A DNA stretch of 64,000 nucleotides from Candidatus Kapaibacterium sp. (GCA_963664875.1 OY761611.1:2656001-2720000), one strand, 5' to 3'; positions 1 through 64,000 are shown, numbered from the stretch's first letter. The notes: a model not told the origin generated them from the sequence alone. Made by a program: numbers and translations.

Positions 1-58
1 CATTTTGCCTGCTAAAGACAAGTCAATTTAATTACTCAGAAACTTAAAGAAATACAAG

Positions 59-928
59 ATGAATACAAAAGGTATTGTACTTGCCGGCGGAAGCGGCACA
101 AGACTATATCCTATGACTGCTGTATTTAGTAAGCAGCTACAGGTAGTGTACGACAAACCAATGATTTATTATCCGATTGCTACACTGATGCAGGCTGGCA
201 TTCAAGATATAATGATAATTTCGACTCCTAACGATACTCCAAATTTCAAAAAACTACTTGGGAATGGAGCTAATTGGGGACTAAATCTGAGTTATCAGAT
301 ACAAGAAAGACCAGGTGGCATTGCAGAAGCATTTATTTATGCAAGAGATTTTATTGGTAGCGATCAAGTCTGCCTTATCTTGGGTGATAATTTGTTTTAC
401 GGACCTATGGGATTTTTTAGAAATGCCGTTAAGTCAAATTCCGGTGCTACAGTGTTCGGTTATAGAGTAAACAATCCTTCTGCTTATGGTGTTGTCGAAT
501 TTGACTCAGAGGGCAAAGTGAAGAGCATAGAAGAAAAGCCTGAAATACCTAAATCTAAATATGCGATACCCGGACTTTATGTATTTGCAAATGATGTCAA
601 AAACAAAGCTTTAGAGCTTAAACCAAGTAAACGGGGGGAACTTGAAATTACTGATTTGCAGAAACTCTATATGGAAGAAGGCAAGCTTAATGTCGAAATC
701 ATGGAACGTGGCATTGCTTGGTTAGATACTGGCACTCCCGAATCTCTCATGGAGGCATCTACATTTATCCATGCAATAGAGAAAAGGCAAGGCAGAAAAA
801 TAGCCTGCTTAGAAGAAATTGCTCTCGAGATGGGTTTTATAACTACAGAAGAATATAAACAGAATGTCGATTCATTGCCTGAATGCTCCTATAAAGAATA
901 TTGCAGAGATGTATTGAAATCATTATAA
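59..928 (+). CDS. rfbA: glucose-1-phosphate thymidylyltransferase
   Basis: KGIVLAGGSGTRLYP, SKQL.VVYDKPMIYYP, RGELEITD and WLDTGT motifs; 289 aa. Confidence 0.96.
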   Translation: MNTKGIVLAGGSGTRLYPMTAVFSKQLQVVYDKPMIYYPIATLMQAGIQDIMIISTPNDTPNFKKLLGNGANWGLNLSYQIQERPGGIAEAFIYARDFIGSDQVCLILGDNLFYGPMGFFRNAVKSNSGATVFGYRVNNPSAYGVVEFDSEGKVKSIEEKPEIPKSKYAIPGLYVFANDVKNKALELKPSKRGELEITDLQKLYMEEGKLNVEIMERGIAWLDTGTPESLMEASTFIHAIEKRQGRKIACLEEIALEMGFITTEEYKQNVDSLPECSYKEYCRDVLKSL

Positions 929-996
929 CATTTGGCAGAGCAGTTTTTTATCTCTATCTTGCATTGATTGTTTTCATTCTGCCATTAGGAGAATAA

Positions 997-1593
997 ATGG
1001 ATTTTTTAAATACGGACAGTTCGTTTTATATTTGGGTCGTAATACCCGGAATGTTATTTGTTGCCCGAATTTTAGATGTTAGCATAGGCACTATAAGAAT
1101 TATCCTAATCAGCAAAGGCTATAGAGCACTTGCTCCAATTCTCGGTTTCGTCGAAGCGTTTGTATGGGTGGTTGCAGTCAGCCAGGTGATGGCAAATCTA
1201 AACAATTTCTTTTACTATATAGCATACGCCGGTGGATTTGCCACAGGAACTTATGTTGGTATTTGGATTGAACATAAGCTTTCTCTTGGCAAAGTAATCG
1301 TAAGGGTAATCACCAATCGCGATGCTTCAGAACTACTACACCATCTCCGTAGTGAAGAGTTTGCAGTTACAAGTGTTGATGCAGAAGGCAAATACGGTGC
1401 AGTTAAAGTGTTGTTCCTTATTTGCAACAGAAAATTATTGTCCGATGTTGTTGATACAATCAAAGAGTATAATCCTAAAGCATTTTACACAGTGGAAGAT
1501 CTCAGACTGGTCAGCGGAGGAGTAATGCCGACTCAGTCAGTATTTTCCAGAAAAACTAAAAACAACAAAAAAGCATTTAATATCAGGAAGTAG
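997..1593 (+). CDS. DUF2179/DUF5698 (UPF0316-like) membrane protein
   Basis: ARILDVSIGTIR, GFVEAFVW and AYAGGFATGTYVG in three TM segments, then a C-terminal domain ending PKAFYTVED; AGGAG site upstream. Confidence 0.85.
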   Translation: MDFLNTDSSFYIWVVIPGMLFVARILDVSIGTIRIILISKGYRALAPILGFVEAFVWVVAVSQVMANLNNFFYYIAYAGGFATGTYVGIWIEHKLSLGKVIVRVITNRDASELLHHLRSEEFAVTSVDAEGKYGAVKVLFLICNRKLLSDVVDTIKEYNPKAFYTVEDLRLVSGGVMPTQSVFSRKTKNNKKAFNIRK

Positions 1594-1746
1594 TTTTGAA
1601 GAGGGAGACTATGTGAGTTTACTGCTCATTGGAACAAGGGAAAAATAACTAATATTAATTCTCAAAATGTGGAAAATCTTTTTGTAGAATCGGAATAACT
1701 CCTTATATTTGTTTTCTCTATAAAATAGTATTTTGGAGTTAAGGCA

Positions 1747-1926
1747 ATGGCTAAGAAAGAACAGAGAATCCAAATCACTTTGGAATGCACAGAAGCCAAA
1801 CAGCACGGTGTACCGGCATCAAGATATTCTACTATGAAAAACAAGCAAAATACACCGGAACGTATTGAATTGAAAAAATACAACCCGTTTTTGCGTAAAC
1901 ACACAGTTCACAAAGAAATCAAGTAG
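1747..1926 (+). CDS. rpmG: 50S ribosomal protein L33 (59 aa, absent from the ORF track)
   Basis: Manual translation [59 protein letters not shown]; non-zinc-ribbon Bacteroidota-type L33. Confidence 0.97.
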
Positions 1927-1955
1927 TATCAGGCTTCTTCTCTTTGAAAGATTTA

Positions 1956-1991
1956 AAAAGGCAGGCAAATTGAAAAATGTGTCTGCCTTTT
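1956..1991 (+). terminator. probable intrinsic terminator after rpmG
   Basis: aaaaggcaggca ... tgtctgcctttt inverted repeat. Confidence 0.6.
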
Positions 1992-2075
1992 ATCATTTGG
2001 GACGTTAGTATTCGAATTGTTTTTGTTGGTTCAAAATTGTGGATAATCCGATAAAAGTCTAAACTTTCAGGGCAT

Positions 2076-2109
2076 ATAATCCCCAAAAGTATTGACTTTT
2101 GGGGATTAT
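2076..2109 (-). terminator. intrinsic terminator hairpin downstream of nadB
   Basis: Perfect 15-bp stem ataatccccaaaagt / acttttggggattat with a 4-nt loop. Confidence 0.75.
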
Positions 2110-2132
2110 GAACAATATTAAAGAATAGACTT

Positions 2133-3680
2133 CTAAATCTGGTAGTGTGTTCCCATGCTGGTTCTTGCTTCTAATGTCGCATTGGTAACAGCAATAGCCG
2201 TTTGCACTCCGTTTCTGAGTTCAACAGTTTCTTTTGTCATTTTTACACGCTTATAAAACTGCTCCACTTCGGACTGTAAATGACGAAATATAGTATGTGC
2301 CCTTTGCAGGCGAGGTCTTGTGCGGACTAAGCCAACATAGTTCCACATAGTATTTTTTATATTTTGCCAGTCTTGTGCTATCAAAGCAGGATCGACAGAC
2401 TCGTACTCATCTTCCCAATCATAAATAGCCGGGAAGTAATCATCTTTTCTGCTTCTCTCTGCAGCATCTTTGCCCGCAATATGTCCCCATACTACTGCTT
2501 CGAGTAAAGAAGTTGATGCTAATCGGTTAGCTCCGTGAACTCCGGTGCATGCGACTTCGCCAACGGCATAAAGTCTTTGTAGAGAGCTTCTTCCTTTTAG
2601 TGATACTCCCACTCCGCCACATGAATAGTGCGCTGCCGGAACTACCGGTATAGGTTCGCTTGTCATGTCAATGCCATAAGACATACAATGTTCGTTGATA
2701 GTAGGGAACCTATCTCTAAGCCATTCGCCGGGTTTGTGAGTAATATCTAAATAAACACAAGGGTGGCTTGTTTCAAGCATTGTAGTGTGAATAGCACGAG
2801 CCACTATATCGCGGGGAGCTAAAGAGCCAAGTTCGTGGAAATTTTTCATAAACTCATTACCCCGGTCATCTATTAGTACGCCACCTTCGCCTCTAACCGC
2901 TTCGGAGATAAGAAAACGCTCTCCGGCAGTATAAAGTGTGGTCGGATGGAACTGGATAAACTGCAAATTGAAGCATCTCGCACCTGCTCTCCATGCAAGG
3001 GCTATACCGTCGCCGGTTGACTCCTTAGGATTAGTTGTGTGTAGATATATTTGACCTACACCTCCAGTAGCAAGTATTGTTCTTGATGCAAAAATAGGGA
3101 ATACTGTTTCTGACTCATTATCCAAAATATACGCACCGAAGCAAGCAGGCTTTTCGTAAATATCCAAAGAATTTTTTGAATGGTGAGAAAGAGTAAGCAA
3201 ATCAACAGCCGTGTGGTTAGTGATTACTTCTATATTCGGATGATTTTTAACAGCTTCTACTATTCCGACATGGATAGACTTTCCGGTCTTATCTTTCGAA
3301 TGTATTATTCTTGGCTCTGAGTGTGCTCCTTCAGCAGTCAAATCCAGACGATTTTCCTTTTCATGTTTGTCAAAATCAATGTGACATCTTTCAATCAATA
3401 TTTTTTTGACAAGTTCCGGCCCTAAATTTACCAGTTGGTCAACAGCTACTTCCCAGCAGTGCCCGTCTCCTGCTATCAAAATATCTTTTTTAAGCTTTTC
3501 GGGAGAATCATCTAAGCCCTTGTATATTATACCACCCTGAGCATAAGGAGTATTGCCGCTTATCAACTCGTCAGTTTTGGTAACTATTGTAACCTGCCTA
3601 CCCTCGTCTGCAGCTGCAAGAGCAGCAGTTGCTCCTGCGAGACCGGAGCCGAGTATGAGGATATCTGTATATTTAGCCAT
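2133..3680 (-). CDS. nadB: L-aspartate oxidase
   Basis: GSGLAG FAD motif, AQGGI, QFHPT, LISEAVRGEG, LAPRDIVAR, HGANRLASTSLLE; clustered with nadA and nadC. Confidence 0.95.
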   Translation of the reverse strand: MAKYTDILILGSGLAGATAALAAADEGRQVTIVTKTDELISGNTPYAQGGIIYKGLDDSPEKLKKDILIAGDGHCWEVAVDQLVNLGPELVKKILIERCHIDFDKHEKENRLDLTAEGAHSEPRIIHSKDKTGKSIHVGIVEAVKNHPNIEVITNHTAVDLLTLSHHSKNSLDIYEKPACFGAYILDNESETVFPIFASRTILATGGVGQIYLHTTNPKESTGDGIALAWRAGARCFNLQFIQFHPTTLYTAGERFLISEAVRGEGGVLIDDRGNEFMKNFHELGSLAPRDIVARAIHTTMLETSHPCVYLDITHKPGEWLRDRFPTINEHCMSYGIDMTSEPIPVVPAAHYSCGGVGVSLKGRSSLQRLYAVGEVACTGVHGANRLASTSLLEAVVWGHIAGKDAAERSRKDDYFPAIYDWEDEYESVDPALIAQDWQNIKNTMWNYVGLVRTRPRLQRAHTIFRHLQSEVEQFYKRVKMTKETVELRNGVQTAIAVTNATLEARTSMGTHYQI

Positions 3681-3904
3681 GATATATCACTTTTTTATAT
3701 TTCTTTTTTGTTTTTGGAGAAGATAAAGGAATCTTTAGCAACTCATTAGTGGATAATTTTGTCAATTCTTTTTGAATAATACATGCTGGAATTCATTCAA
3801 ACAAGAAGTGATTTTATATAAGATTATTACTTAGACTAATGCGTTCCAACTACTGCGACCTCCGGTCATCCCTAAGGGGAATTTATAATTATTCTCTAAA
3901 GTTC

Positions 3905-4771
3905 CTACTCAAACTCTACATGAATATCCGCTGCTTTTACTGAGTGAGTAAGAGCACCGATTGATATTGCATTTACTCCGGTAGTTACATACCCCGGAAG
4001 AGTTTCGTAGGTTATACCGCCCGAAGATTCTATAAACAAGTTTTTACCGTTGTCAGTTTCTCTGATAAGTTCTACAGCTCTGACAGTAGTTTCAGGATTC
4101 ATATTGTCCAAAAGAAAAGCGTCTGCTCCTGCTGTATATGCTTCTACTATCTGGTTGAAATTTTCTACTTCAACTTCAACTATTTTATCAGGGAATTTTT
4201 GTTTAGCGGATCTAACAGCATCTCCCACCGAACCGGCTGCTGCAATGTGATTATCTTTAATCAGGATTCCTGCTGATAGATCTAATCTGTGGTTTGTACC
4301 ACCGCCGCATGCAACCGCATATTTTTCGAACAAACGCAAGCCGGGTGTGGTTTTGCGAGTATCCAAGATATGTACGCCATGTGGTTTAGCTATTACTACA
4401 TATTTAGCAGTCTGAGTTGCGATTCCGCATAGTCTTTGAATAAGATTCAGCATAGGGCGTTCTAATGTCAGAATTTCATCTGCCGGGCCTGTTACTTTTG
4501 CAATAATGTCTCCGTTTTTCAGAGCGTCACCGTCTTTGGCTACCATCTCTACTTTAAACTTTTCGCCATCGAAGAATGTAGGAATAACTAACTCACCTGC
4601 AAAAACTAACTCCTGCTGTGCTTCTATGATAGCAGTAACAGTTTGAGATTCTTTCACAGTGCCGATTGTAGTGATATCGCCTGCCGGCATATCTTCTTCC
4701 AAAAACTCTTTAATCTTGCGTTGAATATATTCTTTTGGCAATGATTTTTGTTGTTCGTATAATACCATCAC
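3905..4771 (-). CDS. nadC: nicotinate-nucleotide diphosphorylase (quinolinate phosphoribosyltransferase)
   Basis: DTRKTTPGLR, NHRLDL, IKDNH, EVEV, LLDN, ESSGGI; 4-nt overlap with the nadA stop. Confidence 0.96.
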   Translation of the reverse strand: MMVLYEQQKSLPKEYIQRKIKEFLEEDMPAGDITTIGTVKESQTVTAIIEAQQELVFAGELVIPTFFDGEKFKVEMVAKDGDALKNGDIIAKVTGPADEILTLERPMLNLIQRLCGIATQTAKYVVIAKPHGVHILDTRKTTPGLRLFEKYAVACGGGTNHRLDLSAGILIKDNHIAAAGSVGDAVRSAKQKFPDKIVEVEVENFNQIVEAYTAGADAFLLDNMNPETTVRAVELIRETDNGKNLFIESSGGITYETLPGYVTTGVNAISIGALTHSVKAADIHVEFE

Positions 4772-5691
4772 TTGCTAAGCTCCAACATTTTTTCCAAAGG
4801 TTTTAGTGCTTTTAATCTTACTTCTTCATCCATAAGTAGTTCAGGTTGCATATTTTCCAAAGCTGCTATCATTTTATCTATAGTATTTAATCTCATGTGA
4901 GGGCATTCGTTACATGCACAGCCTTTGAGGCTTGGTACAGGTATAAATTCTTTACCCGGCACACGTTTTTTCATCTCGTGGATAATGCCTGATTCAGTCA
5001 GAATTATAAACTCTTTTGCGTCGCTTTCGCCTGCTCTTGTGATAATTTTTGCAGTGGAGCCGATGAAGTCTGCATAAGCCAGAATATGCTCAGGGCATTC
5101 CGGGTGCGCAAGAACTTCTGCGTCAGGGTACTTTGCCATTAAGTTAATCACTTCTTTTTCGGAAAATTCCTGATGTACTTCGCAGCTACCGTCCCACATT
5201 ACCATATCTCTGCCGGTTTGTTTACTTACAAACGCGCCAAGATATTTATCAGGAGCGAAGCATATTTTTTGATCTGCCGGAAGAGCTTTGATAATGTCAA
5301 CTGCATTCGAAGAAGTGCAGATAACATCCGACATAGCCTTCACGTCAGCAGTACAATTTATATAAGAAACCACGATATGGTCATCATGCTCTTTTACCCA
5401 TTTTTCAAAAGCTTCTTTCGGAGCCGAATCAGCAAGAGAGCAGCCTGCTTCCATATCGGGAACAAGTACGGTCTTAGTTGGATTTAAAATTTTGGCAGTT
5501 TCAGCCATAAAGTGAACACCGCAGAAAAGAATAACATCTGCTTCCACATTTTGTGCAGCTCTTGCCAAAGCCAGAGAGTCTCCCATAAAATCCGCAACAT
5601 CCTGGATAGTGGGATCCTGATAGAAATGCGCAAGAATGACAGCATTTCTTTCTTTCTTGAGTTGAGCCAGTCTTTCGAGTTTAGCTTGCAT
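4768..5691 (-). CDS. nadA: quinolinate synthase
   Basis: ILAHFYQ, GDSLALA, FCGVHFMAETAK, AGCSLAD, AHPEC, CPHM. Confidence 0.96.
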   Translation of the reverse strand: MQAKLERLAQLKKERNAVILAHFYQDPTIQDVADFMGDSLALARAAQNVEADVILFCGVHFMAETAKILNPTKTVLVPDMEAGCSLADSAPKEAFEKWVKEHDDHIVVSYINCTADVKAMSDVICTSSNAVDIIKALPADQKICFAPDKYLGAFVSKQTGRDMVMWDGSCEVHQEFSEKEVINLMAKYPDAEVLAHPECPEHILAYADFIGSTAKIITRAGESDAKEFIILTESGIIHEMKKRVPGKEFIPVPSLKGCACNECPHMRLNTIDKMIAALENMQPELLMDEEVRLKALKPLEKMLELSK

Positions 5692-5957
5692 GGCACCAAT
5701 AGATTTATATTAAACAGGATTTGTATTATGCTATTATACGAAAAAAAGTGAGGAAGGCTCACTTTTACCTGCAAAATTAATGATTTATCCAATACAAGTG
5801 TTAGAAAAGTTTTGTGTTGGGTGTGGATGTTATGTATGTAGTGTTGTATTTTGTGAAAGCTATTATGAGTACCTCTGTTTGTGCTTAAAAGACAACTACT
5901 TATCTACTCACCTCGCTCCGCTCGAATATGAAAACGGGTTTGGTGGGTTTGCCTTTC

Positions 5958-6087
5958 CCCCGGGCTATTTGCTTTGAGCCTTTCAGGCTCGCACCAAAAA
6001 AATCGTAATTCGTAATTGACTACCTCGCCACCATCACTTTCATCGACTTAAAAACACTGTTGCCTCTGATATTGCAGATATACTTAC
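5958..6087. repeat. direct repeat copy 1: REP-like palindrome plus the last 68 nt of the WD40/T9SS gene
   Basis: 5958-5999 matches 7459-7500 at 39/42; 6020-6087 matches 7512-7579 at 59/68 (manual alignment). Confidence 0.92.
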
Positions 6088-7342
6088 CTGCACTTACATT
6101 GGAACAATCCCATGAAAAAGTATGTTCTCCTGCTTCTAATAAGCCATGATGTAATGTTTGTATTACTCTGCCTGAGTTGTCATAGATGAAAACACTGATG
6201 TCTTCTGCATTAGCTATTGTGAAAGTTATCTCTGCTGTGTTTGTACTTGGATTAGGATATATTTTATCTTCTTTTATTTCCTCTTTCTCTTTTACTTTAG
6301 TTTTATTCCATGGAGGGAGGAACACTCCTATTGTATCTTTTGTTGGAACACTATACCCTCTACTACGAAAGGCAGGCATCTTTATACCTGAAGTGTCTGC
6401 ATCTCGTAAATAAAGGAAAGGAACATATGGGAGTATTTTATTATCTTTGATTTTCCCATTTTTTTGCGGTAGAATATAGAAATGTCGGTAATTGGAAGCA
6501 TAAGTTTGTCCATCTACAATTAACTCATTGCTAATTGGAGATAGATAGTAATTTGAGCATTGTAGGGTATCTCTATCGACAAAAAATGAAACATCTTGTA
6601 ATTCAGGATATGTATAAATAGCTGTTGGAATCTCACCATAATAATATGCTCCTGTAAAAAGCAGCATATACTTACCGTTTCTGCTAAATTCCACATCTGA
6701 AGTTGCATTTTCGTGTGCGTGTTGCGGCATATATTCTTCAATTTTAAGTGTATTTGCATCAAGCCAATAGATGCCGTGTGATTCACTACTCTCATTTCTC
6801 CAACCATACAGGATGTACTTGTCATCAGGAGAGTATGTGATTCCACCTTTGACATACTTGTTTAGTTGTTTTGAAGCTATTAGTTCCTGTGTTTCGATGT
6901 CGTAAATAGATACGATGTCGTGGTGGTCTAAAAATGCAATTCGCTTGCAGTCATTAGAAATTGATACGTCATCTACTTTTGTTTGAAAACTAAATCTTTT
7001 ATAGATTTTTCCTGTTTCTGTTTCCCAAATAGCAAAATCACTTTCTTTCATTTCACTTTTTGTATAAATAAACTTACTATTGCTCGAAAAACGAATCTTG
7101 GTAGAACCTAAGTAATTATCTAATTCACAATCAAGTAAAAAATCTCCTGTGTTAGCATCCCAAACTTGCAACTTATCAGTAAGCGATAGAAAATATTTAC
7201 CATCAGGAGAGATAGCAACATCAACTACCTGTGTTTGCCCATCTAAAGCCTTCCACCACAAGACATTTTCAAATTCCTGAGCCTGCAAGTAGTTTGGTAG
7301 AAGAAAAATTACAAAAAAAAGCATTGATATGAGCTTTTGCAT
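6020..7342 (-). CDS. secreted WD40/beta-propeller protein with T9SS type A sorting domain
   Basis: Signal peptide ending AQ; repeats such as VAISPDGKY, FSSNSKF, YSPDDKY, FSRNGKY; CTD IYPNPST...GKYICNIRGNSVFKSMKVMV. Confidence 0.85.
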   Translation of the reverse strand: MQKLISMLFFVIFLLPNYLQAQEFENVLWWKALDGQTQVVDVAISPDGKYFLSLTDKLQVWDANTGDFLLDCELDNYLGSTKIRFSSNSKFIYTKSEMKESDFAIWETETGKIYKRFSFQTKVDDVSISNDCKRIAFLDHHDIVSIYDIETQELIASKQLNKYVKGGITYSPDDKYILYGWRNESSESHGIYWLDANTLKIEEYMPQHAHENATSDVEFSRNGKYMLLFTGAYYYGEIPTAIYTYPELQDVSFFVDRDTLQCSNYYLSPISNELIVDGQTYASNYRHFYILPQKNGKIKDNKILPYVPFLYLRDADTSGIKMPAFRSRGYSVPTKDTIGVFLPPWNKTKVKEKEEIKEDKIYPNPSTNTAEITFTIANAEDISVFIYDNSGRVIQTLHHGLLEAGEHTFSWDCSNVSAGKYICNIRGNSVFKSMKVMVAR

Positions 7343-7377
7343 TTTGGTGTATCCTTGTGTTTGTGTTTTTTCTTGTC

Positions 7378-7500
7378 GCCCTTACAGGGCTCTATATTCT
7401 TATGACTTCTCTTTTTCCCGCACTTCGACTCGCTGCGCTCGCTCAGTGACCTTAGCTGCCCCGGGCTAATATCTTTGAGCCTTTCAGGCTCGCACCAAAA
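7378..7500. repeat. composite REP-like extragenic palindromic element
   Basis: gcccttacagggc, cacttcgactcgctgcgctcgctcagtgac, ccccgggc and gagcctttcaggctc short GC-rich palindromes in an AT-rich spacer. Confidence 0.7.
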
Positions 7501-7511
7501 TTCGTACTTGC

Positions 7512-7589
7512 TTACTTTACCACCATTACTTTCATCGATCTAAAAACACTGTTGCCTCTGATATTGCAGACATATTTACTCATACCCAT
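7512..7589 (-). pseudogene. orphan 3' stub of a paralogous T9SS sorting domain (direct repeat copy 2)
   Basis: Reads MGMSKYVCNIRGNSVFRSMKVMVVK* versus KYICNIRGNSVFKSMKVMVAR* at the end of 6020..7342. Confidence 0.8.
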
Positions 7590-7596
7590 ACCGTCT

Positions 7597-8622
7597 CTAT
7601 TCTTCAGCTTCATTTACAAGCGAGGCGATTTTGTCCAAATCACGTTTGCTTAGTTTATAGGTATTAGGCAGACAGTAATGATTATCGCAATGATTATAAG
7701 GGTCTGTAGTATCTTCTGTTTTCCAGCCGTTTTTAAGCGTAAAGCCGAGTATCCCTTTAGTGGTAAGATGTTTATGCAATTTATCAGGATTAGCACTGCG
7801 AATCGGGAAGCCTATAGTAGCCTGCGAGCAGTATGCTGAATTATCTGTAAGAAGAAGTCGGGTGGAAAGTTTGGATATCAGATAATTATTATTTGCGATT
7901 ACTGCATTGTTGATTGCTTTCAAATCAAGGGATTGCAAGTGCTCAAGAGCATTTTTACTGATACATATTTCTGAGCTTGCAAAATCCGGAGGCAAATTGG
8001 CAATATCTATTTGCTTGGCTTTTAATTTCAGCATTATTTTCAAAGCCGTTAGATTGCTGTGTTTAGCTATCAAGGAGTTATAAACTTTGCTCCTTTCAGC
8101 AAATCGGTGCTCTATTTCAGATGGAGTCTCAGGATAGGCGAGAGCGTGTTTTGGACTGTCCGAAAAAATCATTCCTCCTACGGGGCAATCTGTCAGTTTG
8201 TATAAAGAATAGAGTTCTGCATCAAAACGAGAATAATATGGCTTCAAGGGTAGCGATAAAGCTCTGTCGTCTAAGACTGCAGCGAAATTGATTCGGTTAG
8301 CTTCTAAAAATGTAACATTATCAGCTATATAGAGACCAAAAGGATGAATATAGTGAAAAAGGTGTTGCTTGTAATTTCCGAGCTTCTCTCTCAGTTGTAT
8401 ATTGTAATTTTCGTCAAAATCATAATAGTCTATTTTTATTCCATGCAATTTGTATGGCTGCCAAGCACCAAATGCACAAAAAGAAGGGAGCAACACACTT
8501 TTATATTCTTTAGATTTTAAATATTGATAAAGTGCCTGCCTTGCAGTAACAAAAATATTTGAATTGTAGGCATTGTCTGCCTTTGAAAACTCGGGAATAT
8601 TATCTGGGAAGTGCGTAATCAT
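7597..8622 (-). CDS. divergent DegT/DnrJ/EryC1/StrS-like PLP-fold protein
   Basis: TARQAL, VLLPSFC, YIHPFG, LDDRA and YSLYKL...GG resemble fold-type I sugar aminotransferases; ATG at 8622 chosen over the ORF-track start 8673. Confidence 0.5.
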   Translation of the reverse strand: MITHFPDNIPEFSKADNAYNSNIFVTARQALYQYLKSKEYKSVLLPSFCAFGAWQPYKLHGIKIDYYDFDENYNIQLREKLGNYKQHLFHYIHPFGLYIADNVTFLEANRINFAAVLDDRALSLPLKPYYSRFDAELYSLYKLTDCPVGGMIFSDSPKHALAYPETPSEIEHRFAERSKVYNSLIAKHSNLTALKIMLKLKAKQIDIANLPPDFASSEICISKNALEHLQSLDLKAINNAVIANNNYLISKLSTRLLLTDNSAYCSQATIGFPIRSANPDKLHKHLTTKGILGFTLKNGWKTEDTTDPYNHCDNHYCLPNTYKLSKRDLDKIASLVNEAEE

Positions 8623-8630
8623 ATATAGTC

Positions 8631-9284
8631 TTAAAGAAGTGAAATTACAAGAAAATACAGGAACATCGCCCAATAAAAATAACTTGCCATTTGTGGAATT
8701 TTTTCTTCGAAAATATCAAAGTATTCTCCAAAGGCAGTAAAGACAAATGAAACAATAAACCATGTTAAATAGTTGCTCATAGGTACCGGTAAATTGTACC
8801 AATCCCAGTATTGCATCGCTACCGCAGCAGGTTCCATCACGACATCAAATACTGTCATAAAAACTGCTGTGAGTATGGTGATAATAATCTTGCTCTTGCC
8901 TTTATAAATATCCGAAGATACAGCACGTGACGAGAGCAATGCGACTATCCAGGCAAAGCCAATCGCTAAAGGTACTCCGTCTATAGCCGGCAGAAGTGTG
9001 CCCGGGTACTGATACTGACCAAACACAAAACCTGTATGCACACCAATGAATTCCAAAAGCCAACTTAAAACACCAATGCTAAAGGTAAATATGTAGAATT
9101 CGAAATATGAGTTGTCTTCTTTGCGTTTGAAGTGGAACTCATAAATAATCCAAATACCTAAAGCAATTATAACAGGACCGCTAAGGATATTCATGATGTA
9201 TTGATATTTATCCAGAATTTCCCAAAGTGCTCCCAAAGCAAGGAACCCAAAAAGGGCTGTATTTTTTAATATTATCTTATTCAT
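8631..9284 (-). CDS. cruF: carotenoid biosynthesis membrane protein, CruF/DUF422 family (1,2-hydratase-like)
   Basis: EFIGVHTGFVFGQYQY, GVPLAIGFAW, FDVVMEPAAV, YWDW, VPMSNYLTWF; in the crt operon. Confidence 0.78.
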   Translation of the reverse strand: MNKIILKNTALFGFLALGALWEILDKYQYIMNILSGPVIIALGIWIIYEFHFKRKEDNSYFEFYIFTFSIGVLSWLLEFIGVHTGFVFGQYQYPGTLLPAIDGVPLAIGFAWIVALLSSRAVSSDIYKGKSKIIITILTAVFMTVFDVVMEPAAVAMQYWDWYNLPVPMSNYLTWFIVSFVFTAFGEYFDIFEEKIPQMASYFYWAMFLYFLVISLL

Positions 9285-10428
9285 AAGTATCTGAGACTTC
9301 CTTATCTTTCACAGTCATTTTTCTCCCTTTCCAGCTAACACTTCCGTATTTATATCTGAGAAGTGCATTGATGCTTAGTATATTGATTATCAAAATCAAA
9401 AAAGGATGCAAAAAAACTGCAATTCCAATATTGTGCTTAAAGAATATTGCTAAAAGCAAACGCCACAAAATCAATATAGTAAATATTGATAAGATTACAA
9501 AAAAAGTATTAGTAAATAATATCAAGAAATAAGGCATTATAATAAATACAAATAGAATTAAATTTATCAGTATGAATAGAGGTATATTGTAATCTGTAAT
9601 CCCAAAAATATTCTTCGATAGTCCATGCCAGATTTCCGAAAAAGAGTGATACATTCTGCCATAAACTACAGAAGTACCTGCGAGGGTAAGCGTCTTCATG
9701 TTTTTTCTTTTTGCCTCTCTAAAGAGGGAAATATCTTCTACTATTCTGCCTTTCACGGCAGTATGACCGCCGAGAGCATTATATGACTTTTTCTTGCAGA
9801 CAATCCATTGGCCGTTAGCAGCTGCAAAAATATTCCACTTAATAAAATATTGAGACCATAAAATAAAAAACGAGTATATAACTATATCTATAAATGGTAT
9901 AATAAGTTTTTCGGGAAAAGATTTTGTTATTTGCTGTGGAAATGCACTCAAATAATCCAAATTGAATTTTTCAATATATTTTATAGAATTGCTGACTGCA
10001 TTCTGAGCGTAAGAGTTGTCAGCATCTGTAAAAAGGTATATTTCACCCTTTGCCTCTGCTACCAGCTGCCTTAGTGCATTGTTCTTGCCAGTCCATCCGG
10101 GAAGCAGACTGCCTCCCTTAATTGCTTTGATATTTGGGTGTTTTGCTGCGTAATCAGAAATTATATTCCAAGTGCTGTCTTCTGAGTTGTCATCTAAAAC
10201 CAATATCTCGAAATTTTGATAATCCTGCATGAGCAAAGAATCGAGACAATTAGCAATGTTTTGCTCCTCATTTCTCGCCGGAATCATAATTGAGACAAGA
10301 GGAAAATCTATCAAGGAATGATTGATTTTTCTTAAAAAAGGTCCAAAAGTAATATTTATAATAGATGTGAGCAGAAAAATTACATGGAAAAAAGCAGCTA
10401 TTCCTAATATGATATATACTATTTCCAA
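9277..10428 (-). CDS. family 2 glycosyltransferase, probable carotenoid glycosyltransferase
   Basis: VSIMIPARNEE, LDDNSED, GWTGKNNA, FTDAD, ANGQ, IVED, SVSWKGR; crt context. Confidence 0.85.
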   Translation of the reverse strand: MEIVYIILGIAAFFHVIFLLTSIINITFGPFLRKINHSLIDFPLVSIMIPARNEEQNIANCLDSLLMQDYQNFEILVLDDNSEDSTWNIISDYAAKHPNIKAIKGGSLLPGWTGKNNALRQLVAEAKGEIYLFTDADNSYAQNAVSNSIKYIEKFNLDYLSAFPQQITKSFPEKLIIPFIDIVIYSFFILWSQYFIKWNIFAAANGQWIVCKKKSYNALGGHTAVKGRIVEDISLFREAKRKNMKTLTLAGTSVVYGRMYHSFSEIWHGLSKNIFGITDYNIPLFILINLILFVFIIMPYFLILFTNTFFVILSIFTILILWRLLLAIFFKHNIGIAVFLHPFLILIINILSINALLRYKYGSVSWKGRKMTVKDKEVSDTYE

Positions 10429-10439
10429 AATATGTGCAC

Positions 10440-11102
10440 CTATTGTTTTTTCAAAATAATTTCCTGACCGTAGTTTTCTTCTATAATGGATTTGTCTATA
10501 GTTTGGAGCAATATAGTAAGATGCTCTTCAGCTTTTGCTGTATGATATAGCTTTTTTTCTATGTTATCGAAAGCAAAAAATACGCTCGGCTTTCTTTCCT
10601 TTAGAAATTCTATTCGCATACCGACTAAAACAATGTCAATCTCATTCTTAATGTCTCTAATCAGATAATCAGTTCCTCTTGCAAGATTGAGTGGGCGATT
10701 GTAGTGGGGGGTTAAAATCCCCTGAGGAAATATATTTACTAAGTTATTGGGTGCTTGAATAAGCTGTGAAGCATATTCCAAAGATGTAATGATATCTTTT
10801 GTATTATTTTGTCTGACAGAAAAAGCTCCGAGTTTTGTAAAGAAAGGATAATTTTTGAGCTGTTCTTCAAGCATCATGACATGATATATTTTCTTCCAAA
10901 ACAGTCTATTTAAAGCATATATAAAAAAACCATCCCACCAAGTAGCATGATTAGGCAGCACCAACATAGGTGTTCCTGGTGACGAATGCGGAATATCTCC
11001 GATAACATGGAAGGAATGAAAGCTCTTTTTCAAAATATGATCAAGATAAGCCGCAAATACAAAATGTGCGTAATCTTTATGGTTAGCTTTTATCAGAGCC
11101 AT
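10440..11102 (-). CDS. PlsC-family acyltransferase, probable carotenoid-glycoside acyltransferase
   Basis: PNHATWWDG (HX4D) and IFPQG; crt context. Confidence 0.8.
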   Translation of the reverse strand: MALIKANHKDYAHFVFAAYLDHILKKSFHSFHVIGDIPHSSPGTPMLVLPNHATWWDGFFIYALNRLFWKKIYHVMMLEEQLKNYPFFTKLGAFSVRQNNTKDIITSLEYASQLIQAPNNLVNIFPQGILTPHYNRPLNLARGTDYLIRDIKNEIDIVLVGMRIEFLKERKPSVFFAFDNIEKKLYHTAKAEEHLTILLQTIDKSIIEENYGQEIILKKQ

Positions 11103-11992
11103 AGATTCAGACTGATATTGTTTTTAAGAAGTTCCTGCATTAAAATCAACATTTTCTCTTTTTTGCTGAGAAATACTCTACCTTTGAAAGGGTTATAGTC
11201 TTGCTCTTCCAATTTGTCTAATATAGCAGCGTAAATTTTTCCGGCTGTTGCTATAGCAAATTTTGAGTTTTTATGCAACATTTCAATCCCCGGTAGAGAA
11301 TCCTGATAGTATTGTTTTGATCTTTCTGCTTGAAATGCCATCAAAGCTTTAAACTTGTCGTCGAAATTTTCTGCAAAAACATCATCTTCAGATATTCCAA
11401 ATCTTTTCAAGTCTTCTAATGGGATATAAATTCTCCCCATTTCTTTGTCTTCTTTGACATCTCTTAAAATGTTAGTCAGCTGCATACCGATGCCCATTTT
11501 CTCTGCATAGCCAAGAGCTCTTTTGTCGTCGAACCCAAGCACATAGCTCATCATTAGCCCAACTACTGATGCCACTCTGTAACAAAAAACATAAAGTTCG
11601 TCGAATGTGTCGTACCTGTCTATGGTCAAATCCATAAGCATACCTTTTAACAAATCCAAAGGGTATTCAATTGGTATCTTATAGGTCATTGCAGTATGAA
11701 TAAATGCAGCAAGTGCAGGGTGTTCCGATTCTCCGCTTTGGTAAGCGAGCTCAATCTCTTTACCAATATCTTCAATTTCTTTGCGTATAGTGTCGGTGTC
11801 TCTTTGGCGAGGTTTGTCCACTATATTATCTACATATCTGCAAAAACAATATACAGCATAAGTTCCTAAACGCTTGTCTTTTGGCAAAAATGATGAAGCA
11901 AAATAAAAGCTCTTCGCATAATGTTTGATTATGTGTTCGGCGAACTTATAGTAAGGTAGCATATCTTTTTCAATATGTAGAATTTGACCCAT
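11093..11992 (-). CDS. crtB: phytoene synthase
   Basis: AKSFYFAS, YCFCRYVDNIVD, YRVASVVG, QLTNILRDVKED, GRIYIP. Confidence 0.94.
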   Translation of the reverse strand: MGQILHIEKDMLPYYKFAEHIIKHYAKSFYFASSFLPKDKRLGTYAVYCFCRYVDNIVDKPRQRDTDTIRKEIEDIGKEIELAYQSGESEHPALAAFIHTAMTYKIPIEYPLDLLKGMLMDLTIDRYDTFDELYVFCYRVASVVGLMMSYVLGFDDKRALGYAEKMGIGMQLTNILRDVKEDKEMGRIYIPLEDLKRFGISEDDVFAENFDDKFKALMAFQAERSKQYYQDSLPGIEMLHKNSKFAIATAGKIYAAILDKLEEQDYNPFKGRVFLSKKEKMLILMQELLKNNISLNLWL

Positions 11993-12967
11993 CTATTCTC
12001 CTCGGTTTATTATATACTCGGCTAAACTTCGCAACACTTCTTTTGCATAAGAAGAAGGGAATTCGTCCAATACCATAAGAGATCTGCAGATGTAGTTATT
12101 CGCTTTATCAAGAGCATACTCTATGCCGCCTCTGCGTTTGACAATTTCACTTATTTCAGGAATAAGCTCCTCATTAATCTCTGTTGAAGTTAAGAATGTT
12201 TTTATAAATGCTTTTTCTGATTTGCTGACTTTTGTAAGAGCATAAATAAGAGGTAGCGTCAATTTTTTTTCTTTGAGGTCATTATTTGGCGTTTTGCCTG
12301 TGTTAAGGTCCAAAGAGTAGTCAAATAAATCATCTTGTATTTGGAAAGCGATTCCTATACCTATACCAAATTCTCTCAATTTTTTCCTTTCTTCATATGG
12401 CCTGTCCGCACTTATTGCTCCGAGTTCGCAGGAATTGGCAATAAGCTCAGCAGTTTTTCTTAGAATAATACGGAAGTAAGTCTCTTCGGTAATTTCGATA
12501 TTTCCAATATTATTAAGCTGGATTATTTCGCCTTCGCTCATGATTTTTAGAGTATGATTGAGCACTCTGAAATATTCTTTTTCACCATAGTTAATTGCTG
12601 CTTCAAAAATCGCTGCGATTAGGTAATCTCCAAACAAAATAGCTCTGTCTTTGCCAAAAATTGCATTAAAAGATGGCTTGCCTCTTCTTATTTCCGAGCG
12701 ATCAATTACATCATCATGAATAAGAGAAGCATTGTGAAGCATTTCAATCAATGCACCTGCTCTATATGTTCTCAGAGAAGATTTCCCGGCTAACTCAGCA
12801 GAAAGGACTGTAAGAGCTGGTCTTATTAGCTTTCCTTTTTTTGAGGTAAGGTAATCTGTATATTCGTTTGGTAGGTCAGACATCTCGTTGAGCATTTCAT
12901 CGTAAACGACTTTAAATTCGCCCAACTTTGTTCTTACCGGAGAAAGTATTTCTACCACTTGGCTCAT
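11993..12967 (-). CDS. polyprenyl (probably geranylgeranyl) diphosphate synthase
   Basis: GKLIRP, HNASLIHDDVID...RRG, AFQIQDD; crtE role inferred from context only. Confidence 0.85.
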   Translation of the reverse strand: MSQVVEILSPVRTKLGEFKVVYDEMLNEMSDLPNEYTDYLTSKKGKLIRPALTVLSAELAGKSSLRTYRAGALIEMLHNASLIHDDVIDRSEIRRGKPSFNAIFGKDRAILFGDYLIAAIFEAAINYGEKEYFRVLNHTLKIMSEGEIIQLNNIGNIEITEETYFRIILRKTAELIANSCELGAISADRPYEERKKLREFGIGIGIAFQIQDDLFDYSLDLNTGKTPNNDLKEKKLTLPLIYALTKVSKSEKAFIKTFLTSTEINEELIPEISEIVKRRGGIEYALDKANNYICRSLMVLDEFPSSYAKEVLRSLAEYIINRGE

Positions 12968-12978
12968 ACTTTTAGTCC

Positions 12979-14454
12979 TTATTTTTTGTATTCGTTTATC
13001 AATTTAAATGTTGCTGCACTCGAAAGCATTACCCCGGGCAAACCTGCTCCCGGGTGAGTGCCGGCACCTACTAAAAACAGATTTTCAAAATCTTCGCTTT
13101 GGTTGTGAGCTCTGAAATACGCTGATTGCTGCAAAACAGGTTCCATACCCCATGGAGTTCCCAAATAGGAATTTCTCACATTTTTGAAGTCCAGCGGATT
13201 GAAAGTTTTTTTGACCTCTATATTAGCTGCCAAGTCTTTCATCCCAAAGTTGTGTTCTAAAAAGTTAATTACCTTTTCTGTAAATTCAGCATCAAAGGTT
13301 TTCCAATCCACATTTGCTTTCAAGTTCGAGACCGGAATCAAAACATAAATACTTTCTGAGCCTTCGGGTGCCATAGAGCTGTCAGTTGCCGAAGGTACGT
13401 GCAAATACATTGAAAAATCTTCCGGTATGATATGCTTTTCAAAGATATCATATACCAATTCTTTGTATCTGTGCGAAAGAATCAGAGTATGATGCTTTAG
13501 TTCAGGATACTTTTTCTTAACTCCTAAATAAAGAACGTATGAACTCATAGCATATTTAGCTTTTTCCAATTTTTCCGTATTCCACTTAATTTCCTCTCGC
13601 GGAACTAAGTCTTTATATGTGTGAGTAACATCTGCATTGGAGATTACAATATCAGCTGCATAAAATTTATCTTTCGCAACAACACCGGTCGCACGTCTGC
13701 CTTTCAATTCAATTTTAGAAACCGGAGTGGAAGTATGTATCTTGCCGCCATGCTTTTCTATAATTCTGCCAAAAGCTTTTACAAGTGAGTACATACCACC
13801 TGTTGTGAACCATACACCGCTCTTTTTTTCTAAATAAGAGATCATCAGATAAATACTCGGCACTTTAAACGGATTTCCCCCGATAAAAAGTGGGTGAAAG
13901 GAGAACATAAATCTATGGCGGAAATTTTCAAAATATCTACTTGCCTGATAGTAAGCAGGAAGAAAAGCATTGGTCTTAAGAGCCTGAGGAACAAATTCTA
14001 ACATAGTAAAAAGCTTATTAAAAGGAGTACTTCCCAGCCCTTGCGTGATTACTGCTTCATAGACTTTAGAAGAAAAATCTATAAACTTATCGTAGTTGTC
14101 CGCATCTTTCTGACTATAGCGAGCCATTTGACTTTTCATGCTGTCAGAATCATCGCTGTAATCAATAAAAGATTTATCGTGGAAGTATATTCTGTAAAAA
14201 GGATCAAGTTTAATAAAATCAAGGTATTCATCAGCATTTTCGTGCAGCAAAGCGAATATATCTCTTATCATCTCCGGCATCGTAATTAGCGACGGTCCCA
14301 TATCAAAAGTATATCCTTTTTCCTGAAACTGCGAAGCATGACCACCAATAGCAGCATTTTTTTCAAATATTTCAACATCCCACCCGGAAGCAAGCAGTCT
14401 GACAGCCAAAGCTAAAGAGCCAAAACCCGAACCAATAATAGCAGCCTTTTTCAA
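12979..14454 (-). CDS. crtI: phytoene desaturase (CrtI family)
   Basis: IIGSGFGSL, GYTFDMGPSLIT, LVGAGTHPGAGLPGV; TTG start. Confidence 0.92.
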   Translation of the reverse strand: MKKAAIIGSGFGSLALAVRLLASGWDVEIFEKNAAIGGHASQFQEKGYTFDMGPSLITMPEMIRDIFALLHENADEYLDFIKLDPFYRIYFHDKSFIDYSDDSDSMKSQMARYSQKDADNYDKFIDFSSKVYEAVITQGLGSTPFNKLFTMLEFVPQALKTNAFLPAYYQASRYFENFRHRFMFSFHPLFIGGNPFKVPSIYLMISYLEKKSGVWFTTGGMYSLVKAFGRIIEKHGGKIHTSTPVSKIELKGRRATGVVAKDKFYAADIVISNADVTHTYKDLVPREEIKWNTEKLEKAKYAMSSYVLYLGVKKKYPELKHHTLILSHRYKELVYDIFEKHIIPEDFSMYLHVPSATDSSMAPEGSESIYVLIPVSNLKANVDWKTFDAEFTEKVINFLEHNFGMKDLAANIEVKKTFNPLDFKNVRNSYLGTPWGMEPVLQQSAYFRAHNQSEDFENLFLVGAGTHPGAGLPGVMLSSAATFKLINEYKK

Positions 14455-14713
14455 TAGATTAGTTCCTTGTATCTACATATCTTTATTTACTTGTTAAAGT
14501 ATTTGGGATATTTTTATTTTATGTAGATTATATAATAAAAACAATGTAATATGTTTAAATTTATACTTTATAGAGTGCATTTAGCCATAACAAATTTTGA
14601 CGAAAAACCGAAAAGGGTAAGAGGCTTTCTGTCTGTAAAAAATCGGTACATCCAAATATTTATGTAATTTCGTATATTGTTCTTTTTTGAAAACAAACAG
14701 ATGGTAAATTGAA

Positions 14714-16618
14714 TTGAACAGCAAAGACAAAGACCAACACAAGCTGCCTGAAGGATTTTTTAAAAAGATAAACGAGTTTGCAAAGCCTTTTTATGGGCTG
14801 ATGTTTATATCTTTAGCTTTGAATATTATCTTCTCTATATTTAGCGCCTTTTCAATAGCAGTAATCAAACCACTTATTAATATTTTGAATCCTGATGATG
14901 CAGAAAAGAGTGCCACATCAGTAGCAAAAGCAGTCAGCGACCCCGGATTTTTTGAGGGTATTAAGATATGGTTGGAAAGCCTAAAGGATACTTTTAATGA
15001 TTTTATTATCCATATAGTCCAAAATCCGGATAGCATGGAAGCTACTTTTTTCAATATGAGTATTTTAATTATTCTGATTTTTGTTACTAAGAATATCTTT
15101 AAATACTTTGGCTCTATAGCAGCCATGAAACTGGAAGAAGGCTTTATTAAACATGTGCGGGATATTGTTTTTTCTCACTTGATTCATCTTTCTGTTGATT
15201 TCTTTGGTCAGAGAAAAGAAGGCGAACTTATAACCATAGTTACCAATGATATTTCTATACTTAATACTACCACAGTATCTTCCATAAATATTCTTATCAG
15301 AGAGTTCACCCAAATACTTTTCTTTCTTGCCTTGCTCTTTGCTACTTCGGTGAAGCTGACTCTGATAGCTTTTTCCACAAGTATAATCAGTATCCTTATT
15401 ATACGATTTGCTATGCAGTTTCTTAGAAGGTATGCTTCAAGGATGCAAAATGCTATCTCTGATTTTACTTCTACCTTGCAGGAATCTATTTCCGGCATCA
15501 GAGTGCTGAAAGCCTATGGAGCCGAAGCTAAAGCCTCCGCTGCTTTCGAAGAAAATACAGAAAAATTTCTGAAATCATCTATCAAGCACAAGAAAATTAT
15601 AACTATAATTCCTGCAATCAATGAGGTTTTCGCGATTGTAGCTCTTTGCGTTGTGCTTTTTGTTGGGGGAACAGCTATCAATGATGGTCAGTTATCTTTC
15701 GATGACCTATGGTTGTTTTTGGTCTCTCTCTTTAGCATCATGTCTCCTATTACTACTGTCATTGATACTATTTCCAAATTTCAGAGAGGTATAGTATCTG
15801 CCGGCAGAATATTCAAAGTGCTCGAAGCTCAATCCACTGTTATAAATGGTACAGAAAAAATCGAAAACTTCAGGGACAGTATTTCGATTCGTAATCTATC
15901 ATTTGCCTATGCTGATATTCCAATCCTAAAAGATGTATCGTTTGATATAGAAAAAGGGAAAAAAGTGGCTTTTGTTGGCCCAAGCGGTTCGGGTAAATCT
16001 ACCATGCTTGATTTGCTTATTCGATTTTATGATCCTGCTACCGGCACAATTTCTATTGATAACCAAGATATAAAAAACTTCGATACCGACAGTTATCGTT
16101 CTCTTTTTGGAATAGTCTCGCAGGAAACTATTTTGTTTAATGATACGATAGCCGGGAATATCAGATTCGGAAAACCTGAAGCTACTATAGATGAAGTTAC
16201 AGAAGCGGCAAAAAATGCAAATGCTTTCAATTATATTTCGGCTACTTCTGACGGATTTGGTACTAATGTGGGGGATAGAGGGACAAAATTATCGGGTGGA
16301 GAACGCCAGAGGCTTGCGATTGCCAGAGCTTTGGTGCGTAATCCGGAAATACTTGTTTTCGATGAGGCGACATCTGCATTGGATTCAGAATCCGAAAAAA
16401 TAGTTCAAGATGCCATAAATAAAAACCTCGAGGAAAGAACTGCTGTTTTGGTTGCTCATAGATTAGCCACCATAATAAACTGCGATTTGATTCTCGTTTT
16501 TGATAGAGGTAAAATTGTCGAGAGAGGCTCTCACGCCGAACTTTTGGCTATGGATGGAATTTATAAAAAACTATATGATATCCAATTTGCCGAGCAACAA
16601 CATCACAATAAAGGATAG
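14714..16618 (+). CDS. ABC transporter permease/ATPase, MsbA-like exporter
   Basis: TM domain plus GPSGSGKST, LSGGERQR, FDEATSALD, AHRL. Confidence 0.9.
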   Translation: MNSKDKDQHKLPEGFFKKINEFAKPFYGLMFISLALNIIFSIFSAFSIAVIKPLINILNPDDAEKSATSVAKAVSDPGFFEGIKIWLESLKDTFNDFIIHIVQNPDSMEATFFNMSILIILIFVTKNIFKYFGSIAAMKLEEGFIKHVRDIVFSHLIHLSVDFFGQRKEGELITIVTNDISILNTTTVSSINILIREFTQILFFLALLFATSVKLTLIAFSTSIISILIIRFAMQFLRRYASRMQNAISDFTSTLQESISGIRVLKAYGAEAKASAAFEENTEKFLKSSIKHKKIITIIPAINEVFAIVALCVVLFVGGTAINDGQLSFDDLWLFLVSLFSIMSPITTVIDTISKFQRGIVSAGRIFKVLEAQSTVINGTEKIENFRDSISIRNLSFAYADIPILKDVSFDIEKGKKVAFVGPSGSGKSTMLDLLIRFYDPATGTISIDNQDIKNFDTDSYRSLFGIVSQETILFNDTIAGNIRFGKPEATIDEVTEAAKNANAFNYISATSDGFGTNVGDRGTKLSGGERQRLAIARALVRNPEILVFDEATSALDSESEKIVQDAINKNLEERTAVLVAHRLATIINCDLILVFDRGKIVERGSHAELLAMDGIYKKLYDIQFAEQQHHNKG

Positions 16619-17002
16619 TAAAAGAAGATATTTTAACTTGATAAACTAAGAAGCATTGTTCAATTGCATATATTAAAAAAACTCTTTTGCTTGCAATGCT
16701 TCTTGCCTAATTAGGAACTCTACATAAACCTGCTGAATATAAAATATCGATTTGCAATTTCATCTATATACTTTCAAAAAAGTAACCATCCTAAATACAA
16801 ATAATCTAAAAAAATAAAATGTTATAATTTAATTTGCATATTGTTTGGTTTTTTTTTTACATTATATTCAAGCATTAATGATAATACGTATTGCAGAGAT
16901 GCTTATAATTTAAATATCGATATTTATGATTTTGTTTTGTAAAGCTATTTATCCAATAAGTAGCCCTATATCTATGTATCATAAATTCAAAAGGAAAAGA
17001 AT

Positions 17003-17305
17003 ATGCGAAGAATTACGGCATTGGTTATTGCCAGTTGTTTAATCGCTACCACCGCATTAGCTCTCGGAAAATTTACATTTTGTGCTCCTGAAGGATGCGT
17101 TTGGGTAGCAGATAATGGTTCGCTAACAGTAGATGGTTATGCATACAACTTGACAAATAATGGAGATGCAACATCTTTTTCGTTTACATGTGAAGGTGCA
17201 GGGACATGCTATAAAATCTCTGAAAATGGTAAAGTATTGGAAATCTGGGGAACTGCAATGAGGGGACCGGGATCGCAAGTATTTATCAATGCAGTATCTG
17301 AATAG
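17003..17305 (+). CDS. small secreted protein with two Cys pairs, unknown function
   Basis: Signal peptide ending ALA; CAPEGC and CEGAGTC; AAGGA site upstream. Confidence 0.75.
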   Translation: MRRITALVIASCLIATTALALGKFTFCAPEGCVWVADNGSLTVDGYAYNLTNNGDATSFSFTCEGAGTCYKISENGKVLEIWGTAMRGPGSQVFINAVSE

Positions 17306-17316
17306 TAATATATCAA

Positions 17317-17349
17317 AAGTCGTTGTATTCGATAGGATGCAACGGCTTT
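17317..17349 (+). terminator. intra-operon hairpin (partial terminator or stabiliser)
   Basis: aagtcgttgtattc / ggatgcaacggcttt stem with G-U pairs and a short U tail. Confidence 0.5.
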
Positions 17350-17373
17350 AACAAAATACAATAGGAAGTAAAT

Positions 17374-18576
17374 ATGAAAATAGTGCTGTCTTTAGTAATT
17401 TTATTCTTGTGGAGTTGTACCTACGAAATGAACTCAGGGGGATACGATAAAATCTTACTACAAGAAACTGAGACTATAATTTTAGCAAATACCAATAATG
17501 CTGTAATTAGTGATGATGGGAGGTATTTGTTTGTTTGTGATTCTAAATCTAATCAAATAATAAAATACGAAATAAAGACAGGGAAAATCATAAAGGTTAT
17601 ATCGCCGGACTTGAGCTTGTCTGACTCTATTTGTTTTCACTATAGAGATTACCCAAATAATTATCCCATGTTATATGTATCCTTGGAGGATATTTCTAAA
17701 ACCGATCCTGAATTGAGTATTGCGAATCATTTGAGACATCAGTTTCGCAAAGTTTATATTAGGAATCAGAAAATATTTGTTTTTGCTTTGGTATATGCTC
17801 CTGCTGTTGACAAGGAAAATTATCTTAATAAACGCATTACGAATCATGCTGTACTTTTAGAATACGATGAAAGCCTGAAACTGTTAGATGCAAAACCCTT
17901 TGAGAATACATTTGATACTCATGCAATGTCGTTCGATTGTGTAGAAATTGATGGAGAAATAATTGCTACTTGCAGTGATTTTGTTAGGCAATTTCAAAAT
18001 AATATTTATGATTCTCTTATAATATTGTCAAGATATTCTGGCGATGGCCAATTTGTTGATAAGCAAGTATATTTGCCCGAAGTTTATCTTAAATCTAAAG
18101 TTGGTTATCTATCGTCACAAAATGTACATCTTCTTTCGACAGGAGATGATGTGTGTTATATCTATCCTACTTATCCATATTTGAATTTCCTTAAAACACA
18201 AAAATCGATTCCTTTGAATGGAATAAGTGATTTGAATAATGTGGGTTTTGAAAAATTCAATCCCGAAATGGAAATTGATTTAGACAAATATGAAAGAGCA
18301 TTTCCGATTTCTTTAAATGGTTTGTTTTCAGACGGTAAAAATATTTATGTAAATATTTTACAATTAGTGTTTGAGAATAATGAGACTTTTCGAACAGGTA
18401 TTCTTCAAAAGTATGATTTGGAGGGTAATTTTATTGCATCTATTGAACTTGGGGACTATAAAGAAAATAAAATTAAATATATCGGCTATGCAATGAAAAA
18501 GGATTGTTTCTATCTCATAAAGATGGATAGCCAAATCGGTTGGACTTTTGAGTATGTCAATTATTTTAATGAGTAA
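17374..18576 (+). CDS. lipoprotein, probable beta-propeller
   Basis: Lipobox LWSC; VISDDGRYLFVCD and ILQKYDLEGNFI blade-like motifs. Confidence 0.7.
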   Translation: MKIVLSLVILFLWSCTYEMNSGGYDKILLQETETIILANTNNAVISDDGRYLFVCDSKSNQIIKYEIKTGKIIKVISPDLSLSDSICFHYRDYPNNYPMLYVSLEDISKTDPELSIANHLRHQFRKVYIRNQKIFVFALVYAPAVDKENYLNKRITNHAVLLEYDESLKLLDAKPFENTFDTHAMSFDCVEIDGEIIATCSDFVRQFQNNIYDSLIILSRYSGDGQFVDKQVYLPEVYLKSKVGYLSSQNVHLLSTGDDVCYIYPTYPYLNFLKTQKSIPLNGISDLNNVGFEKFNPEMEIDLDKYERAFPISLNGLFSDGKNIYVNILQLVFENNETFRTGILQKYDLEGNFIASIELGDYKENKIKYIGYAMKKDCFYLIKMDSQIGWTFEYVNYFNE

Positions 18577-18581
18577 AAGCA

Positions 18582-19046
18582 ATGAATCTAAGAATTGTTC
18601 TGTTTATTTGGATTCTTGTATCTGCAATAATCTCAATTGGGGGCATTGTCCCTAATTCATTTGTAGAAATTAGGCAGCTAACGAATCTGAATACAGGTCA
18701 GAAGTTAATAGTTACGTTTCAAGAGGTTGGGGGTAATTGTGTGAAATGTTATGATGTTCCGGTTGCTTTAATAGAATCTTTAAAAGCTCGAATTGAATTA
18801 TCGAATATAAAAATTGTGGCAGCGGTCAAATGCAATAGGGATATTGAGCTTAATGTTTTCAAAAAGCAATATGATTGGAATTATTATATTTATGCAGATA
18901 AAAAAAATCTTGCTAAACAGCTTGGAGTCAAACCTATCTCCGGTCTTGCTGTTTTTGATTATTCAGGTAAGTTACTCTTAGAATTAGAAGCTAAAAAGGG
19001 AGTTTTTGCAGAAGATATAGATAAACTTGAAAATGTACTGAAATAA
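18582..19046 (+). CDS. exported thioredoxin-like fold protein with CxxC
   Basis: N-terminal hydrophobic segment, GGNCVKC, LAKQLGV...AVFDYSGK typical of TlpA/AhpC-like folds. Confidence 0.6.
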   Translation: MNLRIVLFIWILVSAIISIGGIVPNSFVEIRQLTNLNTGQKLIVTFQEVGGNCVKCYDVPVALIESLKARIELSNIKIVAAVKCNRDIELNVFKKQYDWNYYIYADKKNLAKQLGVKPISGLAVFDYSGKLLLELEAKKGVFAEDIDKLENVLK

Positions 19047-19049
19047 AAA

Positions 19050-19081
19050 AAGATGCAGCATGTTTGTTTTTGCTGCATCTT
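19050..19081. terminator. bidirectional intrinsic terminator
   Basis: aagatgcagca / tgctgcatctt between convergent genes. Confidence 0.7.
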
Positions 19082-19120
19082 CCACAATTTTTATTTACAT
19101 TTTTGCCTATAAGCTTATTT

Positions 19121-21508
19121 TTATATTCCTAATTCGAACCCTATAAATATACTTCGCTCTGCTGCAGGGAAGAAAAATCTACCTTCAGCTCCGGCTGCGT
19201 ATAGTTTGTTGAATAAATTGATGACTTGAGTGTGTACTTTGATGCTCTCTGCTCCAAGCACATCTCTGAATGTATAGGCAAGATCGAGATTGAAAACCAA
19301 AAATGCATCTAAAGTGTTATCTGTATAGTATTCTGAGCTGTTTTTCAGGTCAGTCATGATGATTTCGTTACTAGTCAGCATGTCTCCATAGTTGTCTGTT
19401 TTGGATTCGCCAAGGTATCTTCCTGCCAAATTGATATAAAAATTACTATGTTCATAGATGAAACCGAAGTTTGCCATTAAGCTCGGGAATCCTGCTATAT
19501 CATTTCCTTCTAACGAAACAGCCTTTTGGTCTTTTGAGATATAATCCCATTCCAATATTTCATTTTTTGAAAATGTAGCATTTGCAAATGGTTTTATGCT
19601 GCCCGGTATCACACCTTTTATCAGATATGATGCCTGCAATTCTAATCCGGTGTGGCGTGTTTTAGGTGCATTACCATCGACAGGGTTACCAAATATATCT
19701 AACTTCCCTGTTTTTACTAATTCATCAGAATAATCCATAAAGTATCCATTGACACTAAAGTAAAGATTTTCATTTCTATATGAATAGCCTAATTCGATGT
19801 CGAGCATCTTTTCCGGTTTTACGATTGGGTTGTCAAAATCATAATAAACTTCTTCGCCTGTCTGAACAGTTGCAAACTGAGGATGCGAACCTGAAAAAGA
19901 AGAAGAAGCATCATAGAGATTTTTCATTCGTGGTTCTCTATTGGTGTAGGCTATTGATGAAAATACAGTCTGATTCTTATCTATATTCCACGTAGCACCA
20001 ACTCGAGGATTGACAAAGAAGTAGTTTACGTCAAATATCTGACCGCCATTCCCGACTGTCTTCCCGTCTTTATCTATGTATGCAGAGTAAATACCACCGA
20101 ATTTTTCGTTGTCAATGGCATATTTATTATATACAAACTGGGCTTCGCCGCTTAGCATCAAATTATCAGTAACTTTGTACTGTTCACGGAAAAAGAAAGA
20201 CATTATATCTCTAATACCGTCGTATTCATATACTTTGTAGTTAGGATCAAAATTTTCAGGCAAATTTTCTGCGTATAGTATTTTCATCCAGTGCTCCGAG
20301 CGATGTCTTCTGATTTCAGCACCCATTGTTATCTGATGTTCGCCCTGATTCCAAACAAGTCTTGGTATCCAGCCTCCGTGTCTATTTCCTACAAAGTATC
20401 TCACAATCGGGTTGCGTGGAACTTCTGCATCGCCCAATCCGTTGTTTTCGTTAAAATTGAAATATGATGGAGAATACATCCATGTGCTCAGCTCGTCGAA
20501 TTGCCCGTCTCCGGTGTAATAGAACAATGAAGATTTAAGTGACAAATTATCTGTGATTTGCCAATCATTGAGCAACTCGTAGTGAGGCTGCGAAAAAGCT
20601 TCTACATCATTTCTGCTTCTTTCGTCTGCCCACTCTACAGCCGTACCTGTAGAATCGTAATTCCACCAGCTGTAATTTTTTATGCGTAAGTCTTCGTTGC
20701 CAATGTGTGCTTTCGGGATACCCTGATATACTAATGCATCAGTCAGAGGGCCTCCAAAAATATTGATTTGTGTTGTCAGATTTTTGTCAAATCTTGCTGC
20801 ACTTAAGAAGAAGCTGTTCAGAGTTGCCCAAGAATGATTCCTGTAGCCTTCTGAGTTTATTCGTGAAAGGCGACCGTAAAATGCATATTTCCCATCAACC
20901 AAACCCGAAGATGCTTCCATTGAAAATTTGCTGAGACTCTGCAAATTGTTTTTGGCGGCACTTCCGTATTCCTGAAAGCCAATGCCGGAATATAGTTTAA
21001 TACCTGAATTATTAACAAAATTGGAAGTAACCAGATTGATGCTGCCACCGATTGCAGCCGCACCATAATTCATCATACCTGCACCGCGCTGCACCTGTAT
21101 GTTTTCCAAATTAGATTGGATATCAGGAAAGTCAATCCAATATACATTGTGATCTTCCGGGTCGTTTTGTGGGATGCCGTTGATAAGCACCGAAATGCGT
21201 CTTTGGTCGAAGCCACGCATAGAAAGGTTAGAGTAGCCTACTCCATTGCCGGATTGCGAATAAGTGTGCACTGATGGCATAGCATTAAGAAACATAGGTA
21301 GGTCAGCCACAGTGTGTAGCATCTCAATTTCCTGACGCTTAATCTCTGAAAATGCTACAGGGCTTTTGCCTTCGACAGCTCGGGTAGAAGTAACCGTAAT
21401 GCTGGGAAGATTAACTGTCTTGATAGAGTCGCTTGTTACTTTTTGAGCGAACAGGCTCACAGAAAAGCAGCTTAGAGCCACAGCGGCAATAAACATTTTT
21501 TTTAACAT
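19121..21508 (-). CDS. TonB-dependent receptor, probably for thiamine
   Basis: Signal peptide, plug motifs (SMRGFDQRR, INGIPQNDPED, IQVQRGAG), barrel ending FELGI; directly downstream of a TPP riboswitch. Confidence 0.9.
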   Translation of the reverse strand: MLKKMFIAAVALSCFSVSLFAQKVTSDSIKTVNLPSITVTSTRAVEGKSPVAFSEIKRQEIEMLHTVADLPMFLNAMPSVHTYSQSGNGVGYSNLSMRGFDQRRISVLINGIPQNDPEDHNVYWIDFPDIQSNLENIQVQRGAGMMNYGAAAIGGSINLVTSNFVNNSGIKLYSGIGFQEYGSAAKNNLQSLSKFSMEASSGLVDGKYAFYGRLSRINSEGYRNHSWATLNSFFLSAARFDKNLTTQINIFGGPLTDALVYQGIPKAHIGNEDLRIKNYSWWNYDSTGTAVEWADERSRNDVEAFSQPHYELLNDWQITDNLSLKSSLFYYTGDGQFDELSTWMYSPSYFNFNENNGLGDAEVPRNPIVRYFVGNRHGGWIPRLVWNQGEHQITMGAEIRRHRSEHWMKILYAENLPENFDPNYKVYEYDGIRDIMSFFFREQYKVTDNLMLSGEAQFVYNKYAIDNEKFGGIYSAYIDKDGKTVGNGGQIFDVNYFFVNPRVGATWNIDKNQTVFSSIAYTNREPRMKNLYDASSSFSGSHPQFATVQTGEEVYYDFDNPIVKPEKMLDIELGYSYRNENLYFSVNGYFMDYSDELVKTGKLDIFGNPVDGNAPKTRHTGLELQASYLIKGVIPGSIKPFANATFSKNEILEWDYISKDQKAVSLEGNDIAGFPSLMANFGFIYEHSNFYINLAGRYLGESKTDNYGDMLTSNEIIMTDLKNSSEYYTDNTLDAFLVFNLDLAYTFRDVLGAESIKVHTQVINLFNKLYAAGAEGRFFFPAAERSIFIGFELGI

Positions 21509-21593
21509 GGAAAAATCCTTTTAAAAAAGTTTTACAAAAGATTTTCCAATTGGGGATATAAAGAGAGAGCGATAAGAACAATGCAAAGCAATG

Positions 21594-21682
21594 CCTTCCG
21601 TATTCCCTACGCCGGTATTATCCGGATCAGGTTCCAAGAGTGTTCTCTCAGGGACTCATTTTGCCCCACCTCCAACGGAAAC
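21594..21682 (-). promoter_or_regulatory. TPP riboswitch aptamer
   Basis: Minus strand reads ttccgttGGAGGTGGGG...CCCTGAGAgaacactcttgGAACCTGATCCGGATAATACCGGCGTAGGGAatacggaa; P1 is ttccg/cggaa. Confidence 0.93.
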
Positions 21683-22034
21683 TTTCGCAATATACGAATT
21701 TTTTGCGGATTTATTTTGCAACATGCGATTATGCACATTTTGAAAAGTGTGTTTTAAACTGTAATACTGTACAAGTTCCCATTCTTTTATGGCAGTTAGA
21801 TATAAGTTTCGTAACAAAAGTGAGATAATCTTATCCGCCTTCTCATACAAACCGCCAGAACTTATAGACTATTTTTGCAAATCAGTAAAAATACATACAC
21901 TTCTTCTGAGTTGGCTCAATAATTGCTTGTTTATACTTAGCAGTCTGTTATTCACACTACTCATTTTTACTAATGATAATCTTAGAGAGAATGAGAATAT
22001 TTGAATTTTTATTTCTAAAAAATAGGTAGCATAT

Positions 22035-22277
22035 TTGTATCCAATTTTTATGCTCAGGAAGATAAATACTGCAATGGAAAAAAGCCTAAAAAAACATTTG
22101 ATTTGTGCTGATAGAGATTTGGATTCGTCCTATCTTGTTGATAGCTTGTGGCGTATGATAAATAACGGCAAAGAGATAGACGAATTAGAAAAAGCCTACT
22201 TCGAAGCAGTTGCTGACAGACTGAAGCATTCCGATTCTTCTTTTCAATTTAACCAACATCAAACCATACTCAAGTAA
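22035..22277 (+). CDS. hypothetical small protein (start uncertain)
   Basis: 80-aa ORF filling a spacer, co-oriented with the HAD gene; no motif recognised. Confidence 0.4.
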   Translation: MYPIFMLRKINTAMEKSLKKHLICADRDLDSSYLVDSLWRMINNGKEIDELEKAYFEAVADRLKHSDSSFQFNQHQTILK

Positions 22278-22349
22278 GTATAAATACTTTTGCTATTCCC
22301 GATTGTTTTTATTAGCTTTACATACCTGTAATATTTGACTGTAAGTTCA

Positions 22350-23033
22350 ATGAAATTAGTAATTTTTGATATAGACGGCACTTTAACCGATACTGTCAGT
22401 GTCGATGATTATTGCTATGGCATGGCTCTTTCTGACATCATGAAGCTCAATATTAGTGATCTGGACTGGCACGCTATCAAAAAAGCCGGCTCAGGCACAG
22501 ATATGGGGATGCTGCTTGCATTGTGCGAATCTATCTGCCACAGCAAGCCCAGAACTGAAGAAAAGCGATTATTCTACTATTATTTCAAAGCCTGCCTTAC
22601 TAAAATGAGCATATCCAACCCGGAAAGGTTTCTGCCTGTTAGTGGAGGTGTGTCGTTCTTCGAACATATCAAAAGTAATCCTGATTATTCTGTTGCTGTT
22701 GCCACTGGATCTTGGGACGAAACCGGTAGAATCAAACTGAAAGCTGCCGGCTACGACTTAGGCGATTTGCCTTATGCTAATTGTAGCAAATATTCCGTAA
22801 GAAAAGACATAATCAATCATGCAATCAAACTATCCGGCTTTTCAGGCGAGATGAGTGAAGTAATTTATTTCGGCGATGGTTTATGGGACAAACAAGCCAC
22901 AGAAGAGTTGGGAATTAAGTTCGTTGGGGTGGATTATCATTCTGACGGTATCTTAGAAAACAACGGAGTAGAACATATCATATCTGATTATAATGATATA
23001 GAGAGGCTATACAGTTTACTCGAAATATTATAA
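22350..23033 (+). CDS. HAD-superfamily hydrolase
   Basis: MKLVIFDIDGTLTD motif I, VATG motif II, YFGDGLWD motif IV. Confidence 0.9.
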   Translation: MKLVIFDIDGTLTDTVSVDDYCYGMALSDIMKLNISDLDWHAIKKAGSGTDMGMLLALCESICHSKPRTEEKRLFYYYFKACLTKMSISNPERFLPVSGGVSFFEHIKSNPDYSVAVATGSWDETGRIKLKAAGYDLGDLPYANCSKYSVRKDIINHAIKLSGFSGEMSEVIYFGDGLWDKQATEELGIKFVGVDYHSDGILENNGVEHIISDYNDIERLYSLLEIL

Positions 23034-23372
23034 ATCATCTAAAGTTATTCTCAGATTCCCCTTTTTCTTTTCTCGGAGCTGCTCCCAAGCCTCACGTCTG
23101 ATATCGTCCTGCATATAAAGAGCTAAGCTGTAATCTAATCTTGTATTTAGATTGCCAAGCACCGAATACGCTTCATTTATCTCATTGAATAGAATGTTTG
23201 CGGCTTCATTGCCATGATTAATATCCGGATGGTACTTTTTTACCAGTTTCATGTAAGCATTCTTTATTTCTTCCGTAGAAGCAGTCCGTCTGATGCCCAA
23301 TATTTTGTAGTAATCTTTAATCACTTGCTTTTGTCTGGATTTGTTGATAACTCTGAATACTAATAGATACAA
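23028..23372 (-). CDS. small DnaJ-domain protein (GTG at 23324 is the likelier start)
   Basis: KDYYKILG, KYHPD, INEAYSVL J-domain signature. Confidence 0.85.
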   Translation of the reverse strand: MYLLVFRVINKSRQKQVIKDYYKILGIRRTASTEEIKNAYMKLVKKYHPDINHGNEAANILFNEINEAYSVLGNLNTRLDYSLALYMQDDIRREAWEQLREKKKGNLRITLDDL

Positions 23373-23415
23373 AAATAGAAATAATATTTTACTTACGGTA
23401 GTTTAGAATAATAAA

Positions 23416-23446
23416 AACCTCCTTCGGAGTATCTCAAAAGGAGGTT
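23416..23446 (-). terminator. intrinsic terminator after icd
   Basis: aacctcctt / aaggaggtt stem; the A-run on + gives a U tail on -. Confidence 0.7.
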
Positions 23447-23468
23447 GTATAACTATAATTTATAATAC

Positions 23469-25694
23469 TTACATTGCATCAATTATTGCATTGTAAGTAG
23501 CACTTGGTCTCATTGCTTTAAACGCCAAATAATCATTCGGCATAAAGTAACCGTCTAAATCAACAGGTTTGCCCTGTGCAGCAAGAAGTTCCGCGTCAAT
23601 TTTTTCAGCATTTTCTGCCAAATCTTTTGCTACTGTTTCGAAGCGGGCTTTTAATTCAGCATCTTTGTCCTGAGCGGCAAGAGCTTCTGCCCAGTAAAGA
23701 GAAAGATAGAAAGAGCTGCCTCTGTTATCTATTTCGTTTACTTTTCTTGATGGGGCTTTGCCGTTTTCGAGATATTTACCTACTGCTGTGTCAAGAGTTT
23801 CAGCAAGGACAGCTGCTTTTGCGTTGCCTTGAGCTGCAATTTGCTCAAATGACGGAACCAATGCACAATATTCACCGAGAGAATCCCAGCGTAAGTGACC
23901 TTCCTTTACAAATTGCTGTACGTGCTTAGGAGCAGAACCGCCGGCACCTGTTTCATACAAGCCACCGCCATTTAGAAGCGGCACGATTGATAACATTCTT
24001 GCACTTGTGCCAAGTTCGAGGATTGGGAATAAATCAGTCAGATAATCTCTCAGCACATTACCTGTTGCAGAAATAGTATGTTCGCCTTTTCTTACTCTTT
24101 TCAAAGTATATTTCATTGCTTCTACAGGAGCAAGGATATGTATTTCCAATCCTTCTGTATCAAACTCAGGTAAGTATTTATTGATTTTTTCTATGATTTG
24201 TGCATCATGGCCTCTGTTTTCGTCTAACCAGAATACTACAGGCGAACCGGAAGCTTTAGATCTTCGCACAGCAAGACCAATCCAATCTTTGATGGCTACA
24301 TCTTTTGTTTGACAGGCACGGAAAATGTCACCTTTTTCTACAGACTGTTCTAATAGAATATTACCGTCAGTATCAACGACATTGATAAAACCTTCAGCTT
24401 CTGCTTCAAAAGTTTTATCGTGAGAGCCGTATTCTTCTGCTTTTTTCGCCATAAGACCGACGTTTGCAACGTTGCCCATAGTGGATGGATCAAACTGACC
24501 GTTTGCTTTTGCATCTTCGATTATTTCGCGGTACATAGTAGCGTAGCATCTATCCGGAACCATTGCTATACAGTCTTGCAATTCATCATTTTTATTCCAC
24601 ATTTTACCACCATCGCGAACAACGTTTGGCATAGATGCATCCACGATAACATCGTTAGGTACGTGAAGATTTGTTTTGCCAAGGCGAGAGTCAACCATTG
24701 CCAAGTCAGGCTGAGTTTCATAGACTTTATTGATGTCTGCTTCTATTTCAGCTTTTTTATCTGCAGGAAGTTTGTCTAATTTGCTAAGAACATCAGCAAG
24801 ACCAAAGTTTACATTTGCACCGATTTCTTTTAATGTATCTGCATGTTTTTCCAAAGCATCTTTGAAGAAGACGGAAACTGCATGACCAAACATAATTGGA
24901 TCAGACACTTTCATCATTGTAGCTTTTAAGTGCAAGGAGAGAAGAACACCGTCTTTTTTGGCTTCTTCGATTTGCTCAGCATAAAACTTACGCAAAGCAT
25001 TTACATTCATAACAGAAGAATCAATTACTTCATCTTTCAATAAAGGCAATTTTTCTTTTAGAATTTTTGTGCTACCGTCTTTAGCTTTGAAAACTATCTG
25101 AACATTTTTATCTGCGTCCATCGTTACTGATTTTTCGCTGCCGTAGAAGTCTTTTTCTGTCATGTGAGCTACACGGCATTTAGAACCTGCTTCAGGCCAC
25201 GGCTTCATCATGCGGTGAGGATTTTTCTGAGCAAAACGTTTAACGGAGTCAGCAGGGCGTCTGTCAGAGTTACCTTCGCGTAAAACAGGGTTAACAGCCG
25301 AACCAAGTACTTTAGCAAATCTTGCCTGCAAAGCTTTGTCTTCTTCCGTTTTTGCTTCTTCCGGGTAAAAAGGTATATCGTATCCCTTAGCTCTGAGTTC
25401 TTTAATTGTATCTTGTAGCTGAGGAATAGAAGCACTGATATTAGGTAATTTGATAATATTAGCTTCAGGAGTTTTTGCAATTTCCCCAAGCTCAGTGAGA
25501 TAATCATCGATTTTTTGTTCTTCAGTTAGTTTTTCAGGAAAGTTAGCGATAATTCTACCTGCAAGTGAAATATCTTTTACTTCAATATCAATGCCTGTAC
25601 CTTTAGTAAAGGCTTGCACCACAGGCAATAGAGCGTAAGTTGCCAAAGCAGGAGCTTCGTCAATCTTAGTCCAGATAATAGTGTTCTTAGCCAT
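23469..25694 (-). CDS. icd: monomeric NADP-dependent isocitrate dehydrogenase
   Basis: [59 protein letters not shown]; ~741 aa from ATG 25694. Confidence 0.97.
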
Positions 25695-26300
25695 TTTAGT
25701 CCTTATATAGTAATTGCAGAAAATGAAAATCAAGTTTGTAGAGTCTCGCTCAAGCGAGTTTAATATTCACTACTTACAGACTCACAAAAGCACAATTTTG
25801 TGTTAAGTTACAAAAGAAAATTATTATAGCAAAGACAAATCGAGAATATTTTCTCGATAAGTATTGAGTATAAAGAAGTGAAAACCCTATTGAATATTGT
25901 AGGACAGCTAACAGCAAAACAAGCTCTTGTTAAGATTTAACTGTATATATAATTTTGTATTCTAAAATGATAACTTGTTAGTTTTATATCGAGCTTAAGA
26001 TGCCTCATAGTAGATATTAGTAAAAATATTTTTAAAACAGATATCTTATTTGGCATAAGAAAAATAATCAAAAACAGTTAAGTTGGAGCTTGTCTTGTCA
26101 GATGTCAAATCAGACGGGAAAATGCTGAAATAGAGGGCTTTTGGGAGCTACAGAAATATTTTTTGGAAATAAATATTTCTCTACAATAATATATTTGCAA
26201 AATTGTGTATCAAAGAAAGAAAAATGTTTTGTTTTTTTGCAGACTTATATGTTATTTTTGCAGACCTTTGTAGGGATTGTAATATTTTATGAGGTGAAGT

Positions 26301-26540
26301 ATGTTTTGGACTCCTGAGTTAGCTCAAACCCTTGAGGATGCTCCTTGGCCGGCTACTAAAGACGAGCTTATCGATTATGCAAACAGAATAGGTGCGCCAC
26401 AGCAAGTCCTTGATAATCTATTGGAGCTTGATGATGGGGATGAATTGATCGAAGGTGTGGAAGATCTTTGGCCTGAGTACGAAGATGTAATCAACGAAGA
26501 ATACTTCTATAATGACGATGAAGAAGAACAGTATTTCTAA
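26301..26540 (+). CDS. DUF2795 domain protein
   Basis: MFWTPELAQTLEDAPWPATKDELIDYA, a conserved FCB-group small acidic protein. Confidence 0.9.
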   Translation: MFWTPELAQTLEDAPWPATKDELIDYANRIGAPQQVLDNLLELDDGDELIEGVEDLWPEYEDVINEEYFYNDDEEEQYF

Positions 26541-26631
26541 GATACATCCATTCAAGTTTGTGTAGTAAAACTTATTCGAAGCGTATCAGAGCATTTGGTT
26601 TCAAATGTTCAGTTACGCTTCTTTTCTTTTG

Positions 26632-28929
26632 TTAGAATGCATGACCTATGCCAATATAAAATACAGGGGATTTGAATGCTTCCGAAAATGTGTATGTCAT
26701 GTAGTTGCTTGTGCCAACTTTAGGACCAAAAAACGGGAACGCTACGTCAGCACGCAGTGGCCCAATCGGCATGTCATATCGCAATCCAGCACCGATTGAG
26801 ACAGCCAATTTAGTAAAATAGTCGATAGGATTCAAACTTGTCTGCCTGTCCGGAGACTCTGCATACCAACCAAAAGCATTGCCAAAATCTATAAATCCTG
26901 TAAAGCCTATACTGCTTATCTGATCTGCCAACTGTGAACTCAAATTTGTTGGGCGATTAAAATGATAACGGAACTCTATGCTACCTTCGACTAGCGTAGA
27001 ACTTCCTACTATGTCAGAATCAAATTCGAACTGATCACTATTAAAATCTTCGGTGTTGCTTGCATTTTGTGTGTTTCTGTAAGAATAATGCAACTGGCGG
27101 GCAGGCCAGCCTCTAACGCTATTTGCTCCTCCCGCAAAAAACTGCCTGTCAAATGGGATAACAGAATTGTCATCTAATTGCATTATGTGACCGGCTTTAA
27201 ATTTTGTTGCTAATACAAGATTCTTGGCAAGGGAGAAAAAATGGAAATGTGCAAATTGGAATCTTGCATATCTTGCTATCCCTGATAAATCGGAGAGGGA
27301 CATAAATATATTCCATCCGTCAGTTGCTATAGAAGTAAAGTGTCCTTTTGTTGGATTTAAAGGATGATCTCGCTTGTCTCCCGAAAATGTGAGGCCCAGA
27401 ATATTGGAACTGAAAAAGTGATTATTGGTGTAATCTGCAAGTTGTTCGTAATACCTGAAAGAATATTCGGAGAACTTATTGTCTCTATTTGGGTCATTCA
27501 TTATTTCCCGCCACTGAGTAATGTCGATGGGATATTCCCTTGTAAGCCAGAAGTCGAGATAAACCCTGTCTATAAACAAAAATTTTCTGAGATTAGCTGT
27601 AAATCTGACAGGGAAGCTAAATGTTTCTAATTCAAAATCAGATTGAATATTCCTACGAATAAACTCCGGCCTTGATAGCAAAGAAACACGCACTCCTTCG
27701 AAGTTCCATAGTAATGGCTGCATAAACTCGAACGAGAGTCTGTATTCTTTCTCGGCTTTGCCGGTCTTGATATATTCGATTATGTCTTTAATTGCAAATT
27801 TGCCTGTGATACCTAATTTTTGAGCAGCTCCACCGAAGTTTTTGAATAGTACAGAACCATCAATACCTATTGAATAATAATCCTGCTCCTGGCTATTGAC
27901 TGCCTCGTTAAAGTAAGGCTCAATACCATACTCAAATTGATGCCCGTAATTGTTTAATATCCTGAAATTGATCGTCGAATCTGTGAACGCTGAAAATGTA
28001 GATGATGTATCAATATCCGGAATAAAAACTCCAAGGGACATGAGATTTATTTCGGAATTTTTTATTTTGTCTTTGCTGTACCAGTCACCTTCTTTGAAAT
28101 CAAGCATTTGCCGTTTTTGATAGAGAGAAACGGATCTCTGCCCATTAAGACTGTCCACAAAAGTAATACTACCAATTTTAACTCTCCTGCCCGGATTGAA
28201 ATATATATCTAAACTGTCGTCGCTGCTTCCAAATTTTGTCCTAACAAAATCTGCCGCAAATTCGGAATAAAAGTACCCGTTGTTTTGTAATAATCTGATG
28301 ATTCCATTGACCTCAGAAACTATTCTTGTTTCATTGAAGTATTCACCTTCTTCGATAACCCTAAAAGAATTTATCTTGCTTCTGATGTCATTGGGTAGAG
28401 TGTCCAAGCCATGGTATTGGTAGTAGGCGAGTTTTGCTCTTGTGCTGTCATTAATAACAAAAGTAAGTACATTTTTTTTTGCAGAAGAGTCAGGTTCAAA
28501 TGTATAATCAATCTGTGCCCAATGGTAGCCACTCATATTATACAGCTCTTTTAGTACAGTCTGAATATCAGTTTCCACCACGTTAGGACTAAAAAAGCTA
28601 AGCTCATCATTCATACTGTTCAGGCTTCGCTTTAGTTCTGATTTGATAGGTTCTGTTACAAACTCAGGGCTGCTCATTTTAGAAATATTGTCGTAATAGT
28701 ACCGAAGGAAGTTATGGGTAAAGCTTCTGTCGCTCTCTCTTGTTTTTATAATGCTTTTGAGCTCATCTTCGAGGAAAGCCTGAGTGCCTTGGAAGCGGAT
28801 TTCATGTATCTCGTAGCCATAGCCATGGTCTAAAGCAGGGAAAAGTCCTTTGTGAGTTTTCCTCTCTGCAGCAGACAAAGATATAGAGCATATAAGAAAT
28901 AAGAGAATCAATCTCACAGCTGGACTCAT
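26632..28929 (-). CDS. BamA/TamA (Omp85) family outer-membrane protein
   Basis: POTRA-like N-terminal region, FFAGGANSVRGW, GLRYDMPIGPLRAD, C-terminal IGIGHAF. Confidence 0.9.
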   Translation of the reverse strand: MSPAVRLILLFLICSISLSAAERKTHKGLFPALDHGYGYEIHEIRFQGTQAFLEDELKSIIKTRESDRSFTHNFLRYYYDNISKMSSPEFVTEPIKSELKRSLNSMNDELSFFSPNVVETDIQTVLKELYNMSGYHWAQIDYTFEPDSSAKKNVLTFVINDSTRAKLAYYQYHGLDTLPNDIRSKINSFRVIEEGEYFNETRIVSEVNGIIRLLQNNGYFYSEFAADFVRTKFGSSDDSLDIYFNPGRRVKIGSITFVDSLNGQRSVSLYQKRQMLDFKEGDWYSKDKIKNSEINLMSLGVFIPDIDTSSTFSAFTDSTINFRILNNYGHQFEYGIEPYFNEAVNSQEQDYYSIGIDGSVLFKNFGGAAQKLGITGKFAIKDIIEYIKTGKAEKEYRLSFEFMQPLLWNFEGVRVSLLSRPEFIRRNIQSDFELETFSFPVRFTANLRKFLFIDRVYLDFWLTREYPIDITQWREIMNDPNRDNKFSEYSFRYYEQLADYTNNHFFSSNILGLTFSGDKRDHPLNPTKGHFTSIATDGWNIFMSLSDLSGIARYARFQFAHFHFFSLAKNLVLATKFKAGHIMQLDDNSVIPFDRQFFAGGANSVRGWPARQLHYSYRNTQNASNTEDFNSDQFEFDSDIVGSSTLVEGSIEFRYHFNRPTNLSSQLADQISSIGFTGFIDFGNAFGWYAESPDRQTSLNPIDYFTKLAVSIGAGLRYDMPIGPLRADVAFPFFGPKVGTSNYMTYTFSEAFKSPVFYIGIGHAF

Positions 28930-29147
28930 AAATTACTTTTTCAATGCTTGACACAATCATAAGATACAAAAATCTACAAAAAAAGTGCCAAATCTAAGTA
29001 GGAAATTTGAAAAAAGTCGAGAGATTACTCCAACTCTCATAGTATTAAAAACTTTGGATGTTCATAATTAAAACACATACATAGTAATCCATTCTAAAAA
29101 AAAATGATTATATAGCTTCTATTGGCAAACCAAATTTTAGAAGACTG

Positions 29148-30518
29148 ATGGAATACTTTATTCTTTCGATATACTTTTTGATGCTTATTATTTTATCTTT
29201 TAGAGCTTATAAAAAAATTAAAGGCTCTGATGATTTTTATGCTGCCGGCAAAAATGTCGGTTACAAAGGTGTTTGGGGGAGTCTGCTTGCTACTATCCTT
29301 GGTGGTTCGGCTGTCATAGGCACTGTCAACTTCAGCACAGACCATGGTTGGGCTGCTGCTTGGTTTATGCTATGTGCTGCTTTAGGACTGTTGATGCTTA
29401 TACCGTTTGTACCTAAAGCCAGAAAGTTTGCCAATTTTACGATAACTGAGCTGATTGGAAATTTTTACGGGAATAACGCAAGACGTTTTGCCAATATTTT
29501 GATACCCATAGCATGGACTGGTGTAACAGCCGCTCAAATAATTGCTGCCGGAAAAATATTGAATGCTTATGCAGGTATAGATTATTTCTACTCAGCACTC
29601 GGAGCCGGCGTAGTTTTTATTGCTTATACTATGGCAGGTGGGCAAAAGTCCATTATAAAGACTGATGCTATGCAGGCTTTGCTTTTGATAGCATCTATCG
29701 GAGTAATTTTTGCATTCGTTCTAAATTCAGAAACAACACAATCTCAAAATATAGAAATACTTCAATTTCCATTTAACCAATCATTTTCAGTCTCTGATTT
29801 GATTATGATGCTCTTCACGTATTCCTCAACTTTTCTTGTCGGGCCTGATGTATATTCCAGGATTTTCTGTGCGGGCAGTGATAAAAGTGCTTCGAAGGCA
29901 TTATTGTTAACAGCTCTTGTTCTGATTCCGATAGCATTTGTACTTGCATATCTCGGCATAGAAGCTACAATGCTATTCCCTGCTGATTTGTTTAAATCCC
30001 AATCTGCTTTGGTTTTATTGGTAAAATCGCTATTACCTGCTTGGGCAGTTGGTATTGTCATTGTAGGATTGCTTGCGGCAGTGATGTCGTCAGCTGATTC
30101 TATATTGCTAACAGCAGCTTCTCTAATTACAGACTTGCGTGGCAAAAATCTAAAAGAGCGTAGCAGTATCAAGCATACCAGATTGTCAATCTTCGCAGTA
30201 GGTACCGTGAGTATTCTTATCTCTTTGTGGTATAGTAATGTTATAGGAATATTTTTGATAGCACTTGCAGTATTTTCAGGAGCATTTATAGTGCCGGTGT
30301 TGTTAGGTTTGATGGGTTACCGTTCGGGCAATAATAAGTTTGCAGTCGCAGGGATGTTCTGCGGGGCAGTTTTAGCACTTGCCGGAAAACTTCTGGCATT
30401 GTATGGTTATAATGGTATTGGGGATAATTTGGTGTTGAGCTCCTTTTTTGCTAATGGGCTAATCATCATTTTGCCAAGCCTTCTTAGGAGATTGCAACCC
30501 GCAATGAACAAAGGTTAA
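29148..30518 (+). CDS. sodium:solute symporter family protein
   Basis: About 13 TM segments, DFYAAGK, YTMAGGQKSIIKTD, AAVMSSADS. Confidence 0.9.
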   Translation: MEYFILSIYFLMLIILSFRAYKKIKGSDDFYAAGKNVGYKGVWGSLLATILGGSAVIGTVNFSTDHGWAAAWFMLCAALGLLMLIPFVPKARKFANFTITELIGNFYGNNARRFANILIPIAWTGVTAAQIIAAGKILNAYAGIDYFYSALGAGVVFIAYTMAGGQKSIIKTDAMQALLLIASIGVIFAFVLNSETTQSQNIEILQFPFNQSFSVSDLIMMLFTYSSTFLVGPDVYSRIFCAGSDKSASKALLLTALVLIPIAFVLAYLGIEATMLFPADLFKSQSALVLLVKSLLPAWAVGIVIVGLLAAVMSSADSILLTAASLITDLRGKNLKERSSIKHTRLSIFAVGTVSILISLWYSNVIGIFLIALAVFSGAFIVPVLLGLMGYRSGNNKFAVAGMFCGAVLALAGKLLALYGYNGIGDNLVLSSFFANGLIIILPSLLRRLQPAMNKG

Positions 30519-30604
30519 AATGTTTGTCTTGCCAAACCCATCTCGGAACATTGCCGTGTATTGAGCCTATGTCTGTTTCCTAACCTAACTTCGGAAGAGC
30601 AGTA

Positions 30605-30985
30605 TCAGTATTTGCTTTTATTCCTTGTATAGATATATTTATACCAGTAAAACGGGAAATAAAAGACGTTTAGCAATAGAAGCATAGCAGCTCGTTTATG
30701 CCGTGTTGTCAGTAAAAATTCCTCGAGCGAGTAATTGTGATTGACATATATTATAATCAACACAGGTAGTAGCGCCAGGTTTATCATAAATATCAAGATT
30801 GCCAGCTTCAAATTAGTAGCAGCAAACTCACTAATCCCCGACGCACCGAAAATATTGATAACAACATAAAACAAGGCAAACACAAACAGTTCCCCTGAAA
30901 CTGCAAAAAGAATATAATCTTTAACTTTTTGTGGAATCGGTTTTGCAGAGTTAGCTTTTCTTTTCTTCTTGAATATCGGAATCAT
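30605..30985 (-). CDS. hypothetical membrane protein
   Basis: Three hydrophobic segments ending PFYWYKYI; overlaps the upstream gene. Confidence 0.6.
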   Translation of the reverse strand: MIPIFKKKRKANSAKPIPQKVKDYILFAVSGELFVFALFYVVINIFGASGISEFAATNLKLAILIFMINLALLPVLIIIYVNHNYSLEEFLLTTRHKRAAMLLLLNVFYFPFYWYKYIYTRNKSKY

Positions 30986-31484
30986 GGTCTCTTATTTCTA
31001 TTTTTTGTTCAAATACTTCTAATAATTTATCTGTGTTTTCTTTGCTTACACGGTAAGCAATTGGCTCGGTTTCGTCAGTAACCAACAAAGTAAATTTGAA
31101 AGTGGAATCATCTTCTTCTATTACTTCGTAGTTGCTTATCGTCTTCCAAGGAATAACATGCCATGAACCACCGAAGATTCCTTTTTCTCCTACAAGTAGA
31201 GGTCCTAATTGCTTAATAAGCATCGCTATAAAGAAAAACATCGAGCTTTTCAGGAGGTTGTTTAGCAAAGCCTCTGTGGTGTCAGCAAATACAAAAAACT
31301 TAACAAGACCATAAACTGAAAATACCACACCCACAAGCAGAACAGTCGAAAAAAGCCATTTGAACTTTTTGTCTGCCGGTTGTATTGCGAACAGCAAGCT
31401 ACCGAGGTGCTTTTTGATTGCAGATATTCGATATAAATATATACCCAAAAAACCAAGGTTGAAAATAATTAGAGAATACTTCAT
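30951..31484 (-). CDS. hypothetical membrane protein with a C-terminal PH-like soluble domain
   Basis: Three TM segments then EKGIF...IPWKTISNY. Confidence 0.6.
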   Translation of the reverse strand: MKYSLIIFNLGFLGIYLYRISAIKKHLGSLLFAIQPADKKFKWLFSTVLLVGVVFSVYGLVKFFVFADTTEALLNNLLKSSMFFFIAMLIKQLGPLLVGEKGIFGGSWHVIPWKTISNYEVIEEDDSTFKFTLLVTDETEPIAYRVSKENTDKLLEVFEQKIEIRDHDSDIQEEKKS

Positions 31485-31601
31485 AGATTGATGTCCAAAA
31501 AAAGCAATTGTTACTTTGTACTATCGGGATAAAATAATATACTAAAAATCTCGTTTGCAAAGACAGTTTGGTTTGACAATAAATATCGGAGAGTTTTTAA
31601 A

Positions 31602-32105
31602 ATGATTAAACAAGTAATGCAAGATGCAATCAATAAACAAATTGCTAAAGAGATGTATTCTTCAAATCTTTATTTGGCAATTGCTGCATATTTCCATTCT
31701 ATCAATCTTAATGGTTTTGCACACTGGATGAGATTGCAGGCACAGGAAGAAATGACTCATGCCCTTAAGTTTTTTGATTACTTGCTTGATAGAGGTGGTC
31801 ATGTTGAAATAGGTTCATTGGAAGCACCTCCTTCCGAATGGGATTCTCCTCTTGCAGGATTTGAAGCATCTTATCTACATGAGCAATCAATCACAGAATC
31901 TATCAATAAATTAGCTGATTTGGCTGCGAAAGAAGGCGATCATGCAACTACAATTCTGTTGCAATGGTTCATCACAGAGCAGGTTGAAGAAGAAGCCACA
32001 GTAAGTGAAATCGTTGATAGAATTAAACTTGCCGGAGACTCTGCCGGTGGTCTGTTCTTCCTTGATAACGAATTGAAGCAACGTCAGCTAACTGCTACTG
32101 CATAG
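31602..32105 (+). CDS. ftnA: non-heme ferritin
   Basis: EMYSSNLYL, QAQEEMTHALK, HEQSIT, LQWFITEQVEEE ferroxidase residues. Confidence 0.94.
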   Translation: MIKQVMQDAINKQIAKEMYSSNLYLAIAAYFHSINLNGFAHWMRLQAQEEMTHALKFFDYLLDRGGHVEIGSLEAPPSEWDSPLAGFEASYLHEQSITESINKLADLAAKEGDHATTILLQWFITEQVEEEATVSEIVDRIKLAGDSAGGLFFLDNELKQRQLTATA

Positions 32106-32129
32106 AATAGCATTAGATTGAGAAATAAA

Positions 32130-32170
32130 AAAATGGGGAATTATTAGATAATCTATTAATTCCCCATTTT
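32130..32170. terminator. bidirectional intrinsic terminator between ftnA and ftsI
   Basis: aaaatggggaatta / taattccccatttt. Confidence 0.75.
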
Positions 32171-32197
32171 TCTTTCAAACTGTTTATTTATCGGGCT

Positions 32198-34294
32198 CTA
32201 ACCTGCTAAGATTTTGCAGAAAAATTTATCTTCACCTCTTTTCTGCCAATATTGCTTTTTCACTTTGCCTGAACCAAGTATCTGAAAATCAATGCCTTTC
32301 TTTCTAAGTACTTTTATTGCATTTCTAATACTTAAGCCTTTTAGATTTGGTTGAGTGCCAGTGGAATCTGCGAATTCCTCATCTCCGGGTATATTCTCAA
32401 AAATCTTTATAGATATCTCTGAGTCTTTTTCAACAATTGAGTCTGCTGCAGGCATTTGATATGATATTGTTCCTTTGTCAGGGCTATCCTCGAATTCGAG
32501 GTCAATCTCATCAAGCAAGTCTTCGGCGAAATCTAAATCCAGACCAATCAGATTTGGCACTCTCACACTATCAGACTCAATTTCCGGGCTGAGATTGTTG
32601 ATGCCTTTTGCAGCAATCCATTTGCTTGCTATGCTCTTAAAAATTGGGGCTGCAGTCGAGCCTCCGTAAAATCCACGCTTTGGCCTGTCAACTATCACAA
32701 TCATTGCTATCTCAGGAGACTCTGCCGGGAAAAATCCGGCAAATGAGGCTGTATAGTAGCCACGAGTGTACCTACCGTTTACTAATTGCTGGCTTGTTCC
32801 TGTTTTGCCTGCAACTTTAATGTTTTTAATTCTTGCTGCAGTTCCTGTACCGCTATCTACTACTGCACAAAAGAGATTTGCGATGTCTTTAGCTGTCTGA
32901 GAAGAAATAACTCCTCGGATTTTTTCGGGTTGATTTTCTGCGATTATGTTGCCATTCCTGTCAAGAATTTTTTTGATTATATATGGCTTCATCAATACAC
33001 CTTCGTTGGCTATGCAGGCATAAGCATTGATTAGTTGTAGTGGAGTAACCCCAAGTCCGTAACCGTGACCCATAAATCTTTTAGTTGCCCCTGTGAACTG
33101 GTCAGGTTTTTTTAATCTACCCTGAACTTCGCCGGGTAAATCTATATCTGTTTTGATTCCAAAGCCGAAGTCTCTCACATATTTATAGAACTTTCCGTCA
33201 CTCATATTATCAGCTATAGTAGAGAAGACTATATTGCTCGAATATCTGACTGCATCTGCAAAAGAGCATGAGTCAAACGGATGTTCGTCTTTAATTTTAT
33301 AATCTTTCATTTGCATAAGCCCATGGTAGCCGTAGAATCGGTCCTCAGGTTTTACCATGTTTTCGTTCATTGCAGCAGCAGCAGTAATCATTTTAAAAGT
33401 AGAGCCGGGTTCGTACATATCAGTTATTGCTCTGATACGCATCGTTTCAGAAGTTTTCCCTGTTTTGGAATTTGGATTGTATCCCGGATATGAAGCCATT
33501 GCAAGCACTTCTGAGGTTTTAACATCAAGAGCTATTACTGTACCTGCAGCAGCATCTGTTCTTAAAATGCCTTGCCTTAGTTCGTATTCTACAAGTTGTT
33601 GCAAATTCATATCCAAGGTCAACTGCACAGAAGCACCGTCAGTAGCCTTTTTCATAGGTTGATCGGCGTAATAAGATAATTTGCCTCCTCTGCCTCTCGT
33701 CATTATTAGGAAACCGTCAATTCCGTTAAGAATTGAATCGTGACTCATCTCCAAACCGGAAACTCCCATATTATCTATGTTAGTGCATCCGATTACCTGA
33801 GCTGCATAGCTGTTATATAGATAGTTGCGTTGCGGTTCCTTTCTTAAAATCAGCCCTCTATCGGAGAATTTTTCAAGATTGCGAACCTGATACCTATCTA
33901 CACCACGCTTAATCCAAATAAATCTGCTTTTAGGATGATATATTTTCTTTTTAAGTTCGGTCGTGTCCATACCGAGAGTGGAAGAAAGTATAGTAATTAG
34001 CGAATCTTTATGTTCCAATAGTGCAGGATCTACTGCTATAGAAACTTCGTGGTCATTTGTAACAAGCAAATTGAAGTTTCTGTCGAAGATAAATCCTCTG
34101 TCAGCCTTCAAATCAATTTTAGATTCGTGCTGCCTTTTTGCTTTACTTTTATAATAATCAGTATTTACTACTTGTATGTAGAACAATCTGATGATGACCA
34201 TAAAGATACATAAAAGCAAAAATGAAGCAGTAAAAAAGTACTTCCACAGCTTTGCGTGCCTTACTTCTTTTGGTGATTTATCGTTATTAGACAT
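32198..34294 (-). CDS. ftsI: class B penicillin-binding protein (FtsI/PBP3-like) with PASTA domains
   Basis: TM anchor, RGFIFDRN, EPGSTFK (SxxK), SSN, KTGT, C-terminal VPNLIG/PNLKG repeats; follows an ftsL-like gene. Confidence 0.85.
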   Translation of the reverse strand: MSNNDKSPKEVRHAKLWKYFFTASFLLLCIFMVIIRLFYIQVVNTDYYKSKAKRQHESKIDLKADRGFIFDRNFNLLVTNDHEVSIAVDPALLEHKDSLITILSSTLGMDTTELKKKIYHPKSRFIWIKRGVDRYQVRNLEKFSDRGLILRKEPQRNYLYNSYAAQVIGCTNIDNMGVSGLEMSHDSILNGIDGFLIMTRGRGGKLSYYADQPMKKATDGASVQLTLDMNLQQLVEYELRQGILRTDAAAGTVIALDVKTSEVLAMASYPGYNPNSKTGKTSETMRIRAITDMYEPGSTFKMITAAAAMNENMVKPEDRFYGYHGLMQMKDYKIKDEHPFDSCSFADAVRYSSNIVFSTIADNMSDGKFYKYVRDFGFGIKTDIDLPGEVQGRLKKPDQFTGATKRFMGHGYGLGVTPLQLINAYACIANEGVLMKPYIIKKILDRNGNIIAENQPEKIRGVISSQTAKDIANLFCAVVDSGTGTAARIKNIKVAGKTGTSQQLVNGRYTRGYYTASFAGFFPAESPEIAMIVIVDRPKRGFYGGSTAAPIFKSIASKWIAAKGINNLSPEIESDSVRVPNLIGLDLDFAEDLLDEIDLEFEDSPDKGTISYQMPAADSIVEKDSEISIKIFENIPGDEEFADSTGTQPNLKGLSIRNAIKVLRKKGIDFQILGSGKVKKQYWQKRGEDKFFCKILAG

Positions 34295-34298
34295 TACA

Positions 34299-34649
34299 TC
34301 AATCCTTTTCTATAATCTCAGGAGCAGATTCAGGTTCGGTCATATTTAGTTTCTGTTTGGCAAGGGGGATGATTCTGTCCGCAGAACGCAATCGAATAAT
34401 TTCTGCACGAGAGCGGTCTCTGTCCATTCGCATAATCTCTTTTTCCTGTGAGAGTTTGCGAATTTCATTGTGGAGCGAATTAATCTGAAATACATTATCA
34501 ACATAGAAAATAGTAAGCAGTGCCGCAAGCAATATTATGCCAAGGCTTTTCCATCTATTATTGACAATATAATTTCTGATCTCGCTAAGTCGTGGGATAT
34601 AATCGAATAGACTTATCTTATCAGCAAATTTTCTCAAAAAATTGAACAT
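34299..34649 (-). CDS. ftsL: FtsL-like cell division protein
   Basis: Single TM, coiled coil, LRSADRIIPLAKQKLNM; immediately upstream of ftsI. Confidence 0.72.
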   Translation of the reverse strand: MFNFLRKFADKISLFDYIPRLSEIRNYIVNNRWKSLGIILLAALLTIFYVDNVFQINSLHNEIRKLSQEKEIMRMDRDRSRAEIIRLRSADRIIPLAKQKLNMTEPESAPEIIEKD

Positions 34650-34815
34650 TTATATTTTCTCCCCCCATGAGAAAAACTATATGCCAAGTACACAAAATCA
34701 AGAATACAATTTTGCATATAAGACAATATGCAAAATAAAAAAAAAGAAACCAATCGAAAATATATTATGTGTCAATTTGCTTAAGTATGAGCTAAATATC
34801 TAAGCTCAAAGAGGA

Positions 34816-35136
34816 TTATAATATGTGAACAGCTAACCAGATAGTCGCTTCTTCGAGTGAAGTGTAAGTAACTCTATGGCTGCAATTAGCCGGTATATAC
34901 AGGTAATCTCCGGGTTTAAGTCTATGATAAGTCCCTGTCTCACAAAATAAAACTTCTGCTTCACCTTTCAGTACTAATACCCATTCTGCCTGCTCCTGCA
35001 AATATGGAGCATCCGGTGGAGTTATATTTCCATTAGAGATGATTCTTTCAATTTTTACATTCTTTAGAGAAAGAATATCCTGAAAGACTTCTTCTTTTGA
35101 ATCTATAGGTATCTGAGACAAAATATTGTTAATCAT
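34816..35136 (-). CDS. cupin domain protein
   Basis: IERIISNG, EWVLVLKG, LKPGDYLYIPA..HRV, TIWLAVH. Confidence 0.85.
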   Translation of the reverse strand: MINNILSQIPIDSKEEVFQDILSLKNVKIERIISNGNITPPDAPYLQEQAEWVLVLKGEAEVLFCETGTYHRLKPGDYLYIPANCSHRVTYTSLEEATIWLAVHIL

Positions 35137-35151
35137 GCAAATTCCAAAATA

Positions 35152-36186
35152 TTAAAACAAGGAATTTTGTTTAGAGTCTTTGTTTCTGTATTCAATCTTA
35201 AAATGCTTATAAGCTTGCTCTGTTGCAACACGTCCACGTTGTGTTCGTTTCAAAAAACCCTGCTGAATCAGAAATGGCTCGTAAACTTCTTCTATTGTGC
35301 CTGCCTCTTCGCCGACTGCCACAGCAATAGTGCCAACACCCACAGGGCCGCCATCGTACTTTTCTATTATCGAAAGAAGTATCCTTTTGTCCATATCATC
35401 TAAGCCGTATTCGTCAACATCTAAAGCAGAGAGAGAAATTTGTGCGATTTCTTTTGTAATCGTTCCATCACCTTTCACTTGTGCAAAATCTCTTGTGCGA
35501 CGGAGAAGTCGATTAGCAATACGAGGTGTGCCACGCGAGCGGGAAGCAATCTCCAAAGCTCCTTCTTCTGTGATAGATGCGCCAAGTAGTTGAGCAGAGC
35601 GAAGCACTACAAGCATCAGCTCTTCTGTCGAATAGTAATCCAATCGGTTGATTATACCAAATCTCGAACGCAAAGGTGCTGTCAGTAAGCCTGCTCTTGT
35701 GGTAGCGCCAATAAGTGTAAAGTTTGGAATAGAAAGCTGAATAGTCCTTGCCGAGGGGCCGGAATCTATCATGATATCCAATCTAAAATCTTCCATAGCC
35801 GAATAGAGGAACTCTTCTACTATAGGTGATAATCGATGTATTTCATCAATAAACAGCACATCGCCCGCTTCGAGGTTTGTCAGCAAACCCGCAAGATCGC
35901 CGGGTTTTTCAAGCACAGGACCTGAAGTAGTTTTGATATTGCTTTTCATCTCTTTGGCTATGATGTGACTCAAAGTAGTTTTACCCAAGCCCGGAGGTCC
36001 TGTCAAAAGTACGTGATCCAGAGATTCGCTTCGTTGTAGAGCTGCTGTAATAAATACAGACAGATTGTCCACAATTTTTTTCTGTCCGGTAAAGTCGGAA
36101 AATGTTTGCGGACGGAGCGATCTGTCCAGTTCCTCATCAGTTAATCTGTAAGGATTAGTCGCCTCAGATCTGTTTATTGATTCCAT
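35152..36186 (-). CDS. ruvB: Holliday junction branch migration helicase RuvB
   Basis: [49 protein letters not shown]; ATG 36186. Confidence 0.97.
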
Positions 36187-36409
36187 AGCTGTTTGCTGTT
36201 TTGCATTATATGTGTAAAGTATAAAAATAGTGATGAAAGCGGAGAATTCAAAGTAAAGAATATCCCTTGTATGTGAAGTAACCTGCAAAGTAATATTTAG
36301 AAAATAAATGACAGTATAAATGCAAATAATATGACAATAAATATTTTATATATGTGAAAATGTAAAATCGAATAATAAAGTAGAAAAATCAAAAAATAAG
36401 CGAATCAAT

Positions 36410-36437
36410 TGAAACATAATTCAATACTATGTGTTAT
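36410..36437 (+). promoter_or_regulatory. putative ECF sigma promoter TGAAAC-N16-TGTTAT
   Basis: Same boxes and spacing as 42530-42557 and 61092-61119. Confidence 0.6.
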
Positions 36438-36712
36438 TGTGTTATTGAATGTATAGTTCTGTATTGGCGTAAATATTATAAGTATTATATATAAAAGAAG
36501 ATATGTATTGCCAAATGGAAATATATTTACAATAAGTAGAATATATGCAAAGTATATTGTCAAAATAATACTTTAATGAAAAGCATTAAATATGACAAAT
36601 TTAATGCTATAAAAAATAGAATTTTACTATTTTGTATGTGATAAGTTGCGATTTGATACAGATAAAGAGATTGTAATATATATAGTTGTTTAATATTATT
36701 AAATGAGGTTAC

Positions 36713-39700
36713 ATGAAAAAGATCAATGTGTTTAGTGCATTGTTTGTGCTACTCGTTGTACTTTTGAGTTCACCAAAAGCAATGGCGGTGGATTTGAATG
36801 ATTTGCAGCTATCTGACTATCAAGGAGAATATACTCCTATTGCAGGTACAATTCTTGGTGACGGTGATGATTCAGAATTTGATTTTGATTTGCCATTCAC
36901 TGTGTCTCACGACGGTCAAGAATTTACCAAAGCAAGAGTTTCTACAAACGGTTGGATGGTTCTCGGTGTTTCTACATACACAGGTATTACTGCAACTCCC
37001 GGTGGGACAAATGCAAACTTTTTAGTGCCTTGTAATGAAGATTTAAGAGCCGATGCAGGTATTGGAGACATTAGATGGAACGTTGTTGGGACTGCTCCAA
37101 GCAGAACTTTAATAGTTGAGTGGAAAGACCATAAATACTATGGAAAAGATCTTTCTACACTTAATTATCAATGCCAAATTTCCGAAGGTTCTAATATCAT
37201 TAGGTTTGTTTACGGAAATATGACAGCTCTCGATGATGGCGGAACTAATCAATCTTTCAGCTATATTTCTGGTTCTGTAGGAACAAAATATATCAATATT
37301 GAACCACTTGCCACAGGATTTGTTGGACACTATGGCAATTCCACTGAAAAATATCTTACGGAAGATGACAGACCTCTTTTCCCTGCAGGCAAAACTGTTG
37401 AGTTCTCTCTAGTGAACCCTGTGCTTATATCCGAATCAACAGAAAACGATGTGCTTTGGAAAATAGGCGAAACTTATCCTGCTCCTTCAATAGAAGTTCT
37501 GCGTTTAGCAGATATGCCAAGCTTTGTAATCGAATACACTTTGAAAAATACTAAAACTGGCGAAGTGATCTATAAAGCTACTAACGAAGGTGATGCTTCT
37601 ACAAACACTTTCACTCCAAATCCACAACCGGTAGGAATGAAAGAAACTCTTACTATAACTCATGCCATTGGTAAAGCTGCTGCCTACGATAGAGAAAATC
37701 CTAACTCTGACTTAAATGACGGTAGTTTCGATTTGATTACAGATGCAGCTTCAATCGAACCGGGTAGATATGAATTAGTATGTAAATTGATAATTCCTAA
37801 TAGCGAGGTAGCTGTTCAGTCTATTACTAAAAATGTTCAAATCGCTTTGGAAAACGATCTTGCAGTTAGTGATGTAAAATATCCTAAGAAAAACGGAAGA
37901 TACCTTATCAATAATTTTGTTCCTCTTCAAGTTAGAATGAGAAACTTTGGTACTGCTCAGATTTCTAACTTCAGAGTAACTGCTAAAATATATGATGCTG
38001 ATAACAATCAGTTAGTTTACGGTCCTGAGTATTTTAACTGGCAAAACACTGCAAGACCACTAAATACAGGTGATTTTGTATCTGTAGATTTCCCTAACTT
38101 TAGAACCCAAAAACCTTTGGTTCACGTTGGTAGATATTTTGTAGAATATACTTCAGAACTTTTAAGCTCTGATGATGATATGCCTACTAACAATACTGTT
38201 GGCACATCTTCAACTAACAGACATTACTTTGATGTTGTTTATGATGTAGAACCGGGTGCAGTTTCAGTTCAGGCTCCTGCAGCAGATGTTTTTGTTGGCA
38301 GACCGCTTTTCCCAAGAGCGAAATTTATCAACAACGGTATTGTAGATTTGTCAAACGTTCCTGCAATATTTACAATTGTTGGTCCGCTTCCTTCGACAAA
38401 CGTAGTTTATCAAAACGAAATGAATGTTCAGGATTTGCAGGCTGGTAATTACAATGTTACTTCTGTTCCTTTCAATACAGAATTTATTCCTGAATTGCCA
38501 GGTACTTACAAATGTGTTGTGAGCATCAACGATCCTAACGATAAAGATAATACAAATAATACTATCGAATCTACTTTCAATGTAGTATCATTGATGTCCG
38601 GTAATTATACTATCGGCAAAACTGCTACAGGTACAAGAAACTTTACTTCTATTGAAGAAGCTTTAAATATGCTTTATCTTAAAGGTGTAGATGGTCCTGT
38701 AACATTCGAATTATTAGATCCTGAATATACAATTGGTAATGTTAATTCAGATGCTCCGGCATTGGACATGTCTTCTAAAATCATTGGTGTAAGTGAAACA
38801 AATACTATTACTTTCAAACCATCAGATGCATTGGCTACTACAAAAGCAAGTATCCAATTTAATTTAAAATCAGGTAATGGTATTGGTATTTATATCGCAC
38901 AGAACTACACTCCTGCTAATGGCAATGCTGCCGTGCATGTAGTTACAGAAAAAAATAAATACAGATTTGCAAATACAGAAGGTAACTTCATCTTTGATGG
39001 TGGTGCTCAAAAATCTTTCAAATTTAACTTAGAAACGAAAGATAATAGATTTGCAGCAGTATTTTATCTTGGTGCAGGTGCTTCTAATTGCCAAATTAAA
39101 AACTGTATAATCGAAGATGAAACTCCAAACTTCAAATCTTCTCTTCCTTTGACAGTTTATAATGCAGGTGCAGGTGCTTTCACTCAGGAAGCAGATCAAA
39201 GAAGTAATACTGCTTATTACACAGCTGGTGTCGTGCTTAGATCTGTAGCTCCACGTTATGATAAAACAAACTCTAACTACTTCAATCTTGATACGCTTAC
39301 TGCAGACAATAACGTAATTGCTAATAATGAAATCAGCGGTTATGGCTATGGTATAGCTTCTATGGGTACAGGTTTGTTATTCCAAGCAGGTGGTAGCAAC
39401 AAATTTACAAAATACTATAACTCGAATAATATTTTCGAATCTAACAAAATCCATAACGTTGGTCACGCAGGTATTTTTGTTGGTTTCGAAAATGCATCTG
39501 AAATCAGATACAACAGAATTTACGATGTAAAAGGAACTGAAGTTTTTGCTGCTTGCGGTATTGTTGCCGGTGGTGAAGCTGATAGAGATATGTTTGGTTA
39601 CAACACAGTTGATATCAAAATCCTTGGTAATGAAATTAGCCACTTGACTAATGCTAATGAAATCTATGGTATCAAAGTAGATCAGTCACCTTCTATCGTA

Positions 39701-42322
39701 ATCGAAAACAGTAAATATTCTTTATATCCTAAAGCTGATGATAACGTCTTAGTTGCTAATAACATTATCTGGCAATTAGAACCGCAACAGTCTTACACAA
39801 CTCGCGTTGGTGTTGCTGTATTTTCTCAGAGAGCTACAAAAGGTAACTTCCAAACTGCTTCTATCTTACCTTTCCAAAAAGATTATGTGGTAAGAAATAC
39901 TAAAGTAGTAAACAATACTATCTTAGTGAACGGTGACGATGGTGTTGTTAATACTGGTAGTGTTATCGGTTTGGCTTTGCAGGATAACAGAAATGCAGAA
40001 ATCAAAAACAACGCTATTGCAGCTATGGATAACGAATTTGCAGAAACTTGCTTAGCATCTACTGCAATGTTCTTACAAAATGGCGATGTTAAAAATCAGA
40101 ATATAGTTTCTGACAGAAACGTTTTCTGGACAAACAACTCTGCTTCTACTATCGCTAGAATGATCGAAACTAACGACAAAAACGAAGTAATCGAAATGGG
40201 TTACACTACTGAATATAACACTTTGAGCAACTGGATTGTTTGGTCTGCTCAGGATATGAACTCAGTAGAATCTAACTTCATGACTGATTATGAATTTACA
40301 GGAGCTGCTCCTCAGACATTAAGAGTGAAATCTAATCCGCTTCCTCTTAATTCAGTATTGAATAACAGAGGTGACAGAATTGAAAGTAACACTACTGACT
40401 TACTTGGCTACACTCGTGGTGAAGCAGGTCAGAGATACGATATCGGTGCTTTGGAATTTAACGGCAGAACTTATGTGAGCGATGTTGAAAGCACTATAAT
40501 TTTAGAACCGGCTGCTTTCAAAGCTAACGACGGTACAGAATTTGGTGATGCAGAATATATCATGACTTCTTTACCTCTTTCAGTAAAAGTTAGAGTAAGA
40601 AATAATGGTTCTTTGATGCAACAAAATACTAATGCAAAACTTTCAATCTACCGCGAATTGCCTACAGGCGAATTTGCTGCAACTCCTGAGTATATCGAAA
40701 CTGTGAAATTTGACGCAGTTGCTAATGAAAGCTCAGACGTAGTATTTGACTTGGCAGGTAAATTCGAACCAAAAACTTACAGCGATTTGAGACTTAATGC
40801 TGCATACGCTGCTTCAGTTCCGGCAAAATTTGCTCAAATGACAGCTAACGTTACTCCTCGATACAAAATTGAAATTGCAGTTGAAAATGACGAAGATAAC
40901 TACAACAACGTAATTACTAAAAATGTACGTTACTTCATCCGCAAATCTTGGTTGAGATTGCTTGTTACTTCTGAAAATGTAAATGCTGATTTGACTAACA
41001 GCCCATCTCAGGAAGTAATTGCTTCTACATTGAACCACAACAAACTTATTGATGGTCTTAGCCATGTAGGTTGGGTAGTAGAAATGGATCAAAACGCAAC
41101 TTCAATCGAAAACGATAAATTCGACTACGATGTACTTGACAGAAATTGTTGGGAACCAAGAGCAATTGACTATACAAACTACAATACTGTTATCTGGTCA
41201 GATGCTCACGATACTAAAACTGTAGCTGGCGAAGAAGTTGCTAATGCTCTTACAAGATTCCAAGAAATGGACTTGTCTGATTACACTGCTGCCGGTACTA
41301 TTAGCGTTAAGAAAAATCTTATCTTCGCTTCTCAGGAATTATTGAGAAATCAGACAACTGATTTTGCAGCTAAAGTATTTGGTGCATTCAACAGACCTGT
41401 TGCAACTCCTGACGTAATTGATTATACTAACGTAACAGGCATGAATATCGGTCGTAACTTAGTTCACTTTATTAGTGCTACTAATTTCAACGGCGATGCT
41501 GATCCTCAACCTGCGTTGATGAATATGAATCAAAACATCGATGGTATTGCAAAACTTGGATTCTACTATACAAATGTACTTGCAGGAAACCCTGCTGTTA
41601 CTGAAACAGAAAAAATCCATACAATCGGAACAGTTTCTCCGACTGCAAACAGAATACTTTTGGGTAGCGACTGGAGACATTTTGTAGATATCGAAAAAGT
41701 ACTTCGTTCATTGTTCGATTTCGCAGAAGCTAATGGTGGTACAATCATCCCTGTAGAATTGGTTAACTTTGATGCAAAAGTTGTAAATGACAGAGTTGTA
41801 TTGAACTGGGCTACTGCAAGCGAATTGAACAGCGATAGATTTGAAATCGAAAGAACAACTGCTAATAATGGCTTTGATGGCTTGTTCGAAAGAATTGAAT
41901 CAGTTGAAGCTGCAGGCAAATCAGGTAATGTTATCGACTATAATGCAATTGACGAAAATGTAACATTCGGTAATACATACGCATACAGATTGAAAATGGT
42001 TGACCGCGATGGCAAATTTGAATACAGCCAAACAGAATATGTAACTTTGGAAGGTGCAAACTCTCTTGCTATCAAAGAAGTTACTCCAAATCCTGTTGCA
42101 GTTGATGCAAACGTGGAAATCTCATTGTTCGAATCCGCAAATGTAGAAATGTATTTAGTTGATATGAGCGGAAAAGTAGTTACTAATGTATATTCAGGCA
42201 ATTTGAGTGCGGGCACTCACAGCATCAAACTTGATGTAGCAAATATTGCTTCAGGTAACTACACATTAGTGCTAAATTCTAATAGTATTGTCAGAACTAC
42301 AGTAGTAAAAGTAGTAAAATAA
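36713..42322 (+). CDS. giant secreted multidomain protein (Ig/CARDB-like repeats, parallel beta-helix) with T9SS sorting domain; paralogue 1
   Basis: Signal peptide; NNVIANNEISG/NKIHNVG/NRIYD beta-helix repeats; IPVELVNFDAK..LNWATASE domain; TPNP...GNYTLVL...KVVK CTD. Confidence 0.85.
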   Translation: MKKINVFSALFVLLVVLLSSPKAMAVDLNDLQLSDYQGEYTPIAGTILGDGDDSEFDFDLPFTVSHDGQEFTKARVSTNGWMVLGVSTYTGITATPGGTNANFLVPCNEDLRADAGIGDIRWNVVGTAPSRTLIVEWKDHKYYGKDLSTLNYQCQISEGSNIIRFVYGNMTALDDGGTNQSFSYISGSVGTKYINIEPLATGFVGHYGNSTEKYLTEDDRPLFPAGKTVEFSLVNPVLISESTENDVLWKIGETYPAPSIEVLRLADMPSFVIEYTLKNTKTGEVIYKATNEGDASTNTFTPNPQPVGMKETLTITHAIGKAAAYDRENPNSDLNDGSFDLITDAASIEPGRYELVCKLIIPNSEVAVQSITKNVQIALENDLAVSDVKYPKKNGRYLINNFVPLQVRMRNFGTAQISNFRVTAKIYDADNNQLVYGPEYFNWQNTARPLNTGDFVSVDFPNFRTQKPLVHVGRYFVEYTSELLSSDDDMPTNNTVGTSSTNRHYFDVVYDVEPGAVSVQAPAADVFVGRPLFPRAKFINNGIVDLSNVPAIFTIVGPLPSTNVVYQNEMNVQDLQAGNYNVTSVPFNTEFIPELPGTYKCVVSINDPNDKDNTNNTIESTFNVVSLMSGNYTIGKTATGTRNFTSIEEALNMLYLKGVDGPVTFELLDPEYTIGNVNSDAPALDMSSKIIGVSETNTITFKPSDALATTKASIQFNLKSGNGIGIYIAQNYTPANGNAAVHVVTEKNKYRFANTEGNFIFDGGAQKSFKFNLETKDNRFAAVFYLGAGASNCQIKNCIIEDETPNFKSSLPLTVYNAGAGAFTQEADQRSNTAYYTAGVVLRSVAPRYDKTNSNYFNLDTLTADNNVIANNEISGYGYGIASMGTGLLFQAGGSNKFTKYYNSNNIFESNKIHNVGHAGIFVGFENASEIRYNRIYDVKGTEVFAACGIVAGGEADRDMFGYNTVDIKILGNEISHLTNANEIYGIKVDQSPSIVIENSKYSLYPKADDNVLVANNIIWQLEPQQSYTTRVGVAVFSQRATKGNFQTASILPFQKDYVVRNTKVVNNTILVNGDDGVVNTGSVIGLALQDNRNAEIKNNAIAAMDNEFAETCLASTAMFLQNGDVKNQNIVSDRNVFWTNNSASTIARMIETNDKNEVIEMGYTTEYNTLSNWIVWSAQDMNSVESNFMTDYEFTGAAPQTLRVKSNPLPLNSVLNNRGDRIESNTTDLLGYTRGEAGQRYDIGALEFNGRTYVSDVESTIILEPAAFKANDGTEFGDAEYIMTSLPLSVKVRVRNNGSLMQQNTNAKLSIYRELPTGEFAATPEYIETVKFDAVANESSDVVFDLAGKFEPKTYSDLRLNAAYAASVPAKFAQMTANVTPRYKIEIAVENDEDNYNNVITKNVRYFIRKSWLRLLVTSENVNADLTNSPSQEVIASTLNHNKLIDGLSHVGWVVEMDQNATSIENDKFDYDVLDRNCWEPRAIDYTNYNTVIWSDAHDTKTVAGEEVANALTRFQEMDLSDYTAAGTISVKKNLIFASQELLRNQTTDFAAKVFGAFNRPVATPDVIDYTNVTGMNIGRNLVHFISATNFNGDADPQPALMNMNQNIDGIAKLGFYYTNVLAGNPAVTETEKIHTIGTVSPTANRILLGSDWRHFVDIEKVLRSLFDFAEANGGTIIPVELVNFDAKVVNDRVVLNWATASELNSDRFEIERTTANNGFDGLFERIESVEAAGKSGNVIDYNAIDENVTFGNTYAYRLKMVDRDGKFEYSQTEYVTLEGANSLAIKEVTPNPVAVDANVEISLFESANVEMYLVDMSGKVVTNVYSGNLSAGTHSIKLDVANIASGNYTLVLNSNSIVRTTVVKVVK

Positions 42323-42341
42323 TATTACTCCATAGCAACAT

Positions 42342-42385
42342 TAAGCCCTTTTGCTTATTCATAAAGCAAAAGGGCTTATTTTTTT
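42342..42385 (+). terminator. intrinsic terminator after paralogue 1
   Basis: taagcccttttgctt / aagcaaaagggctta followed by T7. Confidence 0.85.
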
Positions 42386-42529
42386 CATCGAATTCATTCG
42401 ATATAATTCTTGCCTACCTTGCATTCGGAAAGAAAAAAAATAAAGTTTTCTGCATTTCTCTAAACTACTGTTAATACAGGAAGATAACAATATTATCTCG
42501 AAACATTAATAAAATATTTTATCATTAGC

Positions 42530-42557
42530 TGTAACATTGATAGAAAACATTTGTTAT
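42530..42557 (+). promoter_or_regulatory. putative ECF sigma promoter TGTAAC-N16-TGTTAT
   Basis: tgtaacattgatagaaaacatttgttat; both boxes identical to those upstream of the ECF sigma gene. Confidence 0.65.
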
Positions 42558-42732
42558 CATTTTAGTAGATTGTATGAAGTAAATTATACTCCTTTTATAG
42601 TCATCAAAAACGCAACAAACTATCCCAGATAAAAGGAATATAATTATACGTATTAAAACAAATAAAATACTTCAATAAATAACATAGAATTTCAGATAAA
42701 ATACAATTTGTTTTACTAAATAAGGTGATACA

Positions 42733-45700
42733 GTGAAAAAACGTTTAATGCAGTTTTTCGCTCTCGCAACGTTACTAATAGTTGCGTCCATACAAGCATG
42801 GGCTGCTCCAGTGGCCAGAACTTGTACTGCAAGTTCAAGCTCTGGTCCGGATTCCTTCCATGAGTTAACAATTAATGGATTAGAGTTGATCACTAATCAT
42901 TTTGCAGCACCTGGTGGTTATGTAGATTATACAAATCAAGCAATAACAGTTAGTGCTGGCGATGTTATGGATTTTTATGCGTACGGTCTTGAGTGGTACA
43001 GTGCAGGAAGTCCTTTGGGGCTATATTCTTGCCGTGTGTCAGTACTTGTAGATTTCAATTCAGATGGAGACTTCGAAGATGAAGGAGAACTTATTTGGAT
43101 TTCTACAGTAGGTGCTAACGAACATGAAGCACAAATTACTATTCCTGAAGAAGTAGATGGTGGCGAATATAGAATGTGTATTGTTGGAACAGAATCAACT
43201 TGGGGCGATCCAACTGTTCTTTCAAGTACAGGTTGTGGTAGTGATGCTTATGCAATGATTGTTGATGTTACCCTTATCGTTAAGCCTAAGACACCTACAC
43301 TTGTTGACATTTTCCCAACAACACCCGAAGATGGCGTAGCCGTATTTTCACGTGGCTACAAAATGGGACAACCATGGGTTGACGTAAAACGCGTAGATGG
43401 CATGCCAAACATATCTTATAAATACAAAGTAATTGGTCCTTTGCCATTAGAAACAGTAGTTTATGAAGCAAAAGTAGAAGGCAATGTAGCATCTAACTTA
43501 ATCACACCAAACCCACAGCCATTAGGCGAAGTTGCAAGAATGACAGTAACTCATGCAACAGGTTTGGCAGCAGAATATGATGCAAACAACCCTGACAACG
43601 TAGGTGGCACAGCAAATCCTGACAACACAGGTGTGTTTGATTTACAGACAAATCAGTTGCAAATCGAAGGCGGTTCATACCGTGCAATAGCTGAGCTAAG
43701 CTTCACCTTTGAAGGTCAGCCTATGACACTTACAAAATATAAAGATTTTGTAATCGCAATCGACAATGATATTGCAATTACATCAGTAAGAAAACCAATC
43801 AAAATGCCAAAAATGAAATATGGCAAAAACGTTCCTGTTCCAATCACAGCAACAGTAACAAACGTAGGTCTTTATGATGTAAGTGAATTTGAAATCACAG
43901 CAAAAGTATATCCTGAAAACGGAACAAATCCTGTATTCGAAACATCAGAACGCTGGAAAAATACATCAGCACCACTATCAACAGGCGATTTGACAGTAAT
44001 GGAATTAGATCCATACAGAGCCAAAGACGGTGTTGGTAATTTCCGCATCGAATTTGAAGTGGAATTGATAAGTGCATTTGACGAAGCACCTGCAAACAAC
44101 GTATATCCAAAAGTTGGCCAGGCTGCACACGTATTTGAAGTAGCATACCAACGCGATGCACAGCCAATAGCAGTAATCGCACCTGTAGGCTCAAATAACT
44201 ATGTAGGTCGTCCGATAATCCCAAGAATCGAATTAAAAAACAACGGTATTCTTGACTTATCTAACGTACCGACAAAATTGCAAATCAAAGCACCAAACGG
44301 CGCAGTAGTTTATGATGAAGACTTCGAAGTAGAAGTAGTACCATCAGGCTTATACAACACAATGAAAGAATACTTGCCTGTAGAATTTATCCCTGCAATG
44401 GCAGGCACATATACAGCCAAAGTATATACATCACTAACAACAGATGACAATAAAGCTAATGACATGTATGAAACAACATTCACAGTTATTAACTCCTTGT
44501 CAGGTACATACACAATCGGTACAACAAACTCATCAAGCACACGTAACTTTGCTACAATCCAAGATGCATTGGATATGATATATGAATCAGGTGTTTACGG
44601 TCCTGTAACATTTGAATTGACAGATGCATCATACACAGTAGGTAGCAAAATTGGCCAAAATCCTGCAATGGACTTGTCATCACACATCATCGGCGGCGGC
44701 GAAGATCACCCAATCGTGTTCAAACCATCACAAAGCCGTGCAGTGAGCAAAGGCTCAATTACAATTAACATGAAAAGCGGTAACGGTATTGGTGTGTTCA
44801 TTGCCCAGGCAGCAGAGCACAGCAATGCAGCAGCAGCAATTAATGTAGTAAGAGCAACATTGAAACGTGACTATGCAAATTCACCGGGTTACATCACATT
44901 TGATGGTGGCAGCCAGAAATCAATCAAATTCACGTTAGACACAGACGAACCATTCAAAGCAGTGTTCTATTTGGGTAACGGTGCATCAAACAATACAATC
45001 AAAAATTGTATAATCGAAGGTACAGATGCAGGCAGCTTTAAATGCTCATTGCCATTGACAGTATATTCAGCAGCACAGGGCGGCTTCAAATACGAAGCAG
45101 ACAAACGCTCAAATACATTGGCTTACACAGCCGGTATCGTGATGCGCAGTAAAGCACCGATTAACGAAAAATTCAATGCAAACACAGACGGTCTTGATAC
45201 CCTTGTAAATGCAAACAACGTAATCATGAACAACGAAATCAGCGGATTCGCTTATGGTGTTGCTTCTATGGGTATCGGTCAGTTGCTCGTACAAGGTTTA
45301 GGCCATAACGTAGAGCATTTCAACGAAAACAACGTAATCAGCAACAACGTAATTCATAATGTAGGCCGCGCAGGCGTTTTTGTAGGTCATGAAAAACACA
45401 CAGAAATCAGCGGTAACAGAATATATGACATCGAAGGCGGTTGCACAGGTCTTGACGCAGCAGGTATCATGGCAGGCGGTCAGTCAGCACGTGGCTATTT
45501 CGGCTACAACAACCGTATGGTAAACATATTGAACAACGAAATCAGCAGCATCAGCGGTACAGGCATGGTAAGTGGTATTCGCGTAGAGCAATCACCACAA
45601 CAGCTAATCGAAGGTAGCTTGCTTACAACATTCCCGGTAAATCCTGAATCAATGGTAATCGCAGGTAACATCGTATGGGAATTGTTGCCAAACGACGCAA

Positions 45701-48189
45701 ATACAGCAAGAGCAGGTATTTACGTATTCACACAACGCAACAGTTTTGACTCACCATTGCAGTCAGATTACTTCTCAAGAAATGACGCAATCGTAAATAA
45801 TACAATCATAGTAAACGGCGATGACGGCGTAATGAACACACGTGCAGTAATGGGCGTAGGTCTTCAAAACGTAATGGGTACAGTACTCAAAAACAACGCA
45901 ATCGCAACAATGGATAACGACTATGCAGCAACTTGCCCTGTATCAGCATGCGTGTTCTACCAAGGACCTTCAATGGAAGAGGCAGGCGTAATTTCTGACC
46001 GCAACGTATATTGGACAGAAAACTCAGCATCATCAGTTTACCGTTGGATCGAAACAGATGCAGCCGGCAACAAATTGTCAGATGCAGCAATCAATGAATA
46101 CAAAACATTGGCACAATGGCAAGCATGGGCAGGAGCAGACAAATACTCAGTATATTCAAAATTCATGACAGATTACGCATTTGTAGGAACAAATCCACAG
46201 AACTTACGCGTTAAATCAAACCCAATGCCATTGAACTCAGTACTAAATAACCGTGGCGATATCCTAGATGTAACAACAAGCGACATCACAGGCAAAGTAC
46301 GCGGCGAAGCAGGTCAGAGATACGACATCGGTGCGTTAGAATTTAACGGACGCGTATATGTAAGCGATATGGAATCAACTACAATCACAGCACCTGCATC
46401 ATACCGTGCAACAGAAGGTATCTTTGCAGATGCAGAACACATCATGACAGAAGCCCCTGTAGAAGTAAGTGCACGTTTGAGAAACAACGGTAGCTTATTC
46501 CAAACAGGCGCAGAAGTAACAGTAAAAATCTATCGTGAATTGCCAAACGGTACATTCGGTGCAGCACCTGACTACGAACAAACAGTAAAAGTAGATGCAA
46601 CAACCTACGAATACGTTGATGTAAACTTCAACCTTGCCGATGGCAAAGGCTTAGAATTTGTACCAGAAACGTATGCAGACTTGCGTTTGAACCCAAGCTA
46701 TGCAGCATCAGTACCTGAAGTATATTCAGAAATGACAGCAAACGTAACACCACGCTACAAAATAATGATAGTAACAGAAAGCGATGAAGACAACACAAAC
46801 AACGAAGCATCAAAAATCGTAAGATTCTTCATTCGCCGCTCATGGATGAACATGTTGGTAAGCAGCCAGTATGTAAATGCAGACTTGAGCAACACACCAA
46901 GCCTAACAGAAATCGCAGGTAAATTGAACCACGACCGCGTAGTAAACGGTTTGAGCTTTGTAGGCTGGAAAGTAGCAATCAATCCGACAGCAACAACAAT
47001 CGCCAACGACACAATCGACTATGACGTATTAGACAGAAACAACTGGGAAGCAAGAGCCATAGATTATGGTCACTACCGCACAGTAGTATGGTCAGACGCA
47101 CACGATGTGATGGGCGATGCAGATGTAAAATTATCACGTTACGAACAATTAGACATAGAAAACTACTTTGCAAACGGAACTTCAATCGATAAGAAAAACT
47201 TGATTTTAGCATCACAGGAAATGATCAGAAACAACGGCGTAGTAGCACGCGATTTATTCAGAGCTACAGACCGCGTAAAAGCAAATCCTGAAGTAATCGA
47301 CTACACAGAAGTAACCGGCAGCAGCGTAGGCAGAAACCTAACAAACATAATAGCACCAACAAACTTCGTAGGCGACGCAGCACCAAACCCAGCATTAGTT
47401 GACATGTGGGACGGCGGCGAAGGTAGAGTTAAGTTGGCATACTACTACACAAATGAACTAAACGGCACAAGCACATTGTTACCGGAAGAAAAAATCATGG
47501 GTGTAGCCACAACAACAATCGGAACAAATATATGCTACTTAGGAGCAGACTGGCGCCACATAGCAGACATCGAAAAAATGCTAAGAAGCGTATTTGACTT
47601 CGCAGAAGCAAACGGCGGCATCATAATTCCAATCGAATTGGCAACATTTGATGCAAAAGCAGTAGGCAACCGAGTAGATTTGAACTGGTCAACTTTATCA
47701 GAAATCGAAAGTGACCGCTTCGAAGTAGAAAGAACAGAAATTACAGACGGCTATGCAGACCTATTCAGCAAAGTATCAGAAGTAAGCGCAAGCGGCACAA
47801 GCCACTCAGTACGCAACTACAACACAGCAGATTACGGCGTAGAATTAGGCAAAAAATATGCATACAGACTAAAAATGATAGAACGCAGCGGAAAATTCGA
47901 ATACAGCGAAATCGAAGAAGTGGAACTAAGCGCACCAAACAACTTGATGGTAGGCGAAGTAACACCAAATCCTGTAAGTGCACAGTCTAAAGTAAAAGTA
48001 AGCGGCGCAAGCACAGCAAACATTTACTTAAGCGACATGAGCGGACGCAAAGTAGTAGAATACGCAAAGGGCAACTTTGACGGCAGCGAAGTAACAATCG
48101 ACGCATCAAACTTGACAAGCGGCAGCTACACATTAGTAATCGAATTAGACGGCTACGTAATCACACGTAAAGTAAATGTAGTGAAATAA
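42733..48189 (+). CDS. giant secreted multidomain T9SS protein with N-terminal GEVED-like domain; paralogue 2
   Basis: GYVDYT...VDFNSDGDFEDEGE...ITIP...YRM GEVED-like segment; body collinear with 36713..42322 (e.g. RGEAGQRYDIGALEFNGR identical); T9SS CTD; GTG start. Confidence 0.85.
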   Translation: MKKRLMQFFALATLLIVASIQAWAAPVARTCTASSSSGPDSFHELTINGLELITNHFAAPGGYVDYTNQAITVSAGDVMDFYAYGLEWYSAGSPLGLYSCRVSVLVDFNSDGDFEDEGELIWISTVGANEHEAQITIPEEVDGGEYRMCIVGTESTWGDPTVLSSTGCGSDAYAMIVDVTLIVKPKTPTLVDIFPTTPEDGVAVFSRGYKMGQPWVDVKRVDGMPNISYKYKVIGPLPLETVVYEAKVEGNVASNLITPNPQPLGEVARMTVTHATGLAAEYDANNPDNVGGTANPDNTGVFDLQTNQLQIEGGSYRAIAELSFTFEGQPMTLTKYKDFVIAIDNDIAITSVRKPIKMPKMKYGKNVPVPITATVTNVGLYDVSEFEITAKVYPENGTNPVFETSERWKNTSAPLSTGDLTVMELDPYRAKDGVGNFRIEFEVELISAFDEAPANNVYPKVGQAAHVFEVAYQRDAQPIAVIAPVGSNNYVGRPIIPRIELKNNGILDLSNVPTKLQIKAPNGAVVYDEDFEVEVVPSGLYNTMKEYLPVEFIPAMAGTYTAKVYTSLTTDDNKANDMYETTFTVINSLSGTYTIGTTNSSSTRNFATIQDALDMIYESGVYGPVTFELTDASYTVGSKIGQNPAMDLSSHIIGGGEDHPIVFKPSQSRAVSKGSITINMKSGNGIGVFIAQAAEHSNAAAAINVVRATLKRDYANSPGYITFDGGSQKSIKFTLDTDEPFKAVFYLGNGASNNTIKNCIIEGTDAGSFKCSLPLTVYSAAQGGFKYEADKRSNTLAYTAGIVMRSKAPINEKFNANTDGLDTLVNANNVIMNNEISGFAYGVASMGIGQLLVQGLGHNVEHFNENNVISNNVIHNVGRAGVFVGHEKHTEISGNRIYDIEGGCTGLDAAGIMAGGQSARGYFGYNNRMVNILNNEISSISGTGMVSGIRVEQSPQQLIEGSLLTTFPVNPESMVIAGNIVWELLPNDANTARAGIYVFTQRNSFDSPLQSDYFSRNDAIVNNTIIVNGDDGVMNTRAVMGVGLQNVMGTVLKNNAIATMDNDYAATCPVSACVFYQGPSMEEAGVISDRNVYWTENSASSVYRWIETDAAGNKLSDAAINEYKTLAQWQAWAGADKYSVYSKFMTDYAFVGTNPQNLRVKSNPMPLNSVLNNRGDILDVTTSDITGKVRGEAGQRYDIGALEFNGRVYVSDMESTTITAPASYRATEGIFADAEHIMTEAPVEVSARLRNNGSLFQTGAEVTVKIYRELPNGTFGAAPDYEQTVKVDATTYEYVDVNFNLADGKGLEFVPETYADLRLNPSYAASVPEVYSEMTANVTPRYKIMIVTESDEDNTNNEASKIVRFFIRRSWMNMLVSSQYVNADLSNTPSLTEIAGKLNHDRVVNGLSFVGWKVAINPTATTIANDTIDYDVLDRNNWEARAIDYGHYRTVVWSDAHDVMGDADVKLSRYEQLDIENYFANGTSIDKKNLILASQEMIRNNGVVARDLFRATDRVKANPEVIDYTEVTGSSVGRNLTNIIAPTNFVGDAAPNPALVDMWDGGEGRVKLAYYYTNELNGTSTLLPEEKIMGVATTTIGTNICYLGADWRHIADIEKMLRSVFDFAEANGGIIIPIELATFDAKAVGNRVDLNWSTLSEIESDRFEVERTEITDGYADLFSKVSEVSASGTSHSVRNYNTADYGVELGKKYAYRLKMIERSGKFEYSEIEEVELSAPNNLMVGEVTPNPVSAQSKVKVSGASTANIYLSDMSGRKVVEYAKGNFDGSEVTIDASNLTSGSYTLVIELDGYVITRKVNVVK

Positions 48190-48236
48190 TCCAAAAAACA
48201 CCGCATTTGCCAAACGAAGCAAACGCTAACTCACCA

Positions 48237-48279
48237 AAGCCGGCACTTTACCTCAAAAATAAAGTGCCGGCTTTTTTTT
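48237..48279 (+). terminator. intrinsic terminator after paralogue 2
   Basis: aaagccggcacttta / taaagtgccggcttt with a T8 tail. Confidence 0.88.
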
Positions 48280-48456
48280 GTGCCAGGGTGTGTTGGGATT
48301 AGAAAGAGAGGGGTGAGAATTTTTGTAATCCGAAGAGTACATGACAGTGTACTATATGAGAAATAATCTCACAAGAAGACAAGTGAAAAAATAGTGTAAG
48401 CTAATAATAAATAAGGGAATTATAGATATTAGAAGTAATAGAGAAAAAAGGAGGAG

Positions 48457-48530
48457 TGATCCCGGCAGGATTCGAACCTGCGGCACCAAGTTTAGGAAAC
48501 TTGTGCTCTATCCTACTGAGCTACGGGACC
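48457..48530 (-). tRNA. tRNA-Arg(CCT)
   Basis: GGTCCCGTAGCTCAGTAGGATAGAGCACAAGTTTCCTAAACTTGGTGCCGCAGGTTCGAATCCTGCCGGGATCA; anticodon loop TTCCTAA; CCA not encoded. Confidence 0.96.
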
Positions 48531-48988
48531 TAATTGATTGTTTCGTTGCCGTCTAACATAAAACGGGAACCAAATTTTGATCTGGTATCCGGATTGCGTA
48601 AGTAGTTAGCTACATACTGACGAATAGCACCTTTGTCAATGCCATTGGTCCCGGAAACCATAGCTTTTTCTATCATTGTTTCGATTTGTTCGTTGTCTAT
48701 CAATCCGAGCATTTGATACTGAATCATTTCACCCCATGCATCGCGTGTAAACAAGTCCTCTTCAGCACCTTGGATAACACGAAACGAAACATTAGAAGGA
48801 AATAAGTCCCCTTTAAATAGCTCGTCTGAAAATTCAACTCTATCCACTATCCAGCTGAATGCAGCTGAAATTTCCGAATTAGAATAGCCCAATTGTTTGA
48901 GTTTTGACAAATCAATCTCAGACATATCGTTCTTTTCTCTCAATTCGGAGAGCAAATATACTATTATTTCGATTATGCGTTCAAACAT
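48530..48988 (-). CDS. DUF494 (Smg-like) family protein
   Basis: MFERIIEIIVYL, LKQLGYSNSEISAAFSW, SFRV, LGLID.EQIE. Confidence 0.8.
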   Translation of the reverse strand: MFERIIEIIVYLLSELREKNDMSEIDLSKLKQLGYSNSEISAAFSWIVDRVEFSDELFKGDLFPSNVSFRVIQGAEEDLFTRDAWGEMIQYQMLGLIDNEQIETMIEKAMVSGTNGIDKGAIRQYVANYLRNPDTRSKFGSRFMLDGNETIN

Positions 48989-49000
48989 ATTTTTCCACAA

Positions 49001-49414
49001 CTATTTAGTGATATATTTATTTTCTAAAGAGTGCATATATTCTCTCTGCTCAGGGGTTTCATCGTCGTATCCACAAAGATGAAGGGCACCATGAGCCGCT
49101 AGTCGCATCAATTCATTTGTAAGAGAAACTTTATAATCTTTAGACTGAACCTCTGCAGTATCCACGCTAATATATATTTCTCCGGCGAGGAAATTTTCCT
49201 CATCAAGATTGAAAGTAATAACATCAGTTGGGTAGTCATGCTGCAAAAATTCGATATTCATTTGATGTATGGCAGCGTCATCTAAAATAATTATATTCAA
49301 CTCAACATCGTGCCGTCCCTCACCTGCAAAAACGTTAGAAGCTGCTTCCTTCATTTTCTTTAAAGGTAAAAATTTACGTTCAGTGTGATTGAATACTTCT
49401 ATTTCTATTGCCAT
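49001..49414 (-). CDS. ybeY: rRNA maturation endoribonuclease YbeY
   Basis: HDYPTDVITF, GEIYIS, HGALHLCGYDD. Confidence 0.94.
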   Translation of the reverse strand: MAIEIEVFNHTERKFLPLKKMKEAASNVFAGEGRHDVELNIIILDDAAIHQMNIEFLQHDYPTDVITFNLDEENFLAGEIYISVDTAEVQSKDYKVSLTNELMRLAAHGALHLCGYDDETPEQREYMHSLENKYITK

Positions 49415-49473
49415 GTATCAAAGCACTTACATAGTGGACGAGCAAATTGTTTTTATATTCTTATCTAAGCATA

Positions 49474-49905
49474 TTATTGAAGTTTGGCTTCAGTAATTGA
49501 AAGCTGCATTGCTGCCAAAAGTACTGCAGGATCGAGCTTGGCAAAATCAGCATTGATTATTTCTTTTCTGATTTTAGAAAATGAAGAGCAAGAGCATTGT
49601 TTACCTACTATAAGACAAGAAACAAAATCATCGTCTGCATTTACGAAGATAATTTCGTCCGGCTCAAATTCTATATAAAAAGTGCAGTCATGCAATTCGT
49701 GATAGCCGTGCTGAGTTTGCACACTAATCATGCTTCCTGTTGTGTCGCCACCGAGTGAAACATCATTGTGTAGGTTGATTACCATGCTCTGTTGCGTTTT
49801 TTTGTTGCTCATTTGCCAAGTAAAGGCATTGCCGAAATCTTTGGCTTCTGCATCCAAAAATCTTGATATATTGAGTATATCATCTTTGCTGAAAGTATAT
49901 GCCAT
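49474..49905 (-). CDS. hypothetical protein
   Basis: 143-aa ATG ORF co-oriented with ybeY; no motif recognised. Confidence 0.65.
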   Translation of the reverse strand: MAYTFSKDDILNISRFLDAEAKDFGNAFTWQMSNKKTQQSMVINLHNDVSLGGDTTGSMISVQTQHGYHELHDCTFYIEFEPDEIIFVNADDDFVSCLIVGKQCSCSSFSKIRKEIINADFAKLDPAVLLAAMQLSITEAKLQ

Positions 49906-50144
49906 AATATACCTAAATTTAAAAACCGCTTTTCTTTATTATGCTTAGAGACCATAGGCAAAATAATAGTTTTCCAATAAGAAAACAAAAACATATTTAG
50001 CATATATACAAAAACTATCAAAAAATTGTATTATACTTTATTAAATATTTCTTCCTGTTCCTTTTTTGCCTATGATACAGCTCTACATTCATGGTAATTC
50101 TGTCTCTAATATCGAAAGAATATATTATCTAATTTGTTCAATAT

Positions 50145-52337
50145 TTACGGTAAGGGAGTTTCAATATTGTTAAGACACAGATAGAAGGTAGAACCTACAC
50201 CTTGCTTGGACTCGACCCTGATGTTACCGCCTTGAAGTTCAGCAAACTCTTTACAGAGCAAAAGTCCTAAACCTGTACCTTCTTCTCCTTTGGTGCCTTT
50301 GGTTGTATTGTTACTGTCTAATGCAAAAAGCTTGTTTATTTGGTCTTTGGACATACCAATTCCTTGATCCCTGATTATGATTTCAGTGCATTCGTTGTGT
50401 GATGTTTTAGATTCTATAGTAATATCAGTATTATCTTCAGAAAACTTGATAGAATTAGAAAGTAGATTGCGAACTATAGTTGCGGTCAAATTAGGGTCTA
50501 TTATCATTTCTAATTCTGTTTTAACTAAATTATAAACAGTTATATTTTTACTATCTGCATTATTCTTAAGAGAATCCTTCACGTTTTCTACTAATCGGAA
50601 CAAATTTGTTTGCACCGGGTGACATTCAATTTTCCCTCTTTGAGAACGTGACCAAGTGAGTAGGTTTTCCATCAAATTATATACTTTGTCAGTAGAATCT
50701 TTCAAGGAATTGAGGAAGTCAATTCGCTCTTCTTCGCTGAACGAGTGATACTCTTCTACAAGCATGCCGGACATAAGCCTTAGACTCCCTACAGGATTGC
50801 GTAAATCATGGGCAATGATAGAGAACATTTTATCTTTAGCATTATTGGTATCAGTTAACTCAATTTTGGATTCTTCCAAAGCAGTATTTAATAGCTGTAA
50901 GTCTTTATTCTTGCTTTCTAATTGTTTATTTGTTTTTGCTTTATATCTGAATCTTGCATAAAGTAGGATAGCGAGGACGATAACTATACTTATAAGTATA
51001 AATAGTATAAGTCTTTCTCTACCAAGCAGTTTTTTGTCTTTTTCAAGAAGCTGAATTTGATAATCTTTTCTGCTTATACTCTCTTGAGCTTTCAATTTAT
51101 TAAGTCTGTATTTTATATTTTGAATATCCAAAGAGTCTTCTATTTCGTTAAGTTTCATCAAAGGCTCGATAGCCTTTGATTTATCACCAATTAGATAATA
51201 ATATTTGTACAAAGCTTCATTTGCGTTGTGAGCAACGTCCCAAATTGAGTATATAGTGGCAATAGAGTCTGCCTTCTGATAATACTCTAAGGATTTTTTG
51301 AAGTTAGAAATTTTAGAATATATGTAAGCAATATTTGTTAGGACTCTTGCAACTTCTCGGATAGAATTATATTTCGTATATATGTCTAAAGCTTTGAAAT
51401 ATGCTTCAAAGCTATCTTCAAAGTTTTTCTCTATCATGAGATAGTTACCAATACCCTGATAAACCAAGGCAAGATTGATAGAATCCTTTACCGAAGAATA
51501 ATATTTTAGAGCCTTTTCGTAGTTCTCTTTTGATAAATGCAGGTAAAACCTTGCAGAATCATTAAGTGTATAATTGTCTTTTTTGAGATAAACCTGTTCT
51601 ATGTCTTTGAATGACTTTGAAATATGTTTTTGCGACATACGAAGATAGATAGCTCCATAATTTAAAGCTACGCCCGGAGAAAAATCTTTTGGCATTTTCG
51701 GATAAGTATTATTTAGATGTTCGACAAGTTTGTTGTATTCGAGAGCTTGGTCGGTGTCTTCCATTTCAAAATACAAAGAAACTAAATTGGAATACAAAAT
51801 TGTGAGACTGACTGTATCTTTCCTCTTTTCTTTTAGCTCTTTTGATTCAAGATAATAATCTATTGCATTAGCAAACTGCATATTATTTTGATAAAGCATA
51901 CCAAGATTGCCGATACAAACAGAAATACCAAACGTATCTTTATTTGCTCTGTATTGCTCTAAAGCTGCCTGGAAATAATAAGTAGTACTATCAAAATCCT
52001 GTAAGTAATATTTGCTTAGAGCCATATTTTTTAGACCTACTGCAATCAGAGAATCATTTAAAGACTCCAAGGCTAATTTGTATCCAAGCTCTGCAAATTG
52101 ACCTCTTTCAACAGGAGAAATTGGCTCATAAGTGGAAGCAAGCGAAAATATTACTTCAATTTTATCCTTACCTTTTGTCTTTTTAAGTACAGATTTTAAG
52201 CTGTCTATTTTAGAAGCTTGGAGTGGATAGCACAATAGCAATATAAAAAGTATATTTAATAAAAATCTCAAGTAATGCTCCGAAGGCTTATGATTACATT
52301 CTTCTAAAACGTATCTTTCTAAAGAATAGTATTGCAA
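50145..52337 (-). CDS. TPR-repeat membrane sensor histidine kinase (start uncertain)
   Basis: Periplasmic TPRs, TM, FSIIAHDLRNP H-box, RNLLSNSIKF, DQGIGM, GTGLGL. Confidence 0.92.
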   Translation of the reverse strand: MQYYSLERYVLEECNHKPSEHYLRFLLNILFILLLCYPLQASKIDSLKSVLKKTKGKDKIEVIFSLASTYEPISPVERGQFAELGYKLALESLNDSLIAVGLKNMALSKYYLQDFDSTTYYFQAALEQYRANKDTFGISVCIGNLGMLYQNNMQFANAIDYYLESKELKEKRKDTVSLTILYSNLVSLYFEMEDTDQALEYNKLVEHLNNTYPKMPKDFSPGVALNYGAIYLRMSQKHISKSFKDIEQVYLKKDNYTLNDSARFYLHLSKENYEKALKYYSSVKDSINLALVYQGIGNYLMIEKNFEDSFEAYFKALDIYTKYNSIREVARVLTNIAYIYSKISNFKKSLEYYQKADSIATIYSIWDVAHNANEALYKYYYLIGDKSKAIEPLMKLNEIEDSLDIQNIKYRLNKLKAQESISRKDYQIQLLEKDKKLLGRERLILFILISIVIVLAILLYARFRYKAKTNKQLESKNKDLQLLNTALEESKIELTDTNNAKDKMFSIIAHDLRNPVGSLRLMSGMLVEEYHSFSEEERIDFLNSLKDSTDKVYNLMENLLTWSRSQRGKIECHPVQTNLFRLVENVKDSLKNNADSKNITVYNLVKTELEMIIDPNLTATIVRNLLSNSIKFSEDNTDITIESKTSHNECTEIIIRDQGIGMSKDQINKLFALDSNNTTKGTKGEEGTGLGLLLCKEFAELQGGNIRVESKQGVGSTFYLCLNNIETPLP

Positions 52338-52463
52338 TCTAATGCTTTTTACTGATAAGTATCAAAATAAAATAACCAAAAAAGCATTTATTGATTTTGA
52401 AAAAGCTAAAATAATTTAGCTCCAATTCCTTATATTGCAGATAAAAAAATATTTGGGTATGAT

Positions 52464-53528
52464 ATGGATAGCTTAGAAGCAAAATTGAATTTTGATTTTG
52501 AAACCAATCACAAGATTTTGAACAGAATTGCATATATAGATGCTTTCAAAAGCTCTTCTTCTAATTCGGAAAAACTCGGTTCTGCGTTCTACAAATCCAG
52601 AAAAAGGCTAATCGTACCTGATAAAGTATATGCTCTAATAAAAATGGATGTAGGCAATATTGGAGAAGATAAAGTCATTGCTATCCTCACCAAAAAAGAA
52701 GTAGCTGTTTCTGATAAAGAAAATATGGTAATTGCTTTTAGGCAAGCTCTTAGTATTATTGAAAAAAATTATTCGCAAATCAAAATTGCTCCAAATTATC
52801 TCAAAGGTTTACATCAAAGAATACTCAGAGACAGGCAGTCTGAGCTTAACACAAGAGGTAAATACAAATCATCTGCCAATATGTTTATTTCCTTAGACGA
52901 TGCCGGCAATAAAACTATCCTTGCTGATACTGCCGCTCCTGAATTAGTTGAATCCAGAATTGCAGAGCTAATCGAGATGATTAATCTGCATTGTTTAACT
53001 AAAAAGTACCATCCACTCATTTTGACAGCACTTTTTTATTATGAGATTATTTCTATTCATCCATTCCAATCTGCAAACAGCGTGTTTGCTAAACTTATGT
53101 TGAATTTGTTGTTGCTGCAAAATGGATATAACTTTGTTATGTTTACCGCGTTTGAGGCCAGCTTTTTAAGTAAAAAAGAGGACTACTATTCAGCCTTGCT
53201 CTCAGGGTTGAAGATGCGGGGAGAGAGAAGTGAAAATATTGGTCAGTGGCTTCTTTTTATGCTTGATTGTATTATTGCTGAAATCGATATGCTTGCTGCT
53301 GCCAAAAAAGAGTATGATAAAAAAGGAGTTTATCTCAATAAAAGACAAAAAAGAGTAATTGATTTTATCCAAAGCAATCAGCCTATAAAACTTGCCGACT
53401 TATCGGATAAGTTCAAAAAAATATCTATCAATACTCTCAAAAAGGATTTGGCGTACCTCAAAAACGAAAATGTGGTTGCCTCACAAGGTAAAAACAAAGG
53501 CACTGTTTACTACATCAGCAAAGATTAG
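52464..53528 (+). CDS. Fic-domain protein with degenerate catalytic motif and C-terminal winged HTH
   Basis: LHQRIL, RGKYK, HPLI, IHPFQSANSVFAK, LLLQNGY; SINTLKKDLAYL...GKNKGTVY wHTH. Confidence 0.8.
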   Translation: MDSLEAKLNFDFETNHKILNRIAYIDAFKSSSSNSEKLGSAFYKSRKRLIVPDKVYALIKMDVGNIGEDKVIAILTKKEVAVSDKENMVIAFRQALSIIEKNYSQIKIAPNYLKGLHQRILRDRQSELNTRGKYKSSANMFISLDDAGNKTILADTAAPELVESRIAELIEMINLHCLTKKYHPLILTALFYYEIISIHPFQSANSVFAKLMLNLLLLQNGYNFVMFTAFEASFLSKKEDYYSALLSGLKMRGERSENIGQWLLFMLDCIIAEIDMLAAAKKEYDKKGVYLNKRQKRVIDFIQSNQPIKLADLSDKFKKISINTLKKDLAYLKNENVVASQGKNKGTVYYISKD

Positions 53529-53560
53529 TAGAGTTCAAAAGAAACTATCTATAGATTATA

Positions 53561-54832
53561 TTACAAAATAATTTTGTGATAGTATGTACTCTTTGAAGTT
53601 CTGACTGTAATAAATACAAGCCCACTCAGCTCATCAGGTATTTGGATTTCAAAATTGTTATCGGAATTGACAGAAGTAATAATCTGTCCCAATGAATTAT
53701 AAAAGCAAATTTCTGCCGACTCATTTATATCCCTGCAAATTAGTTTGTTGTCTGAAACATAAAATTGTAGGGTAGAGCATGACCTGTCATTCACCGAGCT
53801 TTGTTGCATGACAGCTTGAAGTTGATCCCAGATGCTGTTTACTAAAGAAATGGAAACTGCTGCCTTATCATTAGACTCTCCCATTCTTACAACAACTAAA
53901 TCTAAACTTGGGATAATTAAAAGTATCTGACCGTTTTTGCCAAGAGCTGCAAATGCGTCTTTAGGAACCTTTTGGAACAAATGCGATTTGAAAACAAGGC
54001 TGCTACCGGGGAGCATACATTCACCTTTCCCGTTTAACCACCAAAGATAGCCGTAAGATTTATTATTCGGCTGGGATGTACTAATCATGCTCTCAATATA
54101 ATTTGCATCTTGCATAATCAAATTGCCGTCCCATTCGCCTCTATTGATAATCAGAGAGCCAAATCGTGCAAATGCTCTTGGTTTGCTGAAAAATACAATA
54201 TTATCTCCTGAAGGAAGGAATGCTCCTTCTATCCCCGTAAACTTACTAAGCGAATTATATAGAAAGATGTTGACTTTTTTTTCTGACGCAGCTTCGAGTA
54301 CCTGATGCAAAAGCGTATATGGGGCGTTATGGTAGTACCATTCCGAACCGGCATCTGCTTTATAAGTCAGACATTCAGGTAAAGTGCAGTCTAAATTACC
54401 TGTTACTTCAAATCCGCAACTCATGCTTAGTTGGTGCTTGATTGTTATCAAGTCTTCTTTAGCTATTGGCAGGCTTGTCCAATTTTTCCCTAAATAGTCT
54501 GATGTTTTATTATTTATATCAAGCAGCTTATTTTCCTGCGCCAAGCCTACCAAGAATGAAGTAAGCGATTTGCCGGCAGATGCCCAGTACCAAATACTGT
54601 CGGAAGTAAATCCATCGAAGTATTCTTCTATAGCAATTTTACCTGATTTAAGCACTATAAATGCTTTAGTATTCCATGAATGCAAACTGTCTTTAAGTAT
54701 CGGGAGATTACTTTCTGACCAGCCTAACTCATTAAACTCAACATTTTCCCATTCTTCTGTTCCATTCGGAGGGAAATAGTAGTCCGCAGAGACAGTGTCA
54801 AAAAACAGCAAGAACACTATAATTAGTTTCAT
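53561..54832 (-). CDS. secreted serine hydrolase (class C beta-lactamase-like family) with T9SS-like tail
   Basis: WASAGKS (SxxK), YYHN, YGYLWWLN, ALGKNGQ; tail FYNSLGQ...SGLVFITV...HKIIL. Confidence 0.85.
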   Translation of the reverse strand: MKLIIVFLLFFDTVSADYYFPPNGTEEWENVEFNELGWSESNLPILKDSLHSWNTKAFIVLKSGKIAIEEYFDGFTSDSIWYWASAGKSLTSFLVGLAQENKLLDINNKTSDYLGKNWTSLPIAKEDLITIKHQLSMSCGFEVTGNLDCTLPECLTYKADAGSEWYYHNAPYTLLHQVLEAASEKKVNIFLYNSLSKFTGIEGAFLPSGDNIVFFSKPRAFARFGSLIINRGEWDGNLIMQDANYIESMISTSQPNNKSYGYLWWLNGKGECMLPGSSLVFKSHLFQKVPKDAFAALGKNGQILLIIPSLDLVVVRMGESNDKAAVSISLVNSIWDQLQAVMQQSSVNDRSCSTLQFYVSDNKLICRDINESAEICFYNSLGQIITSVNSDNNFEIQIPDELSGLVFITVRTSKSTYYHKIIL

Positions 54833-54947
54833 CAGTTCACTCTCTCTTATTGGCATATAATGTAATGACGCTTTATGTTGGATATATTGAACACAGAAAA
54901 AGTTGGACTTGGCATAATTTTTATACAGTAGAAAGTGGAGGAATAAA

Positions 54948-56036
54948 ATGGCTGAGAATAAGGACGGTCAAGAGAAGACGGAACAGGCGACGGCCAAGCG
55001 TCTAACGGACGCTCGCGAAAAAGGCCAGGTCGCCAAAAGTCAAGACGTAACAACCGCCGGCGTGCTGCTGGTGGGCACTCTTGTTGTATTCCTTTTTGGC
55101 CCTTCGATAGCTCAATCAATTCGTGGTTTTATGACAACTGTACTCCATAACTCCGCCTATTATGAAATAAGCGACAGCAATGTAGTCTTTTATTTTAATG
55201 CTTTGATGGGCTTTTTTGTCAAGATATTGCTTCCATTGTTATTGGTGGTTTTCGCAATCACTTTTGTGGGTGAAGTCAGCCAGATAGGTATAAAAATAGC
55301 CACCAAAAAATTTACAGAAGGCTTGCAGTTCAAACAAATATTCAATCCGTTTTCCGGAATAAAAAAAATATTCTTTTCTTCACGCTCTCTATTCGAACTC
55401 GGTAAAAGTTTAGCCAAAATCTTTATTCTTGGTTTGGTAGTGTATTCAGTTCTTAATGGAAAAGATGAGGACATTGTTGCTTTGCTTGAAAAGCCATTTA
55501 CAGAAATGTCAAATTTTATGTTTTCTCTTAGTTTCGAGCTTGCAATCAAAGTTGGTGTAGTTTATATCATAATAGCTGTTTCTGATTTTTACTATCAGAA
55601 ATGGCGATTTGCAGAAGATATGAAAATGACTAAAAAGGAAGTTAAAGAAGAGTCAAAACAAACAGAAGGTGATCCTCAGATTAAAGCTCGCTTGCGTGGA
55701 CTGATGCGTCAAAGGATGAGAAAAATGATGCTAAGAAAAGTGCAGGATGCTGACGTAGTTATCACCAACCCAACTCACTTCGCAGTGGCACTTCAATATA
55801 AACAGGGACAAATTGGGGCTCCTGTGCTTATAGCAAAAGGAGCTGATTTTCTTGCAAAACAAATCAGAGAGATAGCCGAAAAGGCAGATGTAGTCATAGT
55901 TGAAGATCCGCCTTTATGTCGTATGATTTACCACAATGTCGAACTGGATGCAGAAATACCAGAGGAGCTATTCAAAGCGGTGGCACAGGTGCTTGCTTAC
56001 GTCTATCATTTCAAAGAGCAGAGAAAGAAAAATTAG
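54948..56036 (+). CDS. flhB: flagellar export apparatus protein FlhB
   Basis: EKTEQATAKRL..AREKGQVAKS, MKMTKKEVKEE, EGDPQIK, ITNPTHFAVAL autocleavage motif. Confidence 0.93.
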   Translation: MAENKDGQEKTEQATAKRLTDAREKGQVAKSQDVTTAGVLLVGTLVVFLFGPSIAQSIRGFMTTVLHNSAYYEISDSNVVFYFNALMGFFVKILLPLLLVVFAITFVGEVSQIGIKIATKKFTEGLQFKQIFNPFSGIKKIFFSSRSLFELGKSLAKIFILGLVVYSVLNGKDEDIVALLEKPFTEMSNFMFSLSFELAIKVGVVYIIIAVSDFYYQKWRFAEDMKMTKKEVKEESKQTEGDPQIKARLRGLMRQRMRKMMLRKVQDADVVITNPTHFAVALQYKQGQIGAPVLIAKGADFLAKQIREIAEKADVVIVEDPPLCRMIYHNVELDAEIPEELFKAVAQVLAYVYHFKEQRKKN

Positions 56037-56079
56037 ACTTTATTATGCTCAGTGATTAGAAACACTCTCTCAAAGATTC

Positions 56080-56490
56080 CTATACCTCTGAAAGGATACT
56101 TTCATTACGAATATAATCCAATTCTCGGAGAATCTTTTTCTCAGTCTCGTTCAAGATGTTTTCTCTGATAGTCGCTGTATTATAGTTTGAAATTATATGA
56201 TAATATGGCGAACCCAAATCGGAGTTTAGGCTAATAACCGTACTTTCCAAATCGAACTTCTTAGGAATCAAACTACCGTTGTATATCAATTTGTTGTTTT
56301 CGATAGTCAACTTCGGAATTTTTAAAAGATTTTTGAGAATGCAAGCTAAAACAAAAGCTGTATTGATTAGGACTCCAAGAAGAATTATACCAAGCAGGAA
56401 ACCAAAATCGCTTGAAACTAATAATGCGATTGCAAGTATTAGTATCAAATTTGTCAGAATATTTATCTTGGAGCAGTTCTTCATTTTCAT
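56080..56490 (-). CDS. hypothetical membrane protein
   Basis: Two TM segments and a short soluble tail; ATG 56490. Confidence 0.5.
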   Translation of the reverse strand: MKMKNCSKINILTNLILILAIALLVSSDFGFLLGIILLGVLINTAFVLACILKNLLKIPKLTIENNKLIYNGSLIPKKFDLESTVISLNSDLGSPYYHIISNYNTATIRENILNETEKKILRELDYIRNESILSEV

Positions 56491-56564
56491 GGAGTGGTGA
56501 TTTATTACAGTATTGTATTTGTAAAATAAGAAAAATAAATCACAGAGAAAAATATTATTAGGAA

Positions 56565-57185
56565 TTAAGGGCAAAACTTTTCCACAGTTTTTCTTATCAA
56601 TTCTGTGGAAAATCCTTTAGAATTCAAGTAGTTATAAAGTGAAGCTTTTTGTTTGTCTCGGGGTTTGTTGCTGATTAAGTTCATTTTTTTGGTTGCTGCT
56701 TTCTCAGCGAACTCTTCTTCGTATTCATAAGGATAAGCTGCTTTGAGAGCTTCGTCGCAAACATAAGAAGAGACTCCGAAACTTTTAAGCATAGCACGTA
56801 TTTTTAGAGGGCCGTTCTCCTTTTTTAAAAGTGAATCTTTGATATAGGCGATTGCAAATTTGTTATCGTCAATTAGCGAAAACTCAAACAGGAAATCTAA
56901 ACAGGAGGTAACAAGTTCAGGAGGATAATTTTCTTCTAATTTACGACGGATTTGCCATTCAGACCTCAATCGGTAGCTTGAATAGTTGTATGCGTCTTGT
57001 TTTGCAGCTATGAACAAATGTTTTGCTCTCAAGTCATCTAACTCGGGTATCGAAATATCCATCCCTTTTTTCAAATTTGCCGCTGTAACAATATCCATAT
57101 CTAATTCTATGTAGTCGGAGGTGTCAAAAGTTACGACACAAACTCTTTTAGTTTTTTTATATTTTATAGATTCAATTATTGGCAT
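56565..57185 (-). CDS. recX: regulatory protein RecX
   Basis: SYRLRSEWQIRRKL, IDDNKFA, GPLKIRAMLKSFGV, YLNSKGFS. Confidence 0.85.
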   Translation of the reverse strand: MPIIESIKYKKTKRVCVVTFDTSDYIELDMDIVTAANLKKGMDISIPELDDLRAKHLFIAAKQDAYNYSSYRLRSEWQIRRKLEENYPPELVTSCLDFLFEFSLIDDNKFAIAYIKDSLLKKENGPLKIRAMLKSFGVSSYVCDEALKAAYPYEYEEEFAEKAATKKMNLISNKPRDKQKASLYNYLNSKGFSTELIRKTVEKFCP

Positions 57186-57381
57186 GTAACAGGTGTCTTG
57201 TTTAAATGAAAAATAAAAATGATTTGTAAAACTGCAAATCGGATAAATGCAAATATAAGAAATATCGGACTTTCTATATAGTTCGTCCAGCATTAGTCCC
57301 AAGCTATCTGAATAGCTCAACTCAAATTAGTATGATGAGGAATAATTTTATATATTGTAGTGAAAATATGGGAGAACATAG

Positions 57382-57669
57382 ATGAAGAAAATACTTTTTG
57401 CCTTAGTGCTTTGTTTGACTTTGTATTCATGCGACGAAACACCGGATATAGATAAAGAGCATTTTATTAACGCTTACCGTGAAATATTGCTTGCTCGCGA
57501 ATCAATTGCTGATTCTGTAGCTGCCAATAAAGAAGTGCAAATGATCCTTACCAAATATGATTATACTATGGAGACATTTGCTAAAGAGTATCAGGATTTA
57601 ATGTCAGGAGATAGCCAGATTTATGGGATTATTGATTCTTTAAGAAAAGAATTTAGAGCAAAATATTGA
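57382..57669 (+). CDS. small lipoprotein (DUF4296-like)
   Basis: Lipobox LYSC; helical, ILTKYDYTMETF. Confidence 0.6.
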   Translation: MKKILFALVLCLTLYSCDETPDIDKEHFINAYREILLARESIADSVAANKEVQMILTKYDYTMETFAKEYQDLMSGDSQIYGIIDSLRKEFRAKY

Positions 57670-57834
57670 TGGTTTCTGCTGCTCAATGAATGAGATATAA
57701 AAATCAGATAAAACAATGAAAGTCTATGTTTTTTAAATCTTAGATTTTAACATAAAATATATCTCTTACTATCGAGTTATATATTAGATATAATCAATTC
57801 TTTTTTTTAGCTTGTAAAGCATTGAGCATCTTTT

Positions 57835-58998
57835 ATGACTAACCTGATATGGAGGGCTTCGCAAATGGATAAGTCAAACTTTTCAGCGCTTGTAGGAAGG
57901 TCTGCACCTGAGGAACTTCAAAAACACATAGGATATTTTAACTCCGGCTCAGTTTATCAAGAGCTTTTTGACAGGATTCCCGAACTGATTCTGATATTAA
58001 ATAAATACAGAGAATCAGTATTTATAAATAAAAAAACAAAAGAGCTACTTCAGGTAGATAATCCTCTTGATATTTATGGTAAGAGGCCCGGAGAGATATT
58101 CGGATGCTTGCATGCAGAGGATGTTGACAGTGGTTGCGGAGATGCACTTGCCTGCAAATACTGCGGAGCAGTAATCTCAATAAAAGCTGCACAGGGTGGA
58201 GATAATAATGAAAACGAATGCCTGATACTTACAAAAAATAATCTGGATGCTTATGAGATGCGAGTGTCTTCTTCTGCTTTAGAGCTAAATGATGAATCAT
58301 TTGTGGTATTTACACTTGCTGATATAAGTGATACAAAAAGAAAACAGCTACTTGAAAGAATATTTTTCCACGATTTGATGAATACAGCCACCGGAATCTC
58401 TACACTTTCTCATCTGCTTAATATAAAGTTGCCTGATGAATACTCCAAATATAAACAGCTCGCAGGCGATTACTCTAATAAACTGATAGATGAAATCAAA
58501 TCACAAAGACAGATAATCGCTGCAGAAAACGGGAATTTGTCTCTAGAAATTGGCGATACCGTGTCTTGTGAAATAATCAGCAATACTGCAAATATGGCTA
58601 TGTTATATAATTTGCAGGACGAACAATTGGAAATTGACAGGGAAATGGAGAAGATTAGCTTCAAAACAGATAGGGCAATACTTGCAAGGGTTCTTACTAA
58701 TCTGATAAAAAATGCATACGAAGCTGAGTACAAAGGTGGCAAAATTACTGTTTCATGTTCCAAAAAAGATGAGAATACAATTTGTTTTAGTGTAAACAAC
58801 CCAAGTGTAATGCCGGAAAGTATTCGTGAGCAAGTCTTCAAACGTTCTTTTTCAACAAAAGGAGCAGGACGAGGACTCGGCACTTACAGCATAAAGCTAC
58901 TTACTGAGAAATATCTAAAAGGCAAAGTCTATTTTGAGAGCAAAGAACCAATAGGAACAACCTTTTATGTCGAATTGCCGGTTGATTTAGGTAGTTGA
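57835..58998 (+). CDS. cytoplasmic PAS-like sensor histidine kinase with Cys cluster
   Basis: RPGEIFGCLHA...GCGDALACKYCG; FFHDLMN, NLIKNAYEA, FSTKGAGRGLGTY. Confidence 0.88.
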   Translation: MTNLIWRASQMDKSNFSALVGRSAPEELQKHIGYFNSGSVYQELFDRIPELILILNKYRESVFINKKTKELLQVDNPLDIYGKRPGEIFGCLHAEDVDSGCGDALACKYCGAVISIKAAQGGDNNENECLILTKNNLDAYEMRVSSSALELNDESFVVFTLADISDTKRKQLLERIFFHDLMNTATGISTLSHLLNIKLPDEYSKYKQLAGDYSNKLIDEIKSQRQIIAAENGNLSLEIGDTVSCEIISNTANMAMLYNLQDEQLEIDREMEKISFKTDRAILARVLTNLIKNAYEAEYKGGKITVSCSKKDENTICFSVNNPSVMPESIREQVFKRSFSTKGAGRGLGTYSIKLLTEKYLKGKVYFESKEPIGTTFYVELPVDLGS

Positions 58999-59222
58999 GT
59001 AGGAAGGAATTATTCCTAGGCTAAATTTGCTCTATATTAGAGCGGATATATAAAAGAAGGATTTCTTGGGAGCAAGTATTTTGGATTGTTCGATAAAATG
59101 TGTGAATAATATTTTTAGAAATAAATATATTTGTTGATAACTAAATTGGGTGTTTCAATTCAAAGAAAAAATACCCAATCATTTTGAAGCAGAAGATTTA
59201 TTTATATTCGATCTTAAATACA

Positions 59223-59903
59223 ATGATTATACAGGCTACTGACTTAAAAAAATCTTACTACAACGGCAAAAATGCTACTGAAGTGATCAAGGGAATAAAC
59301 CTTAATGTGCATCATGGAGAATATCTTGCTTTAGTTGGTCCATCCGGTGCCGGGAAAAGCACTTTGCTTTATTTGATAAGCTCACTCGAAAAAACTGATT
59401 CAGGTAAAATTCTTTTTAATCTTGACTCGTCTTCATTTAATATTATTGATTTGAACAAAGAAAAGATAGCTGAGATTAGAAACAAGTACATCGGGTTTAT
59501 TTTTCAGTTCCATCATCTTATGCCGGAATTTAATGCACTTGAAAATGTTATGATTCCAGGAATGATTGCCGGCACAGCTAAAGCTAAACTTAAAGAAAAA
59601 GCCCTTTATCTGCTGGATAAAGTCGGAGTATCACATAGGCTCGACCATAAGCCCAGCGAGCTTTCGGGAGGCGAACAGCAGCGTGTAGCTATTGCACGCT
59701 CTCTGATTAACAATCCCAAAATCCTATTTGCGGACGAACCGACGGGCAATCTTGATACAAAAAATTCTGAATCTTTTCTCGAACTAATCAGTACTATTAA
59801 AAAAGAATATAATCTGACTGTTGTTACAGCTACTCACTCAAAAGAAATAGCTGCAGCTGCAGACAGAATTGTTACAATTGAAGATGGATACATTAAGGAA
59901 TAA
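59223..59903 (+). CDS. lolD: LolD-like ABC transporter ATP-binding protein
   Basis: [51 protein letters not shown]. Confidence 0.75.
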
Positions 59904-59909
59904 AAAATT

Positions 59910-60641
59910 ATGACAAAAGTAGTTTTACTCGGTTATGGTCAAATGGGTAGAGAAATAGATTCTATTGCCAAAGAATTTGACGTAGAGATAGTTGCTAAAC
60001 TTGATTTAGCAGATGATATAAATGATTTGGATAAAATAGATTTTGATGTAGCTATTGATTTTACTATACCTATGGCGGTAGAAGATAACTTTCGAAAAGT
60101 AATTAGTCTTGGTAAAAGCATAGTAATTGGTACTACCGGGTGGTATGATAAATTGGACAGATTTAGAGAACTTGCAGAAAATTCTAACGGATCTTGCCTG
60201 TGGGGCTCAAATTTCTCTATAGGTATGCAGACATTCTACAGACTTATAGCAAACGCAGGCAGTCTGATAGACAAATTAGACGAATACGATGTTTCTGTGC
60301 ATGAAATACATCACAGACGTAAAAAAGACAGTCCAAGTGGCTCAGCTTTGGCTATTGCAAATATACTGCTTGAAAATGTAGATAGAAAAACAAGAATAAA
60401 AGAAGAAACATGCCACGAAGAAATAGATAAAAATTCAATCCATGTCAGCTCTTCAAGGATAGGAGCGATTACAGGCACTCATACTGTCTATATGGATTCG
60501 AAATCTGACACAATAGAGCTGACACACAGAGCTAAAAACAGACGTGGATTAGCTAAAGGAGCACTTGTGGCAGCAAAATGGCTTGCAGGCAAAAAAGGCT
60601 TTTACACTTTTAGTGACGTTTTAGATGAAATAATGGACTAA
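59910..60641 (+). CDS. dapB: 4-hydroxy-tetrahydrodipicolinate reductase
   Basis: GYGQMG, IDFT, IGTTG, SNFSIG, EIHHRRKKDSPSGSA. Confidence 0.95.
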   Translation: MTKVVLLGYGQMGREIDSIAKEFDVEIVAKLDLADDINDLDKIDFDVAIDFTIPMAVEDNFRKVISLGKSIVIGTTGWYDKLDRFRELAENSNGSCLWGSNFSIGMQTFYRLIANAGSLIDKLDEYDVSVHEIHHRRKKDSPSGSALAIANILLENVDRKTRIKEETCHEEIDKNSIHVSSSRIGAITGTHTVYMDSKSDTIELTHRAKNRRGLAKGALVAAKWLAGKKGFYTFSDVLDEIMD

Positions 60642-60646
60642 TCACC

Positions 60647-61069
60647 ATGAAGTTGCTTGGTATATTATTACTTGCTCTTTTTGCTGTTTCAATATTTGCA
60701 GAAGAAACCCAAGACTCTAACAATGGGCAAATGAGTAAAAAAGACAGTGTAGCAATAATAGATTTTTCTCCCCAAAAGTTAGAGCTTTTTGGGCATGAAG
60801 GACAGTTTTTTGATACAATGATTGTTGTGCATAACTACGGCAACATACCTTTGAAATTGAAAAAAGTGCAGGCGAGTTGCTCATGCTCCTCCGGTACTTT
60901 ACAGCAAGGAACGGTGATGCCCGATAAAACTGGAAAAATATATATATCTATCAACAAACATGGCTTGCACGGTGATGCTCGGCGAGTGGAGTTTGATGTT
61001 TATTCTAATGCGGAAGATCCTATCAGCAGTTTTGAAATAATCTTTTACGATAAAAAAAGCGGCGAATAA
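60647..61069 (+). CDS. DUF1573 domain secreted protein
   Basis: Signal peptide, N.GNIPLKL..VQASCSC, VYSNA. Confidence 0.82.
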   Translation: MKLLGILLLALFAVSIFAEETQDSNNGQMSKKDSVAIIDFSPQKLELFGHEGQFFDTMIVVHNYGNIPLKLKKVQASCSCSSGTLQQGTVMPDKTGKIYISINKHGLHGDARRVEFDVYSNAEDPISSFEIIFYDKKSGE

Positions 61070-61082
61070 GTCGCTTTTTTTT
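61052..61082 (+). terminator. intrinsic terminator overlapping the DUF1573 stop
   Basis: aaaaaaagcggc / gtcgctttttttt; separates the ECF operon from upstream transcription. Confidence 0.72.
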
Positions 61083-61091
61083 ATACACTTG

Positions 61092-61119
61092 TGTAACATT
61101 TATCTCCAATTATTGTTAT
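61092..61119 (+). promoter_or_regulatory. putative autoregulatory ECF promoter TGTAAC-N16-TGTTAT
   Basis: Lies in the 46-nt gap between the terminator and the sigma ATG; AAC -35 and GTT -10 cores are typical of ECF promoters. Confidence 0.72.
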
Positions 61120-61128
61120 ATATACAAG

Positions 61129-61698
61129 ATGCAAAAAAAAATAGAAGAATATAGTGATACCGAATTATACTATATGCTATGCGATGACAAAAGAACAGCA
61201 GAATTGGCTTTTGCTGAGTTATACGCAAGGCTTTCCGGTAAAGTATATGCCTATTGCTTAAGGTTTTTAGGCGATAAGGAAGAGGCTCGCGATATTTTTC
61301 AGGAAACTTTTGTAAAATTCCATCAAAGTGCCGATAAAGAAAGAGAAATGACTAATGTCCCCGGCTTTTTGATGAGAATTGCGAGAAATTTGTGTATCAA
61401 CGCAATCAGAAAAGACAACCCTGATGTCCCTTATGAGGATTATATGGGAGTTTACGACGAAGAAATTTCGAGAGATAAAAAAGAGTTGCTCGGTCTAATA
61501 AAAAAAGGTCTGCAATTAATGCCCGAAGAGTACCGTGAATATTTTGTGTTAAGGGAATACGACGGCTTTACTTACAACGAAATTGCTGAAATCATGAACA
61601 CTAATGTCGATACTGTAAAAGTAAAGATATTTAGAGCTAAAAAGAAAATGCGTGAGATACTTGCACCCTATTTGAAAGAATTGACAAACTATAGATAA
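61129..61698 (+). CDS. ECF (sigma-70 group 4) RNA polymerase sigma factor
   Basis: AFAELY, EARDIFQETF, RIARNLCIN region 2; YNEIAEIM..TVKVKIFRAK region 4. Confidence 0.95.
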   Translation: MQKKIEEYSDTELYYMLCDDKRTAELAFAELYARLSGKVYAYCLRFLGDKEEARDIFQETFVKFHQSADKEREMTNVPGFLMRIARNLCINAIRKDNPDVPYEDYMGVYDEEISRDKKELLGLIKKGLQLMPEEYREYFVLREYDGFTYNEIAEIMNTNVDTVKVKIFRAKKKMREILAPYLKELTNYR

Positions 61699-61703
61699 CG
61701 ATT

Positions 61704-62900
61704 ATGGACAATTTTAATCATAATGAGCTAAGCAGAGAGGAAATCCTGTCGCTTCTTATGGATGGTGAGCTACAAGATGCAAACGAGCAGTCCCTTTTTG
61801 CCGAATTGGCAAAAGAAACTGATTTGCAGGCTCAGCTAAAGGATACTTTAGCCATCAGAGAAGCTATCAAATCCGACAGCGAAGCCTTTGCTCCTCCGCC
61901 TGATCTTACAGCAGAGCTTTTTGATAAGCTCGGTTATGCTCAGCGACCTAAGATAGCTCCTTTGGGCTTCGATTGGTCAAGATTCATGAGACGTGTTGCC
62001 GCACCACTCATGTTGATGATGCTGGCAATAACCTTGCCATTGATATATAATGCAACTACTGATACTAACACTATAGACGCTTCTGTTCCGGTTATTTCTT
62101 CGGAAAGTATCGAGCAAGAGCACACAAATGTAGTCGAAGCAAATTCTGTTTCTACTACGGAGAATCTACAATCTCGCTCTGCAAATGCAGCTTTGGCAAC
62201 ATCTTCTAATCAAAGAATATTAACGGGCAATCAAGATGCAGATGAGTTCGCAGATAATGATGTATATGATGTAGTTTCAACTGAATCTGAGCCGGAAGAC
62301 TTTGCACAAAGCAATTTCTTAGACTCTAAAATCATTACTAACAGCAATATGTATTCAGATGTGATTTTAGTTGCAGACAACTCCGAAATGCAAAATTTTG
62401 CAATTTCTGACATTAAAGCAATAAGGCACACGAGACAAGATAGAGAGTGGACTCTCCACCTGCGAGGAATTTATAATCTTAATGCTGATAATGAAGCTAT
62501 GCAGGAATTTAATCCTACAAAAAGCTTTGCAGCCGGCATTATGATGAAACTTTCAGAAGATGTTTCATTCGGTCTCGAAGGTGGAAGAGAAGTTTATAGC
62601 TTTTCGAACACAATCGAGGGCTTGCAGGATGACCCTTATGTGTTTTGGTATGCTTTAAGTTTCCGTTATTTAGTCAACGAGCTTAACTTTTCAGGGATAA
62701 CACCTTATGTAAGAGTTAACGGTGGTGGCTCGTCACGAGGTCCTGTGTTTGCAGCATTTATTGGAGGCGAATACAGACTTTCTGATACTTATGCACTTAC
62801 TTTGGGCTATGGTGCAAATTTACTGACTTACAAATCAAATAATTTGCAGTATGCCACAAGCAAAACAGGGTTGAATTTCGGAATTAACTTTAGATTTTAA
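61704..62900 (+). CDS. anti-sigma factor with TM helix, low-complexity linker and C-terminal outer-membrane beta-barrel
   Basis: LSLLMDGEL anti-sigma-like N-terminus, TM AAPLMLMMLAITLPLIY, S/T/E/N/D-rich linker, amphipathic strands ending GLNFGINFRF. Confidence 0.75.
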   Translation: MDNFNHNELSREEILSLLMDGELQDANEQSLFAELAKETDLQAQLKDTLAIREAIKSDSEAFAPPPDLTAELFDKLGYAQRPKIAPLGFDWSRFMRRVAAPLMLMMLAITLPLIYNATTDTNTIDASVPVISSESIEQEHTNVVEANSVSTTENLQSRSANAALATSSNQRILTGNQDADEFADNDVYDVVSTESEPEDFAQSNFLDSKIITNSNMYSDVILVADNSEMQNFAISDIKAIRHTRQDREWTLHLRGIYNLNADNEAMQEFNPTKSFAAGIMMKLSEDVSFGLEGGREVYSFSNTIEGLQDDPYVFWYALSFRYLVNELNFSGITPYVRVNGGGSSRGPVFAAFIGGEYRLSDTYALTLGYGANLLTYKSNNLQYATSKTGLNFGINFRF

Positions 62901-62926
62901 CATAACCTAACATATCACTTGCATCA

Positions 62927-62963
62927 CAAAACCTCTATTTAAAAAAAGATAGAGGTTTTTTTT
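62927..62963 (+). terminator. intrinsic terminator after the ECF operon
   Basis: aaaacctctat / atagaggtttt with a T run. Confidence 0.8.
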
Positions 62964-63138
62964 TCGCTCAACCTGACGGAAAAGTTGAACTCCAATTCCA
63001 AAAACTCTAAGGTGTTTTAGGAAAATCTCTACTTCTCACAAGCCTTAACCCAAAATTTAATCTCTTTTCTTAAAATAAATTAGTAAATTGCATAGTTTAG
63101 TTAAAATATCTTTTGTGCAGAAACAGCGGTGCTTTAAT

Positions 63139-64000
63139 ATGCTTCTATCTATCAAATGGCTTAAAGAATTAGTTGATTTCGATTTGACTATTGAAGAACT
63201 CGATAAGACGCTCACGATGCTCGGTATCGAGGTAGAAGGAATTATCGATTATTCTAAAAAATATGATAAATTTTATACTGCTAAAGTAACTAGCAGAGAA
63301 AAACATCCGGATGCTGATAAACTTTCGATTTGTAAAGTCTCAGACGGCAAAGAGGAAAGAACTATAGTTTGCGGCGCTCCAAACGTAGATGCAGGTCAAA
63401 CCATTGTTCTTGCTACCGAAGGTGCTTTTGTGCCTGGACCGGAATTTGAAATCGCCAAACGAAAAGTAAGAGGCGTGGAATCCAACGGCATGATTTGCAG
63501 CAAAGATGAGCTTGAGCTTGGTGAATCTACGGGAGGTATATGGGTTCTTCCGGAAGACACTGAAATTGGGCAACCGCTTGCAGATTATTTAGATTTGAAT
63601 GATACCATCTTCGAAATATCGCTTACTCCAAACAAAGCGGACTGTATCAGTCATCTTGGAGTTGCCCGCGATTTAGCTGCGTATTTGAGAACAAAAGTGA
63701 AAACAGCAGACAAATCATTAGACGAAAAAGGCGATAATATTTCAAAATCTCTTAGCGTTGAGATTTTAGATGCAGAAAAATGCCCTCGCTATTCTGCAAG
63801 AGTAATCAGAAATACAAAAATTCAAGAGTCACCTGACTGGCTCAAAAATAGATTAATTGCTATTGGTCTTAGACCCATAAATGCGGCAGTTGACGTAACA
63901 AATTACGTAATGTATGAATGTGGTCAGCCGATGCACGCGTTTGATTTGGATACGGTTGCAGGTGGAAAAATCATTGTAAAAACTGTAGAGAACAAAACGA
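63139..64000 (+). CDS. pheT: phenylalanine--tRNA ligase beta subunit (truncated by the window end)
   Basis: Manual translation MLLSIKWLKELVD...GIEVE...KHPDADKL...IVCGAPNV...RGVESNGMICS...EISLTPNKADC.SHLGVARDL...CGQPMHAFD. Confidence 0.96.
   Translation, partial: MLLSIKWLKELVDFDLTIEELDKTLTMLGIEVEGIIDYSKKYDKFYTAKVTSREKHPDADKLSICKVSDGKEERTIVCGAPNVDAGQTIVLATEGAFVPGPEFEIAKRKVRGVESNGMICSKDELELGESTGGIWVLPEDTEIGQPLADYLDLNDTIFEISLTPNKADCISHLGVARDLAAYLRTKVKTADKSLDEKGDNISKSLSVEILDAEKCPRYSARVIRNTKIQESPDWLKNRLIAIGLRPINAAVDVTNYVMYECGQPMHAFDLDTVAGGKIIVKTVENKT

Follow-up and report, generated by a model that had tools for sequence, protein, structure and literature searches.

One bipartite element recurs at three places in the stretch of DNA analysed here, a window of 64,000 nt from the genome of Candidatus Kapaibacterium sp.: before the gene of an ECF sigma factor, which we call sigma i, and before two giant genes, P1 and P2, for predicted T9SS cargo (Table 1). 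The question raised by this locus is whether the element is the promoter that sigma i reads and, if so, how far this control would extend. We put the probability that TGTAAC-N16-TGTTAT is the promoter recognised by sigma i at about 0.8, and sigma i very probably switches on part of the T9SS cargo. What the computation shows directly is the motif, how far it is conserved, how specific it is across the genome and how the proteins are built, and the protein labels given in an earlier note on this DNA (giant ORFs with a T9SS sorting domain, ECF sigma, barrel anti-sigma) agree with Pfam, NCBIfam and AlphaFold2.

Table 1. Features of the sigma i locus and the giant cargo genes, in window coordinates
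Feature	Position	Strand	Remarks
Predicted ECF-type promoter of P1 (TGAAAC-N16-TGTTAT, then T)	36410..36437	+	ends 275 nt before ATG 36713
Predicted giant T9SS cargo P1, 1869 aa, beta-helix-like	36713..42322	+	Por_Secre_tail (PF18962) 30.6 bits, cut-off 27
Predicted ECF-type promoter of P2 (TGTAAC-N16-TGTTAT)	42530..42557	+	ends 175 nt before GTG 42733
Predicted giant T9SS cargo P2, 1818 aa, GEVED + sorting domain	42733..48189	+	Por_Secre_tail 31.9 bits, GEVED 30.5 bits
Terminator-like hairpin + T run	61061..61083 (hairpin 61061-61075)	+	5-bp stem, 3 GC pairs, T tail
Predicted ECF-type promoter of sigma operon (-35 TGTAAC, 16-nt spacer, -10 TGTTAT)	61092..61119	+	ends 9 nt before ATG 61129
Predicted ECF sigma factor sigma i, 189 aa	61129..61698	+	Pfam Sigma70_r2 55.5 bits, Sigma70_r4_2 58.1 bits
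Predicted anti-sigma factor, 398 aa, Dma-like architecture	61704..62900	+	AlphaFold2 on 18 orthologues
Terminator-like hairpin + T run, closes two-gene sigma/anti-sigma operon	62928..62959	+	13-bp stem, T tail

The earlier note had described TGWAACAT-N14-TGTTAT at three sites of identical spacing and orientation, using a motif that came from its own test sites; it was retested here with independent data. An exact pattern search returns the same three sites, all on the + strand, and no fourth match in the complete window, and 0 of 100 dinucleotide-preserving shuffles of the window contain the pattern. The whole genome (3,827,814 bp) holds four copies, three of them in the window, whereas base composition would yield an estimated 0.3 or so copies per genome by chance; the remaining copy, at position 3050419 (+), lies inside an ORF. 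When the spacer of TGWAAC-Nx-TGTTAT is varied, x = 16 gives 10 copies and each other x from 12 to 21 gives 0–5.

Sigma i matches TIGR02937 (87.7 bits, cut-off 42.9), and with only sigma2 and sigma4 regions in about 190 residues it can be classed, as judged from its sequence, as an ECF (group IV) sigma-70 factor. The best specific NCBIfam model, sigma_PG0214, stays below its cut-off (108 against 130 bits), as does TIGR02985 (106.8 against 126.4). Relatives at E ≤ 1e-20 are present in 40 of 41 related genomes. ECF sigma factors are usually autoregulated, and their promoters have AAC (-35) and GTT-like (-10) cores. The element at sigma i has the make-up of a predicted autoregulatory bipartite ECF promoter, with AAC at -35, a spacer of 16–17 nt and a short G/T-rich -10. 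Conservation upstream of orthologues, a check proposed earlier, is found: TGTAAC-N16-TGTTAT occurs in related genomes at 20 of 30 sigma i orthologue loci with at most one mismatch over 12 core positions, ending 8–13 nt before the ATG, and at 24 of 30 when two mismatches and a distance of up to 16 nt are allowed. Since the promoter in the window ends so close to the ATG, the mRNA would be leaderless or nearly leaderless. The hairpin upstream of it, which recurs in four loci of the same genus, is terminator-like and would end the preceding dapB/DUF1573 transcription unit, thereby insulating the sigma operon.

The reach of the element was assessed by scanning the genome with a matrix made from 19 sigma promoters of other genera and zero sites from the host genus. 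The scan gives 44 matches above 12 bits in 7.6 million positions, with P1 ranked first (27.3 bits), P2 seventh (17.8 bits) and the sigma gene itself ninth (17.1 bits); it also picks out porU, a second sigma gene, two more of the giant paralogues and some eight other T9SS cargo genes. The cargo genes behind 12 matches of at least 12 bits are P1, P2, P3, FTP, VWA, Omp28, DUF3160, two IgGFc-binding, Ig, SBBP and PorU. At this threshold a sense match stands upstream of 9 of 163 cargo genes, compared with 6 of 1948 other genes (Fisher p = 2.6e-7), in a count that uses crude longest-ORF gene calls and loses three cargo targets for that reason; with antisense matches, as a control, the figures are 1 of 163 and 8 of 1948. 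The enrichment before T9SS cargo for which the earlier note had suggested looking is therefore present, and in the sense orientation only. The claim that sigma i controls the two giant genes is supported by their ranks, and it has to be widened, as the predicted regulon is genome-wide and not local. This regulon would comprise about 12 of about 195 cargo genes, porU and the second sigma gene, a highly conserved orphan at position 2550078, together with a few predicted targets of other kinds, such as a Cupin_5 protein. With only about 12 of about 195 cargo genes carrying the element, it is not a general T9SS regulon, and Sov/SprA of the host genome is without the element (matrix score -10.6).

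Chance matches in AT-rich spacers could be suspected in a genome of 36% G+C, where one strict copy is intragenic and about three upstream regions reach 12 bits in Markov simulations. The observed numbers of upstream regions at 12, 14 and 16 bits or more are 15, 13 and 9, as against simulated means of 3.1, 1.3 and 0.5. Together with the shuffles, the fixed positions of the sites in orthologous regions and a reversed-pattern control (both below), this contradicts an origin by chance, which we find scarcely credible; nor, given the antisense control, is the motif equally common in the wrong orientation before cargo genes.

The element might also be the binding site of a dimeric transcription factor and not a promoter, given that the inverted repeat TAACA-N15-TGTTA is present, on both strands, in two of the window's three sites. 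Among the 19 orthologue sites, however, A is not the conserved base after AAC, and T is found there most often. The top sites score 12–27 bits in sense and mostly below 5 bits in antisense, and with nine sense matches and a single antisense match before cargo genes they point strongly towards the gene downstream. An ECF promoter would also account for the fixed distance of 8–13 nt to the sigma ATG, the preference for a 16-nt spacer and the run of T-rich sequence behind the -35. A dimeric factor is highly improbable.

For the giant genes, the promoter reading can be evaluated by comparison with relatives. P1 and P2 are 48% identical, the body of P2 is 97.6% identical to P4, and the element precedes all four giant paralogues (P1–P4), the rest of their upstream regions being unalignable. 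Both window proteins also exceed the TIGR04183 cut-off of 23 bits (P1 27.6, P2 32.5), and the Atlas cluster nearest to P1 (score 0.91) consists of GEVED + Por_Secre_tail proteins of about 1900 aa. With sorting domains above curated cut-offs and the machinery present in the genome, including PorU (NF033707, 864 bits) and a 61%-identical homologue of a TIGR04189-positive SprA, they are assigned as predicted T9SS type A cargo. The giant-gene sites are kept at fixed distances in four sister species. A variant site lies 273–274 nt before the start in 4 of 4 P1 orthologues, as an island amid diverged sequence, and the P2 site is conserved 169–171 nt before the start in three P2 homologues; with a further group at 61–68 nt, the distance is constant within each giant-gene group. 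In an upstream comparison of 15 sister-species homologues, TG[TA][AT]AC-N16-[TG]GTT precedes 14, and the other (L180) has no site. The implied P1 and P2 leaders of 170–275 nt are long, which counts against the proposed promoter role, and the other conserved blocks in the P1 leader make a second, proximal promoter possible. Contigs from RNA libraries of three studies, which may include DNA, cover parts of the gene bodies only, mostly of P2, with promoters and leaders outside.

Five other genera hold 30 strict matches, compared with 3 for the reversed-pattern control. A sorting domain is encoded in the first downstream ORF at 9 of their 26 non-sigma sites; the remaining downstream ORFs include Sov/SprA, the second sigma, Omp28 and GEVED proteins. 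Sov/SprA stands behind the element in one genus only. Within the genus of the host, 10 of 17 non-sigma sites precede cargo genes. Because the genomes are not independent, p-values across such related genomes overstate the case.

A more serious alternative is that the element is a real ECF promoter whose cargo sites are mainly read by another sigma, with sigma i controlling little beyond itself. The genome has four sigma/barrel-anti-sigma pairs; the three paralogues of sigma i, at 1756780, 807004 and 3139788, and the orphan at 2550078 are the candidates. The conserved promoter of sigma ii itself is TGCAAC-N16-TGTAWC and that of sigma iii is TGTGACAAA-N13-TGTTWW, so that the paralogues' own promoters have TGNNAC-N16-TGT in common, and the similarity of these promoters makes cross-talk possible. 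P4 is only 3.5 kb from sigma iii, the sigma ii and iii matrices also match before other cargo genes, and the last two -10 bases vary in sister species (TGTTTC, TGTTTA, TGTTCT, TGTTAA), with a drift towards the sigma iii type. At 4 of 18 target promoters these matrices score higher, namely sigma iii for VWA and Omp28 and, marginally, sigma ii for a TonB receptor gene and the host porU, but they were built from only 5–6 sites each. The sigma i matrix is best at the other 14, P1–P4 among them, and it alone places P1 at genome rank 1. The -35 discriminators (TGTAAC in i, TGCAAC in ii, TGTGAC in iii) are moreover each conserved across genera in the sigma's own promoter, and the four giant genes and their sister-species homologues have the sigma i type. 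Control of the cargo mainly by another sigma is for these reasons unlikely, and we infer that the sites are read by sigma i and no other sigma, as we infer the positions of the transcription starts.

The gene directly after sigma i, in this order in at least 18 orthologue loci, encodes the probable anti-sigma factor. In the AlphaFold2 model, a helical sigma-binding domain (residues 11–75) is followed by a single membrane helix (91–115), a disordered tether (115–244, pLDDT below 50, no secondary structure) and a C-terminal 8-stranded beta-barrel (249–397, strands mostly with pLDDT above 90), the chain ending in ...INFRF. Foldseek matches the barrel to OmpA-TM, NspA, OprF-N, Ail and OmpW at probability 1.00. 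The match to RseA_N is weak (23.3 bits, cut-off 24) and is found in 7 of 18 orthologues. A model of the sigma i/anti-sigma complex scores 0.84, the best control 0.01; at least 93% of the contacts are common to the runs, and the partner has a pLDDT of at least 78. At the mark applied, 116 of 157 solved complexes pass, as do 2 of 215 mismatched pairs, and the present pair may pass through its resemblance to sigma/anti-sigma complexes already solved. Of 121 genomes sampled from the phylum, 7 (host included) have a full-length match to an anti-sigma profile; all 7 belong to its own class, and the other classes give N-terminal pieces only, in 3 of these genomes. A word-indexed search returned nine close relatives only. 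Among 80 fetched loci, only 16 have an anti-sigma of this type after the sigma gene, and the profile search found none adjoining the Bacteroidales sigma relatives (~30% identical) in the loci fetched.

As in the classical autoregulated ECF pairs SigW/RsiW (B. subtilis) and sigmaE/RseA (E. coli), the sigma is built of sigma2 and sigma4 regions, the model places the N-domain of the anti-sigma in a clamp between these two regions, and AAC at -35 goes with a spacer of 16 nt in the promoter; 5wuq and 1or7, solved structures of the two systems, rank among the best matches in the PDB. The SigW consensus is TGAAAC-N16-CGTA. Unlike these systems, the -10 is TGTTAT and not CGT, the mRNA of sigma i's own gene is probably leaderless, and the anti-sigma has its own outer-membrane barrel.

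A closer architectural parallel is provided by Das1/Dma1 and Das2/Dma2 of Bacteroides thetaiotaomicron and EcfO/Reo of B. fragilis, in which an ECF21 sigma factor is paired with an anti-sigma that spans both membranes (Pardue et al. 2024, PMC10927553; PMC13088901). As far as these accounts were compared, the sigma gene is likewise followed directly by its anti-sigma gene, Dma has the N-terminal sigma-binding domain, one membrane helix, long disordered tether and C-terminal 8-stranded barrel that are modelled here, and the barrel is proposed to act as a sensor of the outer membrane or of the cell exterior. The trans-envelope anti-sigma envisaged in the earlier note thus holds as a modelled two-membrane architecture, but the idea is not new, the Dma class having been published in 2024. 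The outputs described there, NigD-like proteins and vesicle production in B. thetaiotaomicron, differ from the T9SS cargo and porU predicted here, and the parts of the two papers compared give no promoter motif. The likeness to Dma is one of architecture; the family profile yields no full-length relative outside its own class in the 121 phylum genomes and none at the Bacteroidales sigma loci, and these searches gave no sequence link to Dma1. Since the anti-sigma is without a detectable full-length relative outside its own class in this sample, its two-membrane architecture might, on a more tentative reading, have arisen independently of Bacteroides Dma1.

ECF control of T9SS-related genes is described for SigP with PorX/PorY of Porphyromonas gingivalis (PMC4800418, PMC8265659, PMC7712824), with which sigma i is compared by description. 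According to these excerpts, SigP is stabilised by a response regulator and its targets are machinery genes (porT, porV, the porP operon and sov), whereas sigma i is predicted to act mainly on cargo and porU; the proposed SigP motif is a loose A-rich word and that of sigma i a bipartite -35/-10 element. The words 'anti-sigma' and 'CTD' do not occur in the portion of PMC4800418 used. In Flavobacterium psychrophilum, an ECF-type promoter, SM6, is mapped at transcription starts, with sites at porU, gldN, a PorM/N-associated outer-membrane protein gene and an ECF/anti-sigma pair (PMC9723704). porU is common to SM6 and the predicted sigma i regulon. The -10 differs, a CGT box in SM6 as against TGTT, and the SM6 targets listed in the part of PMC9723704 compared are machinery genes and Band-7 proteins, with no giant cargo genes. 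SM6 is not attributed to a particular sigma factor by its authors.

In the mechanism that we propose, the co-transcribed anti-sigma would in the resting state keep sigma i at the inner membrane through its N-terminal domain, which a disordered tether would join to the anti-sigma's own 8-stranded outer-membrane barrel. An outer-membrane or surface signal would inactivate the anti-sigma, free sigma i and activate the regulon; both the nature of the signal and the way of release are our suppositions. By transcribing its own two-gene operon, probably into a leaderless mRNA, sigma i would generate positive feedback. Four giant (~200 kDa) GEVED/sorting-domain surface proteins, including the two encoded in the window, would belong to the regulon, as would some eight further T9SS cargo genes, porU for the sortase, the orphan second sigma and a few others.

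A wider reading, tentative and in our view unlikely, is that four sigma/anti-sigma modules, each predicted to span both membranes, divide the T9SS secretome of ~200 members among them into sets that can be induced separately, and that the one in the window forms a surface-to-gene feedback loop. If so, each module would have a promoter code of its own (TGTAAC..TGTTAT, TGCAAC..TGTAWC, TGTGAC..TGTTWW). The barrel encoded in the window would then relay the condition of the cell surface or of cargo attachment, and sigma i, in a response starting from a leaderless autoregulated mRNA, would drive the production of giant surface proteins, of PorU as the sortase and of a second-tier sigma.

An exact pattern search recovers the three copies of TGWAACAT-N14-TGTTAT that the earlier note had described with the same orientation and spacing, at 36410, 42530 and 61092, all on the + strand and the only ones in the window, and none of 100 dinucleotide-preserving shuffles of the window contains a match. 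The copy at 61092 ends 9 nt upstream of the ATG of a 189-aa ORF, just past a terminator-like hairpin, while those at 36410 and 42530 end 275 and 175 nt upstream of ORFs of 1869 and 1818 aa. The functions that the earlier note had assigned to these ORFs agree with the profile matches. In Pfam and NCBIfam, the ORF at 61129 is an ECF sigma factor (sigma i) with sigma2 and sigma4 regions (TIGR02937, 87.7 bits versus a cut-off of 42.9), and the two giant ORFs, P1 and P2, are T9SS type A cargo (PF18962, 30.6 and 31.9 bits versus 27; TIGR04183, 27.6 and 32.5 bits versus 23). The genome around the window is a single contig of 3,827,814 bp, where the strict pattern has only one additional copy, the fourth, at 3050419-3050446 (+), within a coding frame (...TGETFKIDICYLND...), which is probably a chance match and conceivably an internal promoter. 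The spacing is selective, as TGWAAC-Nx-TGTTAT has 10 genomic copies at x = 16 and 0-5 at each other x from 12 to 21; strict matches in the genome include those on the - strand at 2017006 and 3322429.

Of 41 related genomes, 40 encode a relative of sigma i (E<=1e-20). We compared the region directly upstream of the best sigma match in 30 loci, and the motif is kept there: TGTAAC-N16-TGTTAT occurs with at most one mismatch in the 12 core bases in 20 loci, ending 8-13 nt before the ATG, and with at most two mismatches in 24, the element then ending within 16 nt. The loci come from many different genera, their proteins being 45-60% identical, and show no conservation in the spacer. By this comparison, the element upstream of sigma i is the expected footprint of an autoregulated ECF promoter, and because its distance to the ATG is short and fixed, the sigma i mRNA would be leaderless or near-leaderless. 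Terminator-like hairpins at 61061 and 62928 bound a two-gene operon of sigma i and its anti-sigma.

Because the motif of the earlier note came from the very sites under test, a position matrix was restricted to sigma i promoters of other genera (19 promoters, 38 columns, 25.5 bits) and both strands of the genome were scanned. Among 44 matches above 12 bits, the P1 site ranks first (27.3 bits), the P2 site seventh (17.8 bits) and the sigma's own promoter ninth (17.1 bits), which argues that the sigma promoter motif does mark both giant genes; the window holds no match above 12 bits beyond these three. Genes were called crudely as longest ORFs (2941 genes), and the proteins downstream of the matches were run against Pfam and NCBIfam. 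Besides P1 and P2, the cargo genes 3' of matches are the giant paralogue P3, FTP, VWA, Omp28, DUF3160, two IgGFc-binding, Ig and SBBP. The gene for the T9SS sortase PorU (NF033707, 864 bits versus a cut-off of 420) is also downstream of a match, and the non-cargo genes, besides sigma i, are a second ECF-like sigma, Cupin_5, two of unknown function and a TonB-dependent receptor.

The genome contains about 195 sorting-domain genes according to an iteratively built HMM, and a genome scan with Pfam gives at least 150 matches. Of the 2111 genes whose upstream region could be used, 163 are cargo genes and 1948 are not; a sense match of at least 12 bits precedes 9 of the former and 6 of the latter (Fisher p = 2.6e-7), and in the antisense direction of these regions the counts are 1 and 8. 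The VWA, second IgGFc-binding and SBBP genes were left out of this count, since the crude gene calls either ran into the regions upstream of them or put their starts in the wrong place. Upstream regions with matches at >=12, 14 and 16 bits number 15, 13 and 9, versus means of 3.1, 1.3 and 0.5 (maxima 7, 4 and 2) in 30 runs of first-order Markov simulation. The enrichment before T9SS genes that a genome-wide scan was expected to reveal is thus present, and from the observed and simulated counts the regulon would comprise about 10-15 promoters in this genome, covering a small fraction of its cargo genes.

The second-ranking match of the scan (25.2 bits, genome 1724176-1724430) points at a 169-aa Cupin_5 (DUF985) gene, which is divergent from a 1515-aa cargo gene with a match of the type found at sigma iii, one of three sigma i paralogues. 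The Pfam matches listed also include many tandem arrays, made up of nearly identical sorting-domain genes that encode about 440-510 aa; four of the arrays are given in the table.

Coordinates of the sigma operon, cargo and related genes, and parts of the anti-sigma model
Feature	Position	Strand	Remark
P1 giant cargo gene	window 36713-42322	+	
P2 giant cargo gene	window 42733-48189	+	
P3 giant paralogue	genome 3275827-3281388	-	48-49% identity group
P4 giant paralogue	genome 798028-803484	-	48-49% identity group
Sigma i	window 61129-61698	+	
Anti-sigma gene	window 61704-62900	+	
porU	genome 3726656-3730645	-	TGTAACCTTTTA..TGTTTA upstream
Second sigma	genome 2550078-2550722	-	orphan
Tandem sorting-domain array	1823039-1827665		four copies
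Tandem sorting-domain array	2200500-2206002		
Tandem sorting-domain array	925089-931146		five copies
Tandem sorting-domain array	1109256-1116040		
Anti-sigma, helices	residues 11-75		AlphaFold2
Anti-sigma, hydrophobic helix	residues 91-115		AlphaFold2
Anti-sigma, unstructured	residues 115-244		AlphaFold2, pLDDT <50
Anti-sigma, eight strands	residues 249-397		AlphaFold2, pLDDT mostly >90

P1 has three paralogues at 48-49% identity (P2, P3 and P4), and TGWAAC-N16-TGTTAT lies upstream of all four genes. Since their upstream regions are otherwise unalignable, the shared element is not a by-product of promoter-region duplication. Between P2 and P4, a stretch of 5282 nt shows 97.6% identity; it begins about 312 nt inside the coding sequence and runs to about 127 nt beyond the stop codon. 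Their N-termini and upstream/promoter regions are unrelated, as if only the gene body had undergone a recent duplication or gene conversion. In four sister species, TG[TA][AT]AC-N16-[TG]GTT precedes 14 of 15 giant-gene homologues, the remaining one having no site, and the distance from site to start is fixed within each orthologous group (P1-like 273-274 nt, P2-like 169-171 nt, P4-like 61-68 nt). The -35 and -10 elements form conserved islands in the sister-species alignments, and the last two bases of the -10 differ among species (TGTTAT, TGTTTC, TGTTTA, TGTTCT and TGTTAA).

The predicted leaders of 170-275 nt in the giant genes contain further conserved blocks, possibly with a second promoter. 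For P1, the sister-species alignment of the upstream and leader region (window 36330-36712) has three conserved blocks besides the promoter: a ATGTAAAA box that precedes the -35 by about 45 nt, TTAAATAT..AAATTTAAT in the middle of the leader, and a stretch of about 45 nt, TAATATAT.TAGTTGTTTAATATT..GAGGTTAC, directly 5' of the ATG, which may serve as a translation signal or else as a proximal housekeeping promoter. A search of window 35000-64000 against Rfam gave only a tRNA at 48457-48530, leaving the long leaders without a known RNA. Three metatranscriptome runs contain 7-17% of the sampled words. Their contigs, which mostly share 95-99% identity with the window, align to portions of the P1 and P2 bodies only; they leave 36417-37250 and 42255-42671 uncovered, and cannot show 5' ends. 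The C-terminal half of P2 has an A-over-T skew of 0.21-0.33 (window 44001-48000), far above the rest of the window.

The strict pattern is found 30 times in five genomes from other genera, versus 3 times for a reversed-pattern control, and 4 of the 30 are the sigma's own promoters. The first ORF downstream carries a sorting domain, as judged with our own HMM, at 9 of the 26 non-sigma sites; six of these nine also match Pfam Por_Secre_tail at E<=1e-4, and one is PorU. The four sister species have 21 strict matches versus 8 for the control, with 10 of 17 non-sigma sites before sorting-domain genes, including the P1 and P2 orthologues. Binomial p values against a base rate of about 6.5% are 2e-5 and 2e-8, respectively, for related genomes that are not independent and with a base rate measured in our own genome, which has rough support elsewhere from first-look candidates (125-176 per genome). 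Further genes downstream of sites in other genera encode Sov/SprA (TIGR04189, 948 bits), an orthologue of the second sigma, Omp28 and GEVED proteins, and the remaining sites precede unrelated genes or lie far from any gene.

As for porU, TGTAACCTTTTA..TGTTTA is located 28-30 nt upstream of the gene in all five genomes of the genus (5/5). Five further genomes have a matrix match of at least 8 bits within 300 nt, and such a match is absent in most other families of the order. Sov/SprA was considered as a regulon member and rejected, as the element is confined to one genus (G008, 313 nt upstream) and the matrix scores -10.6 here. The orphan second sigma, without an adjacent anti-sigma, is 84.6% identical to its counterpart in another genus (L058 in genome G007), versus 57% for sigma i. 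The sigma i element precedes the gene in both genera (19.9 bits in our own genome), and this conservation together with the element suggests a sigma cascade.

The genome encodes 14 ECF-like sigmas, four of which, including sigma i, are followed by a homologous barrel-type anti-sigma; the three paralogous pairs, with sigmas ii, iii and iv, are at genome 1756780/1757354, 807004/807566 and 3139788/3138446. Orthologue comparison gives TGTAAC-N16-TGTTAT with almost no leader for sigma i, TGCAAC-N16-TGTAWC for sigma ii and TGTGACAAA-N13-TGTTWW for sigma iii, and the gene for sigma iv is inside an operon. When 18 predicted target promoters were scored with the three matrices, 14, including those of P1-P4, scored best with sigma i. 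The VWA and Omp28 cargo genes scored best with sigma iii, and the TonB receptor gene and our own-genome porU marginally best with sigma ii, porU scoring about equally with sigma i. Because of this distribution, and since the matrices cleanly tell apart each sigma's own promoter, sigma i as the reader of the target sites is the best reading, with some cross-recognition by the related sigmas conceivable. The sigma ii and iii matrices, with 5-6 sites each, also match before other cargo genes (3299102/3300688, 2528153, 1724222 and 535025), and these genome matches are leads only. A transcription-factor site is an unlikely alternative. Two of the window sites do fit the inverted repeat TAACA-N15-TGTTA, seen from either strand, but the base after AAC is not kept as A in the orthologue promoters, the top sites are strong in one orientation only (e.g., 27.3 versus -5.0 bits), and the cargo-gene sites are oriented towards the gene by 9 to 1, all of which weighs in favour of a promoter.

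The anti-sigma ORF following sigma i has a borderline match to RseA_N (23.3 bits versus a cut-off of 24). An AlphaFold2 model based on 18 orthologues (mean pLDDT 63.9) divides the protein into the four parts listed in the table, and Foldseek matches the C-terminal part to the 8-stranded barrels OmpA-TM, NspA, OprF-N, Ail and OmpW (probability 1.00, E = 4e-6 to 1e-3); the barrel that the earlier note had placed in the anti-sigma is accordingly predicted as one of outer-membrane type. Complex prediction for sigma i with anti-sigma residues 1-90 scored 0.84 versus 0.01 for the best of three controls. Among solved complexes 116 of 157 reach that mark, as do 2 of 215 mismatched pairs; the score may reflect likeness to known structures because sigma/anti-sigma complexes have already been solved. 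Contact agreement between runs was at least 93% and partner pLDDT at least 78, and the modelled anti-sigma domain touches both sigma2 and sigma4.

[quoted passage not shown] No sequence link to that family was shown with our family profile in 121 phylum genomes or at Bacteroidales sigma loci. The profile matches in 10 of the 121 sampled genomes; full-length matches are limited to seven genomes, including our own, all of the same class (our order plus one other genome), and other classes have N-terminal fragments only (three genomes). In the fetched loci, no such anti-sigma gene follows the approximately 30%-identical Bacteroidales relatives of sigma i, and one comes after the sigma in only 16 of 80. 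The closest relatives are labelled Candidatus Kapaibacterium, Kapaibacteriota, Chlorobiota or Ignavibacteria. Querying a word index of proteins with the aligned anti-sigmas gave nine close relatives only, all unnamed or called hypothetical.

Promoters for ECF groups were reportedly predicted by Staron et al. in 2009. With those predictions outside the comparison, our literature search found no printed description of the TGTAAC-N16-TGTTAT motif or regulon, no assignment of the motif to a Dma-like pair in a Kapabacteria-like lineage, and no target set combining giant GEVED cargo, other cargo, porU and a conserved second sigma. T9SS genes are established targets of ECF control in P. gingivalis, through SigP with PorX/PorY; there, according to passages of PMC4800418, the targets belong to the machinery and the motif put forward is a loose one. 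Such control has also been inferred in F. psychrophilum for motif SM6, whose -10 box is CGT and which is found upstream of porU, gldN and an ECF/anti-sigma pair (passages of PMC9723704). For Dma-type anti-sigmas outside gut Bacteroides, the passages of PMC10927553 and PMC13088901 describe no signals, promoters or regulons.

The link that the earlier note had drawn from sigma i and its anti-sigma to control of T9SS cargo is supported, as a predicted regulon, by the matrix, the enrichment and the conservation, and the sigma i regulon is a solid, testable prediction from sequence. Because such control was already known in principle from SigP and SM6, the regulon refines the picture and is no surprise. 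It supplies a sharply defined promoter, TGTAAC-N16-TGTTAT, in a compact promoter/sigma pair, with a conserved target list in an uncultured Kapabacteria-like lineage, and would tie a Dma-like sensor type to T9SS cargo and a sortase gene, rather than to vesicle production. It may also explain how a cell that carries about 195 T9SS cargo genes could switch on subsets of them when needed.
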